This document shows positions 1 through 64,000 of a DNA stretch of 64,000 bases, piece after piece. Below the pieces are notes generated by a model. The model had not been told where the DNA came from. It made no database searches and worked only from the letters and a program-made list of their open reading frames with translations. The first letter of the stretch is position 1, and each line of letters starts with the position of its first letter. This stretch comes from Amoebophrya sp. A120 (Eukaryota > Protista > Dinoflagellata), in assembly GCA_905178155.1 (NCBI GenBank), contig CAJINV010000009.1, positions 855,415 through 919,414 on the forward strand, given 5' to 3'. The position numbers and the translations under genes are program-made.

Positions 1-660
1 GTTGTGCGATGGGCATTGCGCGATGGACATTGGACGGCGGACAGTGGGCGACTGGGCGATGGACATTGGGCGATGGGCGAACTCCCAGAAGCTTGTGAAA
101 GTTTGGAAATTACAAAAAAAGTTTCGACGTGGGCGGTTTTCTTTCCCGTCGCAAAATTTTAACTTGCGCAGCTCAGCAATAGGAGTTATATAGCGACGCC
201 GGAGCCGACGACTTCGGTCACTCAGAGGCGTGCTTTGGACGCGTCCTGGCAACATATGCAATTCGTGCGGTTTTGTGCATAATTTTTGCGCTTTCATCAA
301 AAAACGCGCTTCAGTCGGAAAGCATGTAAAATTGTTGCGCTTCATAAATGTTAGCTAGACGGCAGGGAATATTTCGCCATGACAAAACAGGCATCGCCTG
401 CGTTGCAAAGAAAGCGAAAACGTTGCCCCGCCGATTTTCAAAAAAGACCCTAAGAGCACAAATAGCATGCACAAAAGCACAAATCCGCATAGGGAATTCC
501 GGCTGTCGCCGATTGCTTGATCGTCGGCCCTTGCCAGCACGAGTTGCCTGCTAGCTAGTGGCCGCCACGAGTTACCCTTACCTGGCTAGGGGGCTCGTGC
601 GTGGCGACCAGTCTCGGCCGCCCGCAAAACTTTCGCGCTTACAGTCCCGAGTTAGTTGAT
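1..660. repeat. GC-rich non-coding segment with degenerate GCGATGG(A/G)CATTG repeats; probably the interior of an element truncated by the window edge
   Basis: Short repeats at 6-80; no credible ORF; style resembles the cargo at 27.7-31.3 kb and 60.5-63.3 kb. Confidence 0.35.
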
Positions 661-1085
661 TTGATTGTTACCGCGCTCCAAATACAAATAGATAGCTCAA
701 GTTCAAAAGTTCATCTCCATCGGAGTTTTTCTTTGTAATTGAAACCAGTGCGGCCACAAACATGATCAGAACGTGTTGGATGGACGCGCAACCGTGTCGG
801 GTATAAGAAAGTGAACAAGTTCTAGTCTGCTTTTCTTTTGTTTTTCGTATGTCAACAACATTGAAGAGAAACAATAGGAATCGCGAAGATGAGAGAAGAT
901 CGGAATAAAGGTCCAAAATTTGATGCGATTCAGAATCTATCAGACTCAGAGCTCTAGGAAAAATGAATCAATTACATGGACATAGCGGTCAAAATATACG
1001 TGGAAATTACGCCTGCCTTCGCCGTACGACCATCGTCGGTCAGTTTCTCCGTCGAGACCCAGCATTTTCGCCAGGCTTTGATTTT

Positions 1086-2880
1086 CTAATAGGGCCGTCC
1101 TCTTGATGACGACAAACTTCCTCCCCTGCCCAGATTGTGCGGTTGGAACGAGCTGACACTCATCCGGGGATTATTAGTGCCCGACGTTGATGCCGATGCG
1201 CCCTGCTCCGGAAAGGTCGTGCTCTGTGTGGTTGCAAAACTGCTACTCATGCGGTGCAAGTTTTTTAGCCCCGGCGGAGCGCCCAGTGAAGGGAGCTCTG
1301 CAGCAGTGGCAGTTCGTCTTGGTGGACGGAATGCTAAAACGTGCATGTTCTGAACATTAGCAGGAGCGGACGAGTCGGTAACGTTTTCTTGCAAATCGGG
1401 AGAGATGTTGGTGGTCGGCTTGTCATCGTCCTGGTTTATTTCGATTCTTGCAATATCCGCGCTTCGTCCGTTGATGTTTTCATTTTCATTTTCTGGTAAT
1501 GGTAATGCGAGAAGCGCTTGCAGAGCCTTTCGGTTTCCGATGTCGAATAGGTTCTCCTTGCCGTCGAACATGTCTAGCAGTTTTTTCTTCGCATCCTCCG
1601 CAAACAGCACCGTGGAAAACACGCAGGTGTTGGGTGGGGCACAAAAACTACCTCTGTTCTTCAACATTGTCGCACTGGAAAATGATGTCGCGTTCGCTAC
1701 TTTTCCATGATTTTCACTGTCCCGCGCAGCTCCGCCAGCGGATCCCGCAGCCGAGATGGCGTTGTTCTTGTTCATCGATTCTCGGGAAGAGAACAAAGAG
1801 CCTTCTTTTTTCGTGTGCTCCGCGTACGCAAGCAGCCGCATCATTCCGTCGTTGTCCGGATTGTTCAAGGTCCTGCACCAGTGGACGTACGCCGGGCTTC
1901 GCTGCAGGATTCGCTCGAACGTGACGCCCTCGTGCTTCCCCCACGTACAGACTTCAAGCCCGCGGTTCGCGTCCGCAAAGGCCACAAGCCTTTCCACCTG
2001 GGGCTCATTCTGCTTGCCCTGAGCCACCTGCTGCCGGCAGTAGTCGATGTATCCGCCGTATCCAACAAAAAAACTGTGTTAGTGTGACTATCTTTGGCTG
2101 ACAGCATCACAAATTTGCTCTACATGTTGACAGGGAAAACCTGTCATGCTTCGTTGTAAGGGAAAGCACAGATGAAAAGAGGACTGCGTGGCTGTCTGGC
2201 ATGACGGGTGTAACTCTGTTGCATGTTCTGCATCACAGATTTACACTTACTTACACAGTTTTTTTCTTGCATACGCCGCACGTCTGCACGATCTGCGAGA
2301 ACAGCTTGCCGCGGTGCTGCCCGAACCCACACTGTTCGTCGGTATTTTTAGGCACAGCTGTGGCGTTTTCGCTATCGGTTGCTCCCGACGCGTTTGCTTC
2401 ATCGGCGGGAACCGTAACCGACGATCCGCATCTGGCTCCTGGCTTTTCATTCACTTCCTCCTGCTTCTTCACGCCAGGGTATTCTGCTGGCTGGAAATTC
2501 CTGTCGGCCAAAATGCGCTCCCGCCAGATGGGCACGTCGCGGGAAAGGGTGACGATCGTCGGTGCGCTCGCAGAAGAGAAGTTTCCGTGGTAACCGGCTG
2601 GAATAATCGAGATGTACGGGTGGAAAAATTTACAAGTCCCGTCCGCTGCGCCAGGGCAATGCCCGCCAGTCTGCATGTGCTTCCAACAGGTGCCGGGCCC
2701 GTGGTTTTTCTTTGCGTTGGAAACGAAGCTCTGCTTACGACTCGCCCAGGATTTCGTGCGGTCGGTCCAGGAACTGTTTGCCGATGCTGCGTTGGAACTT
2801 GCTTTGCCTTTACCTTTAGCGAAGGAGCTGGTACCAGCGCCGCCGCCGCGCCGACCACCTGCACCAACGCGAACTACCAT
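1086..2880 (-). CDS. CCCH-type zinc finger protein with two FGKHKG-type (ExoX-C/DUF3820-like) repeats; 2 exons, 220-nt introner intron
   Basis: ORFs 2251-2880 and 1086-2027 join in frame (IVQTCGGYIDYCRQQ) after removing 2059-2273 plus one CGCCG. Motifs: CWKHMQTGGHCPGAADGTCKFFHP, CGFGQHRGKLF, CTWGKHEGVTF. C-terminus RGRPY. Confidence 0.75.
2059..2273. mobile_element. Introner, family A; TSD CGCCG
   Basis: Ends TATCCAACAAAAAAACTGTGT / ACACAGTTTTTTTCTTGCATA. CGCCG at 2054-2058 and 2274-2278. Confidence 0.9.
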
Positions 2881-3768
2881 CTTCGGCAGACTGATCTGTT
2901 TCCTCGTTTATCAGGCAAAATCATGTACGAAAAGAAAAACTTTGTGGTTCATTTTGCTTATACTTCCCCTACTTCGGAAATTATAGAGCTCACTAAAATG
3001 AAACGAGTCGACAACGAAATTGATGAGGATCAATCGATGCTCGTGCCCGAGGCGAAGAAAATCCAATTTTCTCATCGATACTTTTTCGTCTTTTCCGGCG
3101 CAGCTCACCAACCCTTCACAGGCGTCGCTCATGTTTTTATGACGACTCGCTCTTTCTCCATGCATGCCTTCGCACAAGCCATCGAATCTTGATTCAAGTA
3201 ACAAGACAAACACGACACACACTTCAAGTCGAACTCTAGAGGAAAGCGCGCGGCTTTTTTCGTGTTCGATTCCTGCATCAAGCCCGCACTGTGGATTGAT
3301 GTTGCTGCTGCTAATTGCCGGGTGAAGCAATGGCATTCAGGCTAGCTGTACGGGTCTTCAGATTCATTGTACAGGACCGGTCTACATAGATCGCTTTTAT
3401 TTTTTTGTGGGGACAGCGACAGTAATTCATCCATAGGTTTACGCCTACGCATTCAGTGTGAAACGGGAGATTTATGTGCTAGGTTAACGTCAATGTGGAA
3501 CTTCGATAATTGATATAATAACGCTGACTTCATCCCGAAATGGATATGGAGGTGCTTGTGTGTAGAAATCTTCATGACAGGCGCTTTTCTAGTTGTATCG
3601 ACAATGCCGTGTAATGTAGATGATGACGTCAGGCTCAGGGTCAGCTTCCTTTAGGTATAGCGTTAGCTTTTCCAGCACGTTCACGTTGATGCAGCGTTCA
3701 CTTGTTTCATTCTGTCTATCGTTCCTTGCCAAGCGGGTATTTCATCTGCAACAAGTAAGAGATCATGA

Positions 3769-4623
3769 TCAATATGGTCGAGCACGCGACGGCGCGCCTC
3801 CACTAGTCCCGCCGAAATGGAAAGGACCGGCGGTGTTCTGGCCTATTGCGTCCAGCATGCGCGCAATCTGGGGGTCAAAGAAGTCCCGCCGCCCGTTGAA
3901 TATGTCGATCAGTTTTTCTTTTGCCTCGGCGGGTTTCAGATTACTGTAGAAAACAAGCCCACGAGCAGCACCACCGCTGCCAGAACTCCCTACTGGCATG
4001 GCAGCTGCCTCCGCGTCTGCGTATGCGATGAGTCGCTGCATGCCCTTGGTTGGGTTCTCGCACTTATTCTTGCACCAGTCAATGTAGCTCGGTGCGGTTT
4101 TCAAAATTTGCTCGAACGAAGTGCCCTTGTGCTTTCCGAAAGTGCACATCTCCAAGCCGCGGTTGGCGTCCGCGAAGGCGACCAGGCGACCCATGGCATT
4201 GTTGCTGCCCGACACGTTTTCCCGGCAGAAATCGACGTAATCGTGTTCGGATTTCACGATCTCGGAGAACAGCTTGCCTTTGTGTTTTCCAAAGCTACAC
4301 TCTTCGTCCTCAGGAGGCTCCTCTGTTTCATCCTCGGCTTGTTCTTCCTCGAGATCTCTGGGATTCATCTTGAACTGTTTATTCGCGAGGATCTTCGTAC
4401 GCCACTCCGGTACATCGTGGGACATCGTGATCTTCGTATCGGCCTTGGAATTATCGTCGCTGTTCATGGCCGTAACGGTCATGTAGGGGTGTTTGAAGGT
4501 GCACATACCTAACATCGGATCGCAACCACCTTCCATCTCTAGGTAGTCCCAGCACACGCCGACACCCTTGCTCTGCACACCTTCGGCGATGTAGCCCGCT
4601 TTCCACTCCTCGAAGCCGGACAT
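3769..4623 (-). CDS. Intronless paralog of the 1086-2880 gene (CCCH finger plus two FGKHKG repeats)
   Basis: Motifs CWDYLEMEGGCDPMLGMCTFKHP, CSFGKHKGKLFSEIV, CTFGKHKGTSF. Shares RLVAFADANRGLE with the paralog. Ends RARPY. Start taken at the ATG of MSGFEEW. Confidence 0.8.
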   Translation of the reverse strand: MSGFEEWKAGYIAEGVQSKGVGVCWDYLEMEGGCDPMLGMCTFKHPYMTVTAMNSDDNSKADTKITMSHDVPEWRTKILANKQFKMNPRDLEEEQAEDETEEPPEDEECSFGKHKGKLFSEIVKSEHDYVDFCRENVSGSNNAMGRLVAFADANRGLEMCTFGKHKGTSFEQILKTAPSYIDWCKNKCENPTKGMQRLIAYADAEAAAMPVGSSGSGGAARGLVFYSNLKPAEAKEKLIDIFNGRRDFFDPQIARMLDAIGQNTAGPFHFGGTSGGAPSRARPY

Positions 4624-5427
4624 TTTTGTCAGTAATGGCTGATAAATCGTCGAAATAGGACAAAATAAGATACGTCGTTGTAGTAACAAGGTTCGGGTTT
4701 ATCAAAGCGAATGCTTACTGTTAAGTTCTACAACTACAGGACGAATGTACTTTCTTATGTTTTTCTTTTTGCTTGGATGACGTTGATAAATCTCGACGTG
4801 ATTTCATCCGCTGCGAAAGAGAAAATCGAAGCGACAAGAATGCACTCGCTGGGTCGCGGCGACGATTTCTCTAATTCTGTCTCGACGTGGTCGTTTGTGT
4901 GATCAGGATCCTTTTTTTCATCAAGGGGAATAAAAACGAATCAGATCTTGTTCACGGGGGTGGTGAGAGACCACGATTACCATTTAGATGAAGCAAAACG
5001 ATACACCTTTCAATACATTCATAGTGCGTCGTCGTCAAGAGGCTAGAAGGTTTTTTAAGGTTTTCATCCCATCGGATTTCTTATCCTTGCAGTAGAAGCG
5101 AAGGACTTCATGAGGGAGCCCTACTTTTAGTTTTCTTTTACTATAGTCCGCCGTGATCTCTATCGCCGTTGCCGCATGCATCTTCAGCATCTCTCGACAA
5201 TAGAACATGTTCCCGACGGTTGTCGCCGTGCTGAGTACTATTGTACCAGCAGGAATTGCTTCTATCCGTATCTTCGCAAATAAGCTTGAATATGGCTTTG
5301 CTTTCCTTTCGAAGTAGAATGATATAAATGAATGGGCATGCCATTTGCATTTGGTGCGTTCCAGTTCCTGTTGCACTGATATAAAAAGGATCAAACTAGA
5401 TCATATCCCAACGCGCCTATGGATGAC

Positions 5428-5570
5428 GCAATCAGATCCCGAGGCACCACAAGATCCACGACAGCGCCAATCAGAAGATTCCGAGGCACACACAGATCCG
5501 AGCCACCACAAGATCCCCCCGCACCAATCAGATCCCGAGGCACCACAAGATCCAGGACAGCGCTGAGACT
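5428..5570. repeat. Short degenerate tandem repeat (CAATCAGATCCCGAGGCACCACAAGATCCA-like, about 3-4 copies)
   Basis: Copies near 5429, 5468, 5495 and 5525; overlaps the 3' end of the long ORF. Confidence 0.6.
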
Positions 5571-8500
5571 GAGAGTTCGTCATATTTGTCAATGTTGAAG
5601 CGCTGGCGGGCAATGTCCGAAGGCAGCTCTAAAGTCCACAACAGGCGATCGCGCAGCGTGCGCTTGCGTCGCGGCTGCCGCCACCAGGTAACGAACTTCC
5701 AGGGATAGATGTACTCGATGCCGGGACAGTCGTTCTCCTCATCTTGTCGCTTGTCTTTTTTGTTTCTCTTCGGGTTGTTCGTGTTTTTCACGATGAACTT
5801 GCGCCTATCCGGCAGTTCTTTTTGCTTGCGGAGCAACTCCTCGCTTCTCCCCATGCGGTGTTCCCAATTTTGATATCCAAGAGACAGCTTCTGCAGCCAT
5901 TTTCGCAGATGCTGCCGCCGCACTCTTCTCTGCCGGAAAATTTCGTCCTTTGACAAGCCCTTCGTGACCCAGGAATCGGGAACACGGTTCGCGCGGCGAA
6001 GGTTCAACTCGCCATACTGGAGATACTTTTCTTCTTTCAATTCTTTGAGAAACTCGATCGCACGCTCCTTGCGCTCCGCCAAAAAGTCCACTTCCAGCTG
6101 GATCTGGATTTTCTTAGATTCCTGTTCAGCCAATGCTCCTGCTCTTGGTGCAGTAGTAGCTGAAGCAATAGTTGCAGAAGTCGGATCTTTTTTCGTGCTA
6201 CCACCGTGTGTAGTTCTTGCGCTCCCGTGAATATCGCCGAGCGCTGGCACGTCAGCATCTCCGCTTTGGACGAGCACAGTGTCTGTTCCTTTCGATTGCT
6301 GCTTGTCCTCATTAGTGGCGCCACCAGCATCATCTCGAGCACCACGCTGGGACAGCTGCGGAACAATCGCGTCATGATCTGTATCTGGTTTGGCATCGTC
6401 CGGCATTTGGTCGTGAAATTGCGGGAGCCCGCCCACCTGTTTGATTTTGAGCAAGACGTTTTCCGCTTGCTCGACCTTCGACTTTGTCACGACCCCGGCA
6501 CGCCTCCTGTCCCCACCATTCAGCTCCAACAAATCTTGACGGTAGATTGCGAACGGGACGGTGCGCCCGTCGTTCCTGACATGCCGGGCGCCGAGCTTGC
6601 AGTGCAGCGGGCCGCCTTTTCCGCCTCCCTTTCTGCCTCTGTAATTTCCCCCACCAGCTGCCCGGTCGGAAGAAGCGGGGTTTTTGCGGGAAATGCGCTG
6701 CTTTACCAAATGGCAGGCTTTTATGGTCAGCTCTTTCCAATTGGAGGAGACTTTCGGCAGCTTCCGCATCGGACTCCTTGTCCCGCTCAGATCCCCTGCT
6801 CCAGAACTGGATGAAGACTCAACCAGCGCCGATTTGGCATGCGCAGCGACCTCGTCCTTCTGCTTGTCTCCGGAGGGTGCTCCAGCTAATGGAGGCGCTT
6901 TTCCTTTTCCTTTTCCGTTCGCCTTGGCACCATCCTCCCGGCGATTCGCGCTGTCCGTTTCTTCATCATCTTGCGTCTCACTTGTCTCACTTTCAGAGGA
7001 CTCCTCCGAGGCGACTTCGTCCACTGCTGACACTTCGACTTCCTCGTCGATCTCGCTATCGTCAGCGGAACTTCCATCATCTTCATCGCCAATCTCTGCC
7101 AACGTGAACGTCTCGTTTCTGAAATCAATAGACTTGGACAGGTGGTCGTATTTCTCTCGCCGCTTTTTCTGTTCCTCCTGCTCATCTTCCAGTGCAGCGC
7201 GCTTTTTTTGCTTTTCGTGGTCTCGCTTCTGCTGCAAGTGGAAAACGTCGGAGGACTCCCACTCGTACGTGAACTGTAACGGTTCGAAAATGAATCCGCG
7301 AGTGACATTTGCGAGGAGCCAAAAAGTTATGGCGTTCCAGATTTGTTCGCCGATCCTGTTGAAGCCGGTCATCGTTCGGAAAAACCAGAGAAGCAAGTCA
7401 CCGGCGGAGCCATTTTGCAGTCCGAGGTTGACCAGCCAATGCAAGACGGGACGCTGCAGCGACTCGAGTAACAGGAAGTACCAAAGGGGGAAAACGAAAA
7501 ACGCCGCAGGTACCCAGTACCAAAGCCAGTTAAGCGACGCCTCGACGGACCAGTCATAGGCACTCCTAGACTTCTGCTGCAACCAATCGAGGGCTTCTAG
7601 CTGTCTTTCCGATGGTGGTTCTTGCTGACATCCGCAAAGTGCGCGAATTTTGTTTGCCCAGAAATCGACCGTGCAGTATCTGTCGTAGACCCCGATGTAA
7701 ACCTGGAGGCGAATTCGGCACAGAACGGAAAAGAAAAGAACGCAGTGTAGTCCTATTTCAGCCAGCCAACAGCTAAGCGCGTCCGGGTAAACAAGTGCAC
7801 CAAGCGAAAAATAATCTACACTGTGACTTGTTGCAGTTTCAGCGTTCATCGCGAGTTCATCTCCAGCTCCGCCACCTCGTGCAGAAGCAGAAATCATCCC
7901 TGGAAAATAAATCGCGAACATGAGAAGGCTCTTCGCCTGTCCAAGGGACCACCAAAGAATGGACAAGATCACAGATGCTACAGCCAGGCGGGAGGTTGCC
8001 AGCAGCCATCGCACGCGGCCACGCTTCTTGATGAGGTTCCAGCGCCAGGTGAGATAAGGTTTGTCAAGAAACAGCGGAGCCATTTCGGTGTCGTCAACTA
8101 TTGCGCCATCTTCATACCGAATACTCGCGGCACACGCCGGCGTGAAGCGATAGAACCGAGCCCCGTCTTCCTCTTCCTCCTGTCTCTCGAGCCAGGATTC
8201 GCCCCGGTACGACGCAAGGCCCAACAGCTCGGAAAAGAAAGTATTGCGTTGCAGAAATCGCGCGAAGCGGAGTAGCCAGGATGGAGCTGGGCTGCAGCCG
8301 TTCGTGGTCGTTGAAGTTACATTTACTGCGATAGATTTTTCGTCGACCGAGATGCTTGCGACATTTCCGTTGCAACCAGGGGTGTCAACGATCGCTTCCT
8401 GATCTGGCGTACTTTCGTATTCGTTTTCTGCGTTGTTCCGCCCCTCTGCATTAGCAGTTCCATCTCCATTCGTCCGCGGAGGAGTAGCAGCATCCTCTGT

Positions 8501-8935
8501 AGCAACCTCCTGAACCTCGTCATCAGAGGCAGATGTGGTCGGGGTTTGCTGCAATTGCTCATCCGCTGGCTGTGCAATGCCTTCTCCGTCTTTTCCTTTT
8601 CCTTTAGCCTTGCCGCCTCCTCCACCCTTCTCGCGCGCCCCGACTGTTCGCGCGGTCGGCGTTTCCTCATTGCGTCTGCTACCTTTAGGTCCTTTGCCCT
8701 TCCCCTTAGCCCTCCCCCGGCTCACTTCCAGATCCCGCTCCTTTTCCTCCCGCCGAGCCTCGAGGTACTGCTGTTGGAATTTGGATCCCAAAAAATCCGC
8801 CGGCGGTCCGTCCTCTTTCACGCGGTTCAGGCAGTCGAAGAAGTCGGCGCGGCTCACTTGACTCAATGCGTCCAATTCAGCGTAGTAGTTTTTGGCGGCA
8901 TCCAAGAGCAAGGAAAAATCCTGAGCCAACTTCAA
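5528..8935 (-). CDS. Large multi-pass membrane hypothetical protein; 5' end probably extends upstream
   Basis: 1135-aa ORF with several hydrophobic segments and acidic/basic low-complexity tracts. The frame stays open upstream of the TTG (RYHFGQKLVREQLFGKVF). Confidence 0.65.
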   Translation of the reverse strand: MKLAQDFSLLLDAAKNYYAELDALSQVSRADFFDCLNRVKEDGPPADFLGSKFQQQYLEARREEKERDLEVSRGRAKGKGKGPKGSRRNEETPTARTVGAREKGGGGGKAKGKGKDGEGIAQPADEQLQQTPTTSASDDEVQEVATEDAATPPRTNGDGTANAEGRNNAENEYESTPDQEAIVDTPGCNGNVASISVDEKSIAVNVTSTTTNGCSPAPSWLLRFARFLQRNTFFSELLGLASYRGESWLERQEEEEDGARFYRFTPACAASIRYEDGAIVDDTEMAPLFLDKPYLTWRWNLIKKRGRVRWLLATSRLAVASVILSILWWSLGQAKSLLMFAIYFPGMISASARGGGAGDELAMNAETATSHSVDYFSLGALVYPDALSCWLAEIGLHCVLFFSVLCRIRLQVYIGVYDRYCTVDFWANKIRALCGCQQEPPSERQLEALDWLQQKSRSAYDWSVEASLNWLWYWVPAAFFVFPLWYFLLLESLQRPVLHWLVNLGLQNGSAGDLLLWFFRTMTGFNRIGEQIWNAITFWLLANVTRGFIFEPLQFTYEWESSDVFHLQQKRDHEKQKKRAALEDEQEEQKKRREKYDHLSKSIDFRNETFTLAEIGDEDDGSSADDSEIDEEVEVSAVDEVASEESSESETSETQDDEETDSANRREDGAKANGKGKGKAPPLAGAPSGDKQKDEVAAHAKSALVESSSSSGAGDLSGTRSPMRKLPKVSSNWKELTIKACHLVKQRISRKNPASSDRAAGGGNYRGRKGGGKGGPLHCKLGARHVRNDGRTVPFAIYRQDLLELNGGDRRRAGVVTKSKVEQAENVLLKIKQVGGLPQFHDQMPDDAKPDTDHDAIVPQLSQRGARDDAGGATNEDKQQSKGTDTVLVQSGDADVPALGDIHGSARTTHGGSTKKDPTSATIASATTAPRAGALAEQESKKIQIQLEVDFLAERKERAIEFLKELKEEKYLQYGELNLRRANRVPDSWVTKGLSKDEIFRQRRVRRQHLRKWLQKLSLGYQNWEHRMGRSEELLRKQKELPDRRKFIVKNTNNPKRNKKDKRQDEENDCPGIEYIYPWKFVTWWRQPRRKRTLRDRLLWTLELPSDIARQRFNIDKYDELSVSALSWILWCLGI

Positions 8936-9279
8936 AAAAAAACCACAGAAGGTTGCTCGGCTCGCGAAAACTTTTCCGAACAGCTGCTCGCGAACGAGCT
9001 TCTGGCCGAAATGGTACCTGGTGTTGCGAAGTAGGCCACGTTTGATTCACAAGTACGTACAACTCTTGTCGGCCTTTTCTTTCATTTTTGAGAAGCCGAA
9101 GCGATACCGAAGTTCATCTTCTGCGCCTCTTTTCTTTATTTGTATGCCTGTTCAGAAGATGAAGCTTAAGCCCAAGGCAGGGTCTAGAAGTGTTTTTGCC
9201 GAATCAATAGGAATAAGAAGAAGAACAAGCTCGCGGGAGCAGCGCAATATGGAACATATCAAGCATCAGCGAGTCTGAG

Positions 9280-10002
9280 TCATGTATTGTACCTAGCGTA
9301 GTCCTGCAGCCACTCGCAGTTGTAGTCAGCCTGTTCCAAAATGCCCCAAACATCTGGAAAGCCACACACCCGATGGCCCAAGAGGTGAAAATGAGGCTGG
9401 CACTTCCCACCCATGGTTGCAAAAATTTTGGAATTCCACTTGTGCTGCAACTTTTCCGGAAACAGAACCGGGATCGAAATCGCGACGCTAAAGGTGAGGC
9501 CGAGACACAGCCACTCGGTGCCCGTGTAAGAAGTGCTGGTCCTCCAACAGAGAATCAGCAGAGCCGGTGTGAACAACGTGAGGATCTGCAGTAGATGCCG
9601 GTAGGGTGCGAGAAAACTCAAGCGGGACGCAGTGTAGTCGCTTGTTCCGGGAAGCACGTTTTTGTTTCTAGCAATTTTTTCAGCGAATTCGGCGTCTGTC
9701 ACACTTCTGCTGTTGATGGCAGCGATCACATCGTCGCCTTTCAATATGCGCTGGTTTTGCTCTTGCGTTAAAACCACACGCCATGGTAGCAGATTTCTTT
9801 GAAGCGGAATCCAGATCGCGACGAGGAAAAGGAGGGCCCAAATCCCGAGGAGAATCGCTGTGAAAAGTCCGGGCGCTGCGACCTCTACTCCGCGCAACGC
9901 TGGAACAACGGACGCCGCGAGCAGGATTCCGCCTCTCTGATTCGCATTCCACCGCATCCGCATCGGTAACTGCATTTTATTTTCTTGTGTGCGTAAATGC
10001 AA
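9280..10002 (-). CDS. Membrane hypothetical protein; possibly the 5' exons of the 5528-8935 gene
   Basis: 240-aa ORF with 3-4 TM-like segments; the overlapping frame 9204-9422 continues hydrophobic sequence. Confidence 0.5.
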   Translation of the reverse strand: MHLRTQENKMQLPMRMRWNANQRGGILLAASVVPALRGVEVAAPGLFTAILLGIWALLFLVAIWIPLQRNLLPWRVVLTQEQNQRILKGDDVIAAINSRSVTDAEFAEKIARNKNVLPGTSDYTASRLSFLAPYRHLLQILTLFTPALLILCWRTSTSYTGTEWLCLGLTFSVAISIPVLFPEKLQHKWNSKIFATMGGKCQPHFHLLGHRVCGFPDVWGILEQADYNCEWLQDYARYNT

Positions 10003-11093
10003 ATTCTCTTAAACTGTTAAACTCAAACAATGACGTCTTGAAATAATAGGATTAGGTGCGAGGTCGAGAATCAAAAACAAAAAGGCATACGCCAAAAATA
10101 ATTGCATATGCATGCGAACGACGGGAAACACATCGAACGGAATGGGAATCTCACCCTGAGTAGGCCACATACACTGATCGTGGCTGTATCTTCAACATCA
10201 ACAGGAATCCACAGAATTAGGCATCCTCGTCCACATCCTGATCCTAAGATAGTAATTACTTTCTGAATCTGAAGTTCATCAGAGCCTACACACATGATTC
10301 AATGACGACACAATGCGCATAAATGAGTAACACAGGAGCGAGAAGAGCAGGCAAGGGCATTGATGTGGATCTTGTCGTGTCCGTCGTCGTTTGAGAAGAA
10401 AACGAACAAAAATAGATCCGAAAAATCGATCGTCATCTCCTGTATGCTTTTGCCAAGAGAAAACACGACTTTGTTCAGTTTGATCATTATTGGACAAGTA
10501 GCGAACAAATCAAAACCCATACCTACCTGAGCTCAACGCTGCGCGGCACATCGGAAATAACAAGCTTTTCGATTGTCTAGCTAAGGACCTCATCGCCAGG
10601 GAGGTTTTTCAGATTCTCTTCGTTTCGCAGGTGAAACCAGCAAGTTTTCTTTATACACAGAGTTCGCGACGAAAGTAGCAAGGCTTTTTTCTCATGCAAA
10701 CATACAAAAATTTCTTTTTTGTGTTTGTCAGACAGTAGACGTGATCGATGCTTTCGCGTTGTTTCGGAAGTTCAAAATTGTTTTAAACGTTCGGGCTGGT
10801 AAACATGCCGCGCAAAATTTGTCATCGTTTATCCGCCAATGAAGCGAAAGTCGAAGAAGTAGTGATGCTGATGCGCTCACTGCTCTATGGATTCTTTCTG
10901 GGGAGAAAGAGCTATCGTGTCTCTTGCCCCCATAATCGCATCAGCTACTACAACTCGTCATATTCGTCACTCCTACATCTTAATCAGTACTTTTATTCTC
11001 ATAGATGATACACAGTTATTTTTCACGATATAATCGATAGAAGTAGTACCACCTAGCATAAGTGCTAGTTCGCCTCGTGCTTCCACTTCGTCA

Positions 11094-14000
11094 TCACATC
11101 CCCATGTGGATGAGCTGCGAAGCATCTTTTCGAAGCTCCGCCTGCGTGCTCGAAATGAGGCTGTCCATGAGATTGTCGCTCGACTGTGCTGCAGCTCCTG
11201 CTCGTCCTCTCCCGTCGAGTGTGATTATCTCCGACGCCGTTTTCGTTCCACCCTTCGCGTTTTTGTTGGCGCACTTGTTTAGAATCACCTTCGGAACTCC
11301 GTACCAGTCAGGATGATGTTTGGTGTTGAGCAAAACTTGCTTTACGTTCTGCATCAGCGGCCATGCGGAGTGGTGTTCCTTGTGAAGCTCGTGGTGCACG
11401 AGGGCGCCTCCATTCGCGACTGCTGCGTCCATGTGTTTTTTCAGCCAAAAGTAGAACACCATCTGGCGCTGGTAGCGGGTGTACCCCTGCGCCAGGCCCA
11501 TTTTCGTCGCGGCGGTCAGGCGAGGTAGATTTTCCTGGTCCAGCTTCCGCTTGTTTTGCCCCAGAAAGCTCTTGCAGCCGTGGTCGGGGTCTCCGGTGCA
11601 AAAGTATCGTACTCGTAGTCGTTTTGCAATCATGCATGACAATCTTCTTAAGGTTAAGGTAAATCCGCATATACAAATTTTATTTGTCATGGTCATGCTG
11701 ACGCTGAGGAAATTTGTATATGCATTTAAGTATACGAGTACAATAATTTTGCAGTTCATACGGGGTAGAGGTACTTGTTCTGAAACTCCCGCATCGGCCA
11801 GTTCCAGTTCGCGACCGCGGATATTTTCGTGCCCACGTGCCCGCTGCGGTTCTGGAGGTCGGTGCACCGATCGAATTCGTTGATGACCAAGTGAAACTGG
11901 AAGCGTTTGAACACGTGGCAGGGCAGATAGTGCGCAACGTCGATGCCTGACGACGATGAACTTTCTTCATTCACATGGAACTCTTTGGGAACCAAGTCCC
12001 CGCGGACGTAGTCAAAGTCGTGGCCGCTCGGGTAGTCCTCGCGGTGGAAAACGTGCGGGATGGCAGTTTCCACCTTCTTCTGGTAATCCTCTTCTCGCAA
12101 TTCGCCGCTGGTCATGCTGTTCCCGAGGCCGATGTCGACCCAACCATCGCGCAACGTGCTGGGCTATCCTGTGCAAAAGTATCGTACTCGTAGTAATTGC
12201 TATGATCATGCATGACAAACATCCCTTTTTAGGGAAATCAGCATTACAAATTCCATTTTTCTTCTTGAAAAAATTTGTGATGCAATTTATACTAGTACGA
12301 TACTTACTTTTGCAATGCATATGGGCGACGTGCAGTCCTCGTTCTCGCTGCTGCCGGTACTGAGAGGAAAAATCCCCCCTCCCCATATTGAAAAGGCATG
12401 TTTCCAGGAAATTGCGTTGCGGATTTGAGGTCACAAATCACATCTGTCTTGCAAGAAGACAAGGGCAGAAGCTTCCGCCCCATTATGGAAGCGATTTGTC
12501 ATGCTGTTGGGCCTAAAGGGGGGCCGCTTGCCATGCTGCACTACTAGACCCATACGCCCCTACCTAGCCTGGGGATCTGGCCGCAGTGCCTTTGTGCAAT
12601 ACAAAGCTGATTTGTGGTCACAAATCAGCATCACAAATTTTCGTTTTGATATGGGGAGGGGGGATTTTTCATTTTGATAGCCGGGAAGGCAGTGGTGGTT
12701 CTTCCACTGAACCGAAGGGCGGAGGTGGTCTAGGAAGCCATAGCTGCCGCAACTCGACATGTGCACGTGCACTGGCTTGGTGCCGTCAGTGGCGGCCTCT
12801 TGCCCGTGTTTCGAACCTGATGAATCTTCATCGTCGCTCTTCAATACATATTGCGAGTACAGGCTCCAGCGCTGGACGAACTGGCACCCTCCGCTGTGCC
12901 CTGCGACAAAAATCTCGCTCGCGAGATTCGTTTTGCGCAGCGTGTTATGCATTGCAAAAGTGTATCGCGATCGCACTACTAGAAATAGATCAGAAATTTG
13001 TCCAGAAGACAAAATTGAATTCCTATATGCTGATTTACCTGAGAGTCGAGATGAAATGTCTATGCACAGATGCAATTTATACGAGCACGAAACTTTTGCA
13101 ATGCATACGTGTTCACGATCTCGTCCAGAACCCGGAAACTAGACAAATTTTCATTGCTGTCTTGCAAATCTTGGTTCGTGCTCTCGTACCCGCGTTGCGA
13201 CAGGTAGGTCGTGTCGGCCTTCCAGTACAGATGGGTCTTGGAAACCAAATTTCGGAAAAACGGGACCACGACCGCCACGTCGTGCAGCTGCCTGTCCTTG
13301 TGCAAAAACCCCGCCCAGCCATTGCAGGTGTCGTGAACGTAGCCGCCGAGCGTGGGGTGCCAGGTGCTGGCATGCCAATACTCGCTGATCACGATGACCA
13401 CCGGCCGCGGCGCGGTGCGCTGCAAAGTGAAATCGTCTCCGTTGACGAAATCGGGGAGGTGGGGGAGATTGGTGAACGCGGTGAAGTCCTTGTGCAAATT
13501 TCTGATGTTCGCCATCTTCTGGGGCCGACAGTAGTGCGGCAGGGGGCCTGCTACTGGTTTGGAGTAGTGAGAGTGATCTGTATTTCGATTTCCGCTGTGG
13601 TGATGATTTTTGTGGTTGGCTTTCTGCGGAGGGCCGACGGAGGGCGCGATGGGCGCGCCAGCCGGAGTGCCATCGCCATCAATGTGCGTGATTGCAGGAT
13701 CTGAGTCCTTGCCGAGGATTGTGGACGATGAAGATGAAGATGATGATGAACCAGCGCTGCCAGACGAGGGCACATCGACGACGCCGGGCCTGGGAACCAC
13801 GTCAGTCGCACTCAGCGGTCGTATATCCAAAGTCTCGTCTCCGAATGCAGCGGGTCCTGTTGTCGATTCGTAAAAGAACGGGGGGATTTCTGGGACATCA
13901 GAAGATGAATCTGTGTCGAGTTCTTGGCTACTTTCGTCAGCAACTATGCCCATGTCAACATCCTCCGGCCCGTCCTCGTCGATAGTGCTCACTGAATCAT

Positions 14001-14745
14001 CTTCGTCCCCTATGAAAACACCCACACCCGCCTCCACTGGTCCGTTATCCGATTCTGCCGGGGGAAGCGGGCGAATATCGTTTGCGCTGGTGCTGTGGTC
14101 GTATCCGTGCGGAAAAAGCTCTGGGGCGTTGGGAAGATATTTCGCCCAGGCAGGAATCGGGATGTAGTTCCGGTCTACGTAGTCGATATCCAATTCCCCC
14201 GTCGCAAGCTCCTCTCGAATGTAGACGGCCCTGGCATCCAGAGGTCCTTGTTCGTTGGAGGTACCGTCTGCAACGACTTGGGTCTCGCTGGACTTGATAT
14301 GGCGGTTGTTCTGCAGCGTCAGGGGCGTTACAACAAAACCGCCTAGCACCGTCGCCGCACCGAGCACCCCGAGACTGCGGAGGGCAAGCTTTTTTCTCTT
14401 CTGCGACAGGCGGAGGGTTGCTGCGGCATTGTGCACAGCTGACGTTTCGTTTGTGACGTTCCAAGAATCCGTCGCTGGCGCAATGAGACCCTGTAAGGTG
14501 GCATCCTGGTGTAGTTGGGGTGGGAGGTCGTTTACAAAAGGTGGGCCCCCGCGTTCAAGTGCTGTTGCAGCAAAGTAGGGCGGAGAATCGTTCTTGCGTC
14601 CGGAAGTAGACCTGCCGGCGGTCGTGGAGATGCTGAGCTTTGTGGCGGAAGCAAGCAACGCATTTGATTGGGTACACTGGTGCAGCACAAAGGCGCTCGA
14701 GAGCTTCCACACCACGAGGAGACGCAACGATTTGGGCACGAACAT
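11094..14745 (-). CDS. Secreted/membrane alpha/beta-hydrolase-fold protein; 5 exons, 4 introner introns
   Basis: Removing four elements gives continuous sequence: SSFRVLDEIVNTLRKTNLASEIFVAGHSGGCQFVQRW (GHSxG nucleophile elbow) ... HHCLPGSSENEDCTSPSTLRDGW ... NKYLYPDHGCKSF ... HHSAW. N-terminal hydrophobic signal. Confidence 0.8.
11590..11760. mobile_element. Introner, family B; TSD CGGGG
   Basis: TIR core TGCAAAAGTATCGTACTCGTA / TACGAGTACAATAATTTTGCA. Left terminus TCT instead of TAT. CGGGG at 11585-11589 and 11761-11765. Confidence 0.85.
12165..12321. mobile_element. Introner, family B; TSD TGGGC
   Basis: TATCCTGTGCAAAAGT...ACTTTTGCAATGCATA. TGGGC at 12160-12164 and 12322-12326. Confidence 0.9.
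12358..12679. mobile_element. Introner, family G; TSD GCCGG
   Basis: Perfect 22-bp subterminal IR GAAAAATCCCCCCTCCCCATAT. Left terminus TAC, right terminus ATA. GCCGG at 12353-12357 and 12680-12684. Confidence 0.85.
12946..13107. mobile_element. Introner, family B; TSD CGTGT
   Basis: TIR TATGCATTGCAAAAG / CTTTTGCAATGCATA. CGTGT at 12941-12945 and 13108-13112. Confidence 0.92.
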
Positions 14746-15458
14746 CTTGCTGGTATTGATATTCTTGAGTCGGGACTTCGTCGTTGCGTGGTGGGCGGTA
14801 TTAACCGAGGGGTTGCAGGTGGAATTGCAAACCTGACTCGGCTGGACGAGGACGAGCTTGCATTTGCTATAATTGCTAAGGGGCAGAAATAAATACTCTT
14901 ATCAAAAATACGCAATGACCGATGGCGACGCCTGCCGTTGCAGTCACACACAACAAAGCGAGCAAAGCAACAACGTCCACGAGGAGAGGAAAGCAGGAGC
15001 TCAACACTTCTCCACATCGACTGGTTTTTGATTCATTTTGAGTATGATCTATTATGTTGTTTCTAGCAAATTTGTTTTCTGGTAGTTCGTTGGTGCGTAG
15101 ATCAAAATGACCATAGTGTTGTGTTCGTCCACGTCAACGTCGATCACAAGTCGGGGCGCCCTAAATAAAGGGCACATGATGATAGATGAAGGGGCTTCTT
15201 ACATTGATATTGATGTATTGAAATTGACTTTCCACATTTTTGGGTGGGAGTGTGTGTTAAGCTTCAAGGACAACAACACGCGCGTCAGCATGCCACCGTA
15301 TTTTTTCTCGCAAAATGTACCATAATAAGGTTCAAGAATTCCTCCACGACGAGCACAGCCCACAAGATTTCTACCTCGAGCCACATCAAGTTGCCAGACT
15401 TGTGAAAGTAGAGCTGATTTGTTCAATCTTCACACGACCGCACACGGTTCCATCATAT

Positions 15459-18400
15459 TCAAAAAAATAAAGTAGGAAATTCAACTTCGTTCTCGTTTTC
15501 TTCAGAAACGTCGCCCTCCATGCCCATCTTTTTCGCCATATCGGTCCACGCGTCCAATTCTGCGGCAAATTCGCTGTCGGTCATCGTTTCTAGCGTTCTG
15601 TTAGAGGCCATGGCGGGTGACAGCTGCTTCTTCGCCAAAAACCGCTTCAAGAAGTGCAGACTCGCCTGGGGGCGGAACTGTGGCACCATGTGACCCGAGC
15701 CGTGAAAGGTCATAAACGTAACATTGTGCTCGTAGTTCACGACTTCTCCTCCAAACTGCGGACCCGCGTCGACCGCTAGCAAACCGGGCCCGAAGAGCGG
15801 AGCCTTGTCCTCCAGAACCGCCGCCGGTGTTGCGACCTGGTTGTTTTTTTTTTTGCGTTTGTCTTTCCTTCGTCCTCGTAGGCAATGAATGAACATGAAG
15901 TTGATCGTAGCATCGTAGTCCAAGGGCAAAATTGCACGCCCTTCTTTCTACGATAAAACACGCAAACATGCGAAAGTACACCACAGCATGGCGGTTCGGC
16001 GTGCTTAATCAAGGCAAAACGTGGAAAAAGCTGAAGCATTTTTTTTTTCCTAAAACAGCAGTGCCGCCCGGGGAAGAGGGGATGAGCAAACTTGTGCGCA
16101 CTTCTTTCTACGAAAAGCGAAAGCAAGCGAAAACACACCACAGCATGGCGCTTCGTCGTGCTTAATCAAGGCAAAACGTGGAAAAAGCTGAAGCCTTTTT
16201 TTTTCCTGAAACAGCAGTGCCGCCCGGGAAAGAAGGGATGAGCAAACTTGTGCGCACTTCTTTCTACGAAAAGCGAAAGCAAGCGAAAGTACACCACAGC
16301 ATGGCGCTTCGTCGTGCTTAATCAAGGCAAAACGTGGAAAAAGCTGAAGCCTTTTTTTTTCCTGAAACAGCAGTGCCGCCCGGGGACGAAGGGATGAGCA
16401 AACTTGTGCGCACTTCTTTCTACGAAAAGCGAAAGCAAGCGAAAGTACACCACAGCATGGCGCTTCGTCGTGCTTAATCAAGGCAAAACGTGGAAAAAGC
16501 TGAAGCCTTTTTTTTTCCTGAAACAGCAGTGCCGCCCGGGGACGAAGGGATGAGCAAACTTGTGCGCACTTCTTTCTACGAAAAGCGAAAGCAAGCGAAA
16601 GTACACCACAGCATGGCGCTTCGTCGTGCTTAATCAAGGCAAAACGTGGAAAAAGCTGAAGCCTTTTTTTTTCCTGAAACAGCAGTGCCGCCCGGGGACG
16701 AAGGGATGAGCAAACTTGTGCGCACTTCTTTCTACGAAAAGCGAAAGCAAGCGAAAGTACACCACAGCATGGCGCTTCGTCGTGCTTAATCAAGGCAAAA
16801 CGTGGAAAAAGCTGAAGCCTTTTTTTTTCCTGAAACAGCAGTGCCGCCCGGGGACGAAGGGATGAGCAAACTTGTGCGCACTTCTTTCTACGAAAAGCGA
16901 AAGCAAGCGAAAGTACACCACAGCATGGCGCTTCGTCGTGCTTAATCAAGGCAAAACGTGGAAAAAGCTGAAGCCTTTTTTTTTCCTGAAACAGCAGTGC
17001 CGCCCGGGGACGAAGGCATAAGCAAACTTGTGCGCACTTCTTTCTACGAAACGCGCAAACATATGAAAGTACACCATAGCATGGCGCTTCGGCCTGCTTA
17101 ATCGAGGCAAAAGCCGACAAGATGAAAGTCTCAAATGAAAATAGTCAAACTAGACAAACATCGCAGAAATATAATTTAAGTACTTTGTGATAAAACCAGG
17201 GTCGGTAGCCGTGTCCGTCCAGTTCTGCGAAGCCCAATCGCTCAATCGCGGTCCGCGTGCCCTCGTAGCTGACGCACGGGTCGGTATCCCCGTTCAGAAC
17301 AACGGTTTGTTCCAATTTGGGCGCGATGTCCCGGTAAAAGTCGATCATGGATTTCGCTCCTGGCTTCGCGCCCGCCCAGTTGCACGCCGCGTAGTCCTGC
17401 TCGTAGAGGAAGTGCACATCCTCGTCGTTCGGCCATGTCTTCACCGGCGCGTCGGTCACGTGCAGGGCCGCGCGGACCTCGGGGCTGTTCAGGTACTTCC
17501 CCATGTCACTGTCCTCCTTGCCCATCTTGTCCCCCGCGGGGGAAAACAACGAGTACGGGTTGATCCACTGCTTCGCCCAGCCCTGGTCGAGCTTGTTGCT
17601 CGCGCTTGTCTGGAACTTCCATATGGCGCTCTCAACTGTTACATTCTCAACTGTATACATGATTTGTCATGCTAAATTACCTTCAGCTTGACTATCAACG
17701 CCATCAAGCTGCTTCGCATGGAAAATTCTCAGACGGCCAAACAGGCTGAGAATCTGTGCCAAATCTGTCATGCAAGACGCGCAAGGTCCTTCCTTTCACT
17801 TTTGCCATTCTTGCATCACAAATTCATGTAACAGTTAAGAATGTAACGTTTGAGAAGTCCATATTCCGCCAGGCTCGCTTGCACTCAGCGCTCTCATGCC
17901 GGAACCGGTGCCCGGGACCCGAAATCTTGCTCTTCACGTGGTCCTTGTTGATCTCCACACTTGCAGGTGATGTTAATAACGCTGCTCCAGTATTTGCTGG
18001 GGCCGTGGTCTCGGTAAGGGCTACTTCCTGGTTTTGGTTTTGTTTGAATCTGGAGAGCAGCGTGGAAGTCGTAGAATTGATGCGTCGATTGAGTAAAGTG
18101 TAGAACTGTCCCTCCAGGAAGTGTTTCGGGAAGACGTTGGACAAGCTCGGACTGCGCGCTTGGCAGGTATTCCAGAGAAACTCGAACTCTTGGTCTTGGA
18201 CTAAGCCGTTCTTATCAAATGTAAAAATGTCTGGGTCTGGGACAAAGCAACCTGTCATGCTAAATCTGAAACATGTAGAAAACTGTGTTGCGTGATTACC
18301 AAAAGCTGTCCACATTTGACCTAATGATCGAGAGGCAGTTTCTTATGCAGGAAAGGCATGATAGAACACTCACAGAGCCTGTCATGCTATGTCCTACATA

Positions 18401-19413
18401 CCAGACCTCATGGGTCATGGAAAACCTGCATGACAAGTCTGGCACTCTGCCAGACCCAGACATTTTTACATTTGATAGTTCTTGTGAGTGTACCACAGCA
18501 TGTCCATCGAATCTTTCTGTGCATCGTCGTCGGTGCAGGGATCGCCCACCGCAACACCCTTCAAAGGGATCAGAACATCTTCACTTTCACTTGTTCTGCC
18601 AGCGTCTTCAGAGTTGGGCAGGTGTTTTCTACTCCTGTCGTCTTTGAACGCCTTTGCATTCCCGTCCAGAATCGCTTTCGCCAAGGTTGGAATGTAGACC
18701 CCGGCATACGATTCCCCGGTGATGTAGAAATCGTTCCCCGCTAGTGCCGGAAACTTGTTTTTGAAGAAGTCCACGAGCGCGGCGTGGCTCGCGGTGGCGC
18801 ACTGCTTGTCGGAGTTGTGGCAGGACTGGTTTTTGGCCTTCTGTACCTCACAATAACTGAACCCAACGCCAACTGGCTGCTCTAGGGCCAGCACGTGCGC
18901 GTGCTTGGTCCAGGAGTAGGGATTCTTCGCCAATTTGCCGTCCTTGTTCAGGAGCAAGGGCCCGTTCTCTTCGAGGAAACCGATCAACGAACTGGATCCC
19001 GGGCCGCCGTTCAGCCACAAGACGACAGGAATTTTACCGTTTTTGTTTTGCCGCGCAGCGAGACCGAGAGCGACTCCGGCGCCGGCCTCTGTAGTTTGCT
19101 GCTCCTCCGCCAGAGACACACCAACATCCTGATACTTTTCCGACAGGGCGAGCCAGTAATGTAAGCGACAATATCTTCCGTTTTTCTCCGTGTCGCACCC
19201 CTTCGTCGCGTCGAGGAAGCCGGAGTACTGCTTGGTTGGTGGCGGACCGTAATTCGGCAACGAGGACACCTCGTCGGGGTGGTTCGTTGGGATAGTTCCT
19301 GAAGTTGCTGGAGGGCGTACGGTGCGACTAGTCGCTGGAGATGGTGGCGCGGACACTGTAGAACTGTCGGCATGTACTGCACACGCACAGAGAAGCAGCG
19401 ACGTTTTCTTCAT
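15459..19413 (-). CDS. Serine carboxypeptidase (peptidase S10); 4 exons
   Basis: Signal peptide, QYSGFL, PVVLWLNGGPGSSS, EQPVGVGFSY, TGESYAG (catalytic Ser), NGDTD (Asp region), GSGHMVP (His). Two introner introns plus a GT-AG intron at 15837-17183. Confidence 0.95.
15930..17113. repeat. 156-bp tandem repeat, about 7.5 copies, inside a carboxypeptidase intron
   Basis: Identical phase at 16081/16861 and 16161/16941 (780 = 5 x 156). Central copies are near-identical and flanking copies are diverged. Confidence 0.95.
17622..17863. mobile_element. Introner, family D; TSD TTCCA/TTCCG
   Basis: Imperfect ~33-bp TIR TATGG...GTTACATTCTCAACTGT. Removal gives CKRAWRKFQTSASNK. Confidence 0.88.
18213..18477. 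mobile_element. Introner, family C; TSD GTTCT
   Basis: Perfect 28-bp TIR TATCAAATGTAAAAATGTCTGGGTCTGG. Removal gives WYTHKNGLVQDQEF. Confidence 0.93.
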
Positions 19414-20126
19414 TCTTTATCAAAGTTTAATGTTGTCAAGACACGATTCGGATTTCAACTCAGAACGCTGGGCTTGGGAAGATAAGATATGGACGGGAAA
19501 CGAAGAAGCGCCGACCTGTTGGGGAAGTGCGCCAGGCGTCACTGCAAACAATGATTGTCCGAGGTGATTCACATTCACTTACTACGTATCTATTAGTTCG
19601 ATATTTATCGCTCAACAAGGTGCAGGAAGACGGAGGATTTGGCTCTGCATCTGCTCGATAAGCGCAGCAAGTGCTCGTAAAGAAAAAAATAGCAGCTGTG
19701 TTCGTTTTTCGTCATACACCCGTTCTGCAGTGCAACACTCTTAAAAAGAAACCACACCCGAACAATCAGAGGCAAGGGCAGACGAAATTTGAGTTCCGCC
19801 CATCGAGCAACCGCACATCTGGATCAATGGCAGAGCGTTTCATCATATGTTTATTGTGTGTTCCAAACATGTGAGGTGGTGTACAGATCATGACAAAGAA
19901 CAAGTATATATAAGATTAAGATCTAGATCATGGATTCGTCTACTTATGTAGAGGCGTTGCATGCATGTTGTTGGGCTTGTGACTCCTGTTCCACATAGCA
20001 GCAGCACCAAGAAACAATCGAAATCGATCAATCAGAAATAGAGTCCTGCCAGCTCGTTCTGGTTCTGCGCGAGAACTACTATCTACAGTATTAAGACGAA
20101 TATGACCTGTGCTTCAGCTGTAACTA

Positions 20127-23100
20127 CTAGAGCGCCAACTCCGTAACAAGGGCATCGCGCCACTTCGCTACCGCCTTTACGAACTCGCGGTCTGTAAATT
20201 TCCGCATTCGTCTAGTTTTCGCTTCGATCGGACTCCCGCTGCCGTTTCCGTCCCGGGCGCTGGCCATATCGCTGCGCGTCAACTTTTGCAATTGCACAAA
20301 CAGGTCGGCACTGCTGGAAAACCGGAAGAGGTGCGGGTCGCGGCTGTAGTCCGAAAACAACACGCTCCAGTATTCAGCGTCATTTCTGAAAAACTTGGCA
20401 GCGGCCTCCTCTGTCTGCGTCATGTCCCCCCAGTGGAAAAAGGGCGACGTGTTTGGGGGGTACAGGTGGGTACCGTTCAGGGTCTTCTCGTCGATGAAGT
20501 GCCGTCGCTTGTGCAAACTGTGAATGCCACGGAAGAGGAAGAAGCGAAGGTGTTCGCGAACGGGGACAAAGATCGGGATGCCCATGCTGTAGAGCTCGTA
20601 GTACATCATGAGCGCGACGTCGTAAGGGTAAAACACCACTGCGAAAAACTTCCGCGCCATCTCCTCGTACGAGAGGCGGGGCCGCTGGTTCCGGACGTCG
20701 CTAAAAATAAGCTTCACGCTTGGTATGTCTGGGAGCCGTCCGGCGCCGTCTCCTGCGGAGGAAGAAGAAGACCACTTGCAGGTTTTTTTTTCGTTCGCCC
20801 TCTTTATCGGTACCTCAGGGAGCACTGAACCTAGTGCATTGTCCTCGAAAGGGGATTCTTGATCTTGTTTGGTACTACTTGAAATCGACGTCCTTTGTGT
20901 AGTTGACGTCGTAGTTTTTTCGTCGCGCGAGTCAGCAGGAACAGAAGTATCAGGTGAACTTGTAACTGTATCCTCCGTGTAGTACGTGAGCTGATTCAGC
21001 AAGCTGGCGGTATCCACGCAACTAAAGGGGCCCTTGTTGAGCAGAATGTGCACCTGGAGCACCTCTTTTTCCGGTGTGATCTCTTCGCCATCGGGCCCCC
21101 ACTCGCACTTCTTTTCCCGAAGATTATCGACTGGTAGATGATGTTGTTGTCCTAGTAAACTACCTGCACGAGCTACTAGCTGCTCGAAAACAGATCGGCT
21201 GGCTGGTGCCACCACGGCCCGCAGGCGACTTTTCACCTCGTTGAGCGGGTTGGACCACACGGCACCAGTGTGCTTCCCGAAAGCCCGGATATGGATGTGT
21301 CAGAGTTGAAATCGTCAAAGTTGAAATAATTTGTCATCGTATAAAATGCAATACACAAAGTCGTGACTCTATTGCAGAGGACGCACGGGAGGCAGATTAT
21401 AGTCCTGGTAAGGGTCAAAAGTTGGACTGCTGACTAGCATGACAGAAGGCAGCTCTTTTGCCCTAAACCGCAATACAGACTCGCTTGCAGGACCGGGAAA
21501 ATTTGTCATGCACCGACTACAAACTGCAGGTCTAACTGGCATCCATTTTATGCATGACAAATTATTTCAACTTTGTCGATTTCAAACCTGACACTCCCAT
21601 ACCGGATGATGGGCATGTAGAGCCCGGTTTGGTACCGGATCATGTGTGCCTTGTAGGGGTTGTAGGCCGCGACGAACGTGTATGGCGTTCTCAAACGTTA
21701 CATTCTCAACTGTGTAATGCAAGAATGGCAAAAGTGAAAGGGAAAACGTTGCGCCTTTTGCATTACAGGTTTGGAGCAGATTATAATGCTATCTAGCGCG
21801 TCGAGAAGTTGTCATTCGGAGAAGGCTTGATCGTGTTGAGAGTGATAGTGTTTTTGCATGACAAATTCATGTAACAGTTGAGAATGTAACGTTTGAGAAC
21901 GCCATAACGTGCGCGGCCGCTGCAGCGTCATCTCGCGAAACTTCCGGAACCACCACTCTCGCTCGCGCTTCCCCGTGATACCGGAAAGCAGGGGCTCGCC
22001 GATGTAAGCGATGATGGCCAGTTGCTCGTCGTGCGCGAACACGGAGCAGAGGATCGCGGGACTGGAGCAAATGAGAAGGTCGAACTTTTTCTCCTTCTTC
22101 TCCATCTGGTACTGCTCCCAGTGCGCCGCGGCCCGCTCGGCGAACTCGAAGAACTCCTCGATCCGCAGCTCGCCCACCACTTCCATGAAGCGCCGCGTGG
22201 GGCGGTACCCTGGCTCTCCGATCTGTGCGTGATCCTCGGCGCTAACCTCGCCCATCAGGGCGGCAATACCGACCGCATCTTTAGTGTTGGAGGAGCACGC
22301 GTCGCCGCCGCTGGTTTTACCCTTGCCGCAGTGTGCCGGGTCGTAGATTTCGTACACCGTTTCGACCGCTTTGTACTGGAGAAGATCCAGCGCTACGTGG
22401 TTCTCCAGCATGTACGACGCCTCTTGTGCCAAGGAAAAGTGCATTCCCACGTTGCAAACACGGAGGGTGTGCTGTTGGCGCTGTTCAAGCGTCAGTCCCT
22501 GCGGGGGCACGAAGTGGCTGTGTGCAAAAATCTCTTTCACCGAGAGGCCGCGGAGATTTGCTGCGCTCAGCAGGCCGGGAGCCAGTAGTTTGGGCTGATT
22601 GTAGTCAAAGGCGGGCGTTTGCGTTTCCTTTTCTATCGCAGATTTGTGCGGCTGGAAGAGAGTTACTGGACGCAATGCATTGGAGGCTTCATCTTCGGAT
22701 GCGAGCGCGAAAGCACTACTGGCCGCATTTTCCGCGTCGATCGGTGCAGGAGGGGATTCCTTACCTTCGGCTGCACGTGGAACCGCGCGAAAAGAACGGC
22801 TGTGTTGAAACAATTCGCTCTCGAGTCTGTCCATCATATCGTAGACCGTCCGGTCATTTATTGAGGAAATGCGTTCGCGTTCAAAAATGGTTCGAATTTC
22901 ATGATCATGCTGCTCGTCCGCATTTCTATTGCTACTACTTTCATCGGAGGGAGGGGAGCTATCACGGGCCGCGTTGTGGTCTCGGCCTCGGCCGTGCAGC
23001 AGCAGCACGTCGTAGAAGAGTTGCAATTCTTGGTCGAGAGTCCCTTCCTTTTCCATGTCCTCATCTGTTGCAGCATTGGCTGCAGTAATGACTTCCCCGT

Positions 23101-24502
23101 TGACAATAAAAGCAGGAGGATCGTCTTCTGATGAAAAGGTTGTCGTAGCTGCTTCCATTGTGTTCGAAGCTGATGCTCTTTCTGTTGTACTTTCAGTGTC
23201 TGTGTCTTGATTGTCTTCTACTTCTTTTGTTTTTGCGTCTCTAACAGCTTCACTCTCGTCGGTGCTGGTACTAGTACTGGTAGCCGTGGGCGAGGAGGGG
23301 TCTTTCTTTTCTACTGCTGAGGTAGACGACGTCCCGTTAAAGACCTGTTGCCAGACACTTAACGTTTCCTCCTCCTCAACTAGCAGGTCTGCGACGGCCG
23401 AGAGGTCAGAGGCAGCGAGCCCCCACCTGCTCGGGCTGATAACATCGAAGCAGGTATCGCGCTCCTTCGAGAGGAGATGGAGTAGGTTTGCCCTACAGAC
23501 CCGGCGGATGGCATCGGGCTTTGCGAACTTCACACAGGAAAACCGAAGCTGGAAGTCGGGCAAAAACTTGTCCTGAAGCGCTGAAAGCACTTTGTCGGCC
23601 GACCAGGAGGGTGCGGCGGTATCATTTTGTTGATCAATTTCGTGTTTCCCGTTTTCCTCAAGTGCTGGCGTCTGGGTGGAGTGGTTCGAATTCGTGGCGG
23701 CACGACTTCTGGCTCTCGTGAAGTAGAAGTCTGTGTCTTCCGCACTGCCGCTTGTAGTGCTTAATATTCCCATTAACGACCGCGCGATCCGATGTGATCT
23801 GGAGCGTCGCCGGGGTATTATCGCCCTGGCTATCCGTTTCCGATCTTCCTCAGGTGTGGCTGAACTCTCGAAGTGGTTGTCATCCAGCACATACCGCTCG
23901 AGCGCAGTTCTACTGTCGAAAATAGTTGTTGCACTCAGTGTCTGACCTGCTTGATTTCGATTTCCTCTTTCGCCTACTGGCGGGACAGAAACTGGCATCA
24001 CGCCTGTGACTTGGGCCATCACTGCCACTTCACCGTAAGGTTTCTTCTCTGTCCCGCTGTCTTGATCCTCGTCGCCTTTTGAGTTTGTCTGGGTATAGTC
24101 GCGACGAGCAAATTTGGCGAGCAAGTCCATTTTTTTCTGCACGTGGTCGGCCCACAACACGATGACGGTGGTGGCAAGAATGCCGTGGGTACAAAAAACC
24201 GCGTGTTGTGGGAATCGCGCGCCGAGGCTCGCAGCCTTTTCCAGAATCGCGCGGTCTGAATTGCGTCCTTTCCAAAAGTGCACCACGGCATTGGTCCACA
24301 TGCTGGAAGCCTCAGCGCAAAGACCCTGCTGCAGCGGGGCAGTCCCCTCGGACCGAAGCATCTGTTGCAGCACCTGAAAGCCGCGCGGGTCCGCACTGCA
24401 AGTGAGATAAGGCGCGGCATCGTCGATGTCGCGGTAGGCTCTCTCGTTTCGTGTATACAGACGAAAGACACGACCTGGGTCAACAATACAACTGTGGCTC
24501 AA
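20127..24502 (-). CDS. Large hypothetical protein with a glycosyltransferase-like C-terminal region; additional 5' exons likely up to about 26608
   Basis: Removing two introners joins QRPRTFVAAYNPYKAHMIRYQTGLYMPIIRAFGKHTGAVWSNP. The segment FFAVVFYPYDVALMMYYELYSMGIPIFVP resembles GT-B sugar-binding segments (inference). A signal-peptide-like exon lies at 26393-26608. Confidence 0.65.
21290..21601. mobile_element. Introner, family E; TSD CCGGA
   Basis: ~48-bp imperfect TIR TATGG..GTGTCAG..TTGAAATCG.CAAAGTTGAAATAATTTGTCAT. CCGGA at 21285-21289 and 21602-21606. Confidence 0.92.
21681..21906. mobile_element. Introner, family D (opposite orientation to the 17622 copy); TSD ACGTG
   Basis: Perfect 33-bp TIR TATGGCGTTCTCAAACGTTACATTCTCAACTGT. 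ACGTG at 21676-21680 and 21907-21911. Confidence 0.93.
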
Positions 24503-27171
24503 GGAAATTATATGAGTTAGCTAGATTCTCGCAGGCCCATGCCTTAATTATGCGTTGGTCAAGAACAACGCAGACCAGGACGCAGAAATAGAAGTTCCCA
24601 CTTCGAAGCAAGTGAACCCTGCCTACATTTCTTTTATTGCTCTCGCACATTTCGAGTTGAGCTGCGCTTGCATGAATAGCATCAACCCGTTAAAAGTTCA
24701 ACTTGTATCAAAATCGGGGATACCTGCCCATAACAACAGATTGACTTTGACACTACTGTTTGTAGTTGGCCGTTGCAGCTGTGCGCGTTCTTTAGCTTAT
24801 ATTACTTGTCGTGAGCAGAAAAAGAAATTCAAATTTTGACTACACTGACCATCTGGCTTCGACCCAGGTGGATTTATTCAGCAGAATAAAGCTGGTAGCT
24901 CTCATGCGGATTGGTCTCCTGTGCGACGACGACGGGAAGATGGATCGTGACGTCCGGGAGGGGTCCTTGCAGCTGTTTTTGTGACGTGAAGAAGAGCAAC
25001 ACCAAAGACAAACGAGAGGGGCGAGACACAAACCTCACGAAACTCATGTTCGGAATAAATTCGCTTGTTACAAGGCTTAGAAAATGATATATTATAACAT
25101 ACAATTTTCTGCACTGCTTGTCGTTTTGTTTTTTCCATGAAACAAATCAAACGCTGCTGATTAACTTGTTGCCAGTACAGAAGCAGTATGACTTTGCAGT
25201 TGCACGTGCATTCAAGACATTGACATAAGTATCAACATGAGCGATTATCAAGGTCACTTGACAGCGACTGTAACCCATACTCACTACGTGCAAAAATCTG
25301 GGTTGTAGCAGCGTTGGAGGTATACAACTCAGTAAGTAATGAAAATGATTTTTGTGGTAGGTACAATAATACGATGCATTTTTCAGTCATGACACGCGAG
25401 TAGCAGCCACTATTCTCAAACAAGAAGATAGGCAGGTAGTTCACATTCACGAGCAGGAGAGGTGAAAGCTCATAATGCGAAGTAAGTAGTTGCAGTGCAG
25501 TGGAGGTAGTGACGCCCAGATGATGGTATGCACAACAAAAGAGAACAGGACAGCAGATAATGTTAGCAGATCGAAAAAATCCGCAAAGAGCACGAAAAAG
25601 ATCATTGCATGCCGAGCGTGCAGCTCGGGTCCAAGCTTCGAAGCCCCTCCAGTTTTACGGATGTTGAACACCATGCAACGTAGACTGACCCAGAGTTCGC
25701 GTGTATGCTCGTCTTGTGTCTGTAGCACAGCAGTCACATAAAACATGTGGGTACGAATAATGAGTGCACACATTCAGGTGAAGTGCTCAATTCATAAGGT
25801 CTTTTACTGACTTTCTAGCTTTGAGTGGCGTGCACCACCAACAGCAACACTGTCCATGATCACTATCGCGGAAATGAAGGTACTGACAACGTTTCGAAAA
25901 AGTTGAAAAACAACGTCAACGCCGCCTCGGTCTTGTTCCCTGTCATGTCAGTCTGAAAGTGAGGGCAGCACTGTGCAGGCTCCTGGTCCTGCCCTAATTG
26001 TACACGAAGAATGATTATGATGTGTGGACCTACTGCAATTTTGTTTTTGACTAAAGTGATAAGACATAGACGTAGGTAATACGGACGTGAAGGACAGGCC
26101 GCATGCGGGGTTTATCGTGACGTGCTAAAGTGGAGTAAATATGCGTGCGCGCATGCACCACTGCGAAGGCAAACGAAGAAGAGGGGCAAACTGCATAAAG
26201 AATCACGCACGCTGTCGTCCGTCGTGGAGCTGGCGTGTCATTGATCTGATTCTCTAGCGATCGGCTTCCTCGGATATCTTCACTACTACTCGCATCAATG
26301 GATATTCCCACATCGGTAGATGTTCATGTTGTTCGAGTTGTTCCCCTTGCAAAACTAACAGCGGCCGCCCTTCAACTTCTTCTAGTAGTTCTTTATGTTC
26401 TTCTTGGGTAGATGGAAATGTGTAGAAATACCTGCGACTCATGTTCATGATATGTTACTCCTGTCCTCGATGTACCTGAACTAGAACTACGCCCACATTT
26501 CGCGGTCTTTGACAGCACGACCACGCTACAACAACACACAGGTAGTAGTTCCGTGGTCTGTTGCAAGGCGAGAGCAAAAGCTGCAAGCAAGCTAGCACTC
26601 ACTGCCATGCTCTTGACACGTTCACGCTCGGGCTCGAGAAAAAAAAAAGAATGTTGAATAAGTTCGTGGAGCGAATAAAGATGCGGTACAGGGTGGAGCT
26701 AGCATCATACAGGACCGCTTCACTGAGCTTTTCGGATAAAGCTTTTACAACAGTAAAGTACTTTACTGTCTGGTGTGATTGCTGCTCCTGCGAAAATTGT
26801 TTGCGTGATTGCGATTGGCGCCAAATTGGCTGTGTCCCCTTGTGTGGACTCGACAAGCAGCGTCTAGATAAACAGAGCAGAAAACAGTTATTTCTATTTC
26901 AACGTCCATCCTCACAACTCATCATTGCAATGGTTTTCATTTACGCGTAGGTACGTTCCTTTTCTACGGTAAAATGTTGATTTAGAAGTTGGGAAAATTT
27001 ATGCTCAGGCTGCACTTCTTGTCCACTTGATCTCGTCTCCCGGAGGATGATCCTAAAGCTGTATTGTAGGTGATAGTGCTGTTTCGTACTTAAAGTTAAT
27101 CTTCAAAGACTACGCGTACGCACAATATACGGCCAAAGAAACTCACGACTGGGACTGCCGGCGAGCGGGAG

Positions 27172-30100
27172 CTAGAGCACATATTTCGCTACGTCTGCTA
27201 TGTCTTTGATTTCCTGGCCTTTGTACCAAAATGGCAGTTCTAGTCCTGCTGCTGGCGGCGGAGGCGGCTGCTGTAAGTAGCACTTAACTTCGTCGCTCGC
27301 GGGTACTCCAGGTCCGGCAACCAGTCCAGGTGGGACATCTGGCGCACGTGCGACGTCTGGCCGTGTTTCACCGGCTGCTACCCGCCGCACCGCTGGATCA
27401 GAAGACCGTGGCGGCGCAACCTTTTTCTTCCCGGTATTGCGTCGATCGTCCGGAGCAGCACTGCTCGCTTCTCTATTTCTTGCGCTACTTCTCGCGCAAC
27501 GTTGATGGTGGGGCGCGCTCGTGTCGATCTCGTTGATGCGCGGAACTGTATGGAAGTGTGAGGTTCGAAATTGACAAAGTTGTCATGCACAAAATACAGA
27601 GCACAAAGTGGAAGTGCCTGCATCGGCGGGGAGCAGCAGCAGGCAAAGGAGGCCCAATATTAGAATTAGCCTTTTTGGGGTTCTTGGCGGGAATAGATAT
27701 AAAGTCGCAGGTAGGAGTAGGGCTGCGAAGGAGCATGACATTTATTTTTGATTACAGTCCCACTCCTTCTTCTGCAAGCCCCCTGCATGAGAAACTGGCC
27801 CCCTGGCCAGGAAGGTATCTGGGTCATCGGGGGCTTCCGGATTCGCATTCAAAGCTTATCGCAGGAGCCTGCGGGCCGCCGCGGGCTCCACCACTTCCCC
27901 GCGGCCCTAAAGGGCCGCGGACAACTACTGTCGCCCGCGGCGGCCCGCAGGCTCCTGCGATAAGCATTGAAGGCGAAATCCGGTCTGCTATTTCGCAGCG
28001 GGGCATCCTCTCTAGCCCCCTGCGTGACAAACTGGCCGCCTGGCCAGGAAGGTATGCGGAAAGCCGAAAACCCGCGAACCCTTCCGGGCAACCAAAATCG
28101 GCCATTTCAGACGCGGCGGAGGTCCCGAATTGGTGCTCACAACCCCGGCCAAATCGGGATTTTGGGACATGCCTCCGCGCGCTTGTAGTGCGTTTTTTTT
28201 TTCCCAATCGCGATGGTACGGCGCAAGCGCGCGCCCGCCGGACCGCCCTTGGCGGCCAGTTTGTAAGCCTGCCGAGGGTTCTCGATTTTTTTCAATTTTC
28301 GCTCTTTTTTCTGGTTCTTAGGTGGCCGAAGGGCTCTGGACATTTTCACCGCCCGCAGATGACTGGCAGTTTTGAAGCCTGCGGAGGGATTGCGCTTTTG
28401 CGCAATTTTTCATCTTTTTTCATTTTCCAAGTGGCCCGGGCGACCTGCACATTTTTACCGCCCGCATCTGACTGGCAGTTTTCAAGCCTGCGGAGGGATT
28501 GCGCTTTTGCGCAATTTCTCATCTTTTCTCATTTTCCAAGTGGCCCCAGCGACCTGCACATTTTTACCGCCCGCATCTGACTGGCAGCTTTGAAGCCTGC
28601 GGAAGGATTGCGCTTTTGCGCAATTTCTCATCTTTTTTCATTTTCCAAGTGGCCCGGGTGATCTGCACAAAATCCGACGATTGCTTCCCCCCACGTTATA
28701 AAGCAATTTTTCGCCATTTTTTTCCAACTTTTCCCAGTTACGAAGCGGCCCAAGGCTTCCGAACAGGTCGCGGGCCTGCTGCTCCAACGCAGCTGGCCAG
28801 CGGGCGGAGCAAAAAATAGTCCGCCTCTTTTTCAGATACTAAGTGGGCCAGACCGCAAAAATGCTCTTTTTTCACCTTCTCCCGCTTGGTTTCTGCCGTT
28901 TTTGCGTCATTTTTGACCTCCTGGCCATTTTCCCATCTGGTCCGCTTTTTTTCCCTTCTCCCGCTTCATTTCTGGCCATTTCCCTGACCTTCACGCCTCC
29001 CGGCGGTTGCCCTATATGGTAACGGCAACTGCCTTCGCGCTGCGTTTGCTAAGCAATATCGCAAGCGCGCAGAGCGCGCGCGCCGGCTTCGTGGGCCGGC
29101 GCGCGCTCTGCGCGCGCGCGCGCACGCATTTGGTTACCAGATAAAGTCGCAGGTAGGAGTAGGGCTGCGAAGGAGCATGACAAAAGCAGCCTCCTCAGCC
29201 ATCACTTTCCGGCCGGGCAGGCTTCCCGGTCGAGCAAAAGTGATGGCCAGGAGTTCCATGGCCATCGCTTTTCGCTCGGGCAAAAGCAATGGCCAAGAAG
29301 AGCTTCTTGGCCGTCGCTTATTTGCTTTTGGCCATCACTTCCATCCCGGCCGGGAAAAAGTGACGGCAGAGAGCCCCTTGGCCATCGCTTTCCGGTCGGG
29401 CAAAAGCGATGGCCCGGAGCTCCTTGGCCATCACACACTTCTCGCTCGGGCAAAAATGATGGCCGCGAGCTCCTTGGCCATCAGTTTTCGCCCGGGCGAG
29501 CAAAGCGATGGCCAAGAGCGCCCTGGATGGCCATCACTTTTCTTTGGTGGCCGGGCAAAGGTGATGGCCGAGAGCTCGCTGGCCATCATTTTAATTCCGC
29601 CCGCAGGGCAAAGGGGATGGCCAAGAGCTTCGTGGGCATCGTTTTTCGCTCGGGCAAAAGTGATGGCCCGGAACTCCTTGGCTATCACTTTTGGCTGTCA
29701 CTTTCCGGGCGGCCAAAAGTGAAGCCAGCCGGCCGCCAAAGCCTCCCCAAAATAACCCTTGCGGCTGGCCCCCTTTGCTTTGCTTGCCAGGCGCGCAAAA
29801 GGGGCTGACGCCGGGCCGGCGTCCTGGACGCCGGACCGCAAAAGCGCTAAAGCGGCGAGGCCGCTAGGGCAAGCGCAGGCCGGCCCAGGCGCATCAATCT
29901 CCCTCGAGGCAGCCCATGCACAAAGCAAAGCCGCACCAGTCCCGCGGGGGGGCGCGCCGGAAGGTCGTGTGTGGGTCCGTGTAATCTGTCCTCGCTATGC
30001 TTTTGCTTTCTCTTGCGGCACCGCCTCCCCCTTCTTCTGAGGCGAATACTGGTGCCTTTTGTGCCTATCTCTGTCTGTGCCATGCCTCCACCTTCTAACC

Positions 30101-33100
30101 AAGCATGAGCGTTTGCGCTCCATGTGTAGAATTATTTTTCAAGCTACTAGCCCCAGCCGGCGTCCTGGACGCCGGCGTCTAAGGGGCTAGTAGATATAAA
30201 GTCGCAGGTAGGAGTAGGGCTGCGAAGGAGCATGACAAAAGCAGCCTTGAGCTTGACCTTGAGCTTGACCTTCCAAGGCCTGCTGAGAAAATAAAGGCAT
30301 CACTTCCCAAAGCATTACCCGGCAAGCACCCGCTTGCACCTAGTTCGGCCGGGGGGACTAAAAACCGGACCGCAGTCGCTGCGAAGCGGCAACAGGTGGG
30401 TCGCCACGTAAAAGAAAGGCCAACATGCGCTGCAGACACAAAGCGCAAGACCGTCGACGGCCCGGAGGGCCGGCGACGAGAAATTTTCGCCCATGCCAGC
30501 TACTCGACCGGCAAGCGCAAAAACACAACCGGCCGAACGGGCATGGGGAGAGTCCCGAGGGCGAAAACACCGCGCCCGCGACGAGGAAAGCGCTATCTTT
30601 CTCACTTTAGCACCGATCTCGTCAATTTGTGACGGCGATCAGAGTTCGGTCAGATTTAGGTCAGAAATCCAGAATGTAATATAGGGACAGGATTTCTGAC
30701 CCAAATCAGACCTAATTCTGACCTCCGTCACAAATTCTGAACAGAGGCCATGATCTTCGTCACAAATCGGATCAGGCCCACTGATCTTCGTCACAAATTG
30801 TTGATCTCCGTCACAAATTGTTGATCTTCGTCACAAATGGTTGATCTTCGTCACAAATGGATGATCTCCATTTCAAATGGCTGATCGCCATTTCAAATGG
30901 GTGATCTCCATTTCGAAAGGCTGAAAGCCATTCAAAGTTGACGACTTCCATCCCAAATCATCCCACATCAGGCTACTGCCACATTTGCCATCCCCAGACC
31001 ACCACGTAGGCCTCGACCTTGCTTCGGCGCCTAGCCAAAGCTGAAGTCTATGGCGCCCGCACCAGGGTAGTGCGCTGCTCCATGTACCCACGTAGGGCGT
31101 AGTCAACGCATTACCGCGGTGAGGCTGTGACGCGGAAGAGAATGACCCGAAGGCACTGCTGAGATAGCTCCTGCGACGCCACCGAGTGCATCTGAAGAGC
31201 GCCCCACTTTCAAAAACCCTGTCCGTCACAAATCCGTCAACATTTGGTCAACTTTCTATTCTGCGCCGGGTGGTACAGCGTTAAAGGAGTAGGGCTGCGA
31301 AGGAGCATGACAAAAGCAGCCCTCCTTGCCCCAAACAGCACGACACCCTGGATCTGCGTGCTCCCAAAATCCGTCATGCGAAACTGTGGCTCCAACTGGT
31401 AGTTGTTGTATCGATTTTATACATTGCAAGTCGTTTCAACTTTATCGATTTCGAATCTGGCACTCCCATAAACTGATCCGTTGTAGTTAAACCAGTTGTG
31501 AACGAGGACAGCGAAGTGGGATAGATTTTGACTTGGCTTTCTCGGAAATCTTCCAATTGGTTTTGACTTTGACGTTTCCGCTGTCACGAATGTGCTCACG
31601 ATCTCTTCCAATTGCTTTCCCTTCTGCCCGAACAGAATGTTGTGGACCTTCTTCCACTGCGTCGACGAATGAAAGAGTGCCTTGGCGTCTTATCAAATGT
31701 AAAAGTGTCTGGGTCTGGAAGAGTCATGCTGTTTTTGCATGACACAGAAGGTCTGGCATGGAAGCTCTAGCATCACAGGTTCCGAGAAGCCTCCGCAATG
31801 CCGAATCCGCATGACAAGCCCCCATTTTGGTGACAGAAAGTGAGCAGCCTTGTTGCCTATGCATCAGAGATTTTTGTGTGTTCTGAAATGCGCATCACAA
31901 GTTACATCCTTCCAGACCCAGACACTTTTACATTTGATACGTCCGGCGTCGGAAACATAATCAGAGCAACGGCTATGAACTGCAGATCTGCCTGAGTTTC
32001 TCTGAAGGAATAAAAGCAAAGCTCTCGTCAGCGTCATGTTGAATTGTGCACGATCAAGACGGCGCTTCCTGTTCCACATGATGACTGCATTTTCATCGCA
32101 CGAAGAAAAAACGCTGCGCATTTCTTGGTCAAGTAAAACAGATTTTTGTGGAGTAATTATGCAAGGGAAGCACTGCAAGTCCTACAGGAGTCTCGCTCCA
32201 GTTCATTACTTACCCAGACATGTTTGCAATGCATAGCGGCGACCGGGCCGCGAATATTCCACGAGGACCGATGTCGTGAGCGCTCGTTGGCAGCCTGAAT
32301 ATTGCCCAGAAGTCTTTCCAACATTCCGCGAATTTGAATTTCGTCTTCAACTGCGAGAGGGTTTCTCTCGATGCCTTGACTTGCTCTGAAGGCGTCTCTC
32401 TCTGATATTAGTTCGGGAAGAAAAGCCAACATATCCAGTGCAAAAGTATCGTACTCGTACTTTACTAATTGCAGTCATCATGCATGACAGATCTACTTTC
32501 TAAGGGAAAACAGCATCACAAATTGCATTTTTGTTCTTGAGCAAATTTGTCATGCAGTTTATACTAGTACGATACTTTTGCAATGCATAACACACGTTTT
32601 GCAGCAACTCCACCGACATGCCAACCAGGACCTCCGGCTTCAATTCGGGACCCGCATGCTTGGGAGCCGCATACTCGCGAAGCAGTGCGCGCAAGTAAGA
32701 AGCTTGCTTCTGACGCTTGTTTAGTCGATGCATAGCCTTTTCGTTGCGCAGGATACTACTAGAAAGAAATCCCGCCACGTGCTGACCATTTTGATTCAAC
32801 TCTTCCAGCAGATTTTTTTGGAAAAGTTGAGTTGCCGTCTTCGCGGCAGGGCCCCACGGTTCCTCTGATAGCGTAAGGTGACTGAGAAAGAGCATGCGAT
32901 CCTGATCGGGGTCCGCCAGGAAGTTGTTCAGAAACACATCGCGCCAGGCCCTGGATGGGTCACTCTCAATGCTTGTGCGCAAGACATCGTGTGACGCCAA
33001 CGTACGTATTTGCTGTGCATCTTCAGCAAGATCCTCCATGCTTGTGGTTCTGGTCTCCGACGGCGAAGACATGCAAGCGGCTCCAGAGTGTTGCTCCACA

Positions 33101-34938
33101 GTGGTCCCTGGAGGTGAAGGCGAAGGCGAATGATGAGCCGCTCCAGAATGCTGCCCTGGAGGCGGTGACGCACTGGTAGCGGAGCGCAAAGAACTACGAG
33201 TCCACATACCCGACGCGGGAGCAGGAGAACTAGATGACCAAGATGACCAAGGAGGCAAGGTTGTGCGGGAGGTCCTAGTACTTTCACTCGGCTCCAAGAA
33301 CGCGAAGGGAGGCTCAATCGCCCACTTCGGTGTGGGTGCCAGGATGGGTACTAGCGCGTCCAGACTTGGATCAGGATTTTCAGAAGTTGCGCCATGATCT
33401 TCATCAATCTTCTCTGGAGATGAAGCCCTCGGAGTTGCATACATCGACGCCAAATCGTCCATCAACGTCTGCTGATCTTCCGTACGAATGATGGGGAGTT
33501 GACTTGCAAACGCCAGGAAAAACTTGACGAAGTGGGCAATTCTGCGATTTTCGAGATTCAGAACATCTTCATCGTTTCCCATCGCCGCCTTCACAGCGGT
33601 GCTCCATTTCCAGTCTAGCTCTTTGGTCGCGTCCGCAAGATCCGCTTCGTACCGCTGTATCTCTTCCCAGCGCGCTCTCAAAGCACGATCCTGCGCTTCT
33701 GGTGCTCCGTCTGCGATTTCCACCTCTTGCAGGAGCTGCGATTCCTCTATATCCTTGAACAACGTCCTCGGGTTCGCAAGAAAAAGGTATTCCGGGACCA
33801 TGGAGCGAAGCATGTGTGCGTGCTTTTTTTCCAGGCGAAAGTATTCGGCATTCTGTACCAACGCGGATTCCCAGCGAAAGAGCAGCTTCCGAAAGGGGCG
33901 ATAGAACTGCGTATAGACAGAATTCCAGTCCGCGGCGTCAAAGTGCACCCGGTACCGCTCGCGAGTCGGTCCCAGTCGGGGTCTAGCAGGATCGAGACGT
34001 ATGTATTCGGGTCCAGTGACATCTTTAATTTCGACAGCGGGAAGCGCCAGTTCGAAAGCTTTTCGTACGAATGCAGAGCTATTCCCTCGCGAGGACTTCT
34101 GCTCCAACAAGTCCACAACAAGGGACTGGGATACTGAAACACAATCCGGCAGAGATCCTACGGCGGTCCTGAGCGACGACCCTACGGCCGTCTGTCGATC
34201 TACTGGATTCGCTCTCGGCGGGACAACGAACTTTGAAAAATACTCCATCGCTTTGCCCCACATTTCTTTCCTCGCAGTGCCAAGCGCGTCTCCCTGTAGG
34301 CATCCCTGATAAGTGCGGAGGTCGCCTCTGTTTCGCAGTATGCTTTTCTGTGCCGCGAGCATTTGAATACTAAACGTTTGTGCTCGCAACTGCGCCAAAT
34401 CTTTTTCGCTTAGATGAGCGAGTTGCTCGCCGTCGTTGCTGCACATCTTGCCAGCGGCAGCCGTGTCTTGCTTTCCATCTTGCTCGTTTTGTTCCCCGCT
34501 TCTACGGCCCGTCACAGTCGCAGTCGCTCGAGTGCTGCTTTGCTGCCCGGCAGGTAAGCCAAACAACCGAGGACTGGGGCTGCGACACGTCGTCCGTGCA
34601 CTTGCCGCGCGTTTTTCTGCAGTCGCAGTTCGCTGCTCATCCGCCGATGCGGACGCGTCGAGTGTAGTTGCTTTCACGCCTTTATTTTTATTGACTTTGC
34701 GACCGCCGCGACGTTTGTGTTGTTTGCGTTTTTGTCCTGTTTCTTGCGGTTCAGGGTCACCGGCTTCGGCAGGCACGGAAAACCCTTCGTCCGTGCTTTC
34801 GGTAATATGCGGTGCTGCGGCAAAAGCGCCAAAGGCTACATGGTCGACGAGTGCAAGCCTAGTGGAGATGAGCAAGACTAAGCTGACAAGCCCAGCGCCG
34901 ACTTTCCGAGCTGACGGAAATTGTGTCAGAGCAGTCAT
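27172..34938 (-). CDS. Secreted hypothetical protein, multi-exon, interrupted by four TIR elements including the 3.9-kb one
   Basis: 812-aa ORF with a signal peptide. It continues as QNVLAFLPELISE after removing 32432-32594. WFNYNGSV joins PRINEIDTS...DVAKYVL* in frame across 27549-31475. The joins between 31.7 and 32.2 kb are less certain. Confidence 0.55.
28340..28670. repeat. 109-bp tandem repeat, about 3 copies (cassette A)
   Basis: GACTGGCAG at 28361, 28470 and 28579. Confidence 0.85.
29195..29720. repeat. Degenerate palindromic tandem repeat (cassette B)
   Basis: Alternating TTTTCGCTCGGGCAAAA and GATGGCC..GAGCTC..GGCCATC hairpin-like units, about 8-9 copies. Confidence 0.75.
30720..30935. 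repeat. ~20-bp tandem repeat GATCTTCGTCACAAATTGTT, drifting to GATCTCCATTTCAAATGG (cassette C)
   Basis: Period of about 20 nt from 30783 to 30935, with related units at 30720 and 30752. Confidence 0.8.
31691..31939. mobile_element. Introner, family C; TSD CGTCT/CGTCC
   Basis: Perfect 31-bp TIR TATCAAATGTAAAAGTGTCTGGGTCTGGAAG; same family as 18213-18477. Confidence 0.92.
32065..32235. mobile_element. Degenerate family-B introner
   Basis: Right end TTTGCAATGCATA is intact. The left end CTTCCTGTTCCA is only weakly like TATCCTGTGCAA. Removal gives GPVAALDRAQFNMTLTR. Confidence 0.45.
32432..32589. mobile_element. Introner, family B; TSD CAACA/ACACA
   Basis: Closely similar to 12165-12321 along its length; TATCCAGTGCAAAAGTATCGTACT...AGTACGATACTTTTGCAATGCATA. 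Confidence 0.9.
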
Positions 34939-37121
34939 CTTAAAGATCCTGCTGGTAGTAGTTGTGTCCTTTCTTATCGCGAAGGCGGCAAACTAGACCA
35001 CACTCCCTTCTCAATACTTCCTTCGTGACGAAAATTTAAATAAGGTAAGATTGCGAGACTTCCACCTTGCTTAAGTTCCTAGAAAACTTCTTTGATAGTG
35101 TTGAAGAAAAAGAAATACAAGAACAATACAATTACTTGCGAAATCTCTATGTTTGTGTTTCGTTTGTGCGTCTGGCGCTTAATTTAATTATGTTGATACG
35201 ACATTTACTTTTACGCTAGTTTTAATTCAAATTATCACTACTTAGTGCAATCTTTTATGAATTTTTACCTTCGATTTTCTGCGCATGCAGATGCAGTACT
35301 TGTGATACAGATATCTCGATCGGATACGATTTACGCACTACTTGCACTCGTTTTGCTTCTAGTATTAAGCCGTATGTGTAAGTTTGGTTACTTAAGTTTT
35401 TTTTGAACCGATGATGTTATCTTTAAATTCTAATATCCTACGGGATTTGAACCGTTGTTCCTCAGTAGGACCATCAACTGCACACACACTGTAATAGTAT
35501 GGAAGAAGTTGAAATGCTGTTGGTGCTTTCTCATATTCCCTTGTGCGTCGTCAACAACATGTGTCTGCGTGTACTTATCGGTGTGTGAAAGTGGTCTAGC
35601 CGGTGTGCAAGTGCGTATGAGCCGGTTGATCCTCATTTCTTTGCGAATGATTCCGAAAACATTGACATTTAGATCATTTGTGAACTTCTTTCGAAGCATT
35701 TGCGACCCAGTTGATCCAGATCCTTCTTGACATTCATATCGTAGCTGATGCTGAATTTGCATGCTGGCATTTTTCCAAGAACCTGAGAAGTCCAATGCCG
35801 CGACGATCTGGCACGACCTTAGCATTGAGCGTTTTTTTGTACACTCGCGGAACAAACAAGCGTAGGAGGTGCGACCTTCTCGTATCTGTCCATGTCGCCG
35901 TACTGCTCTGCAGGGGCGATTTCATTGTTTTTGTCTTTCTGCACATTGCGAAAACAAAGTAAGGCGAGACAACGAAGACGTCCAGTTACAGAACAGTTTC
36001 TTCACTTCAAACCCTAAACCCATAACTCATCATACATGATCAGACTGCACTCAGTCCCATTCCAAAACGCGCAAACAGGAGGAAACGTCCCCTCTGCATG
36101 CGACTGACTTTCTTGGTAGCAGCGCCCTGGGTGTGTGTTCACAGCATTGCACTTTTTTGCAAATGTAGCTTCTTCCATCGCCACCACCTCACTCTCCCCA
36201 TCATCATCTTGCTGCTCAAACTACGACTACTACTACTACTTTACTACAACTGTAACTGTTTCATCGCGTTCGTCGAATAAAGTCTTCCTTGCATTTGGAC
36301 TTCGTCTTCGACTTGGGGCGTTGAAATTGGTGGGCAGCTTTCTGCCCCCCAATTTGGGCTCAAAACTGAAGCCACGCACTCGCAACTCCAGGATCGGCCA
36401 GAAAATGGTTTGTCGCGTTTCGCGTTTAGAATTAGAAGTCACTCTTTTTCAACAGACAGCAAAACCGGAAACCTGGAAAGCCTTCAAGTATTTGAAGAAT
36501 ACTTTGAGAGCCCTAACAACTATAAACTTGGAGATCGCTGGCGTGAATTCTCGTATGCGATGTAAAGCGTACTACTTCTACTATCCTTGTTCACCCGCAG
36601 GGGCTCTCAGTTCAGGTAATGAGCTGGGCGGTGGTCCAGGTCCCTGAGTGTCTGCCTTTTTGGGAGATAACACCCAGCACCGGCCCTTCTTCCATTCCCG
36701 AGTTCTCACAAAAATCAAGACCACCGACTTGCTGCTCAAAAAAAAATCCACATTATACATTCAAATTGAAATTCGTACTACTATCGCGGTGACAGTTGTT
36801 GCTTTCTCCTCGTCATTTGAATTTATTCGTGCATGCTGCAACGCGCTTATCAATGTCAGCGTTCAAATTGAAATTGTGTTCACATTTTGAAACGCCTCCT
36901 TAAGGATACCGATACGGATAGGACGGTTCCTCTGCATGTTGATGGCGATGGCTCTCTTACAACTCTTTAGAGTACTGCTTCTACGTCCAGCACCGCACCT
37001 TTGATATTCTGAAAGAAACATGTAAACGAAAGACCACAAAGAGCGGTAGAAAAAAAACGAAAATGAGTCTGCCGGTGGTCCACCAAGTTCATCTTGAATG
37101 CGTTCACTACCGATGTCTTCT

Positions 37122-39221
37122 TCAAGTACTTTTTCTTTTCACACGCCTCGGATGTTTCTTGAAATGTTTTCTATTTTTCCATTCCTGCTTGCGCGTACGT
37201 TTGCTTTTGCAATCGAGCGCACCACCAACGATTTCTCGCACCTCCCGCTTCGATTTCTCGTCCAAATCACCCTTGTAGATTTCCTCTAGCGCGGCGCGCA
37301 CTTTCTGCAGATTTTCCCTGTCTTCGGGGCCGAGGGTAATCGAAGAAAACTTTTCGCGCAAGAGGTACCAGGGTAGCGCGCCAATGGCTTGCGGGTAAAT
37401 GTGCTCCATCTTTCCTTCTGACTGCATCTGGGTGTTGTGCTCGTTCAATCTCTCGTTCGCTTTCCGCCACTCTTGCAGCATCCTCTCAGCATCAAGATCG
37501 CGCAGCAACCCGACTGCCGACCGCGCGTTGTAACTCGGGCCGGCTCGGCATCTCTGTTGCTCATTCCAAAGCGACGCATGTGGAATGCCCGGACCGGGTG
37601 GAAAGATTTCTGGAACTACAACGCTATCACTTGATAGGAGGCTAGCGTCGCGGTAACGCTCCGCCATTTTCTCTTGATTTGTGTGTCCCCAAAACATTAA
37701 GACAAAGTTTCCGTCAGGTGGCGTTACCGCCAGGTCGGCGCCCTCCTCGCGATGCAGTTTGTCGGCCAGACAGGCAGTAGGGATAATGTGCGGCGCACCA
37801 CGGGCCAAAGGTCCGTGTTGCAAACTCGTCTCTATATTGCACGGAACTGGCGCCCCGGAAGCATCGCGCGCCGTAAAATTGTTTACACCCTTGTAGGTTT
37901 GCGCGTTCGCAATCACTAGCTGGCGCGCAACATTGCCCTCCTCGTTGCTTCGAGGTACCCACCACGAGACTACTTGACCCAAAGCCCCGCCTGCGGCACC
38001 GGTCCGGCCCCGGCGCTGGCCTGGAGATGAAATCCCCGCTGCATTGAACCACTGTGCATTCGCGGCGTAGTTGTTGTCCCTGTGGAAAAACGGCACCCTG
38101 AAACTTTTATCGAAAGGAGTAATCGAAACGTCCTCGCCATCCTCCCAGAGGACGTGGCTTAGTCTCGCTGGTGGCAGCGCGATCAGAAGGGGGGGCGCAC
38201 TGCCACTGTGAAAGCTTTCTCCTTCTTCACTTCCGCGGCGATTATTCGCAGGCTGCCGTGCAGCAAGAGCGTCCGTGATCGAAGCTGCAATGTTCTGTGC
38301 GTGTGATGTGAGCCAGCCTTTTGCATACTTTCGAGCCGGTGGATTATTTTTTGGATAGCCAGCAGGTATGAAGTTGTCACCCTCCAGGTTGTCAGGCAGC
38401 TCTATGATGTCTCGGGAAAGTAACGCCCATCCCTGCGTAGAAAGGTTTCCAGCGACTTCTGCGATGTCAGAAGTCGCATTGTCCGCAGAAGACAACACCC
38501 GCGCACCGAAATCTTGCAAAGCCTTGTCGGCAACGAGCTTGGCGGCTTTGGTCGGCATCATATCGTTTTCTGTGTCTACCTTAGACGCGTACTGAAGGTC
38601 GTGGAGTCTTCCTTCGCTTTGTGTAGCGCCGTACGGACCCAGACCACCACCTATAAGTAATTGTATATTCCATTTTACGCTGCTCAACCAATTAACTTAA
38701 CAAATATTGTTTACGACTTCTACAACTAGACCTGGTTCTACATACTAGCTGCTGCTGATGTGCATTGGATTTCTAGCACGAAATGAAAATGATTCGAGCT
38801 CCAGTAGCTGCTTCTATCAACTTGACATCTACCCAAGTAACACCCTCATCCTGAGATAATATTTCAGGATGACGGTGTTACTTCTGTGAAACATATTATT
38901 TGAGCAGATTCATATACCAGTAGGGCAGCTGTCCGTCAGTCTCAGCTGTGGGGGCTCGTCCTCCCTTAGACCAACATTAAGACGTTGTTGAACGGCTAGT
39001 TCTTGTAGCCCCGCGATGCCTGCGGCGACAACAAAAATGGCTGTCTGCTTGCCCAAACAACCGCTCGCTTCACGTTTCCCCGCAGGCCTTGACGGAGCCC
39101 GAAGTTGCGTTCGGAGAGCTGCGGTGAATTGGAACATTTCACAAAAACTGCCGACCGCAACGATAATGAACCAAAAGTAAATCGCACGCCAGCGGACTCC
39201 TTGTTGCGCACTCATTTTCAT
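37122..39221 (-). CDS. Secreted/type II membrane hypothetical protein; 2 exons (GT-AG intron 38651-38917)
   Basis: The N-terminal hydrophobic exon 38918-39221 joins the 521-aa ORF as CPTGGGLGPYG. Confidence 0.65.
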
Positions 39222-40749
39222 TTTATTCGTGCGCTGCCAACCTCAACTCTTTAAAATTGAATAGTTGCGCAGTAGTTTCTACTTGTTCTGCTTCTGACTT
39301 TTTAGGAATAGCAAACAAGACTGAGTCAAGGAAACCGAAACGATACGGATACTAAGCCATGGAGTACAATGATAATCGTTGTGCTAGAAAAAACTGAGAA
39401 GGCACGAGCGAGACGAAAGGCCAGGTGCGCAGTAGAGACGAGCGGGTGCCAAATAACAACTTGAGTAAGTACCTCGTTTGAGCTTTTACTTGCAGAAAAG
39501 CATTATATTGCAATGTAAAAAAATCAAAGTTGGATTTTGAGTAGGTCACTGTAGCCGGAGCGAACTGCGAGATTTGGTATGCTTAGCCTGTCGCGTTGGG
39601 TTGAAGAGAAGAAAGCGAAGCGAAAATAGACCCTAGCTAGAGCGGACGATTGAAAAAACATTTATAAACTGGACGATTGAGAACTCTTTGTCTTTCGTCT
39701 GGCTCGGGACAATGATAATTTTGTTTTTATTGATTATGGTTACCGACAACACGAAAATTCTTCGTTCGTATATCGGGATCCGATCGACCCCGCTTCAAAA
39801 ACTCACGCGACCGATTTCGTGGTTGATTATGATCGAGGCGTCTTTGTATTTGGCCGAGTGATTATGATCACGTGACCGACGAGTTTTGGTTGGTTATGAT
39901 CGGAATGTGTATCTTTTGGAAAAGTGACAGAAGCTGATCCTGATTTCATTTTCATTGATGACAGCGAAGCACTGCAATTTTTATGGCATCGCCTGATATT
40001 AAGCACTGACATTGACAAAGTAACTCGTCCATCCTCTAGATCCTGAGTGAAGATGGGAACTTCGTCTGCCGTTTCTGCAAAATCTTGACAATAGTTCACA
40101 TCCTGGCGCCCCCTCGCGACGTGCTGCAATTTCCAATTCTCGGCGCACGCCTGGAGCCGTGCCTCTGCTTCTGCACCGTGCAGAAAAACAAAGCTGGCAC
40201 GTTCCTGTCAATCTGATTCTGAACAGTCGTCGCGCGTAAGCGCACAGTACTTGTTATACGCACACTCCTTCCATGTTAGTCTTAGTCTTCGTCTCTGCTG
40301 GTTCGAACTAACAATGCGCTCGACTTGCACTTGCGCAGTTGACAACAGGCACAAGCAGGATTAGGATTACGAACAAAGACAAATCATGTCCGTGACCTCA
40401 CTACATACAAATAATTACATATACATCCGTACCACTGGCGTGCTTTCGATTGCTCCTACATCATAGCGATTTATTACAGAATAGTTTTATTTCTAATTTC
40501 ATATTTATATCAAGTAATATTAGTATACGTTGATGTAGTGTGGGTTTCGTTTAGGTTACATATAGCAAAGTCCTCGTCTCAAACTGAGGGGCAGATCGCA
40601 CTCGCTCTCGCGGTTGTTACATCATAATTACATGTTTTTCTTTTGATTTCGTGTGCTTAGAGTTGCTGAGCATGAAGAGCACCAGCTCGCTCGTTCAAGT
40701 CCGTGTTACTTCGTTCCCCGATGTTCTTCGTCATTCGTAACACCTTTTT

Positions 40750-43700
40750 TTATCCTCCAGCTAGTCCCTGGTCCTCATCTTCGTCGACGCGACCATTAGT
40801 CCGGCTGTTCTCGCCGCGAGTCATCGTGCCTTCGCCTTCGATGTCTTCGTTTTCGCCAGCGCCGCCTTTTCTCTTCTTTTTTCGCTCACGAAACAGTTGC
40901 CATTTGAACGCAAGCTTGCCCTGCACCGGCATATCCTTCATTTTTTCTGCGAAGCTACCACTGGTCGTGTTCTCACTGTTCTCGACTTTCTCCACATCGC
41001 TCGGAAGGTAGAGCGGCAATTCGTCCTGCTTTTGCAAAAGGCACCCGCCCTTCGCGTGCTTCCGCACCTTCAACCGGCACTCGCCGAGCAGCACGGGCTG
41101 TTTCTGGGTCAGTTCCGCGGTGAAGTCCAAATCGTTCTCGTCGTCGTTGGTTGTTCTGCCCGTGTCGTACACTTGAACCATATGCATTGCAATCGTATGA
41201 TCTATCGTAGTGGTGCTTGGTAGAACTTGCAATGCAAATTTTCTCAGAACACAAACAGCAACAGGGAAAAATGGAATTTGCCATGCTGACCCAGCTTCGA
41301 GAGCAGATTTCTCATGCATAACTGCAATTGAAGAAGTAGTACCACGGGTACGATAAAAGATATTAGTTTTGCGCCGGATAAAACACCGCCTCCAGTGACT
41401 TGCCGTCGTACGGAATTCGGGTCGTGTAGCGAAAATACGGCTTCGTCGTGCCGGAGACGACCTGCGATTGCCGCGACGCATCGCCCAACTTAATCACCGC
41501 GTAGGTGGAGGTACTCTTTAGCGAGTGTGCGCTATCCAAGAAAAAAACATTGTAGGTGTGACTTTTTTATTTTTGGAGGAACAGCATTGCAAATTTGTCT
41601 GGCATGACAGCAAAAACCTGTCATGCGCAGATAGTACGTGAAAACGCCCTTTAATGGACCCTACGATGCATGCCAAGCATGACTGACACACGCAATCATC
41701 TTGAGTGTTGCGCATCACAAATTTACACTAACAACGTTTTTTTCTTGCATATGCGCGCACCACCTGGACCAGCGCGTGGTCCTGTTTCATCACCTCCTGT
41801 TCGTAATCCTCCGTTTGCGTGTGCTCGATCAGGTCACGGGGCACCGTATAATTGATGTCACCCGAGGACATGTTCTTATTTGTTCCACCGTCCAGTCGCG
41901 ACTTCTTCCGCTCTTCCACTTTCACGGAGAGGTTCCTGGCGGCGAGTTTCGCGTTGAACAAGGAAAAGAGCTCTTTCGTGCGGTCAACTACACCGGTCGT
42001 CGGGGACGAGGACGTTGTATTTGCGACCGCAGTAGAGGACGACGATGCACCCGCGGCGGCTCCTGCGGCCGCCGCCGCAGTTGCGCCGGCAGTTCGTCCC
42101 GACGGTGACGTCGGCGATACCGTGTCGTCCAGCTCCTGACGCAAGCTGGACATCATGGTGGCGGGGGAAATGTTCTGGTCCCGATCTTCAGTCCCAGCGG
42201 GGGAGTTGGAATCGTCCCTCGTCATGTCGAAGTACTTTGCGGCTCCTGCTGCTGCAGTTGTACTAATAATCCCCCCTTGACTGTTCGCGTTCTTCAACAT
42301 CTGGTCACTGGCACGCCCCGCGTTCAAACTTCTCGTCTATGCATTGCAACGTAGTCGTATCGGAGGAGTGGGAATTGCATTTTTCTATAATTTTTTCGAA
42401 TGGAAAAAGCGAATCTGTATTTGTGATGGTGCATGAGCTTGGAAACCAAATCTCTCATACTGTACTGCAGTTTGTACGAATACGATATCGATGCTGTTGC
42501 AACGCATACTGTTATCGCATCCTCCTCGTCGTCCAGCTGAAAGAGCACCGTCTTTGCCTGCTCGGCCGCGTCTGCTCGAAGCTGCGAGAGCGGACTGCTG
42601 CTGAACGAACGCGGGGGGCTGTTACGGTAAATTTTCGCGATCTCCGACTTGGTGATCTTCTCTTCCAGTGTAGGTTCCTCTTCGACCACAACCTGCGGCC
42701 CCAAAAGCGGAGCGGTCTGCTCGCCCTCCGCGCGGGCGGTCAGGGAGCCCACCGGATGGTGCCGGTGGCGACGGGACTGATGACGTTTTGCGTTTCCATT
42801 TTCGTTTTTTCTTTTCAATTTTCTCCTCCAGAAAGGCAGACCAGAGCAAAGAGCTTGCAGCCGAAATTTTGTACTCAACATTTGAAGGAATTGAAATTAC
42901 TTAGTATGTGAAAAAGAAGATCATGTGAAAAGATATGAGCCATGAAGGAAACAGATCCAGTACGGCTTCTACCGTTGCAGCAGAAGCTCCTGCTTTTTCC
43001 GCACCGCTACCGAAGAAGTGCCACGCCAGCCCAAGGATCAACAAGCTGCACAACCCACCAACCATTTGCACGAGCGCCGTCCTGGACAAACAGATGCTGT
43101 CCGTAATCTTGAGAAAAGACGCATGAATTTGCCTAGAGCTTTAACACCCGTTAGCATGAGAAGTGGTGAATTTGTAGTGAATTTTGCATGACAAATTGCA
43201 GATGAGTCCGCCGGGACATTGTCCCTCTTGGCCTTCTGGGAAGTGGGTTCTGCACACCGCAAAAGTCAAGGCTTATGCGGCGGGCAACTTCTAGACATGG
43301 CCTGGGTGCCGTTCTTTGGCCATGTCTATTCGTCTCCCTGTGCTCGTATAAGAGCACTGCAGCAGCCGCGGCAAAGACGCCAAAAAGACAGTGCTGCGAA
43401 GCACATGCAATCAGGCAAGAAGGCGCGAAAGCAAGGGCAAAAGGACCAGGCCAAGAGCTCTGACGCGTCTATCCGGCAGGCGCGTGAGCTCTCCCGGCCT
43501 TTTCGGCAGAATATAAAGGGGCTGAGGGGGGCAGCAGAGGGCGCTTGCCTTTTCCCCTCGGCCCCACTTCCCAGGGCCTATTTGCGGACTTCCTTGAGCA
43601 CTTTTCTGCGCTAAAGTTTGCTTATCACGGTCGAAAAGGGGCGCCCGGTGAATTTTGGGGTGAATTTTGAAAAGGGCGGCGGTGAATTTTGGCCTCCGGC

Positions 43701-45274
43701 TCATGTTCAAAATGCGCTAGCGCATGGGAAACTCCGGGTTTTGGAGCTCCAGAAAAGTTTCAAAAAAAGGAAAAGTCCCAAAATTCACCAGGAGAATTCC
43801 TGACCTGGGAATCACGTCGAAGAAGACTCGAGGACCCGAACAAGATGAGGCAGGAACACAGCTGGGAAGAAGCAAGCTACAGAGCAAACAAGCAGGCGAT
43901 GCTAGCATCCATTGCAACATGTCTCCAGACATCCAAGCCGAGCCAGCCGGAACCCGTGAGAGCTACCCACTTAGATGCTCACCCAGTGCCCCTCTCCTGT
44001 TGAGGCTTCGGCCCCCTCCCTCTCGACCCACTATGAACTCCGCAGAGGCAGTGTTGTATTGTGAGACCGCCAGAGGCCGCCTTTACTTCTTGGCAACGCA
44101 CCAGGCAGCTGCAAAGACGTGCGTCTCTACTTTAGGCTCTGACAGTGAGCGTCACCATCCAAGTGACAGCCTTTCAACTACTTACACGGAACGCTGACTG
44201 CCTGGCGTCCTTCTCGCGCTCTTCATATGCCCTCTAATTCATGCATCATGCCACGCAATACAAATTCACTGCAAATTCACCCTTCTGTATGTTAACGACC
44301 GTCCAAGACATAACCATTTGCACGAACGCCGTCCTGGACAAACAGATGCTGTCCGTAATCTTGAGAAAAGAAACTTCTGGGGTTGCAGCCGACTGCAGCG
44401 AACTTGTACTCGCCGTCCTAGCATGCGTCGTGTCGTCCGCGACCGGTGGACGATTGCTGGCAGTCGGTGCATCATCATGTGCGCTTTCTGTTCGCTGCTC
44501 CCCCGACAATTTCGTACTAGTCCTTTGAGGACCTCCAATCAAGAGCTGAACCCCGTGCAGAAAATCGCTGCCCACCGCGGCAGAAATTTGCTGGAAAACA
44601 CTCCAGCTGGCAAACGGCGAGGGAAGTTTGTGCTCCCGGTCGTCGAACACCAAATACGGCTTTTCCCGGCGGAGCTTCGCTAGCACCACATCAGCTGCAG
44701 AAGGGTTTCCCGATAATTTCGTAGTGGAGCTGGTGCTGGAGCTGGTGTCACTTCCTCCTTGCTTCTCTTTCATCTTCCCAATCGCAATTGGTTTGGTGTT
44801 GTCTCGTAGTTGTCCTGCTGCAGCTTGTTTACTGTGCTGGAGGCTCGCCGTCTCGCTGGCACCCGACTCAACAAACTTGGTATTTTTAGTACGGTGCGGG
44901 TCCTCCTGCTCCTGCTGAGGATCGTGCCGATTATTTTTGCCATCCTTTGCGCGGTACTGGTAGTAGTTGTGTCGCCGCAACAGCAGGGCCGACTGTGCTG
45001 CGGTGGATTTACGTTGATGCTGTGCTGCTGAACTCACCGGCGAGGCATGATGCTGGTCGCTTGACGGTGTCAAAGCAGCAAGCACCTGGTGAGGATAGCT
45101 AATGGGAAAGGAGGCTGTCAGAAAGCAGACTGACCTCAACCTTCTTCCCTGATTTCGTCGCAGTTTCATCTTCGACGCAGCGCTTCGAGGTGCAGCGCCA
45201 AGTGAACGCTCACTATCACTACCCATTGCTGCTCTGCAGACAAAGAACTCAAACGTCGACATAGATGAATACAT
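40750..45274 (-). CDS. Membrane-anchored protein with a C-terminal C2 domain; multi-exon
   Basis: After removing elements: LVQVVRAHSLKSTSTYAVIKLGDASRQSQVVSGTTKPYFRYTTRIPYDGKSLEAVFQVYD...LLGECRL...GKLAFKWQL (C2 pattern). TM segment MVGGLCSLLILGLAWHFF. The short intron near 42880-42945 is unresolved. Confidence 0.7.
41181..41380. mobile_element. Introner, family B in reverse orientation; TSD AACCA/AAACA
   Basis: Left end TATGCATTGCAA, right end TTTTGCGCCGGATA. Removal restores the C2 frame. Confidence 0.8.
41533..41751. mobile_element. Introner, family A; TSD TGCGC
   Basis: TATCCAAGAAAAAAAC...GTTTTTTTCTTGCATA. TGCGC at 41528-41532 and 41752-41756. Homologous to 2059-2273. Confidence 0.92.
42338..42508. 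mobile_element. Family-B-like introner with an eroded TSD, forming a canonical GT-AG intron (42337-42509)
   Basis: TATGCATTGCAAC...GTTGCAACGCATA. A GT-AG splice gives EEDAITTRSLNAGR in frame. Confidence 0.75.
43120..44312. mobile_element. Expanded TIR element (family F) with a GC-rich interior, flanked by a 60-bp exon duplication
   Basis: Subterminal IR GTTAGCATGAGAAGTGGTGAATTTGTAGTGAATTT vs AAATTCACTGCAAATTCACCCTTCTGTATGTTAAC. Right terminus ATA. 43060-43119 equals 44312-44371 with one mismatch. Confidence 0.75.
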
Positions 45275-46658
45275 AGGGATGAACCAAGCAGAACATGGTC
45301 CTTCTTATTTCTGGTAGCTTGCTCCTGAGCCTGACAAATTGTGTGATAAATTACTTGTGCTGTGCGTTTGGGTATCAATTTTGCATGCTTCCAATTTACC
45401 ACGAAGACGAGCACGAAGCCACATTCTTCAAATACTTGCGCGACCATGACATCACCCCTGGTCGCGATAAATGTCCCTCAACACCCTCACGAAATTTAAA
45501 GCGAAATAGAGGATGAGGAGTGACGATGCAAAAAAAGCATCAACGAAGACGATTCATTGAAACGATGGAGTCGTTTAATGCGAGCTATGTTGGCATCCGC
45601 TTTCCCGCCAGCATCGACGATAAGTTCCACCATTCTGACGAGAAACGAAATCGAACCGGAATCCATCGACTCACTCTTCGCTTTTCATCTCGTACTACTA
45701 CACAATTGCTTTCCATAGTTTGGAAGAAGGTCCGCAAAAGGACAAAAGTCCGGTATTTCTTTCGAAGTGCAAGTACTGACGAAGAAGTTTCAATAAAAAC
45801 TTTTTCATCTGGCACGTCAGTGATGAAACCGATGAAGGTGACGGTAGCTGCCAGAAACGGAACCAGACCGGGAGGAGAGTTTGTTTTTATCTTCAACTAT
45901 TGTACAAGAGAGGGCTCATTTTATTTCTCGGAAGTATTTCCATCGGTGAATCTGTCTGCGATGCACATACTAGCTGCTTCAAGTGCAGCGCCATCGTCCA
46001 CTTGTTGTTTACGATTTCGATTTTCTTTGCTGGTGTAGGTCCTGTTCTTGCACGTGCAAGAAGCAAGTGGTGAGTTTTCTAATGTCAATCCATTGCATAA
46101 AAGATAAAATCAAGTCCATTTGTAGAGTGTAATTTCACTTTGAGGTTAGCAAGTAGGTTTTCGCTCGGACAATACAGGTGGCCTTTCATTTTGGTGTACA
46201 ATTTTTTGCGCCTCTCGGATTCGAATTTGAATTTTATATTTATTGGGGTAAAAGTTGTACAAGCATACAGCATAGCAAAAATCTGTCAATATCACAGGGG
46301 TAGAAACAATATTCATACATAAGTAATAGATACCATACAGCGAGCGAAAAGCGTTTATTTACATACCAAAGCGGCTAATGAAACTAGGAGCGAGCACGAG
46401 TCGGCAGCTCCCTTCTGGAGGTTTTCATATGCATACAAAAATCATTTTATCGGAACTAAAACGCGGAATAGGTAAAGATTCATTTTGATTTTGAGCGTGA
46501 AATCTGTGTAAGTGTACGCGCATCGGCTTATTCACGCTCGGCGATTTTGGTTTTGAATGTCAATGTCTTAGTCTTTGAATATCACAATCAAATAAATCAT
46601 CCTCGCACGGAAAAGTTTCTAGAGCCTACATTTTTTGGAATTCCAGTTGTAAGGGGTC

Positions 46659-49600
46659 TCAGAAGAACCACGGCAGCTTGTCATATTCCCCGCCATGCTG
46701 CGTGTCGACGTTTTCGTGCACGGTGATGATGTTATTCACGCTGGCGTTTTCGACGTCGTTGCGCAGTTCCTTCTCCGAGTATTCCATCTTGTGTGCGTCG
46801 TGCTTTTTCCGCTCTAACATGGCTTTCCGAATCTGACCGCCTGAGTTGTAATGCTTCTCTGCTTTTTCCAGGTGCGTTAGCTCCTTTTCTTCCACGTTGT
46901 TAGGGTTCATATTGTTCAGAAGCACCGATTGGTGACTGGGAACCCGCTCGAACGGAACGGCCGACTCGCCCCAGCCTTGCGTCTGCAAGCCGGTCAACTC
47001 CTCCCACTTTTCGTCCATCCCGCCCTTGAGAACGTAGCGCGCTCCATCAACGCCCTCCTTGCGCCTGCCGTCGCCAGTTCCTGCTACATGAGGGTACAAT
47101 GCTTCCTGTTTGAGTTTCATTTTGAGAGAACATTTATTTTTGTAGTTGAAACCACAACCAGTACTACTCCAACACCAAACGCAGGAGAAAAACGTTAAGG
47201 TTGTATCTCACATACTATCTACTTCATCCCTGTACACGCAACTACCCTTTTTGGCAGGAGGTCGATGACCTCAAGGTGGGATCAAACGCGCACATCAACA
47301 GTGGTTTGGAAAGTGGAACTAAAAATGCAAAAAGTCGAACAAGTACCCTTGGATTGGCTTTTGCCTGTTCCCTCGTTTCCTTTGCTTTCAAATCCGCCAG
47401 GCTGCGGATTCTGTCCGTGGCTTCGGCTTGAGCCGCAGAGCGCGACGGAAACGAGGACAGCGGCGGTGGCTTTGGCTTGAGCAGTCCGTGCGGAGCGACG
47501 TAGTGATTCTTCGGCGCATCTTCGGGAGCGAAGTCGGCACTAACTTGGCTGCTAACCGGAATCCGGTGGACTGGTCCTTCGGGCTCCTCGTCCGAGGGAT
47601 GGTCTATGTGGTCTTTGCCCGTCATCTTTTTCTGCGAGGCCAGATAGGCCGCCGAAGCCTTGCTGTTAGACTTCTTGCTGTTTCCTTTGGCGAATTTGCC
47701 GTCGTAGTCGTCGCCTTCTTCAACCTCCGCGACCGTCAGTTCCCCTTCCGCAGACACCGACTTCTTCTTCGTCGAAGAGCGCACGCTCGGGCACCACGTC
47801 GACTTGGGGGCTGAAGCTGAGGATGAGTTTGAGTTCTGACTCTTAGCTCTATCCTCCTTCTCCTCGCTGGTCGTCCTGGTGGATCTCTTCTCATTTTTGG
47901 AGTCGCCCGCAGGACGATCAGCACCTCCTCCATCGTCGTCGTCATCGCCACTGTCGCTCTCGTCCGCGAGACCGGCGTCAAACACGCTCTCATCGCTGTC
48001 GGAGCTGCTGTCGTCGTTGCCTCCGAGCACGTCTTGCTGCAGGTGCGGCAGAAACGGCATGGCGGTCGGTTCCCGGATGTGCTTCCGTTCGTACATATGG
48101 TGATGCTCGTGTTTAAACGTGAACCACAAGAACCAGACGAACAAAAACACAATCATGCCGACGTAGAGGAAAATGGTGAGCCACGACACCAGTGCGCTGC
48201 CAACTTGGTTGTTGTAGGAATGCTTCGCGGCGTTGCTCGAATGCGCTGCGTCGGAAGAGAAAATTTCCTCCAGACTCGTCATGTTTGCGAGGGGACTTAT
48301 CGCGTACTGTGGCGGAAGGGACGTCGGGTCCAAGCACCGGATGCGCTGCATCTCGTTCTGGTACAGCTTGCTGATCACCGCGATGTCGTGCGGAAGGATG
48401 ACGAACTTCGCTGCGTTCAGCTTGCTAGTGCACGTGTGCATGCCTAAGAAGTCGTTCACAATCGTCGGGACCTGCCCCGTGCTGGCCGAAATGCGGGTGG
48501 CGCCAAGCTTCGTTGTTTCGGTCGACGCGGACTCTCCGGGTGCGGACTGGTCGAGACACAGGTAATTGCCGCACCCGTAGTACTCCGACCAGTGGAGTTT
48601 GTCCTGCGCCTCGTCGCCGTCCTCGTCAAAAACGCCATCGGGGGGGCGAACACAGGCAACGCGCACGATCCAGTACAAGTTGTCGTTCTCATTCCGGATG
48701 TTGGCGCTAGCCGACGTGTCTGTGCTGTACCGATGGTTGGGCTGCAGGATGAACTTGTACTTCAGCGCGGCTGGGTCCGTCATGGTCACTCTGCGCGCGT
48801 CCTGCAGAAAGCCGTTGGCGGCAACGGAGACCTCACCGCGGCCGACCAGCTGGTCGTTGGTGTCGAGCAGATACTTGCTGGAGTAGAGCGACACTTTCAA
48901 GTCGCAGGTCGTCGGATCCTTGTAAGCTACTTCGGATGGGTAGCGAACCACTCCCTCTGGCTTTAGTGTCCAGCCCTGGAATTGCAGCGTGTTTGCGGCG
49001 GTCGAATCGATCACCGGACACTTTTTCTGCGTCTCTGTGGGCGACACACCCATCCGGTAGGGGTACTCGACGACCGAGGAGGAATAACCACCAGTGCTAG
49101 TGCTGCTATTGCTACCAACGTCGAAGGTTGGCAGCATGCCCGGGCACACTTGCAGCCTGGTCAACACTTCGTTCGTCTTGGTAATCAGCAGCGCGCTGTT
49201 CTTCGTGAACACGTCGTTCTTCTCGTCCGACAGATCAAAATCGAGCATCGGGCGCTTTCCCTGGTAGCAGTACTTCAGGGTCTTTTGGTCTACACAGTAA
49301 AACAAATGCGCGTGGAAGGCTTGCGCCTCGACGAATTTCGTCTTGCTCCGCCACGACACCAGCCTGCTGTTCGCGATGGACGCCGGAAGCTGCTTCTCCT
49401 CGTCACCAGCGCTGTCGCAATCGAAGCGCACGTAAAGCTGCTCCGAGATCGGGATGCAATGCTGTTTGGCAAGCCGCTCGTTGTGGAACGTGACGTCGGG
49501 CGGCGGCGACACAGGGTTCGCTGACACTTGGGCAGAGCCAGCCCCTACTAGCAGCCCGCAGCCGGGACCCCTCCAGAGCTGGAAATCCAACCGCGTGCCG

Positions 49601-52331
49601 CCGCAACTGTATTTGTATTTCAAGGTTAAAGTAAATTGTCTTTGTGAAGGGCTTGGGCTTGGGGATCAGAGTCGCATCATCGAGATCGATCTGCTGCTGG
49701 ACGAAAAAACACGACGAAATGCAACACTGAAGCAATAGAAAAACGAAAACATCATATGTAGAGACTATACAAGTTCACTTTCATAGAGAAGAAAACGGGC
49801 GTTGCCATGTCCAGCCGGTGCGTCGCGCACTCATGCAGCGCGTGCGCCTCTACGGCGGGCGTCATTTTGTCGTTCGTAATCTTGCATTTATCGTCGGAGT
49901 AGAAGTGCGCGCTCGCGGACGTGGACGTGCTCGCGTTCCAGATCGTGTGGTAGACCAGCGATCGCATCAAGCGTGTCCCACCAGGAAGAGACCCGAGTGC
50001 GACTTTAGCCGGCGAGGCCGAGACAGATGTTGCATTACTGAAATTGGACGTATTATTTGCAGAAGATGCGTTCTTCGTCCTTTCTATCAATGTTCGTCCC
50101 GTATGCCCGAATAGAGCACCAGCAGACTCGGCATGTCGAGATGTTTCTGCATCAAGACTAGCACTAGAAGCAGGCTGTGATACGAAGCCAGATTCGAGGT
50201 CGGCCGTGGATTTTTCCGTGTCGTCTCTTGTGTCGTTCTGGTTCTGCTTCTGCTTCTGTGCCGCTGAAATAGAGCTTCGCCTGGAGTCTGCATCGAAATC
50301 CTGATCACTTCCGTGAGAGGACGCTGTGGAGGTAGTTTTGCTACTTGCACTTCCCACGTCACCAGGCAGCAGCTCCTGTTCAACTGAAGACCCCGCTTTT
50401 TTCTCTGCGACAATTGGGTAATCAATGATGCCATCCTCGTCTGATGAGTCCTCATCCGGCGTAGGCGCGTCGGTCATTTCGTCCGTCCCGGGTTGTTCCA
50501 TGATCTTCTGCTGCTCCGCTTCAGCTTCTCCGCTGGGGCTGCTATTTTGTTTATCGTCTTCCTCTTCCGAAAAGCGATATTCGTCGTCGTCGTTCTGGTC
50601 GCGCACAAAATCTGCTGATTCCTCCTGTTCTTCTTGTTCCTCGTCATCTTGATCAAACATACCGTAATCTCGTGATGTGTCTGCCGCTTCGCTCTCGTCG
50701 CTATTCGAATGTCTTTGCTGTACGACGTCGCCCTGGCTGTCCAAGGCTGTTGACTCATCTAGATCACGATCTTCTGTGTCGTCCCGTCGCCGACTTCCAA
50801 GCAGCTGATTTGCTTTTGCTTGGTTCAATTTCTGAGGCGAGCGCGGCCTCGCCTGTCCGTCCCGACCACGCAGCCCGGCTGGCGCACTCCCAGTTGAAGT
50901 TGTCTCTTTCGACACGGACACGTCTCCCTTTTGATTATCGTGATGTTCCTTCTCTTTGCTGCGGTAGCCACGTAAGAGGGACTTTGCTCTCGTCCGTGCG
51001 GATTCTCGTACAGCTACAGATGCTGTCGCCCCTTCCTGGTCTCTGAGGAACAGCTCCTCTTGCGAGTCAACATCCACATTCATTGTTGCATCTCGATTTT
51101 CGTTTTCGTCCACCTCATCAAATTTTGATGAAGTAGCTCGACGCACTAGTTTTCGCAGTGGCTTCGGTGACGCTTCTGTTGCGATTCCTTTCTTGCCGAG
51201 TGTGATTTTTGTGGCCTGGTGTCCGGATGAAGATGCTCGTAGAGATGTTTTTGCACCGCGATGCTGGAGCAGCATGTTCGCTTCTCGCTCAGCTGCTCTT
51301 TCAACGTCTTGCTGTGGGCCAGACGAATCAGGAAAGATCATCACGTCTGGCTCTTCATAGTCGGGTAAAGGATCTTCGTCGTAGTCTCGTCGCCGCCACC
51401 GTGGCTGCAGAAGCGAATTAGAGTACAGATCTGCAGTTTTTTGCTTTTGCGCTTTCCGCACTCCTGCAGGTTTTATTATCACTTCGTGCGGTTTCTTACT
51501 GCTGGTTGTTCGTACTACGTGCTCCACTTTTCCACCTTTGGTGTTGCCACTATAGTTCAAACTTTGTGTCCTACCAGTGGCCGATTTTTTCTTGGAATTC
51601 GATGAAAGACTACTGGAAGGCCTCTTTCCTGACTTCAACTTCTTTGCTGTTGCCGTTGTCTTTTCCGCTGATACTACGGAAGATTTTTGTTTTTTTGTAA
51701 CCTGCGCTGCCGTTGAATGCCCTGTTTTCGTTTCATGGTTTTGTATTCTACCGACCTTCGACTTCGTCCTGCTCCTACTACTTGTTTCGACCAAACGAGG
51801 ACCATGTTTGCTGTCATCCGTTTTCCGACTTCGAGATGGAGCTGCGCTTTCGCCGGCCTTGCCAGTCGATCTGACCGGGAGACGATTAGATTCCTGTCTC
51901 AGATCAGGTCCACTAGTCTTCTTCGATGCTGCTGCGCCACTGCTGGTAGAGCCCGTAGTCCTCCTCGGGGAGGTACTTTTCGCCGAAGACGCAACTGCTT
52001 CCCTTTTTTTCTGCAACTCCTGCAACAGGGACTTGGCAAGTGATTTTCGTTTTGCCGGGTTGCGTTCGCGCTTCACCTTCTCTTGCAACGAGTTCACGAG
52101 CTGCAAAACAGAAGATGCGGCAGGAGCGCTCGCTTCTGTCGATGCACCGGTCGCGGTCTGGTGGGCGCTTTCGGATGCATGCCTGGTTTCCACTGATGCT
52201 GTGCTGCCTGCAACAAACAAAGGGAATACGATGACAGCAACATGGAGCACAGCCATCAAGGCCCGAGCTCCTCGAGCCAGAACGCTAAGATTGCGACTGG
52301 CTGCAGCTGCTGAAGAGCGGGGAGCCATCAT
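46659..52331 (-). CDS. Large secreted/single-pass membrane protein with a Cys-containing ectodomain; 2-3 exons
   Basis: ORFs 49752-52415 and 47242-49623 join via a TTTCA direct repeat (FFSMKYKYSCGG). TM segment WLTIFLYVGMIVFLFVWFLWF. The last exon 46659-47105 may join by a GT-AG intron at 47106-47346 or be a separate gene. Confidence 0.6.
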
Positions 52332-53240
52332 TTGTTTATGTTTGAGGTGGATTTGTCTTTTCTGCTTAGAGTAGAACAAACATGCAGAAGACAGCACTAG
52401 TTCGATCAGGCACAAGGAACTAAAGCTATGTATTCATTGTGTGAATACATAGAAGATACAAACCAAACTACATCGGTTGTGTACTTTCACCACAGTTTTT
52501 GTTTCGTTTGTAATTTGCAAACAGATTGTGGTAAACAGAAATACACCATCAAAGCACGGCGGAGACGCGATTCCACGATCTGGACGACGAGTCAACGACA
52601 ATGCGATCGCTAGTAGAAAACGAACACGAAGTACGAAATCAACGACAATGAGAAAGTGCGCCCTCTCAGTTCTAAAAAGCCCTCTTTTGTCTCGCTACCG
52701 AGTGGATCACGTTCACGATCTGTAAGTGGACTATCTCATGCGCTACCATTATTCGATTTCGAAGCGAGACATCAATAAGAATAACGAAACCGAAAGTAGA
52801 AAAAAGAGTGGCGATTATGACAATATACCATAGAGGCCGTGGTTTCATACAGTTTTCGACTTGTGTCGAATTTCGAAAACTTCCGTTGCAAAAGCGGAGC
52901 GAAGAGCACGTCGCAGGGAAAGCTTCATCCAACGATGAACAAGAGCATGGCGCACTTCGGTAGAAGTTGAAATGTGGTCTCAATTGCCTTGCTCATGAGC
53001 TTGACTGAGGACCATCGATAACGATTGAGATCGTTGAGGAGAGAGTTATCATGTTGTAAGACTAAGACATACACATATTCATATAATTTTGCGTATGCTT
53101 CAAAATAAAACCTTGCTCTTCGTGTCGCTTGAGGTGGTGTATCAACAAATCGGTTTTTGGTTACCAAGATGAAGTTCAAGATTCAAAGGACGAATGAATC
53201 CAGCTCCGTGGTGTGGAAGTGCTTGTTCTTCACAAATGGT

Positions 53241-54591
53241 CTATCCCGTCGAGGAGCTAGAATCCGAACTGCTGTCACTATCGGACGAGTTGTCACGCCG
53301 GTAGCGGTTTAGTTGCTCGCGCCTTCTCTTCTTTGCCTTCTTCTCATCTTTTCGAACCTTCTTCTCCCGCTTCTTTTCTTTTTTCTTTTCTTTTTTGACC
53401 TTCTTCTGGCGCTTTTTTTCCGCCTTCTTTTCCTTCTTCAATTTCTTCTGTTCCTCCTTTGTCAGCCTAGGTTTCGGATCGGGTACTTTCTGCACGGGGA
53501 GTTTTGCCGAGGCGTTCGCGGGTGGGGCCATGGCGTCCGGATGGGGGGCTTTCCTAGGAATAAGTGGCGGGGTGTTTTGATCGCGACTTTCCCCGCTGTT
53601 GTCTCTGCTGATGTTTGCCGCTGCCGTTGCGGACGAGGACGACGAGGACCCTCCTGCACCATTGTTCGCATTCTGCTGTTCCTCTGGTTTCACATTCCCA
53701 GACTTTCCGAGTCTTTTCGGCGATTTCCGGTCGTTCTTCAGGTCTTTCATCATGTCCTCATCGTTCGCTGAAGCTGCGGCCATGGTGCCCAATGGAACAG
53801 ATGCCGTTGACCCGCCCCCGCCGTACTTGCGCAGCAGCTCCTCCTTCTTCTTTCGCGCCGCGGCTTCCGAATTTTCGTCGTCGTTTCCACCGAATCCTGG
53901 TGGCAGCGCCGCGCCGTGCCTCTGCGCCTCAACCCCGGTCATCTTTCCGGTAGTCTCGCCGTCGACGAGGGCGTCCGTCAGCCCATACAATTTCGCCTTC
54001 TTCAGCTCCAACTCCTCGCTTCGGTGCGCGGCGAAACCGAGCCCCTTGACGGTAAAGTCGGCGCCTTCCTGCGCGCCATCGGGGTCTTCGACCTCCATGT
54101 CCTCTTTCGAGAGTGCCTGCTTCATCTCCTCCGCTGTCAGCCGCTGCTTGGAAAGGAGTAGCTTCTTTGGCTTCTGCCCCAACGCTTCGGCGAAAAGCTG
54201 GTCTTCGAACTCCTTGATCGTGTTTTGCTCCTCTTGTCTCGATTTCGCGTCCCCGCGATTGTACTGCCACCAATCGGAACGGTTGAACGAGCCTGAATGA
54301 GTTGTAAAATGGTCTTTACAATGGGAAAATGCGGAGCAAAAAAAACCGAGGCAAAATTCGTTCACGCAGCACTAATTGCTCTTTACTTGAGATGATCAGC
54401 GCATCAACTACAAACAATAGAAAACGTCAAATTATACTCATCTTTCCCATGGTGCCCACCTTGACTGAGGCACCCAGGTAGGCCTCCCGGTCCTTCCATG
54501 CGTGGTTTTTGATGGAGTCCCAGTTGAAATTCTCGGTACCACCACGGGCACCATCCCGAATGCGGTTCTGATGCCATGACAAGTCCGCCAT
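53241..54591 (-). CDS. MMTAG2 (multiple myeloma tumor-associated protein 2)-like protein; 2 exons
   Basis: Exon 1 MADLSWHQNRIRDGARGGTENFNWDSIKNHAWKDREAYLGASVKVG matches the MMtag N-terminal pattern. GT-AG intron 54293-54437. IKEFEDQLFAEALG and a Lys-rich tail follow. Confidence 0.8.
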
Positions 54592-55420
54592 TTTGTTTGA
54601 TTCTTAGTCTGAAAAGGAAAAAAAACTTACTCAAACTAACTGCTGCTTGTCTGTTCTAGAATGGAGCTGTCGTTTTCTGTGTGCGACGTGGAAATAGTTC
54701 AGTCATGGGAGATCGAATTCAATATATGTCGTTGGGGCTGCTGGGGGATAAACACAACTTGTTCTATTCACGGGTGGTCCTGAAAACGAACTGTTTGCAA
54801 TTGAATGCGATTGACTCGATTTTGATTGGTGGTCCGGACGAAAACAAGTGTTTTTCCTTGGTCGTGTGCTCAGCACATGAAAAAAGTTTAAAATTGTATA
54901 AAACAAAAAATACAAAGCAAATGCGACTTACAAGGTTGTGCTGGTTAAGGATCATTCTTCAATTTTTCCCGAGGATCTTTAGATCAGTGTCATTTTCCTG
55001 TATACGGATTTTATTTGCTATTTCGCAAAACGGATCTCTACTTTTGTTTCATCTCACGACAGTCATATTGATGTGCGGTTTTCTTTTTTCCTTGTGTATG
55101 TTGTCTCTGAACATTTTGGTATCAATCGGTCGGGATGAGGCGGCCTGCAGCCTGCTGCTCTACTTGCTTATTTCTATATGGACCACTCAGCTGTTGCCTC
55201 GGCTACTCGTGCTATCAAACAATGTATGACGCACGGCAAGGCACAGCAACCGAAGGAAACTTACTGCGTATACAATCCAGTTACAGCTCTACAAGGGGTC
55301 ACTGCGTCCACGTTCTGCTGCTAGTTAGTACTTTGAGTTTGACCTGAGGCATCGGTTTCTCGGAAACGGATAACCCATCTCCCCGTGATCCGTCTCGTTA
55401 AGCTTTCTTGCAGTCCCCTG

Positions 55421-55906
55421 CTACAATGTAGCAAACGTCATGTTCTGCGTTTCGATAGCCGAGATCCCATCGATTGCTTTCCACTCCGCGAGCAGTGCCT
55501 CCTCCGGGGCGAACTTGGTACCAGCCCAATCCCCGAATTTGTCATCCAGGACGGAAATGACGAGCTTAATATCGCCGCATTCACCGCATACGGCGCGCTT
55601 GACCTGGAAAAGGTAGGAAAAAATACTTTGATTTTGTTCACCCAGTACTGGAGACTAGCTCCTGCGAAATAGAATTTGCAGTGCACAGGCGAAAAAATGG
55701 CTGGCGCTAGGTGGTGGTGAGCTTTAAATAAAACGAAACTCTACCTCTTTCAACCCCGGGATCTTTTTGAACTCCGGCAACAGCTTGTCAATGGCAGCAT
55801 TGGCTGCCTTCAACGAAGCAGATTCCGCTGGTGCACCAGTATACTTCGCACGGAATTCCCGCGCGACACACTCCCAAGAGACGCCACTGTCACCGAAGGA
55901 AGGCAT
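55421..55906 (-). CDS. Small conserved protist/algal hypothetical protein (VAREFR ... VCGECGD ... ETQ); 2 exons
   Basis: GT-AG intron 55604-55744 joins IPGLKE to VKRAVCGECGDIKLVISV...FAPEE...IDGISAIETQNMTFATL*. Confidence 0.75.
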
Positions 55907-56991
55907 CTTTTATTTGCGCGTGTCGTTCGTTTGCGTGGGGGAAGACTGAGAAAATACTCGAAGAAACGAGGAAATGGAAAAGGGTCGAACAAACAAGAGT
56001 GGTGTACTGTGTATTGTAGTCAACTCGTCCTCTCCAGTGGCTATTTCGTACAGTGAAATTTTTCTCGATTCGGACTGACGACGAAATCAGCATGATCAAG
56101 AGCATGACCGTGGCATGGTTACGCGCTTGGGCGGGATCCGTTTCCGCAGCACTTCATCAACTTCCATACTAGAAGGAAGATCGTGATCAGTGAACCTATT
56201 CCGAAAAGGTTCGGCTTCAGGTGTGAGAAACAATGACTATCATGAAACGTAACGTAGATCATCTGCAACCTGTCCCTGTGCAACCAAGGAGCTGAGAACT
56301 ACGAATGAGGATCTTTTTCTTTCATCGTTGCTTCGTGCATCGCCAAAGCGGACGTCATCATCCTTATCTTCTGCATCTTGATCGCAGTCATCACATCTAT
56401 GTTGCAATGCAAAGAAATTCAAAAACAGTGCGCTCCTGCTGTCGCCAATGTGAAGGCGAAGACACAAACTAACACTGAAAAGTAGGCCCGCACTTGTTCA
56501 TCTCCTGGCTGCAGTGCAGGTGGACTGGAGCACTTCCGTCCGAAAATGTGTCTACTTTGGCGGCTTCGTTCTTCTGTGCAAGTTGTCGAGAGCAGTACGC
56601 TGACACTGCCAGCCGAAACTGCCGGTCGACAAAATTGCTCTTTGTCATTTCTGTGAAACCAATCTTACATCAGCATCATGAAGAAGTAGGACTGAAAAAA
56701 CTATTGCGCCTTTTGTTACATGGGTGACACAACGGACAGCGTCCAGTGTATACACCAGCACAGGTCAAGCTATCAATCAGCTCAAGGAACATATTCTACA
56801 GAAGCTGCCAAGGCTTTCACTCATTACATTAGAGGTTCAAAAATTGCTTTGTAGTTCTGGGTGGAAAGTTCTGGTACTCCCATCTCAGTGTAAATGAACG
56901 TACATTTATTCGACAGCTACAGCTAGGTGGGACTTGTTCATTTGGAAGGACCTCGCGCGCGCTGAGTGGAAACATGATGCGCACCTAGAAC

Positions 56992-59900
56992 TTACCCCAG
57001 GAGCTCTTCCTGGCCAAGGCCGGAGACGCCGTTATATGGAGAAGGCGGTGATTCAGAGCCTAGCCTAGGCACCAGCAACTCAGGCGTCGGGACACGGTTC
57101 AACCTAGCAACCTGGTCCTGGTTCTGTGTCGGCGAAGATGGCGCACGCAAAAACTGCGCGTCTTCTTCGTGCAAGCGCTGCTCTTCAGGAAGGAGGTCAC
57201 GAATCAGGTGGCTCGTCTGCCCGCCTGAGCGAGGCTTGTTGCTTCGGCGATCGTGTGGCTGGGATGTAGTCACGATCGTGAACCCGGAAGCGTTATAGCC
57301 CGACACTGCATCAGAAGCAGCAGTGGCACGCGGCGGAGACGACCGGTTCTTGCGAGCGGCGGAACTGTGGATGTTGTGATTTCCGTTTTCAGATTTTCTC
57401 TTTTTATCGGCGCGCTCGCTAGAGAATTTATTCAATTGGCGAGCTGGCCTCCCGCTTCATCAGCCAGGTACTATATTTAGCGAAAATATAATTGCAAGAC
57501 TCGAGTACGTTGCCGCGCTCCCGGGCGGACTAAATCCGGTAGGCAAGCTTGCGCGGATCGGCTGGTAAGTAGAAGCGTTTGCATTGATTTGCGACTTAGG
57601 GACGGGGCCGGGTCGGGGTACCACTTCAAGCCTGCCGATCGGACGCGGATGTCTATCCGTCGCTGAAGTAGTGTGCGCTTCATCGAGGTTATCGTCCAGT
57701 ACTTCCTCTTCGTCTTCAATTTGTGAGGGTTTCCGAGGCCGAGAGTGCGACGGTGGGGTGAGGCGGTAATTTAGGTATTCGGCCGGCGCTGCGCCGCTAG
57801 GACTTGGTCGAACAACTTTATCCCTCTGATATTCGTGCGGCCGCTTGCGCCGCAAAAATTTATTGAGCGCGGGGAGCACATCGACCTTGTTTTGATAGTT
57901 TTGTTTCATGCGAATGCCTGATACATCAAAAATCTTTGTGCATGATCATCCATCGGAAGATTTATAAAACATGCCTAGGGAGGCTTACACAGTTCCGAAT
58001 GATCTTTTTATATGGTACCATCCACTCGACGTCGTTATGCTTCTTCCCCAAGATTTTCTTGAAGCTCGTCATTTTTGCGTCTCGTTCGGATTTTCTTTTG
58101 CTCCTCGACCGCAGCCACCGGTCGTCCTGCTCTGCGTCATCGTCTACGGGAGGACGAAGCTCCTTGTACAGCCGTCCTGCGTTCTGCGATATGTCGATCA
58201 CATCATCCTCATCTCCGTGCAGAATGCAGACGGGAACTTGGTCTCGACAAGCTTGAAGGCTCTTCGCGTTGTCCCAGTGTGTGTCGTCGAAAGATATCAT
58301 GCCCCCAAAGGGAAACCCAGCGGCAGCGGTTTCGACCGAGTAGAACGGCGACTGGAGAATCACCTGCGTCGTGCCATGCATTTTGATTAGCCTTCTGCTG
58401 TGTAAGCAACACGTCAAGGCTCAATGGAAAGCCCGAGCGGAAAGCGATTCAGCATCAACAGGGAGCAACTGCAACTTGCATATCAGCATCACAAACATCG
58501 CGAATACCGCGTGGAACGGATCCTGTCCCGAACCGTAAAGGCCCGCCAGCCGCGACGCTGGCCCAGTGCCGATGCTGCGTCCGTAGAGAATTACGTCGCT
58601 ATTTTTGGTGAATTGCTTGACTCGCTTCACGTATTCGTACGCCGCATAGACCACCGCGTCCACAACAGTGCACGAACAATGAAGAAGCGGTAAACTGTCA
58701 GCTCGATTTCCTGAGGATGATGACGCGGACGTGCTTGTGCCTGTAGTGGAAAAATTGATCTGGTCGCCACTTGCAGCAGCTGCACTCTGCCCTAGTTGGC
58801 CTGCTTCCACGCTGGATTTTGAGATCGCGCCGCACTCCATTAGGTACTGCCGCAGCATGTATTCCCGTCGCACTCTCTCGATTTCGCGACCATAAATGAC
58901 AGGATACTTTCCTTGTGCAGCTGCACCCGGAGTGGGGCCAGCAGTTGAGGCGGCCGCGGAACTTGTCCCACCTCCCCCACCGGGCGTCACGGTGCCTGCG
59001 GCGCTACTGGTTTCTACCTCCTGGAAGAAGCCGAACACATTGTTCGAATTCACGGACTCGCGCAACTGCAGGTCGAGCTCCGCTTGCGAAAATACGGAGA
59101 TCGGGGGCTTTGTGCCGGTCGTTCGCACCGCTGGTGTCGGGGTGGGCGTGTCGTCTACGACTCCGTAACGAAATGACGGCTGCGGTCGCGGTTGCTGCCG
59201 AAGATGCTCTGACGAGAAGGTAGTTGCTGTTGCAGGCTCTTCTTTCAATCGCCGTCGCCGTTCGTCATCCTTTTGCTCCTGTCGAGTTCTTGTTTTCGCG
59301 GGGGGCACCATTTTTGCGAGAGAAGGATCCACGCCACCCCAGCCACCTGGCCCTGTCTCCGGACGAATAATATCTTCCTCTCGAATCTCATCGTCAGGAA
59401 AGAGGATGCTTTTACGCCCTTGAGAAGGCGTAGGGGAGCTGCTACTTCCGCCTGTGCCATCTTTCTGCAACGTGAAGCTGCTCGAGGAGGAGCTCGATGC
59501 GGAGAAAAACTCTTTCATCGCAGCCTGTCGCTGCGCGGCCATTGTGCTGCCTTCATGAAGATCAACATGCTGCTTATTTTCCTCTAGCAGAGCTTGTTCG
59601 TAATGCTCGTTATCGAAAATGCGCTCAAATGGTGAAGCATTTGCTTCGTGTTCCCCTGGTGATCCCTGACTGCTGCCCTTGACCCGTAATTTTTTGATGT
59701 CTTGCTCCGCTCGGCTGCGACGCGAGGTGGATATAGGGGAAGAGGAAGACACCAGGCCGAGTTCACGAGCATCCTCTTGCAGTACTTCCCTGTCCCGTTT
59801 AAGCAGTTCCATTCGTTCCAGGAACTCCTCCTCGGTGCAGTTGCAGTACCGTTTGAAGATGCCATACCCGGGGTATTCCACCATGCAGACAGAAACGCCA

Positions 59901-60226
59901 AGACTTCGCATCAGCCGGTGACCGAGGACCTCCACCTGCCCCAGGTCCTCCCCGTTTGCGTGCATGTAGATGACGCACCGGCGCCGGTAGCTACCGCTGC
60001 AATCGTGGAACACCGAACCGGGTACGTAAAACCCGGAATCCGGGGGTTTCGGGGTCTCCTGCTGCTCGGCCAGGTGGTACTCCGCCGGGTTGTAGTATTT
60101 CGCGTAGTCCAAATACAGCACCGGTGTGCCCCACGGGGTCAGCTCCAGCCCGGTGGAAGGCACCCGCCCGCTGTCCACCCGGGGGAACAGAAACTGAGTC
60201 GCCACGCTTTGGCCCATCTTGAACAC
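56992..60226 (-). CDS. ABHD17-like alpha/beta hydrolase with a very long low-complexity insertion
   Basis: Motifs VIYMHANGEDLG, VEYPGYG, ILYGRSIGTGPA, VILQSP (via GT-AG intron 58364-58507), ILHGDEDDVI, KHND. The 3' exons are uncertain. Confidence 0.85.
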
Positions 60227-60528
60227 AACTCAGCTTCCGATGAGCCCCTGTCGCTGCCACGGGTTGTATTGAGGCGGATGATACTAACTTAGCGAGGAGG
60301 CTACACGCCTCAACTGTAATCACTCTGACTCCAATTCCAACGGACACGGAGGAAGACACTTCTAGAAAGATTTCGTAGTGATTCTACATGTGGAGACCAC
60401 TTGCGCAACGACTTCTGATGTGAAAATGAATATATATTAAGCAACGTAATTCTCACTTACGAAAGACACACAGAGCGGAAGCAAGGAACAGCAACGGAAG
60501 CAGATCTGCGCTTTCCCTCCGTGAAGAC

Positions 60529-63265
60529 TATAGGCTCTCGGAAATTCATGTGAGAGTCCATTTCTGAAAATTTAAAATTCGCAAACTTCGAAACCCTCTG
60601 CGAATCTTATAACACGCGCCCAAAACCCGGCCCCGGCGAACCCCATTCAGCTTCCAAAGTCAACAAGGCCCCGAAAAGGGGGCTTCGAGAACTCTGAAAG
60701 GTACGCGCCGTTTTTCTTCCAGAACTCTGGAGCTTCTCTTTTGTGGACTTCGAACAAGCCGGCCCTCGATCCGGAGCCGCTTGATCCCCGAACGCCGAGG
60801 TTGGCTCCATTGCCTAGTCCATGAGGTGCCACCACGGCTTTGAGGTTCCGAAGCCAACAAATTCGACACACATGAATTTCTCAGGCTCTGAAAGAAAAAC
60901 GGCGTCTTTCTTTCAGAGCCTGAGAAATTCATGTGTGTAAATGTTGAGCCAATCCCCTTCCATCAAAAGGGCGGCTGGTCGCCGGCCGTCTGGGCTGGCT
61001 TGATTGCCAGCTCCGGATCACGGCGGCCAAAGGTTCAATCTTTTCAAGTAATCAAATCTGACACACATGAATTTCTCAGGCTCTAAAAGAAAAACGGCGC
61101 TTTTCTTTTAGAGCCTGAGAAATTCAAGTGTGTAAATGCCTTTCGCCGGCCCCCGGCTGGTGAAAATCCCCATTGGTAACTGAAACATTTTTCAGCTACC
61201 AATGGGGATTTTCACCACTCGGTGAGTGGCGAAAGCGCTTTCGCCACTCACCGAGTGGCGAAAATCCCCATTGGTAACTGAAAAGCTTTTCAGTTACCAA
61301 TGAGGATTTTCACCTCTAGGTGAGAGGCGACAGCGCTTTCGCCTCTCACCTAGAGGTGAAAATGCCCATTGTAAACTGAAAATCTATTCGCCACTGACGA
61401 AGGCGACTCCTCCTGGTGGAAATTAATTCAAGTGTGAAAATTTGTTGGGGCTGTTATTGGTCTCGAAAAACGAGTCGCTTTCAGCACTCTTTTTTTTGCT
61501 ACCCCCGATGGGTAACAATTCAAGTGTGAAAATTTAAAAGAGTCACTGGAACGACTCACTGCAATGACTCTTTCAATAGAGTCTCAACTATTTCTCTTCA
61601 TAATTAAATTTACGCACTTGAATTTACTGTCTTTTAAATTTACGCACTTGAATTTGTTGCCAATGGCAATAAATTCAAGTGCGTAAATTTAAAAGACTCC
61701 TTCGAAGGAGTCCTTGCAAGGAGTCCCTGCCTGGACTCATTGCAAGGTGTAGCCGGAAGAGTCGAACGCAAATCCAAAACGAAAACGATTCATCCCCAAC
61801 AATTTGCACTAGCGCCAGCAGATGTCCCAACTACCTCCTCCCCCAACCCCCGCTACCTCCCCTGGGGCCCGAGCCTTCTCCTTCCCAACCCGGACCACCT
61901 CCTCTACAAGTTCAGCCGCCTACTCCCGGAGCCAGGTCTTCTCCTGTGGGCCCCGGCCCCCTTCACGCGGAACCCAGACCACTTCTTCCACAGCCCAAGC
62001 GCCCTCATCCGGAGCCTGGACCCCCTCCTTCCAAACCTCCGCCACATTCTTCGGAACCCAGGCGCCCCTCGTCCCAACCCGGAAACGGCCCCGGCCCTCC
62101 CGCTGCTTTCTTCTAAATGGCCAGACCCGAGGCGCTTCAGCTTTGAAGGCAAAGCCCATCGCCCCCTTCTGAGCTGAGGCCGCTCAACCCTTGCAGACCT
62201 ACCTGCCCCAGAGGCCGAAGCGGGAGGAGCCTGCCTATGCTGGCATCCACGTGGGGCCGTGTCATTTGTCTCGCCTCGAGCCACCTCGCAGTCGGGGGCG
62301 GGTTTTACAAAAATGGCCGGAGTTGAGGCGCTTCACTTCACGAAGGGCAACCAGCTTGCCGAACCACGGCGAAGGCGCTCAGCTTTGTTGGCTTTGCTTG
62401 TCCACGGCCCGAAACCTCTTGCGCCCTGGCCTATGCGAAGCCGGGCGCGGACCTAATGCCCTTCCTTTTCCGAGCTGGCCCTAGCGTGGCGCCACATCGA
62501 CGACGACTTAAAACACCCCACAAGAGAATGCCTGGAGGGCGCCGGAAGGAGGGCTCGGGCAGCCACCTTCCGGCAAAGCCTTGCAGCTACACACCGCGAG
62601 GGGACCACAGAGCGCACCCCCTGAAAACCGGAGCCGGGCCCCTCACTATTCAGAACATGCCCTAAAGTGGTTCGCAACGCACTCCACTCAGCTGGTTTCT
62701 TAGCCACAATCTTCATAGTGCCAGTGCCGATCGTGAATGCTTGCCGTCTGTAGAGGTGTCGCTCTGCCACTCAGAGGGGCGAACTACAGACGCTCCCGGC
62801 GGCCAGAACCCCTATGCCCTGCCCCCAAATCGCGGCCCCCGATGGCCGACAAAACCGCCGAAAACCGAAAACACGCAGAGCCACCAAACTGAGCCGAAAC
62901 ACCTAAGACCGAGAAACACAAGCCGGCGACCAGTGCAACTGCTCCAGTTTTTTCTTCGGGCAAAGGCCCCAACGTGGGCGGCAGGCCTGTGCCCGGGCGA
63001 CGACCACAACAGAGCAGGATGCCAGGAGTGAGGTCATAACCCAGAGGGCCGAAGCGCTTAACGTGCGAAATAAAAAGCGCGGCGCCGGCGCTGCCGTCGC
63101 TACTTCTTGCAGAACTGTAGCGGTTCGACTCTGGCAGCAGCTCCGTGGCTGGGCAACTTGCACAAGCAAAGGAGGCGCGCAATGTTTTGCCATTGGCGCT
63201 ATTCGAAAACTGCGAAATTTAAATTTTCGAACATGGTACTAGACATGAATTTCTCTGAGCCCATA
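60529..63265. mobile_element. 2.7-kb non-autonomous TIR element (family H); TSD AAGAC; intergenic
   Basis: ~60-bp imperfect TIRs: TATAGGCTCTCGGAAATTCATGT... / ...ACATGAATTTCTCTGAGCCCATA. AAGAC at 60524-60528 and 63266-63270. Confidence 0.88.
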
Positions 63266-63323
63266 AAGACGTCCGGGCAAAAGACAGGTAGCGCCATGTG
63301 AGATATGGTTCAAAGCTGAATGT

Positions 63324-64000
63324 CAAGCAGCCTCTACCATTTTTGTTAAAAGCATTATCAACTTGGTTGCGGATTCACTCAGCTCGTCCAACATGACTGC
63401 TTTGTCAGAAAAGCCACCGGTTTCTGTCACATTCACCATGATCTTTCCCGCAAACGCATCTGTCCCGGGGTCCACGTCCTTGCGCTCGGATATGCACTTG
63501 GGGGAAAATCCTGACTCGGTAGAATAAGTACCTGCTTTGGTTCATACATGATATCTATGTCTATTTTGTCATAAGCATATTATCGGATGCCAGTCCCAGG
63601 ACGCAACCACGAAGGAATGTGAACGTGCATCGACGAGCCTGACACAGAGTCTAAATTTTTCTCCGATCATACCAATCTCGGTGCCCACGGTCGCGGAAAA
63701 GGCATGCCGTACCTGATGTAGCATTTGTTGATCAAGGTTATGCGTTAATTTGTAGTGAGTGTGAGAGCGAGAAAGCTTACATGTACATACTCTTAATTTT
63801 GAAAACAAAGGTATCTTTCCATGACGGACAGGCACAGGATCTATTTGATTACGAAAAACCAATTTTGTTGTATGTGAAAAATCCGTCACCGTCCTTGTGT
63901 AAAATGATCTCAGTACGATTTCAAAGTCTTCCTTTCGCAACACTTTTTGCTGCTTGGACGGTAGTGACTGCGACAGGTTTCGTATCGTCCGATTCTGCAG
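63324..64000 (-). CDS. 3' part of a hypothetical gene running off the window
   Basis: ORF 63569-63943 and a terminal exon ESGFSPKCISERKDVDPG...MVEAA* after a CAG acceptor near 63532. Confidence 0.5.

Follow-up and report, generated by a model that had tools for sequence, protein, structure and literature searches.

Introner elements in a 64-kb window of the Amoebophrya sp. A120 genome (the whole stretch of DNA analysed, 64,000 nt) are removed from transcript sequence independently of a 3′ AG. At three RNA junctions the sequence removed was the element plus 5 nt, and the AG-independent excision proposed in an earlier note on this DNA was supported. The same note had proposed that the target-site duplication (TSD) always provides a donor starting with G, and this pattern is chance. 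We see about an even chance that the elements are excised with 5 extra nucleotides, requiring neither a G donor nor an AG acceptor, by a cut fixed in position one base before the initial TAT and four bases past the final ATA.

Introner elements in the window

A census of TAT...ATA inverted-repeat elements identified 16 elements between 2059 and 42508, with lengths of 157–322 nt and, in one case, 3,922 nt. All 16 sat in minus-strand reading frames and were flanked by a 5-bp TSD, which was perfect in 10/16 and mismatched in 6/16. TAT was present at both ends in 14/16 elements, and the other two had one decayed end. When the element plus 5 nt was removed, the minus-strand frame stayed open across 16/16 elements. 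Retention of the element would cause a frameshift for 10/16, and five of the other six contained stops in all three frames, which argues against a reading without splicing.

The elements with perfect TSDs (minus strand; the interval with both TSD copies is given in brackets) were 2059–2273 (2054–2278, CGGCG), 11590–11760 (11585–11765, CCCCG), 12165–12321 (12160–12326, GCCCA), 12358–12679 (12353–12684, CCGGC), 12946–13107 (12941–13112, ACACG), 18213–18477 (18208–18482, AGAAC), 21290–21601 (21285–21606, TCCGG), 21681–21906 (21676–21911, CACGT), the 3.9-kb element at 27549–31470 (27544–31475, CAGTT), and the element at 41533, which is described with the RNA junctions below. The decayed 3′ termini belonged to the elements at 11590 (TCT on the plus strand) and 12358 (TAC on the plus strand); removal of the former agreed with model P0003. 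The interior of the 3.9-kb element was full of repeats, and a search for a transposase gave no Pfam match for its three ORFs. The elements with mismatched TSDs, likewise on the minus strand, were 17622–17863 (17617–17868, CGGAA / TGGAA), 31691–31939 (31686–31944, GGACG / AGACG), 31974–32235 (31969–32240, GCCGC / GCCGT), 32432–32589 (32427–32594, TGTGT / TGTTG), and the elements at 41181 and 42338. The elements at 17622 and 18213 shared one host, a serine carboxypeptidase gene. At 32432, the choice of cut would give Leu, Trp or Cys; the protein database contained only a 695-aa single-exon model for this gene and no entry for the exon behind. The terminal inverted repeat (TIR) of the element at 31691 belonged to a very high-copy family, the summed depth over TIRs was very high in the DNA-like run X5, and a search for the TIR in viral contigs gave no match.

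These elements are the introner elements of strain A120 described by Farhat et al. 2021 (PMC7789003). In the accessible text and legends of that paper, the inverted repeat of A120 introners starts with TAT and carries an A-run, and the direct repeats are 3–5 nt long (5 bp in the legend of Fig. S19). The window elements agreed with this description in the TAT-type TIR with an A-run, the short TSD, the non-GT-AG splicing, and the repeated occurrence without a transposase. The spliced models GSA120T00004052001 and GSA120T00004058001 (Amoebophrya sp. A120) matched the window exons exactly. The 939-aa NCBI model was reproduced exactly by removal of the element plus 5 nt at four elements and was not reproduced by removal of the element plus 2 nt.

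Junctions in transcript sequence

Four runs were compared with positions 24501–44500, which hold 7 of the 16 elements. Run X3 was RNA according to the guess of the tool, with a depth of 80. One X3 contig of 2,102 nt spanned three of the seven elements (41181, 41533, and 42338), and each was excised as the element plus 5 nt. The junctions were taken from the table of aligned pieces, in which the 147-nt middle piece of X3 and one A>C row were not displayed. We denote by k the number of TSD bases left on the 5′ exon.

The junction at the element 42338–42508 (minus strand; TSD AACAG / GACGA) was unambiguous. The X3 pieces 42510–42776 and 41752–42333 adjoined, leaving a 176-nt skip that could not slide. 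The intron at 42334–42509 extended from 1 nt before TAT to 4 nt after ATA (k = 4) and read GT..CG, and model P0002 concurred. In P0002, the same gene carried a canonical GT..AG intron at 42777–42972 (minus strand; GTAGAA...CATCAG), and the RNA piece stopped at 42776.

Between 41752 and 41175, a genomic distance of 576 nt was represented in X3 by 147 nt, which corresponded to 429 skipped nucleotides, 205 for the element at 41181–41380 and 224 for that at 41533–41751. The latter (41528–41756, minus strand; perfect TSD GCGCA) allowed six placements of its intron, GT-AG in none. For the former (41176–41382, minus strand; TSD TGTTT / TGGTT), the low X3 piece stopped at 41175, showing that the 5′ TSD copy TGTTT was retained in the transcript. 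The junction was narrowed to k = 3, 4 or 5, with three placements (TT..GG, TT..GT, and TA..TT). Since the transcript keeps TGTTT, the sole G of the upstream TSD stays exonic and cannot be the donor. P0002 has Phe at this site, which requires k ≥ 3, although the model and the X3 run may not be independent.

GT-AG was impossible at all three of the seven elements spanned by RNA, and nearby GT-AG pairs, whose use the earlier note had set against its own reading, were used at none of the three junctions. The two phased junctions, at 41181 and 42338, belonged to one gene and one contig, and neither can end in AG (CG at 42338; GG, GT or TT at 41181), in agreement with the claim that the 3′ dinucleotide is unconstrained. 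Excision from the six G|TAT donors gave the 3′ ends GC, CC, AC, CG, AC, and CG, in line with the note. Phasing in RNA by mismatched TSDs, a check recommended in the note, upheld the lack of AG at 41181 and contradicted the G donor: the supposition that the 5′ site is recognised normally through a TSD G failed there, where the intron starts with TT or TA and the G lies in the exon. The suggestion that the TIR hairpin positions the 3′ site received no clear support. Folding covered 15 elements, with the 3.9-kb element excluded; a TIR stem was predicted (P of about 0.8 or more within positions 8–11) in 13/15, and the two phased elements, those without it, had the weakest predicted terminal stems.

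The remaining runs and annotation gave the following results. X5 was continuous through the elements at 41181 and 42338. X9 (raw RNA) had matches limited to one TIR and one 30-nt stretch. The comparison over 24501–44500 gave no RNA cover at 32432. A further TAT-type element of 1.18 kb (approximately 43134–44312, minus strand), lying between the copies of a duplication of approximately 57 nt, carried a 1,186-nt intron that is known from annotation (43126–44313). As annotated, the possible first bases of this intron are A, T or T and exclude G; it has k equivalents of 4–6 and ends 6, not 4, bases beyond the end of the element.

Guanine in the target-site duplications

The proposed donor rule rested on a tally of the upstream TSD copies. 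A TSD ending in G was confirmed at 6/16 elements (2059, 11590, 12946, 21290, 31691, and 42338 on the minus strand). Among the five further cases listed as containing GT, those at 21681, 27549, 32432, and 41181 were correct, and the fifth, given as 43120, was the 1.18-kb element just described, which has no 5-bp TSD. GC or GA was found in the TSDs of the remaining six elements, so that G was present in 16/16 upstream TSDs. This count was not beyond chance as a rule of constant availability: P was 0.039 against a background of 0.82 (5-mers of host coding sequence), 0.071 against a local background of 0.85, and 0.056 when the TSD letters were shuffled. G at the last TSD base (6/16) was compared with a background of 0.28–0.30 and gave P = 0.27–0.42.

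Metagenome contigs were scanned for one TIR of the same family, and at least 137 loci were recovered; all 80 loci listed were JACKZZ contigs, which we refer to as the related genome. At least 147 TIR pairs were obtained, and 123/147 among the matches listed had a perfect TSD. Nine of these 147 pairs were dropped for three or more TSD mismatches and one as a duplicate, so that 137 were kept; 60/137 fell below the strand or ORF thresholds, leaving 77 with a confident strand and an open frame. Among the matches listed, G was present in 62/77 strand-called exonic TSDs against a background of 0.819 (p = 0.77), in 38/45 under strict calls, and in 115/137 overall, and it stood at the last TSD base in 24/77 against a background of 0.289. 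The G-less exonic TSDs among these matches numbered 15/77, and two of them (AAATA and TTTTT) lacked G on either strand. Pfam supported the host gene and strand at 2/15 G-less sites, in a gamma-tubulin complex gene (locus L072, E 8e-18) and, weakly, in a cyclophilin gene; the other 13 were stranded by a codon-usage score. A GT..AG or GC..AG placement was possible in only 6/77 elements among the matches listed. The G content of the TSDs did not differ from background in either the window or the related genome, the outcome that the earlier note had named as speaking against its rule. A bias of orientation that puts TATG at the 5′ end was present in the window, but the orientations among the matches listed in the related genome were 12:12, and this candidate was rejected.

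A proposed register of the cut and its meaning

If the intron opened one base ahead of TAT and closed four bases after ATA, it would always start with N-T-A. Positions +2 (U) and +3 (A) of an ordinary GTA-type 5′ site would then come from the TIR, and +1 would be whichever base ends the TSD. At the other end, TSD bases 3–4 would form the 3′ dinucleotide, which would hence be free. Since the TIR is symmetric, either orientation of insertion would work. The 12:12 split of orientations and the lack of G enrichment among the matches listed in the related genome are in keeping with this reading. From the junctions we infer a fixed register for all elements, in which the TIR gives the 5′ signal and the spliceosome carries out the reaction. 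The register k = 4 was the only one shared by the three constrained junctions (k = 4 at 42338, k = 3–5 at 41181, and k equivalents of 4–6 at the annotated 44312 intron). Decay of the terminal TAT was also compared between the two ends. With strand-confidence thresholds fixed beforehand, decayed TATs lay at the sense 3′ end versus the 5′ end in 6 versus 0 of 101 confidently stranded elements among the matches listed in the related genome (p = 0.03), and the decay was at the sense 3′ end in both window elements with a decayed terminus (2/2). Without the confidence filter, the split was 6 versus 4 of 173 calls among the matches listed (p = 0.75); at one locus (L100, with a weak strand call), the first T was missing at the apparent 5′ end.

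A register that varies, in which the two ends meet close to the tips of the TIRs and any point of the 5-nt duplication may be cut, with the element plus 5 nt lost every time, is rather unlikely. It is compatible with the two phased junctions, and by our own estimate these favour a fixed over a random register by only about two to one. The different 3′ offset of the 44312 model and a published legend that calls the sites variable (Farhat et al. 2021, PMC7789003, as far as its text is accessible) also speak for it; against it stand the value k = 4 common to all three constrained junctions and the apparently better preservation of the 5′ TAT. We regard as improbable a mixed rule in which G|TAT is used where the TSD ends in G and the other elements are cut at a different TIR-defined point, for instance at the initial T of TAT. 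Such a rule is consistent with both RNA junctions (GT with k = 4 at 42338, where base 5 is G in the 5′ copy and A in the 3′ copy, and possibly k = 5 at 41181), but GT donors, if advantageous, should have left base 5 of the TSD enriched in G, which it was not among the matches listed (the 24/77 given above). The rule of the earlier note, under which every upstream TSD contains a donor beginning with G and splicing starts there, is very improbable. The 16/16 count (P 0.04–0.07) and the G that begins the 42338 intron agree with it, but the 41181 intron cannot begin with G, and G-less exonic TSDs occurred among the matches listed in the related genome (15/77), including the one at L072.

A hairpin with a direct repeat is a classic template-switch substrate, and X3 is RNA by guess only; the skips could accordingly be reverse-transcriptase template switches across the hairpin between the direct repeats, or empty-site alleles. 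We consider this highly unlikely: there was no microhomology at the 42338 junction, the X3 contig stopped at the AG of the canonical intron and covered genes patchily, and the two phased elements folded weakest.

The fixed register was further compared with the dinucleotide classes of A120 introns in Table S4 of Farhat et al. (PMC7789003, as far as accessible), which are all NT-, i.e., have T at +2. In a simulation, a fixed register reproduced 7/9 classes and sliding by the aligner 6/9, under a sliding rule of our own modelled on the behaviour of aligners. The two fit about equally, and the table was set aside as support for the register. Excision of the element plus 2 nt, hinted at by the NT..AN classes of the table, was also rejected, since P0003 and the three RNA skips were all element plus 5 nt.

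Introners and the non-GT-AG, AG-independent splicing of A120 are already published in general terms. According to the accessible text of Farhat et al. (PMC7789003), approximately 65% of A120 introns are non-GT-AG with canonical ones alongside, the introns vary in their sites and lack a clear signature in their dinucleotides, and U1 snRNA was not detected. A full-text literature search found no G-donor or register rule for A120 introns, and the figures of that paper may already show the register. In the accessible parts of the reports on Symbiodinium and Polarella introners (bioRxiv 10.1101/2020.10.14.339549; PMC9860276), these elements, like those in the window, have a TIR and a TSD and become introns without altering mRNA length, and some splice sites (Polarella class 12) consist of the last TSD base and the first element base (Roy et al.; Gozashti et al. 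2022). In these two genera only insertions with a TSD starting in G (GHNN) and with an AG acceptor pass the filter, in contrast to the window elements, whose TSDs had background composition and which required neither end. Introners that co-opt a G donor have a TSD that always gives the donor, and their AG acceptor comes from the end of the element or from the TSD; neither feature was found here, and the +1 G with 3′ AG of U2-type introns was absent from the phased junctions. The nonconventional introns of euglenids (Nomura et al. 2025, PMC12501133, as far as accessible) are also similar in being non-GT-AG beside canonical introns; their ends pair and the cut lies at a defined distance from a motif at the terminus, as may be the case for the window elements. 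Their Euglena signature, N3CDG...CH'GN5-6|R, differs from TAT...ATA with a 5-bp TSD; at the two phased junctions there was no CDG at intron positions 4–6, and the exon after 41181 starts with T.

Under a G-donor rule the 5′ side would have been ordinary, and the rule fails here. What the data suggest instead is splicing for which neither of the terminal dinucleotides is needed, and insertion without a filter on site or orientation. As a new and testable lead, the fixed N|TAT register stands at about even chances. If it held genome-wide, the absence of a signature in A120 introns would turn into a simple code, thousands of intron borders would be corrected, and the signal that an altered spliceosome must read would be named. 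In exon ligation, the spliceosome pairs the G at +1 with the AG at the 3′ end. We hold it possible, somewhat short of an even chance, that a positional code of one plus four bases, which dispenses with both and takes no more than U2 and A3 of the 5′ site from the element end, governs the splicing of tens of thousands of A120 introns. If this were true, any exon insertion in either orientation would splice out cleanly, and this would account both for an invasion without a filter and for the apparent absence of U1 snRNA.

Elements within coding sequence

At 43063-44372, a coding segment of about 57 nt was found in two copies, with a 1.18-kb TAT-type element between them. The NCBI model retains both copies and removes 1186 nt as an intron, and the 3' end of this annotated intron lies 6 nt beyond the end of the element, rather than the 4 nt of the proposed fixed cut. 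Adjacent minus-strand paralogues were observed at 1086-2907 and 3769-4698, which were 74% alike over 80 nt (at 1909 and 4106, respectively); an element was present in the former gene only. A match to ExoX-like_C was weak (E 0.001), below the cut-off. A gamma-tubulin complex component gene of the related genome was interrupted by an element whose target-site duplication, TCCTC, is devoid of G (L072:600-852).

The 3.9-kb element

The TAT element at 27549-31470 was enlarged to 3.9 kb. It contained four copies of a segment of about 45 nt (27699, 29141, 30196, and 31271), together with tandem arrays and hairpins, and was likely the product of nested insertions. Three of its ORFs were compared with Pfam, and no match was found.

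Gene strand, element distribution and other repeats

All long genes examined in the window (1-64000) were located on the minus strand. The census of the window indicated that TAT elements were confined to 2059-44312; the long ORFs located at 47-60 kb contained no such element. In the canonical intron at 42777-42972, the tract preceding CAG was A-rich, not pyrimidine-rich. A tandem repeat at 15884-17119 comprised approximately seven copies of a 156-nt unit, which were 92-98% alike and kept the reading frame open on the minus strand. The region at 60500-63300 was rich in repeats, including palindromes of 98 nt arranged in tandem and long hairpins without mismatches; the arms at 60529-60592 and 63202-63265 may be the borders of a larger transposon.

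Follow-up and report, generated by a model that had tools for sequence, protein, structure and literature searches.

The introners of Amoebophrya sp. A120 analysed here are best read as non-autonomous, MITE-like elements bounded by TAT...ATA and by a 5-bp duplication of the target. At each of the five sites examined, likely-RNA contigs lack both the element and one repeat copy. The elements were probably mobilised in trans by one integrase-related DDE transposase lineage cutting with a 5-nt stagger. How the non-canonical introns of A120 spread and are spliced is posed as an open question in the consulted sections of PMC7789003, which reject mobilisation by a transposase. In hundreds of insertions a fixed 5-bp duplication directly abuts TAT/ATA, which argues once more for an integrase or transposase that makes a staggered cut, and the search for the mobiliser is narrowed to TA..TA, integrase-related elements. 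Moreover, seemingly random splice dinucleotides reduce to a single rule, removal of the element plus one 5-mer copy, which allows a direct test of the splice register where repeats have decayed; gene models would be corrected accordingly.

Elements in the window

The window is the whole 64,000-nt stretch of Amoebophrya sp. A120 DNA that was analysed (GCA_905178155.1, contig CAJINV010000009.1, 855,415 to 919,414). Its S10 peptidase exon is 100% identical to A120 protein P0001 and a second exon is 100% identical to A120 protein P0122, which checks the host. We found 17 elements with terminal inverted repeats (TIRs), listed here with one canonical intron:

2059..2273: introner, TAT..ATA, TSD CGCCG, cluster 2, host gene on the minus strand; a likely-RNA contig (X4 record 16) joins 2053 to 2274 with no letters between
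11590..11760: introner, TCT..ATA, TSD CGGGG, cluster 0; absent from likely-RNA contigs, kept in DNA-like X1 record 3
12165..12321: introner, TAT..ATA, TSD TGGGC, cluster 0; absent from likely-RNA contigs; fold pairs the ends, z -4.6
12358..12679: introner, TAC..ATA, TSD GCCGG, cluster 8; absent from likely-RNA contigs
12946..13107: introner, TAT..ATA, TSD CGTGT, cluster 0; absent from likely-RNA contigs
17622..17863: introner in the S10 peptidase, TSD TTCCA/TTCCG, cluster 5; P0001 lacks element plus 5 nt
18213..18477: introner in the S10 peptidase, TSD GTTCT, cluster 1; P0001 reads WYTHKNGL
21290..21601: introner, TSD CCGGA, cluster 6; +5 removal restores the frame
21681..21906: introner, TSD ACGTG, cluster 5; called from repeat, TIR and cluster membership
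27549..31470: 3.9-kb element, cluster-6-type ends, TSD AACTG; +5 removal restores the frame
31691..31939: introner, TSD CGTCT/CGTCC, cluster 1; called from repeat, TIR and cluster membership
31974..32235: introner, TSD ACGGC/GCGGC, singleton cluster; called from repeat, TIR and clustering
32432..32589: introner, repeat 3/5 (CAACA/ACACA), cluster 0; called from repeat, TIR and cluster membership
41181..41380: introner, TSD AACCA/AAACA, cluster 0; P0122 lacks element plus 5 nt; at least 3 upstream TSD letters must be kept
41533..41751: introner, TSD TGCGC, cluster 2; P0122 junction VQVVRAHS
42338..42508: introner, singleton cluster, decayed repeat matching at 2/5; P0122 lacks element plus 5 nt and places the cut 1-4 letters into the upstream copy
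58364..58507, minus strand: hydrolase intron, canonical GT...AG beginning G-TAT, not a full class member; removal gives DPFHA-VILQSPF
60529..63265: 2.7-kb intergenic TAT..ATA element, TSD AAGAC, ~60-nt TIR; internal hairpin arrays

The first-pass annotation had most elements starting with TAT and all ending in ATA, which is borne out: ATA closes 17/17 and TAT opens 15/17, the two other starts being TCT at 11590 and TAC at 12358. Perfect adjacent repeats of 5 bp flank 11/17, among them every one of the 11 that it had listed (ten genic, plus the intergenic AAGAC), as compared with 2, 1, 0, 0, 0 and 0 of 17 at 2, 3, 4, 6, 7 and 8 bp. The other six carry imperfect 5-bp repeats, matching at 4/5 letters at 17622, 31691, 31974 and 41181, at 3/5 at 32432 and at 2/5 at 42338. 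When TAT..ATA, a perfect 5-bp repeat and a TIR of at least 14/20 were demanded together, the window gave 9 calls against a mean of 0.01 (maximum 1) in 100 Markov-2 resamples. BLAST grouped the 15 short elements into 8 clusters, the 2.7-kb element being a ninth type.

Common ends and internal motif

A family-weighted end profile revealed a consensus common to the families, consisting of TAT, S, six looser bases and an A-run. In addition, an internal motif, GCATNACARAT, was present in 92-100% of members for 12/13 clusters. HMMs built from interiors only gave 22-207 matches to members of other families and 0 in shuffles; with the motif masked, these cross-family matches dropped to 1-12, too few to demonstrate that the interiors have a common origin. 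The earlier proposal spoke of about eight unrelated families, beside the 8 clusters and the ninth type counted here; the word unrelated goes too far, given that the families have in common both the motif and an end consensus wider than the terminal letters. The motif lies in sense in 189 and in antisense in 201 of 236 cases, and this strand symmetry makes it a likely DNA-binding site. A role as a sense-strand branch point is not supported, as the motif has no strand bias and is missing in sense from the spliced element at 12946.

Removal from transcripts and splice register

Removing an element plus 5 nt restores the pre-insertion coding sequence. Rather than being retained in transcripts, an outcome that the first-pass annotation held would count against its reading, five elements are each absent together with 5 nt from likely-RNA contigs (X3 and X4, one sample, the RNA status of which is a guess), and X3 record 14 and X4 record 20 are both short by 832 nt, the exact sum of four elements plus 5 nt each, the 11590 element among them. 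Five further elements are covered by annotated proteins P0001 and P0122, both consistent with +5 removal. P0001 agrees with the claimed restoration of the S10 peptidase at both of its elements: the first base of the upstream repeat copy is kept at the 17622 element (AWRKF, aligned with homologues), and the WYTHKNGL junction at the 18213 element is gap-free against 23 homologues. An intron-like GCAGG repeat at ~17960-18170 is coding in P0001 and was discarded as a candidate. Similarly, P0122, an annotated protein of 845 aa, confirms removal of element plus 5 nt at its three elements, as had been claimed for a C2 domain gene, but Pfam detects no C2 in the exons or in the 845-aa protein. The hydrolase had to be dropped as an example of the class, since its intron at 58364-58507 is GT...AG with one TAT-like end and neither a TIR nor a 5-bp repeat. 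For six genic window elements removal was checked by reading frame only; protein P0121 is a single-exon call and is uninformative on 27549-32589. Removal of the element plus 2 nt would also keep the frame, yet is excluded at 10 junctions with RNA-contig or protein evidence.

At loci of a second assembly (described below), +5 removal gave a coding-like frame at 202/359 junctions, as compared with 79-94 for +3, +4, +6 and +7. Target sites show no co-option of GT/AG, neither dinucleotide being enriched (G at position 5 in 59/196, AG at positions 3-4 in 22/196). In the predicted hairpin of the 18213 element the TIR is paired to its last base and both TSD copies are unpaired (z -8.6). Ends are equally conserved irrespective of gene orientation. 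As indicators of the cut register in the loci, mismatch polarity (24 versus 18) and variant ends (5 at the sense 5' end and 9 at the 3' end, p 0.42) favour neither side clearly. The first T is lost at 0 sense-5' and 4 sense-3' ends, which are small numbers, and four lopsided window elements always keep TAT at the sense 5' end.

In the A120 part of PMC12130899, introns of families 1, 2 and 18 are annotated with NT at the 5' border in 892/1322, 6681/9716 and 383/540 cases and with AN at the 3' border in 864/1322, 6598/9716 and 375/540. This excess fits T..A ends lying one base inside the annotated border. An aligner sliding toward partial GT..AG matches would yield the same NT/AN pattern, and for this reason the excess was not used for the true register.

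The end code in a second assembly

The wider sample consisted of 408 kb of loci from a second assembly, which may not be the same strain as A120. It yielded 368 elements of the same type, against 3, 4 and 7 in null sequence. Among 145 anchored family-0 elements the 5-bp repeat is perfect in 96 and matches at 4/5 in 34 more, and other lengths give 0-14 perfect repeats (2/145 at 4 bp, 0/145 at 6 bp). A scan blind to termini found TAT..ATA in 226/269 5-bp cases; partner ends were TAT in 274/295 and TGT in 8, which is also the commonest variant end (8/21). The target-site profile is flat, showing no sequence preference, and both insertion orientations occur. Genome-wide heterogeneity of TSD length or termini was named at the outset as evidence against a single code; the window and the 368 further insertions of the 408 kb sampled did not refute the code in this way. 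Some 10 families follow the 5-bp rule, which is our addition to the published record.

The elements are repeated in the genome: 137 X1 contigs stop at 12165 and 103 at 12679, their flanks being unrelated, and a separate search gave 147 loci. Identity to the nearest neighbour has a median of 86% over 349 elements, with 10 at 95% or above, in a sample that is a small share of the genome. Viral contigs scanned with two TIR patterns gave 0 and 0 matches.

Published descriptions overlap with ours in part. In the sections consulted, PMC7789003 describes A120 introners as non-canonical introns whose ends bear inverted and direct repeats, as the first-pass annotation had stated for Amoebophrya, and gives the inverted repeats a TAT start, seven looser bases and then three or more A, a pattern matched by our end profiles. 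Direct repeats are given there as 3-5 nt, variable in length and position (with 5-bp repeats in the Fig. S19 example), whereas in the same elements of the same organism we find 5 bp flush with TAT/ATA across families. That study called the elements a novel type and ruled out mobilisation by a transposase, none having been found in A120; its searched passages make no mention of the internal motif or of a link to IS3/Ginger. PMC12130899, of which Dataset sd07 was compared for all 58 A120 rows and 30/60 A25 rows, treats A120 introners as diverse (LTR, non-LTR and TIR, most superfamilies Unknown), with automated TSD calls scattered from 2 to 11 and equal to 5 bp in only 6/36 A120 rows with a value, and in this material does not unite the families under one code. 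It does list A120 family 38 as a TIR DNA element of ~810 bp that bears the note '5-bp TSD, TA/TA Termini', a Ginger label and an ORF resembling Copia/Gypsy, and says that several others are alike. Already known, in these sources, are therefore the elements themselves and their TAT start (PMC7789003) and, for one family, the 5-bp TSD with TA/TA (PMC12130899); the 5-bp rule across families, the wider end consensus, the internal GCATNACARAT motif and the absence of GT/AG co-option are our additions. The code does not extend to every A120 introner, because family 65 is listed as Mutator with GG/CC ends and an 8-9-bp TSD (PMC12130899).

Mobilisation and rival explanations

Like MITEs, the elements have TIRs and a TSD of fixed length and are short, non-coding and present in many copies. 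The fixed, sequence-free 5-bp repeat suggests integration by a staggered cut, and the common end consensus and motif point to one transposase lineage, which would probably belong to the integrase clade, judging from the TA..TA ends (as in IS3EU/GingerRoot) and the Copia/Gypsy-like ORF reported for family 38. Pfam searches for transposase or integrase domains were negative for 46 ORFs of the window, for 89 short ORFs from six long elements and for 115/356 locus ORFs of at least 150 aa, and an autonomous partner with matching ends was found neither in the 64-kb window nor in the 115 longer ORFs scanned from the 408 kb of loci. Since no transposase was found, the single mobiliser is something that we infer; of the earlier claim that one transposase type with a 5-nt stagger moves all families, the fixed 5-nt duplication across families stands and the enzyme is missing from the window and locus ORFs that were scanned. 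Likewise, the suggested scan for TAT..ATA elements with TIRs and for long transposase-coding members showed the end code to be common in the 408 kb, but found no transposase in long members. The 3.9-kb element (27549..31470) carries ~3.5 kb of cargo, separated by four ~40-nt direct repeat copies, and the 2.7-kb element (60529..63265) has the end code and lacks the CAT[GCT]ACA motif; Pfam detects no transposase domain in either. Three long members in the second-assembly loci are short elements carrying cargo, and the Copia-like ORF of family 38 could likewise be cargo.

An unlikely alternative is copying through RNA, in which excised introns were turned into DNA by reverse transcription and then integrated by the enzyme of Copia-type LTR retrotransposons resident in the genome, with 5-bp duplications as a result here too. 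TSDs of 5 bp are usual for LTR elements, whose ends TA..TA resembles (PMC6839031, sections consulted), copies of A120 family 3 match rve, RVT_2 and Ty1 RNase H (PMC12130899, likewise), copy-paste was favoured in PMC7789003, as far as consulted, no transposase having been found in A120, and TGT leads the variant ends. However, the elements carry TIRs and not LTRs, the same ends occur on an intergenic element, and the copied unit stops exactly at TAT/ATA, although the removed intron includes five more letters of the old site, which an RNA copy should have taken along and did not. We give similarly little credence to several transposases moving the families, with the uniform ends reflecting a splicing filter that accepts within exons only those TAT..ATA hairpins that have a 5-nt repeat. 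Interiors that cannot be aligned once the motif is masked would agree with such a filter, as would the few first-T losses, all at sense-3' ends, and the TAT kept at the sense 5' end in the four lopsided window cases; the intergenic element has the same code, however, both ends are equally conserved in either gene orientation, and a filter could not be strict, as PMC12130899, in the part consulted, lists other intron-forming types in A120 (the Mutator family 65 and the GT-donor families 26 and 71). Less likely still, the mobiliser could be a DDE transposase that lies outside the integrase clade and is undescribed or has diverged strongly, or could have been lost from A120. Homology-based searches finding none would agree with this, as would the median of 86% identity between nearest neighbours in the small share of the genome sampled, but TA..TA ends are a hallmark of IS3EU/GingerRoot (PMC10045372, PMC6839031, as consulted), family 38 has near-identical copies and integrase-region homology, and 97 identical pairs are reported in A120 in the sections of PMC7789003 consulted.

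In splicing, the TIR hairpin would bring the repeat copies together and a U1-less spliceosome would cut at a single register within the repeat. Three decayed repeats agree with a cut that follows the third or fourth upstream letter, and a cut after 4 would place TAT(G/C) at donor +2 to +5 and leave +1 free. More tentatively, and with the odds rather against it, a single integrase-type transposon lineage, as yet undescribed (TAT..ATA, 5-bp TSD, GCATNACARAT boxes), may have given rise to most of the non-canonical introns of A120, which number tens of thousands, a U1-less spliceosome having adapted to read the transposon end as donor (N followed by TAT[G/C], +1 free) and to locate the AG-less acceptor through the duplicated 5-mer and the TIR hairpin. 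If this were true, any insertion, whichever its orientation or sequence context, would be removed scar-free.

Comparison with known systems

The first-pass annotation could name no superfamily for these termini. No described superfamily fits fully; IS3EU/GingerRoot come closest. In the consulted sections of PMC10045372 and PMC6839031 these have TA..TA termini, TIRs and no target nucleotide preference, as here, and GingerRoot carries captured fragments; in contrast, their TSD is usually 6 bp (here 0/145 and 0/17 are perfect at 6 bp), they span kilobases and code for an integrase-related transposase, and those passages do not report them as introners. Within Ginger2/TDD, an integrase-like transposase produces TSDs of 5 bp in TDD-4 and TDD-5, the only members that our 5 bp matches, most Ginger2 TSDs being 4 bp at AT-rich sites, and the termini are TGTNR and not TAT (PMC2836005, sections consulted). 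Ginger ends, as described there, are TG..CA, unlike TAT..ATA, and the TGTNR termini of Ginger1 and Ginger2/TDD are at odds with our partner ends, nearly all of which are TAT. IS481EU (TNT..AYA, TSD near 4, 15 or 25 bp) does not fit either: the left end agrees with TNT and the right end is ATA, but perfect 4-bp repeats are rare among lengths scanned to 12. The inverted repeats and lack of coding capacity also set the elements apart from LTR retrotransposons.

Among other introners, the MITE-derived ones of Micromonas are TIR elements removed from mRNA, as here, but bring a single splice site of their own, the second coming from the TSD, whereas the A120 TSD gives neither GT nor AG; the nonconventional introns of euglenids resemble the A120 elements in being hairpin-bounded, with TSD-like repeats and non-canonical junctions (both in the consulted part of PMC11282704).

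Elements in the window and their removal

In the whole window, searched by script and by read-through, we found 17 elements with terminal inverted repeats (TIRs), spanning positions 2059 to 63265. All 17 end in ATA and 15 of 17 start with TAT, as the first-pass annotation, with its count of about 18, had described. Its list of 11 perfect adjacent 5-bp repeats was reproduced exactly (11/17 elements), and perfect repeats of 2, 3, 4, 6, 7 and 8 bp flank 2, 1, 0, 0, 0 and 0 of the 17. The strict pattern was observed nine times, against a mean of 0.01 in 100 Markov-2 resamples.

Minus-strand reading frames are broken by 16 of these elements and close once the element plus 5 nt is removed, a test in which + 2 and + 8 preserve the frame as + 5 does. 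Further evidence came from four sequencing runs, compared with the window over 1500-15800, and from annotated proteins; one of the runs, X9, gave no alignment. Two contig sets, X3 and X4, come from one sample and are RNA by our guess; their depth is near zero between genes, and that of the DNA-like set X1 is flat at about 46. In X4 record 16, position 2053 is followed directly by 2274, so that 220 nt are gone, which is the element + 5. Between 11584 and 13108, both X3 record 14 and X4 record 20 have 691 letters, against 1523 in the window; the missing 832 nt equal four elements (812) + 4 x 5. The 11590 element is retained in X1. Annotated proteins indicate + 5 removal at five further elements, and the S10 peptidase junctions in the annotated protein align without gaps to 23 homologues; an exon of this gene matches an annotated Amoebophrya sp. 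A120 protein at 100% identity, and so does one of gene 40753-45274. Therefore, evidence other than the reading frame exists for 10 of the 16 genic elements, in every case for + 5. The removal of element plus 5 nt proposed earlier thus agrees with likely-RNA contigs at five sites and with proteins at five more, and instead of being kept in transcripts, five elements are absent from these contigs (one sample). The feature is real and spliced.

Two other proposed examples fared less well, as Pfam did not confirm the C2 domain and the hydrolase intron, which has GT...AG borders, possesses a single TAT-like end. This intron (58364-58507) starts G-TAT, contains motif-like sequence and may be an old introner turned canonical.

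All recognised window genes lie on the minus strand. Two adjacent paralogues at 1086-4698 have ExoX-like C-terminal motifs, with an introner in one only. In the S10 peptidase gene, one canonical GT-AG intron (15834-17180) is taken up by a 156-bp tandem array (7.6 copies, 96% alike). The 1.19-kb intron at 43061-44371, similar in size to published families 103 and 135, has one TAT end, a decayed partner TIR and two flanking copies of a 59-nt coding repeat, both retained in the annotated protein P0122, where they form a tandem duplication of 20 residues. The exons left between introners at 31940-31973 and 12322-12357 are about 30-35 nt long, and in X1 contigs elsewhere 20-35 letters separate element ends.

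Generality in a second assembly

Scanning metagenome contigs with the TIR of one family gave 147 loci from a single other assembly (408 kb merged), which may or may not be of the A120 strain and has only the elements in common with the window. Among 145 anchored elements the 5-bp repeat was perfect in 96 and 4/5 in 34, and other lengths gave 0-14 perfect cases. When neither the terminus nor the repeat length was prescribed, scanning returned 269 5-bp cases, 226 of them TAT..ATA; listed cases of at least 6 bp were mostly palindromes within TIRs or the same elements shifted by one base, and at 3 and 4 bp the leading classes were inspected. In the window and the 408 kb, 5 bp was thus the prevailing repeat length, and the heterogeneity in length and termini that would have refuted the first-pass annotation was not borne out there.

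Calling of all elements in the loci gave 368 (285 perfect, 83 4/5), against 3, 4 and 7 in three resamples. Together with 15 short window elements these fell into 23 clusters, of which 10 had at least three members; the query family is over-represented by design, and the remaining families were picked up as neighbours. Of the nine calls longer than 450 bp, about six look like chance end pairings. Among the X1 contigs, 137 and 103 break off precisely at element ends, with unrelated flanks.

A shared internal motif

The sequence common to the ends extends past TAT, with G/C at position 4 and an A-run at 11-15. Inside, GCATNACARAT occurs 1004 times across 374 elements, in 92-100% of the members of 12 of 13 clusters and without strand bias; 27 of its 33 window matches fall inside elements, against 1.7 expected. 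Interior-only profiles matched 22-207 members of other families (shuffles 0; intergenic pieces 0-1 of 72), falling to 1-12 once the motif was masked. Therefore, the families share two codes rather than alignable interiors, and are not wholly unrelated, as the first-pass annotation had called them.

Elements occur in both orientations, and target sites showed no base preference. Within the 5-bp repeat, neither G at position 5 (59/196) nor AG at 3-4 (22/196) is enriched. On RNA folding of two elements the ends paired, and the two repeat copies of the 18213 element were left unpaired, adjoining the stem.

Long elements and cargo

The longer elements, in the window and then in the second assembly, are as follows.

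27549-31470: 3.9-kb element, a cluster-6-type short element plus three cargo segments of about 1.4, 1.0 and 1.0 kb
60529-63265: intergenic element with long-hairpin arrays and 98-bp repeats
L003:505-1608, L015:5524-6338 and L050:1561-2313: long members that look like short elements plus cargo

The cargo at 27549-31470 has abundant hairpins and tandem repeats, its segments set apart by four direct repeat copies of ~40 nt, each with the GCATGACA motif. Neither this cargo nor the 2.7-kb intergenic element, from which GCATNACARAT is absent, matches any sequence in the 408-kb loci; the latter may be what remains of a larger autonomous element.

In all three genuine long members from the loci, the cargo seems to be seated at or beside a GCATGA/TCATG motif, which in L050 is surrounded by an 18-nt duplication. 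The position of the cargo may reflect either a hot spot at the motif or gap repair with template switching. The L015 member resembles published families 38 and 196 in size and TIR length; should family 38 likewise be a short element plus cargo, its Copia-like ORF would not be the mobiliser. Pfam detected no transposase domain in 46, 89 and 115 ORFs from the window, long elements and loci, respectively, so the transposase-encoding long members that the first-pass annotation proposed to look for did not appear among these ORFs.

Mechanism and comparison with known systems

Duplications that abut the TIRs directly and have a constant length but no set sequence are, in the portion of PMC6839031 available, an established mark of DDE staggered-cut integration. 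A DDE enzyme would cut the target with a stagger, leaving the 5-bp duplication beside the TIRs, and a single end code over many families would most simply reflect one transposase lineage acting on them in trans. At three decayed repeats, the annotated proteins require that the number of upstream letters retained be at least 1, at least 3 and 1-4, so that a single splice register would be 3 or 4; register 4 would put TAT(G/C) at donor positions +2 to +5. We regard this as a lead only, because neither of two tests in the loci singled out one register.

The feature is largely known already. The accessible text of PMC7789003 describes 1954 A120 introner families, with inverted repeats beginning TAT + A-run, repeats of 3-5 nt (5-bp in one example), and U1 and transposase absent. 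In A25 the starts are TTA. Family 38 has a Copia/Gypsy-like ORF and non-Ginger ends in the accessible part of PMC12130899, and its supplement annotates it '5-bp TSD, TA/TA Termini'. Over 58 A120 rows of PMC12130899, in a column that we took as automated target site duplication (TSD) length, the value is 5 in 6, 4 in 9, 2 in 14, 3 in 4, 6 in 2 and 11 in 1, with no value in 22. Family 65 is Mutator-like (PMC12130899), and therefore exceptions to the end code exist. In the accessible portions of the literature, including PMC7789003 and PMC12130899, we found neither a unifying 5-bp code for the A120 families nor a description of the internal motif, although supplementary figures S19-S25 of PMC7789003 may contain some of this. 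What we add is the uniformity of the 5-bp duplication, the common internal motif, the finding that GT/AG is not co-opted, and the name of a clade in which the missing enzyme might be sought.

As far as the available parts of their descriptions go, IS3EU and GingerRoot have TA..TA ends like the A120 elements but 6-bp TSDs, and Ginger2/TDD can generate a 5-bp duplication but has TGT ends. Judging from these mixed matches, the class, while fitting none of these families, works like an integrase-clade TIR transposon.

Follow-up and report, generated by a model that had tools for sequence, protein, structure and literature searches.

Inverted-repeat introner elements of Amoebophrya sp. A120 are removed from RNA in either orientation

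Described introner systems and the elements of the window

Introner elements of Amoebophrya A120 have already been published, and introners that insert both ways are known from other algae. In the parts of PMC7789003 drawn on here, A120 introners start with TAT, about seven variable bases and a run of A, are bounded by 5-bp direct repeats, have non-canonical junctions beginning NT and a length of ~240 nt, and occur in co-oriented genes in mixture with GT-AG introns; the same parts use "orientation" for genes only and call the splice positions relative to the hairpin variable or unknown. Introners of Polarella glacialis and Aureococcus (the latter as cited in bioRxiv 2020.10.14.339549, itself used in part) combine target duplication with introns in either orientation, as do the elements described here. 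Those introners, however, need G[TCA]-AG sites supplied by element or target, which our elements do not provide, and a preference for one orientation is reported for their classes 6, 8 and 10, whereas we see no overall bias. The nonconventional introns of Euglena, in the excerpts of PMC12501133 and PMC11282704 used here, share with our elements the lack of GT-AG, flanking direct repeats and a probable MITE origin; a paired terminal triplet at fixed cut distances, with a longer spacer on the 3' side, may be common to both. The non-canonical MITE introns of Fritillaria (PMC11282704, in part) are also inverted-repeat introns, served by an adapted spliceosome of the kind considered below, but their ends are preferentially AG-AC or AG-AT and their target is fixed as TAC, whereas target and ends are free here. 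MITE-derived internal eliminated sequences (IESs) of ciliates, finally, arise from exonic MITEs and are removed precisely with one direct repeat, as here, but they leave the somatic DNA of two-nucleus cells (bioRxiv 2022.05.02.489906, in part), whereas our elements stay in the DNA.

The window, a stretch of 64 kb from Amoebophrya sp. A120, holds 16 TAT…ATA inverted-repeat elements; all elements and introns given below are annotated on the minus strand. Judged by the portions of PMC7789003 used here, they are very probably the same system as the published A120 introners: the features listed above recur, at a median length of 260 nt, and we found 5-nt direct repeats at the junctions (3-5 nt in A120-type introners), RNA-backed non-canonical junctions and repeated families. 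Our additions to that text are the unbiased two-way insertion, the lack of strand asymmetry, a cut register of -1/+4 and a shared internal motif.

A wider set comprises 227 elements, of which 212 come from related loci, and a larger set (n=285) was used for several statistics of ends and targets. The 227 derive from 451 unique candidates: 225 without a strand call and a window hairpin at 27857 were left out, and elements C1 and B5 were put in manually. Ten families take in 204 of the 227. The same detector returned 452 candidates from the real sequence and 25 from shuffled sequence.

The terminal repeat has the consensus TATSnnnTGnAAAA, that is, a TAT start, about seven variable nucleotides and then at least three A, as in A120-type introner repeats. 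Its T, A and T stand at 0.98-0.99, values that the detector may inflate by favouring intact TAT in its scoring, and the A at positions 11-14 at 0.76-0.91. Target duplications are perfect 5-mers in 153 of 212 elements, and an empty homologous site holds a single copy. Short, non-coding and bounded by terminal inverted repeats and target duplications, the elements have the features of MITEs. Pfam matched one of ten proteins, and the search for a transposase partner gave no Pfam match in the 3 ORFs scanned out of 23 in the 3.9-kb and 2.7-kb elements. Mismatches affect 2.3% of the three terminal pairs versus 6.9% of target copies (n=285, p=8e-7), which suggests that the ends have been kept after insertion, although the detector's scoring may inflate this conservation too.

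Orientation within families

The original prediction described opposed copies of two families in genes that all lie on the minus strand, and on each of these points the sequence bears it out. All six host ORFs of the window are on the minus strand. Family D has a 23-nt interior word with a single occurrence at 21719, in D2 (21681..21906, 226 nt); the reverse complement of this word is likewise found a single time, at 17792, in D1 (17622..17863, 242 nt). D2 agrees with the reverse complement of D1 in 185 of 245 columns (score 244, versus 104 in the same orientation), and after 35 nt are trimmed from each end the local score is 150 opposed versus 34, with a shuffle null of 17±2. In family B, the TATCC end is left in B2 (12165..12321) and B4 (32432..32589), and GGATA is right in B5 (41181..41380). 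B4 scores 94 with reverse-complemented B5 versus 34 in the same orientation, or 46 versus 22 with 50 nt trimmed (null 16±3); B1 (11590..11760) is oriented as B2 and B4. Beyond the pairs predicted, E1 (18213..18477) and E2 (31691..31939) are opposed, and families D, B and E are each present both ways round in the window. C1 (2059..2273) is oriented as C2 (41533..41751). The TATCC end is no reliable marker of orientation, since B3 (12946..13107) and H (42338..42508) have reverse B-like interiors yet read TATGC at both ends.

Counted per family among the 227 elements, both orientations occur in ten of ten families. Relative to the host strand the counts are 43:45, 11:14, 14:10, 14:4, 12:5, 5:4, 4:4, 3:4, 3:2 and 2:1, with no bias when combined (p=0.41); the bias in the 14:4 family (p=0.03 alone) was lost over 10 tests. 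Pairs at the same locus comprise 22 in the same and 26 in opposite orientation. The elements are inserted both ways, and their targets show no preferred sequence.

Removal from the transcript and the cut register

We compared stop-free frame lengths after removal of each element plus 5 nt with those after removal of lengths off by 1 or 2 nt. The former gave the longest frame for 16/16 elements and the latter shorter ones, and the host ORFs are intact after removal (533-1281 codons). Only this ORF test covers B1 (target duplication CGGGG), B2 (TGGGC) and B3 (CGTGT), and it was likewise applied to C1 (CGCCG), J (12358..12679, GCCGG) and four elements that sit in one and the same ORF: F2 (27549..31470, AACTG), 3.9 kb long with F-type ends and nested repeats, E2 (target copies CGTCT/CGTCC), G (31974..32235, ACGGC/GCGGC) and B4 (CAACA/ACACA). 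A paralogue of the C1 locus near 3780-4627 is colinear with it but lacks C1.

The RNA evidence consists of assembled, unstranded contigs (X3-X6) from one sample, whose RNA status is a tool's guess backed by the GT-AG introns skipped in the same contigs; the raw RNA runs X9 and X10 contributed 1 and 0 reads. Two host genes hold such a minus-strand GT-AG intron, and both introns served as controls. One (15837..17183), which contains a 156-nt tandem array and is indicated by the loose end of X3 record 9, lies in the transcript of D1 and E1; the other (42777..42972), a control for strand and RNA origin, shares a transcript with B5, C2 and H. RNA-type contigs lack seven elements, D1, D2, E1, F1, B5, C2 and H, each together with exactly 5 nt more. 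X3 record 9 skips 17617-17863 at D1 (target copies TTCCA/TTCCG), whose host gene is a serine carboxypeptidase (PF00450), and 18208-18477 at E1 (target duplication GTTCT). At D2 (ACGTG) the coordinates of X3 record 10, those of a 73-nt middle piece aside, fit exact removal. F1 (21290..21601, CCGGA) has both an RNA-type joint and the ORF test; the B5 joint (target copies AACCA/AAACA) 41175->41381 skips 205 nt in X3, X5 and X6 contigs, and the C2 joint (TGCGC) 41527->41752 skips 224 nt in X5 and X6 contigs. Against this pattern, at a 1186-nt element in 43.1-44.3 kb RNA-type contigs lose the element plus 7 nt, with the ends as assigned here.

H fixes the cut register. Its target copies match at 2/5 positions, and its joint 42333->42510 (X5, X6 contigs) skips 176 nt with no slide; the intron 42334-42509 reads GTATGC…GACG. 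At this one uniquely resolved junction the 5' cut precedes TAT by 1 nt and the 3' cut follows ATA by 4 nt, and two further junctions are compatible. Cuts at -1/+4 entail the loss of 5 nt and restore the frame even where the target copies differ. Five cases of in-frame stops at mismatched target copies were not decisive on register. The symmetric, structure-guided RNA excision of the original prediction stands as regards RNA but not as regards symmetry, the cuts lying at unequal distances outside the two arms.

Precise excision from the DNA, like that of ciliate IESs, had also been proposed, and removal of an element with one target copy would be orientation-blind by nature. Also in its favour, the RNA status of X3-X6 is, as noted, a guess, the DNA and the RNA were sequenced from different samples and contigs drop rare variants. 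However, contigs of the DNA-type run X1 run through 8/8 exon/element borders at depth 38-47; the four elements concerned are kept in this run, so removal is at the RNA level, and, rare events aside, the absence from bulk expressed DNA that marks ciliate IESs is not seen. Moreover, none of the 15 joints listed of 53 in X1 is a precise excision, the contigs without elements are also without GT-AG introns, and excised copies would presumably be lost for good in a lineage with one nucleus. The empty sites that the prediction looked to amount to one among 227; its flanks are 92% identical and it carries a different insertion of its own, so that it is a paralogue or diverged allele. We regard excision from DNA as highly improbable. 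Scarcely credible is that reverse copies stay unspliced or lie in pseudogenes, the outcome that the prediction had named as fatal to it. E2, G and B4 have no RNA joint, where RNA-type contig cover is almost nil, and neither has F2, of which only a small part was compared with the contigs, but D1, D2, B5 and H are all removed and the host ORFs are intact, which largely refutes it. The elements are removed at the RNA level in both orientations, from intact ORFs.

Recognition of the ends and candidate machinery

From two-way tolerance the original prediction had concluded that removal needs no strand-specific internal signal. None is detectable in the 227 elements, although two-way tolerance alone excludes neither a branch point nor a pyrimidine tract. 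Base composition is without asymmetry (A 16258 sense versus T 16174), there is no excess of G·U (65) over A·C (60), and no 4-6-mer differing between sense and antisense survives multiple testing. The sense fold is the more stable in 122 of the 227, and a terminal stem is predicted in 170 sense and 172 antisense folds. The G·U counts lend no support to selection for RNA pairing over DNA-level recognition of the ends.

One internal motif, GCATNACA(AA), is 14-fold denser inside elements than outside (11.5 vs 0.8 per kb), recurs in unrelated families and is most frequent 40-60 nt from the element ends. Its TNAC core resembles a branch consensus, and it could be a strand-specific signal that is needed but present on both strands, serving as a branch site. 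We think this unlikely: the motif has 319 sense and 344 antisense copies, it is present in 175 versus 174 of the 227 elements with no sense-specific retention, 0/24 elements of family B carry a sense copy 70 nt or less from the 3' end, four reverse members of another family have none, and the nested repeats of F2 contain copies as well. It is simpler to read the motif as a transposase-binding site.

At the ends, G stands at +1 in 86 of 285 elements, close to the 28% background of the flanks, and AG is not preferred as the last two intron bases; registers that avoid the letters of the repeat itself show enrichment of neither G at +1 nor AG at the 3' end. G[TCA]-AG sites at the -1/+4 register number 6/227, and G[TC]-AG in any register 15/227 versus 8 on the antisense control. 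Two candidate preferences were rejected, TATG at the 5' end (5/6 in the window), which was gone in 212 (29 vs 28) and 285 elements (45 vs 43), and a stricter U at +2 (0 vs 4 deviations), lost at n=285 (2 vs 4).

On balance we lean towards hairpin-guided splicing of pre-mRNA, in which an altered spliceosome would read nothing but the paired TAT…ATA ends. Short inverted-repeat transposons in coding exons would be cut from the pre-mRNA with one 5-nt target copy in either orientation; the two arms may pair in the RNA, and the base of the stem could replace the G…AG dinucleotides by acting as a ruler. The catalyst, of which we are least sure, may be the U2/U6 spliceosome, because the register places U at +2 and A at +3, the arrangement of GUA donors. 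The terminal repeats give the transcript the same N|TAT start and TTTT…ATA end in either orientation. Both ends stay the same when an element is flipped, which hides its orientation, and two-way tolerance does not exclude a spliceosome because the ends are identical either way. The seven elements with RNA-type joints, which include both D orientations, the reverse B5 and H, are consistent with splicing by an altered spliceosome. A random +1 and the lack of a terminal AG are hard for standard second-step spliceosome chemistry. In Table S4 of PMC7789003, a source used in part, 9/9 of the commonest A120 non-canonical pairs begin NT and 9/9 A25 pairs have TT at their start, the A25 repeats themselves starting with TTA, though these pairs may reflect aligner preference inside repeats. 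Nearly all spliceosomal proteins and U2, U4, U5 and U6 are reported there for A120.

A tentative alternative is that the ends act as a ruler for separate machinery, an endonuclease plus a ligase that cuts at the hairpin base and seals the exons together, a scheme put forward for the nonconventional introns of Euglena. The random +1 and terminal bases, the lack of strand asymmetry and the tolerance of a 2/5 target match would suit it. We know of no candidate enzyme for such machinery. The geometry resembles that of Euglena, with its paired triplet and fixed spacers (PMC12501133), circular forms of the Euglena introns are reported (PMC11282704) and neither A25 nor A120 yielded a U1 RNA (PMC7789003), each as given in the parts of these sources used here. 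Against it, U at +2 and A at +3 would hold in two strains with different repeat ends, and a near-complete spliceosome is kept, U1 proteins included, though 35% canonical introns would explain its retention (PMC7789003, in part). The Euglena signature itself is absent: the code is N3CDG…CHGN5-6|R in the excerpts of PMC12501133 and N1TAT…ATAN4 here, and no purine is preferred after the 3' cut (116/212, background 54%). As to paired termini at a fixed offset, a stem is predicted in 170/227 of our elements and the offset is taken from one junction. Possibly, then, though we would not expect it, Amoebophrya has a spliceosome-independent second mRNA splicing machine, convergent with that of Euglena, that measures 1 and 4 nt from a hairpin base closed by TAT/ATA. 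If so, such transposons would be silent wherever they land in coding sequence and whichever way they face, and invasion by tens of thousands of copies would be explained.

These observations bear on how Amoebophrya removes the >60% of its introns that lack GT-AG. The two-way behaviour narrows the possible splicing mechanisms of its introners, with -1/+4 as a concrete register, and the requirements in cis are narrowed to the two ends, there being no target preference, orientation bias or detectable strand-specific interior. If the ends alone suffice, insertion into exons is cheap whichever way an element faces, and the invasion could have reached its present scale for this reason.

Orientation of the elements within their families

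We scanned the window for inverted ends bordered by a 5-nt repeat and read the sequence itself, and found 16 TAT…ATA inverted-repeat elements (named by family letter, as D1 and D2) in coding exons. Relative orientation was assigned from interiors after trimming the ends. Families D and B had been predicted to occur in both orientations, and both do. The family D interior word originally cited has a single match, at 21719, and its reverse complement a single match at 17792, and D1 and D2 are opposed by trimmed-interior scores of 150 vs 34 (null 17±2), as are E1 and E2 (75 vs 25). In family B, B1, B2 and B4 lie in one direction and B3, B5 and the B-like H in the other; C1 and C2 share an orientation. 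The hosts are six open reading frames (ORFs) of 533–1281 codons, all on the minus strand as had been claimed, and in 16 of 16 cases the longest frame results from removing the element plus 5 nt, retention or a 1–2 nt error giving a shorter one. D1 and E1 lie in a serine carboxypeptidase gene, and the host of C1 has a colinear paralogue without the insertion. Across 900–60300 all ORFs examined are on the minus strand, as in the long blocks of co-oriented genes that have been reported in Amoebophrya.

Using an E-family end as query, we collected at least 136 metagenome loci, together 0.49 Mb, from a related organism. In these loci and the window a detector returned 451 unique candidates; in a control it gave 25 in shuffled vs 452 in the same real sequence. 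Host strand, taken from the restored ORF, was called for 226 of the 451 (225 were excluded), and calls were concordant in 446/466 within-locus pairs and, with codon usage, in 185/203. The working set of 227 elements (212 from loci, 15 from the window) is enriched in family E, the source of the query, and RNA support is confined to the window elements. A genome-wide count of orientations per family had been proposed; on these 227 elements all 10 of 10 families, together 204 elements, occur both ways (43:45, 11:14, 14:10, 14:4, 12:5, 5:4, 4:4, 3:4, 3:2 and 2:1; combined p=0.41). Pair signs in the largest family were inconsistent in 52/1836, and same-family pairs on one locus and strand divided into 22 of the same vs 26 of opposite orientation.

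Removal from RNA and the position of the cut

The RNA evidence comes from one sample, as assembled unstranded contigs (sets X3–X6) whose RNA status is an automated guess. Between 17150 and 24600, one X3 contig is unbroken over 17616/17864 and 18207/18478, that is, without D1 and E1, and it also skips a GT-AG intron, since its loose end matches exon near 15807–15834. A second X3 contig is compatible with exact loss of F1 and D2, its 73 unlisted letters being the middle exon. Between 31300 and 45200, B5 (205 nt) is skipped in X3, X5 and X6 contigs, and C2 (224 nt), H (176 nt) and a GT-AG intron (196 nt) in X5 and X6 contigs; no joint was seen there in X4. Each of these element skips equals the element plus 5 nt. 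Removal thus occurs in both orientations, as predicted, the opposed D1 and D2 and the reverse B5 and H all being missing from RNA-type contigs; for B2 and B4, both named in the original prediction, the support for removal is the ORF test. Excision from DNA, the other route originally envisaged, is made unlikely by the DNA-type run X1, possibly the source of the window itself: its depth is ~40 and even over genes and spacers (17150–24600), its contigs cross 8/8 borders of D1, E1, F1 and D2, and precise excision accounts for none of the 15 joints listed (38 more not shown). The elements are therefore removed at the RNA level.

The joint at H slides 0 nt, its target copies (the flanking 5-nt duplication) matching at 2/5, and places the intron start 1 nt before TAT and its end 4 nt after ATA. 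The cut is thus polar on the transcript though the element is symmetric. Permitted 5'-side offsets are 0–2 nt for B5 and 0–4 nt for D1; 1 nt falls within both. In Table S4 of PMC7789003, 9/9 of the commonest A120 non-canonical pairs start NT, in line with this register, with aligner preference a possible contributor. The exception is a weak joint, 43125→44312 (a 1186-nt skip with 36 letters on the short side, marked 'between: not known'), where the skip is the element plus 7 nt, not 5, given our end assignment. The inverted-repeat intron in this region (43060–44371) is 1.19 kb long, its 5' end, TATGTC, being intact but its 3' end decayed. It is flanked on each side by a copy of a 60-nt exon segment, and the weak joint retains both copies, in frame.

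Two canonical GT-AG introns have A-rich, not pyrimidine-rich, end tracts (15837–15870 and 42777–42830), and both carry AAACGCAAAA shortly 5' of AG. The carboxypeptidase gene has a canonical intron filled by a near-perfect 156-nt tandem array of ~8 units (15884–17119).

Conserved ends and the search for strand-specific signals

The conserved part of the elements is their ends: the terminal repeat consensus is TATSnnnTGnAAAA, and the mismatch rate is 2.3% in the terminal three pairs and 6.9% in the target copies, a difference that may in part be detection bias. Inside the elements, GCATNACA(AA) is enriched 14-fold, with no difference between the strands, and its family B copies are directed inward from both ends; it is more likely a putative transposase site than a branch point, and possibly a site for one common trans factor. 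Otherwise unrelated families share it at ~3 copies per element (e.g., 17660–17672 and 21857–21868).

No strand-specific signal was detected, in agreement with the original prediction. Strand comparison of the 227 elements revealed no base asymmetry (A 16258 vs T 16174; G 12684 vs C 12667) and no sense-specific k-mers (best p ~0.003 among 120–814 tests for each k-mer length); G[TC]-AG occurs, whatever the register, in 15/227 vs 8 on the other strand, folds are more stable on the sense strand in 122/227, and a terminal stem is predicted in 170 sense vs 172 antisense folds. Over the first 12 arm positions of copies pairing without gaps there is no G·U excess (G·U 65 vs A·C 60). Among 285 elements the target sequence has no motif, and +1 is G in 86.

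Insertion, excision and known systems

A putative transposase, cut-and-paste or copy-type, would insert the elements in either orientation with a 5-nt stagger. One empty site, in metagenome locus L103 compared with L040, has a single target copy, flanks 92% identical and its own different insertion; the duplication is thus generated by insertion rather than by excision. The difference between these homologues (L040 4372–4607, L103 263–561; 92% identical) is a family-D insertion in the one and, ~30 nt from that site, a family-E insertion in its counterpart. Two larger elements lie in the window. At 27549–31470, a 1069-codon frame is split by an element of 3.9 kb that has F-type ends and is bordered by a perfect target duplication; inside it are hairpins, 109-nt and 20-nt arrays and four 52-nt repeats. 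At 60529–63265, upstream of a gene, lies a TAT…ATA element of 2.7 kb, with AAGAC as its target duplication and many internal hairpins. Pfam matched neither the two ORFs scanned in the first nor the one in the second, and these three yielded no transposase-bearing partner for the elements.

Pairing of the arms is predicted in the transcript, with the stem base as the point from which the cuts would be measured. Because a flipped element still gives an N|TAT start and a TTTT…ATA-N4 end, its orientation would be invisible. We somewhat favor an altered spliceosome as catalyst, since both strains, A120 and A25, apparently have U+2 and A+3 in this register despite their differing repeat ends, and since the spliceosome is near-complete; a relative with canonical introns retains U1, according to the accessible part of PMC12005148. 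Because the +1 base and 3' dinucleotide are random, separate machinery like that of Euglena is a close rival, if the less probable of the two.

The window elements agree in every feature tested with the A120 introners (transposon-derived introns) of PMC7789003, as far as its accessible text describes them; the two-way feature is real and part of an already published system. In the portions available, two-orientation introners are published for Polarella (bioRxiv 2020.10.14.339549, which also cites them for Aureococcus), the methods of PMC9860276 allow for copies in opposite orientation, and PMC12130899 places A120 introners in several transposon classes; other sources consulted were PMC11282704, PMC12501133, PMC11453091, PMC8469720 and bioRxiv 2022.05.02.489906. 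In the accessible portions of the literature searched, with most subscription papers outside its scope, no statement was found for Amoebophrya on how the elements are oriented, on symmetry between strands or on a fixed register. The two-way property of Amoebophrya introners is thus apparently unreported so far, and it narrows an open mechanistic question.

Follow-up and report, generated by a model that had tools for sequence, protein, structure and literature searches.

Introners of Amoebophrya have been described as non-canonical introns with terminal inverted repeats, a short direct repeat where they meet the exon, and many families per gene region (PMC7789003, PMC12130899). The introns analyzed by Farhat et al. 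(2021) were 40–1000 bp long (PMC7789003), and Gozashti et al. (2025; PMC12130899) do not use the word "nested" in their main text. Insertions that leave long and variable duplications are documented for other elements. In Chlamydomonas reinhardtii, copies of Helitron2 (CRe-1/2/3) are truncated at the 5' end and intact at the 3' end, with duplications of 7–19 bp and up to 44, 50, 93, 242, and 443 bp and with a short stretch of additional sequence where the truncated end is joined (Bao and Jurka 2013, PMC3627910). Replitron-1 of the same species likewise has one exact and one imprecise end and variable duplications, and a common host source has been suggested for such signatures across element types (Craig 2023, PMC10288648). 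IS3EU/GingerRoot elements have TA..TA termini and related IS481EU elements duplicate 4, 15, or 25 bp within one family (PMC10045372), and Dualen and R9 LINEs can make long variable duplications with one end truncated (PMC9977147).

The copy described here shares the published features of Amoebophrya introners and differs in that three nested elements with long duplications enlarge it from about 350 bp to 3,922 bp (table 1). It is located in a window of 64,000 nt, the whole stretch of DNA analyzed, from Amoebophrya sp. A120 (GCA_905178155.1, contig CAJINV010000009.1, positions 855,415–919,414, forward strand). The structure is likely an unusual transposon pile-up rather than a purpose-built cassette array.

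Table 1. Features of the nested introner, its sibling, and the second case, in window coordinates.
Feature	Position	Strand	Description
Sibling introner without inserts	21290..21601		312 bp; counterpart of the repeat at 21394–21453
Left 5-bp target-site duplication, outer introner	27544..27548		
Outer TAT...ATA introner	27549..31470		Imperfect 34-bp terminal inverted repeats; seen removed in RNA-type contig
Repeat copy 1	27694..27740		47 bp; original introner interior as far as insert 1 left junction
Insert 1	27741..29143		Non-coding TIR element; right inverted repeat intact at 29119–29143; ~98 bp of left end missing
Repeat copy 2	29144..29191		48 bp; 39-bp duplication at insert 1 plus last 9 bp of segment duplicated at insert 2
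Insert 2	29192..30190	+	Helitron-like ends; TC start; CTAG end; A^T right junction
Repeat copy 3	30191..30246		56 bp; full duplicated segment
Insert 3	30247..31284		Unclassified; tandem arrays, hairpin
Repeat copy 4	31285..31321		37 bp; duplication at insert 3, running on into original interior
Right 5-bp target-site duplication, outer introner	31471..31475		
Left copy of exon duplication	43061..43119		59 bp; 1 mismatch in 59
Second-case insert	43120..44312		1,193 bp; TAT-type right end, subterminal inverted repeat
Right copy of exon duplication	44313..44371		59 bp

The outer element has the properties of an Amoebophrya-type introner: terminal inverted repeats, a boundary repeat within the 3–5-nt range (AACTG on both sides, 5 of 5 bases), removal from RNA, and membership in a repeated family. 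Without the three inserts and their duplications it is 350 bp in length and aligns with its sibling at 220 of 371 identical columns (score of 241; maximum of 99 in 100 shuffles). A first-pass annotation had proposed a 3,922-bp TAT...ATA element with an AACTG duplication and a 312-bp sibling at 21290, and the same coordinates were recovered from the sequence. That annotation had also claimed that deleting the element and one duplication restores the host frame; the deletion does unite two open frames (read from a join 6 nt longer). The RNA junction that it suggested looking for is present in one contig, from a run guessed to be RNA, which joins 27543 to 31471 and thus lacks the whole element and one 5-bp duplication; this contig is from another sample, whose precursor may not hold all inserts. 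Two raw RNA runs yielded 95 and 2 reads; every one of them was partial, and none covered an insert. Among 15 listed TAT-type elements in the window, the 5-bp duplication is perfect in ten, matches at 4 of 5 bases in three and at 3 of 5 in one, and for one the wrong end had been entered. With ten perfect and three near-perfect cases, 5 bp is the norm for TAT-type elements, and duplications of 39 and 59 bp are departures from it.

The four repeat copies between the inserts are identical where they overlap, as had been noted before, with no substitutions in any of the six pairwise overlaps (28–52 bp). They have no single fixed unit and are instead nested duplications of 39, 56, and 37 bp, an arrangement that supports the earlier reading of repeated insertion at one site with long local duplications. 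Insert 1 is in the left copy and insert 3 in the right copy of the 56-bp segment. The single diverged homolog reported in the sibling was aligned at 21394–21453, where 43 of 62 columns are identical to the segment. The repeat belongs to the introner interior, of which it is an ordinary, diverged portion. The motif GCATGACA, noted earlier within the repeat, is not special to it because all 25 copies in the window are inside TAT-type elements. A stem had also been pointed out; copy 1 does fold more stably than shuffles (z of −4.25), but the evidence is weak, as 22% of 1,500 random 56-base segments of the window fold equally well. The same frequency weakens the hairpin as a candidate insertion target.

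Insert 1 is, by its ends, a ~1.5-kb terminal-inverted-repeat element, with a 109-bp tandem array (28257–28669) and hairpins at 27842–27977 and 29060–29122. Its relative at another locus, L001, is 89–94% identical and has no repeat in front; this is the sole other copy read of any insert, and no second copy with both flanks was read. The relative carries ~98 extra bases on the left, beginning with 21 bp that perfectly match, in inverted orientation, the window insert's right end (0 chance matches in 100 shuffles), and on the right it is cut short by a LINE and by the contig boundary. The terminus thus defined makes the duplication exactly 39 bp. Insert 1 had previously been ended at 29140; all three inserts are where they were placed, but this one runs to 29143, since the last three bases, ATA, are its own terminus. 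The end of insert 1 has 3 bases in common with the target, and the left junction shows 1-base microhomology. The left end could have been lost after insertion. TA..TA termini with inverted repeats are present, the left from L001 and the right from the window, as in IS3EU/GingerRoot elements, for which a duplication of 6 bp rather than 39 bp is expected. In contrast to IS3EU and IS481EU, the usual duplication here is 5 bp, and the long ones of 39 and 59 bp accompany a lost left tip. No partner transposase or Rep was found for the inserts. A single metagenome scan found one locus, and viral contigs had no match to the terminus of insert 1.

Inserts 2 and 3 have other features. Insert 2 has the 5'-TC, CTRR-3', and 3' subterminal hairpin of Helitron1 (9-bp stem at 30156–30176, with the CTAG end 14 nt later), and it contains an array of 46–53-bp hairpin units (29221–29695). 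Its right junction is at a target A^T; its left junction is not between A and T, and its 56-bp duplication differs from Helitron1, which makes no target duplication. Because hairpin plus CTRR occurs again within the 61-kb element, and one more time near 52.4 kb, this pattern by itself is no unique mark. Insert 2 could be a complete copy. Insert 3 has a 12-bp tandem unit of slippage type at its left junction, a hairpin (30624–30736), a 20-bp tandem array (30782–30936), and a variant form of the introner subterminal motif in eight copies, and it has no recognizable terminus. Neither insert 2 nor insert 3 has an inverted repeat between its ends (local scores of 16). The three inserts were said to be mutually unrelated, each with its own tandem repeats or hairpins, and BLASTN at E ≤ 1e-3 indeed found no match among them or to the rest of the window. 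Rfam returned six matches at E ≤ 1, all far below the gathering score.

Read depth distinguishes the inserts from the introner that holds them. In a DNA run, both introner flanks are single-copy (about 28–34), and depths are 1,361–2,087 for insert 1 (~50–70× single-copy), about 200 for insert 2 (~7×), and 74–87 for insert 3 (2–3×), with the caveat that contig depth is not true copy number. A contig of depth 63 (two-fold) across insert 3 stops at 31283, just before the repeat; the other copy of insert 3 therefore does not run into the repeat. This end and the absence of the repeat from L001 argue against the possibility, raised in the first-pass annotation, that the repeat is the terminus of the inserts themselves. 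An assembly chimera stitched via the repeat would fit the fact that no listed contig spans a repeat copy. However, the single-copy contigs covering the left and right interior of the introner stop at 27723 and restart at 31292, exactly where 31-letter words become common to copy 3, which indicates that the short reads hold several repeat copies of these extents and no second near-identical introner. We regard a chimera as scarcely credible.

The same pattern occurs a second time in the window. The insert at 43,120–44,312 is an independent case at an unrelated exon site. It has an intact TAT-type right end, the TAT tip is missing at its left junction, and its excision with one 59-bp copy restores the frame on the minus strand. 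No viral contig matched its terminus. Truncation is shown for insert 1 alone among the three inserts of the introner, and is likely for the 43-kb insert.

The repeat-insert-repeat layout had prompted an analogy to cassette arrays, and the identity of the copies in their overlaps would fit one. In the CRISPR or integron sense, a recombinase would insert and shuffle the inserts as cassettes, with the repeat as its recombination site. This analogy is already largely refuted and highly improbable: the copies are unequal in length (47, 48, 56, and 37 bp), the inserts consist of mobile-element sequence present in multiple copies, the L001 relative of insert 1 lacks the repeat, the sibling counterpart is just 43/62 identical, and the signature recurs at the exon site. 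Nor did the 18 ORFs scanned, of 192 listed in the window, include a credible recombinase; none had an integrase or Cas match above the cut-off, and a sub-threshold Integrase_1 match is on a tandem-repeat ORF 11 kb away. A TA..TA-type transposase with an occasional stagger of several helical turns (5, ~37, and ~57 bp), followed by loss of the left end, would account for lengths of 37, 39, 56, and 59 bp, which are near 5 + 10.5n, and has a parallel in the spread of IS481EU duplications. It is very unlikely given that the phase test is not significant (p of about 0.18, n = 4), neither TAT-type case keeps its left tip, and the Helitron-like insert is not covered.

One machine would explain long variable duplications, same-side truncation, and a shared site together if a LINE reverse transcriptase used target-primed reverse transcription to copy element RNAs, such as excised introner RNA, into a preferred site. 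In all four inserts the more regular end is on the same side, 3 bases are common to the end of insert 1 and its target, L001 contains a LINE that carries both a reverse-transcriptase domain (Pfam RVT_1, E of 3e-10) and a trinucleotide tail, and Dualen and R9 offer a precedent. Yet none of the four inserts has a poly(A) or short-repeat 3' tail, the L001 LINE inserted at a run of Ts, which the present targets do not resemble, and the right junctions are a TIR tip (insert 1 and the 43-kb insert) or CTAG at A^T (insert 2), pointing to the elements' own enzymes; we consider this route unlikely. Repeated breakage at a fragile site or template switching at a stalled fork, with pieces of abundant repeats copied in via microhomology at each end and no transposase involved, is consistent with the slippage-type repeat beside insert 3, the single base of microhomology at insert 1, the lack of a clear terminus in insert 3, and a target able to form a hairpin. 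Element-type termini at three of four right junctions, and a hairpin no stronger than those of 22% of window segments, make it distinctly unlikely.

The four repeats are probably long target-site duplications from three separate insertions of unrelated non-autonomous elements in one ~56-bp stretch of the introner, each with an exact right end and a left end repaired by the host. In such a process, the enzyme of the element, putatively a DDE transposase for insert 1 and probably a Helitron-type Rep for insert 2, would attach the right end to one strand of the target, and the left flank would be left with a free 3' end. Host polymerase would then extend the free end by 37–56 bases along the intact strand, and the extended end would be ligated to the left end of the element, possibly after trimming (98 bp lost in insert 1) or with filler. 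An ordinary insertion whose left end then broke and was repaired from the right flank would be equivalent, and sequence alone cannot separate the two. Because the target is copied rather than destroyed at each event, the landing site stays available. Bases lost from copy 2 at insert 1 are still present in copy 3, and insert 2 is thus older than insert 1. Intact outer inverted repeats and splicing of the entire element likely explain why the pile-up was tolerated, in keeping with the earlier view that a spliced element offers a safe site; the L001 relative of insert 1 is also located behind the start of a TAT-type introner. Roughly estimated, triples in one segment are expected 0.5 times per genome at the density of the window and 0.0005 times at a tenth of it, a span that establishes neither chance nor a hotspot.

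For Chlamydomonas Helitron2, insertion by one end with long duplications is already published; our literature search found no prior report of it across element classes inside an introner. The papers searched, which included few subscription titles, list no report of long-duplication stacks inside introners. Relative to the CRe elements, insert 1 has the intact and truncated ends and the long duplication, whereas a T-rich tetranucleotide target is present in 0 of 4 junction contexts; the present elements are a symmetric TIR element and a Helitron1-like element, their targets are not TTTT, and three events occurred at one site. Unlike Replitron-1, no short terminal direct repeat is defined here and no HUH gene was seen, and unlike Dualen and R9, the inserts are non-coding DNA-element sequence without tails.

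If insertion with host repair is right, host or site, and not the element, determines the long duplications. This would be relevant to a question raised for Chlamydomonas, in which unrelated elements (Helitrons and Replitrons) have the same odd insertion signature within a single host. It would also show that an introner grown elevenfold can still be removed from RNA, a constraint on how non-canonical introns are recognized (by their ends). A caution for genome scans is that eukaryotic repeat-spacer layouts may be piled-up target duplications. The 43-kb case bears on whether such insertions lengthen proteins in frame. A bolder proposal, which we hold to be rather unlikely, is that a host pathway of this lineage finishes half-completed DDE and HUH insertions by copying 35–60 target bases, regenerating the landing site and growing arrays that extend themselves in spliced introners; in exons, it would add ~15–20 duplicated codons and a new intron, as predicted for the 43-kb insert. 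If true, such a pathway would be a route from intron gain to rapid protein change in these parasites.

Minus-strand genes in the window, which is eukaryotic, are interrupted by numerous short elements that start with TAT, end with ATA, and in most cases have a 5-bp duplication, matching the Amoebophrya introners described in the accessible part of PMC7789003. The array is one such introner, spliced and filled with nested mobile elements that have abnormally long target duplications; it is real and partly explained. Its interior segment occurs in four copies without a substitution in any overlap, as the first-pass annotation had reported. Stripped of inserts and duplications, the outer element is 350 bp in length and aligns end to end with its insert-free 312-bp sibling (220 of 371 columns identical; score of 241, against a top score of 99 in 100 shuffles). 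Because the sibling counterpart of the repeat is identical at 43 of 62 positions, the repeat is ordinary introner interior. Across four other introners (12165-12321, 12358-12679, 31974-32235, and 32432-32589), left and right tips differ or seem to be from different families, which suggests end exchange between elements.

Features of the window and of metagenome locus L001 (L001 coordinates in the last row)
Feature	Position	Description
Outer element	27549-31470	TAT...ATA introner, AACTG at both flanks
Repeat copy 1	27694-27740	
Repeat copy 2	29144-29191	
Repeat copy 3	30191-30246	
Repeat copy 4	31285-31321	
Insert 1	27741-29143	
Insert 2	29192-30190	
Insert 3	30247-31284	
Sibling introner	21290-21601	312 bp
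Coding-sequence duplication, with insert	43061-44371	59 bp, one mismatch between copies; flanks 1,193-bp insert (43120-44312) in exon
TAT...ATA element	60529-63265	2,737 bp, 5-bp duplication; dense internal hairpin arrays (60858-61725); large, non-coding
Tandem array	15926-17112	about 7 copies of 156-bp (52-codon) unit; minus-strand frame open for 364 codons
Palindrome	38835-38883	isolated, near-perfect, 49 bp
Paralogous ORF pair	1086-2078 and 3769-4698	ExoX-like_C matches
LINE in L001	4414-7657	1,059-residue open frame, Pfam RVT_1, trinucleotide tail

An assembly chimera would be another source of the array. In the DNA sequencing run X1, single-copy contigs stop at 27723 and resume at 31292, the break points predicted if several exact repeat copies of these extents exist, which argues against a chimera, although contig ends are not the same as a spanning read. 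The proposed check for an RNA junction was borne out by a single contig of a presumed RNA run; it joins 27543 to 31471 and so lacks the outer element together with one of the 5-bp copies. In X1 the depth summed over contigs, which is not a copy number, is about 28-34 in flanking host DNA, 1,361-2,087 in insert 1, about 200 in insert 2, and 74-87 in insert 3. Depth still shows plainly that all three inserts are repeated.

When a metagenome was scanned once for the left junction of insert 1, a single locus, L001, was found, with 89-94% identity over window positions 27740 to 28832. This relative of insert 1 has no preceding repeat. It instead has about 98 extra bases at the left, which start with TAT and include 21 bp that match the right end of insert 1 perfectly in inverted orientation. 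It follows that insert 1 is a TAT...ATA element of ~1.5 kb, left-truncated in the window. The window copy kept its right end (to 29143), lost its left end, and has a duplication of 39 bp. The L001 relative lies behind the start of another TAT-type introner and is broken by a LINE, so only one of its flanks is readable. This LINE, with what we take to be an RTE-like C-terminal motif, brings the nesting to three levels.

Insert 2 starts with TC and ends with CTAG, 14 bases past a hairpin with a 9-bp stem, and is joined at a target A^T, the Helitron1 end pattern as given in the accessible part of PMC3627910. Its duplication is 56 bp despite these ends, and the TC may be due to chance because the left junction also coincides with the edge of the insert's hairpin array. 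In the searched text and supplement of PMC12130899, no IS3EU label was found, nor a Helitron label on any Amoebophrya row. The duplication at insert 3 is 37 bp; a 12-bp tandem unit lies at the left junction, and the insert carries eight copies of an introner-motif variant. A depth-63 contig ends at 31283, indicating that the other copy of insert 3 does not run on into the repeat. Insert 2 preceded insert 1, since repeat copy 3 retains five bases that have been lost ahead of copy 2.

A scan of the window for direct 30-base repeats spaced 120-6,000 bases apart found, beyond introner-family matches, internal element repeats, and the main array, one further pair, the 59-bp duplication at 43 kb. 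Its insert has a TAT-type right end and a subterminal inverted repeat, with no TAT tip at the left, and taking it out with one 59-bp copy restores the reading frame. GT ends the upstream copy and AG lies twelve bases inside the downstream copy; the predicted GT...AG splice would excise the insert and keep 45 extra bases, or 15 duplicated codons in frame.

The observed set comprises unequal nested duplications, repeated inserts, the exact right and lost left end of insert 1, a like pattern at 43 kb, and one contig from which the outer element has been spliced out. We lean toward insertion that is exact at one end and repaired at the other as the origin of the array. The element's enzyme would join the right end to the target, host polymerase would then extend the freed left 3' end by 37-59 bases, and the extended end would be joined to the element's left end, with trimming or filler sequence at that junction. 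The target, being copied, would survive every event. The same product would result if the left end broke after insertion and was mended from the right flank. Against this reading, the comparison has one other insert copy with one flank, end truncation is seen in one of four inserts (insert 1), and no enzyme turned up. Less favoured rival origins of the inserts are templated repair, a cut with a long stagger, a recombinase array, and LINE retroposition; very long duplications are described for Dualen and R9 LINEs in the accessible part of PMC9977147. Of the candidate causes for the clustering of the inserts, the target hairpin has a z of -4.25 versus shuffles, yet is equalled by 22% of random window segments, and the shared 8-base motif GCATGACA has 25 sites in the window. 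All 25 fall within TAT-type elements, which belong to several unrelated families, making the motif a candidate for a common transposase-binding or splicing signal. Triples of inserts arising by chance are roughly estimated, per genome, at 0.5 at window density and 0.0005 at one tenth of that density.

Long duplications are also an outcome of one-ended retroviral integration and of some bacterial IS. One-ended insertion with long variable duplications, like the insert pattern here, is described for Chlamydomonas Helitron2 in the accessible part of PMC3627910. Variable duplications occur with Replitron-1, for which a common host cause is suspected by the author (PMC10288648), and long duplications in steps with IS481EU (PMC10045372, accessible part). 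Our literature search found no account of long-duplication element stacks within introners. The initial reading as a cassette system is dropped: the inserts are mobile elements with long target duplications, and what is new is a variant of already known insertion behaviour.
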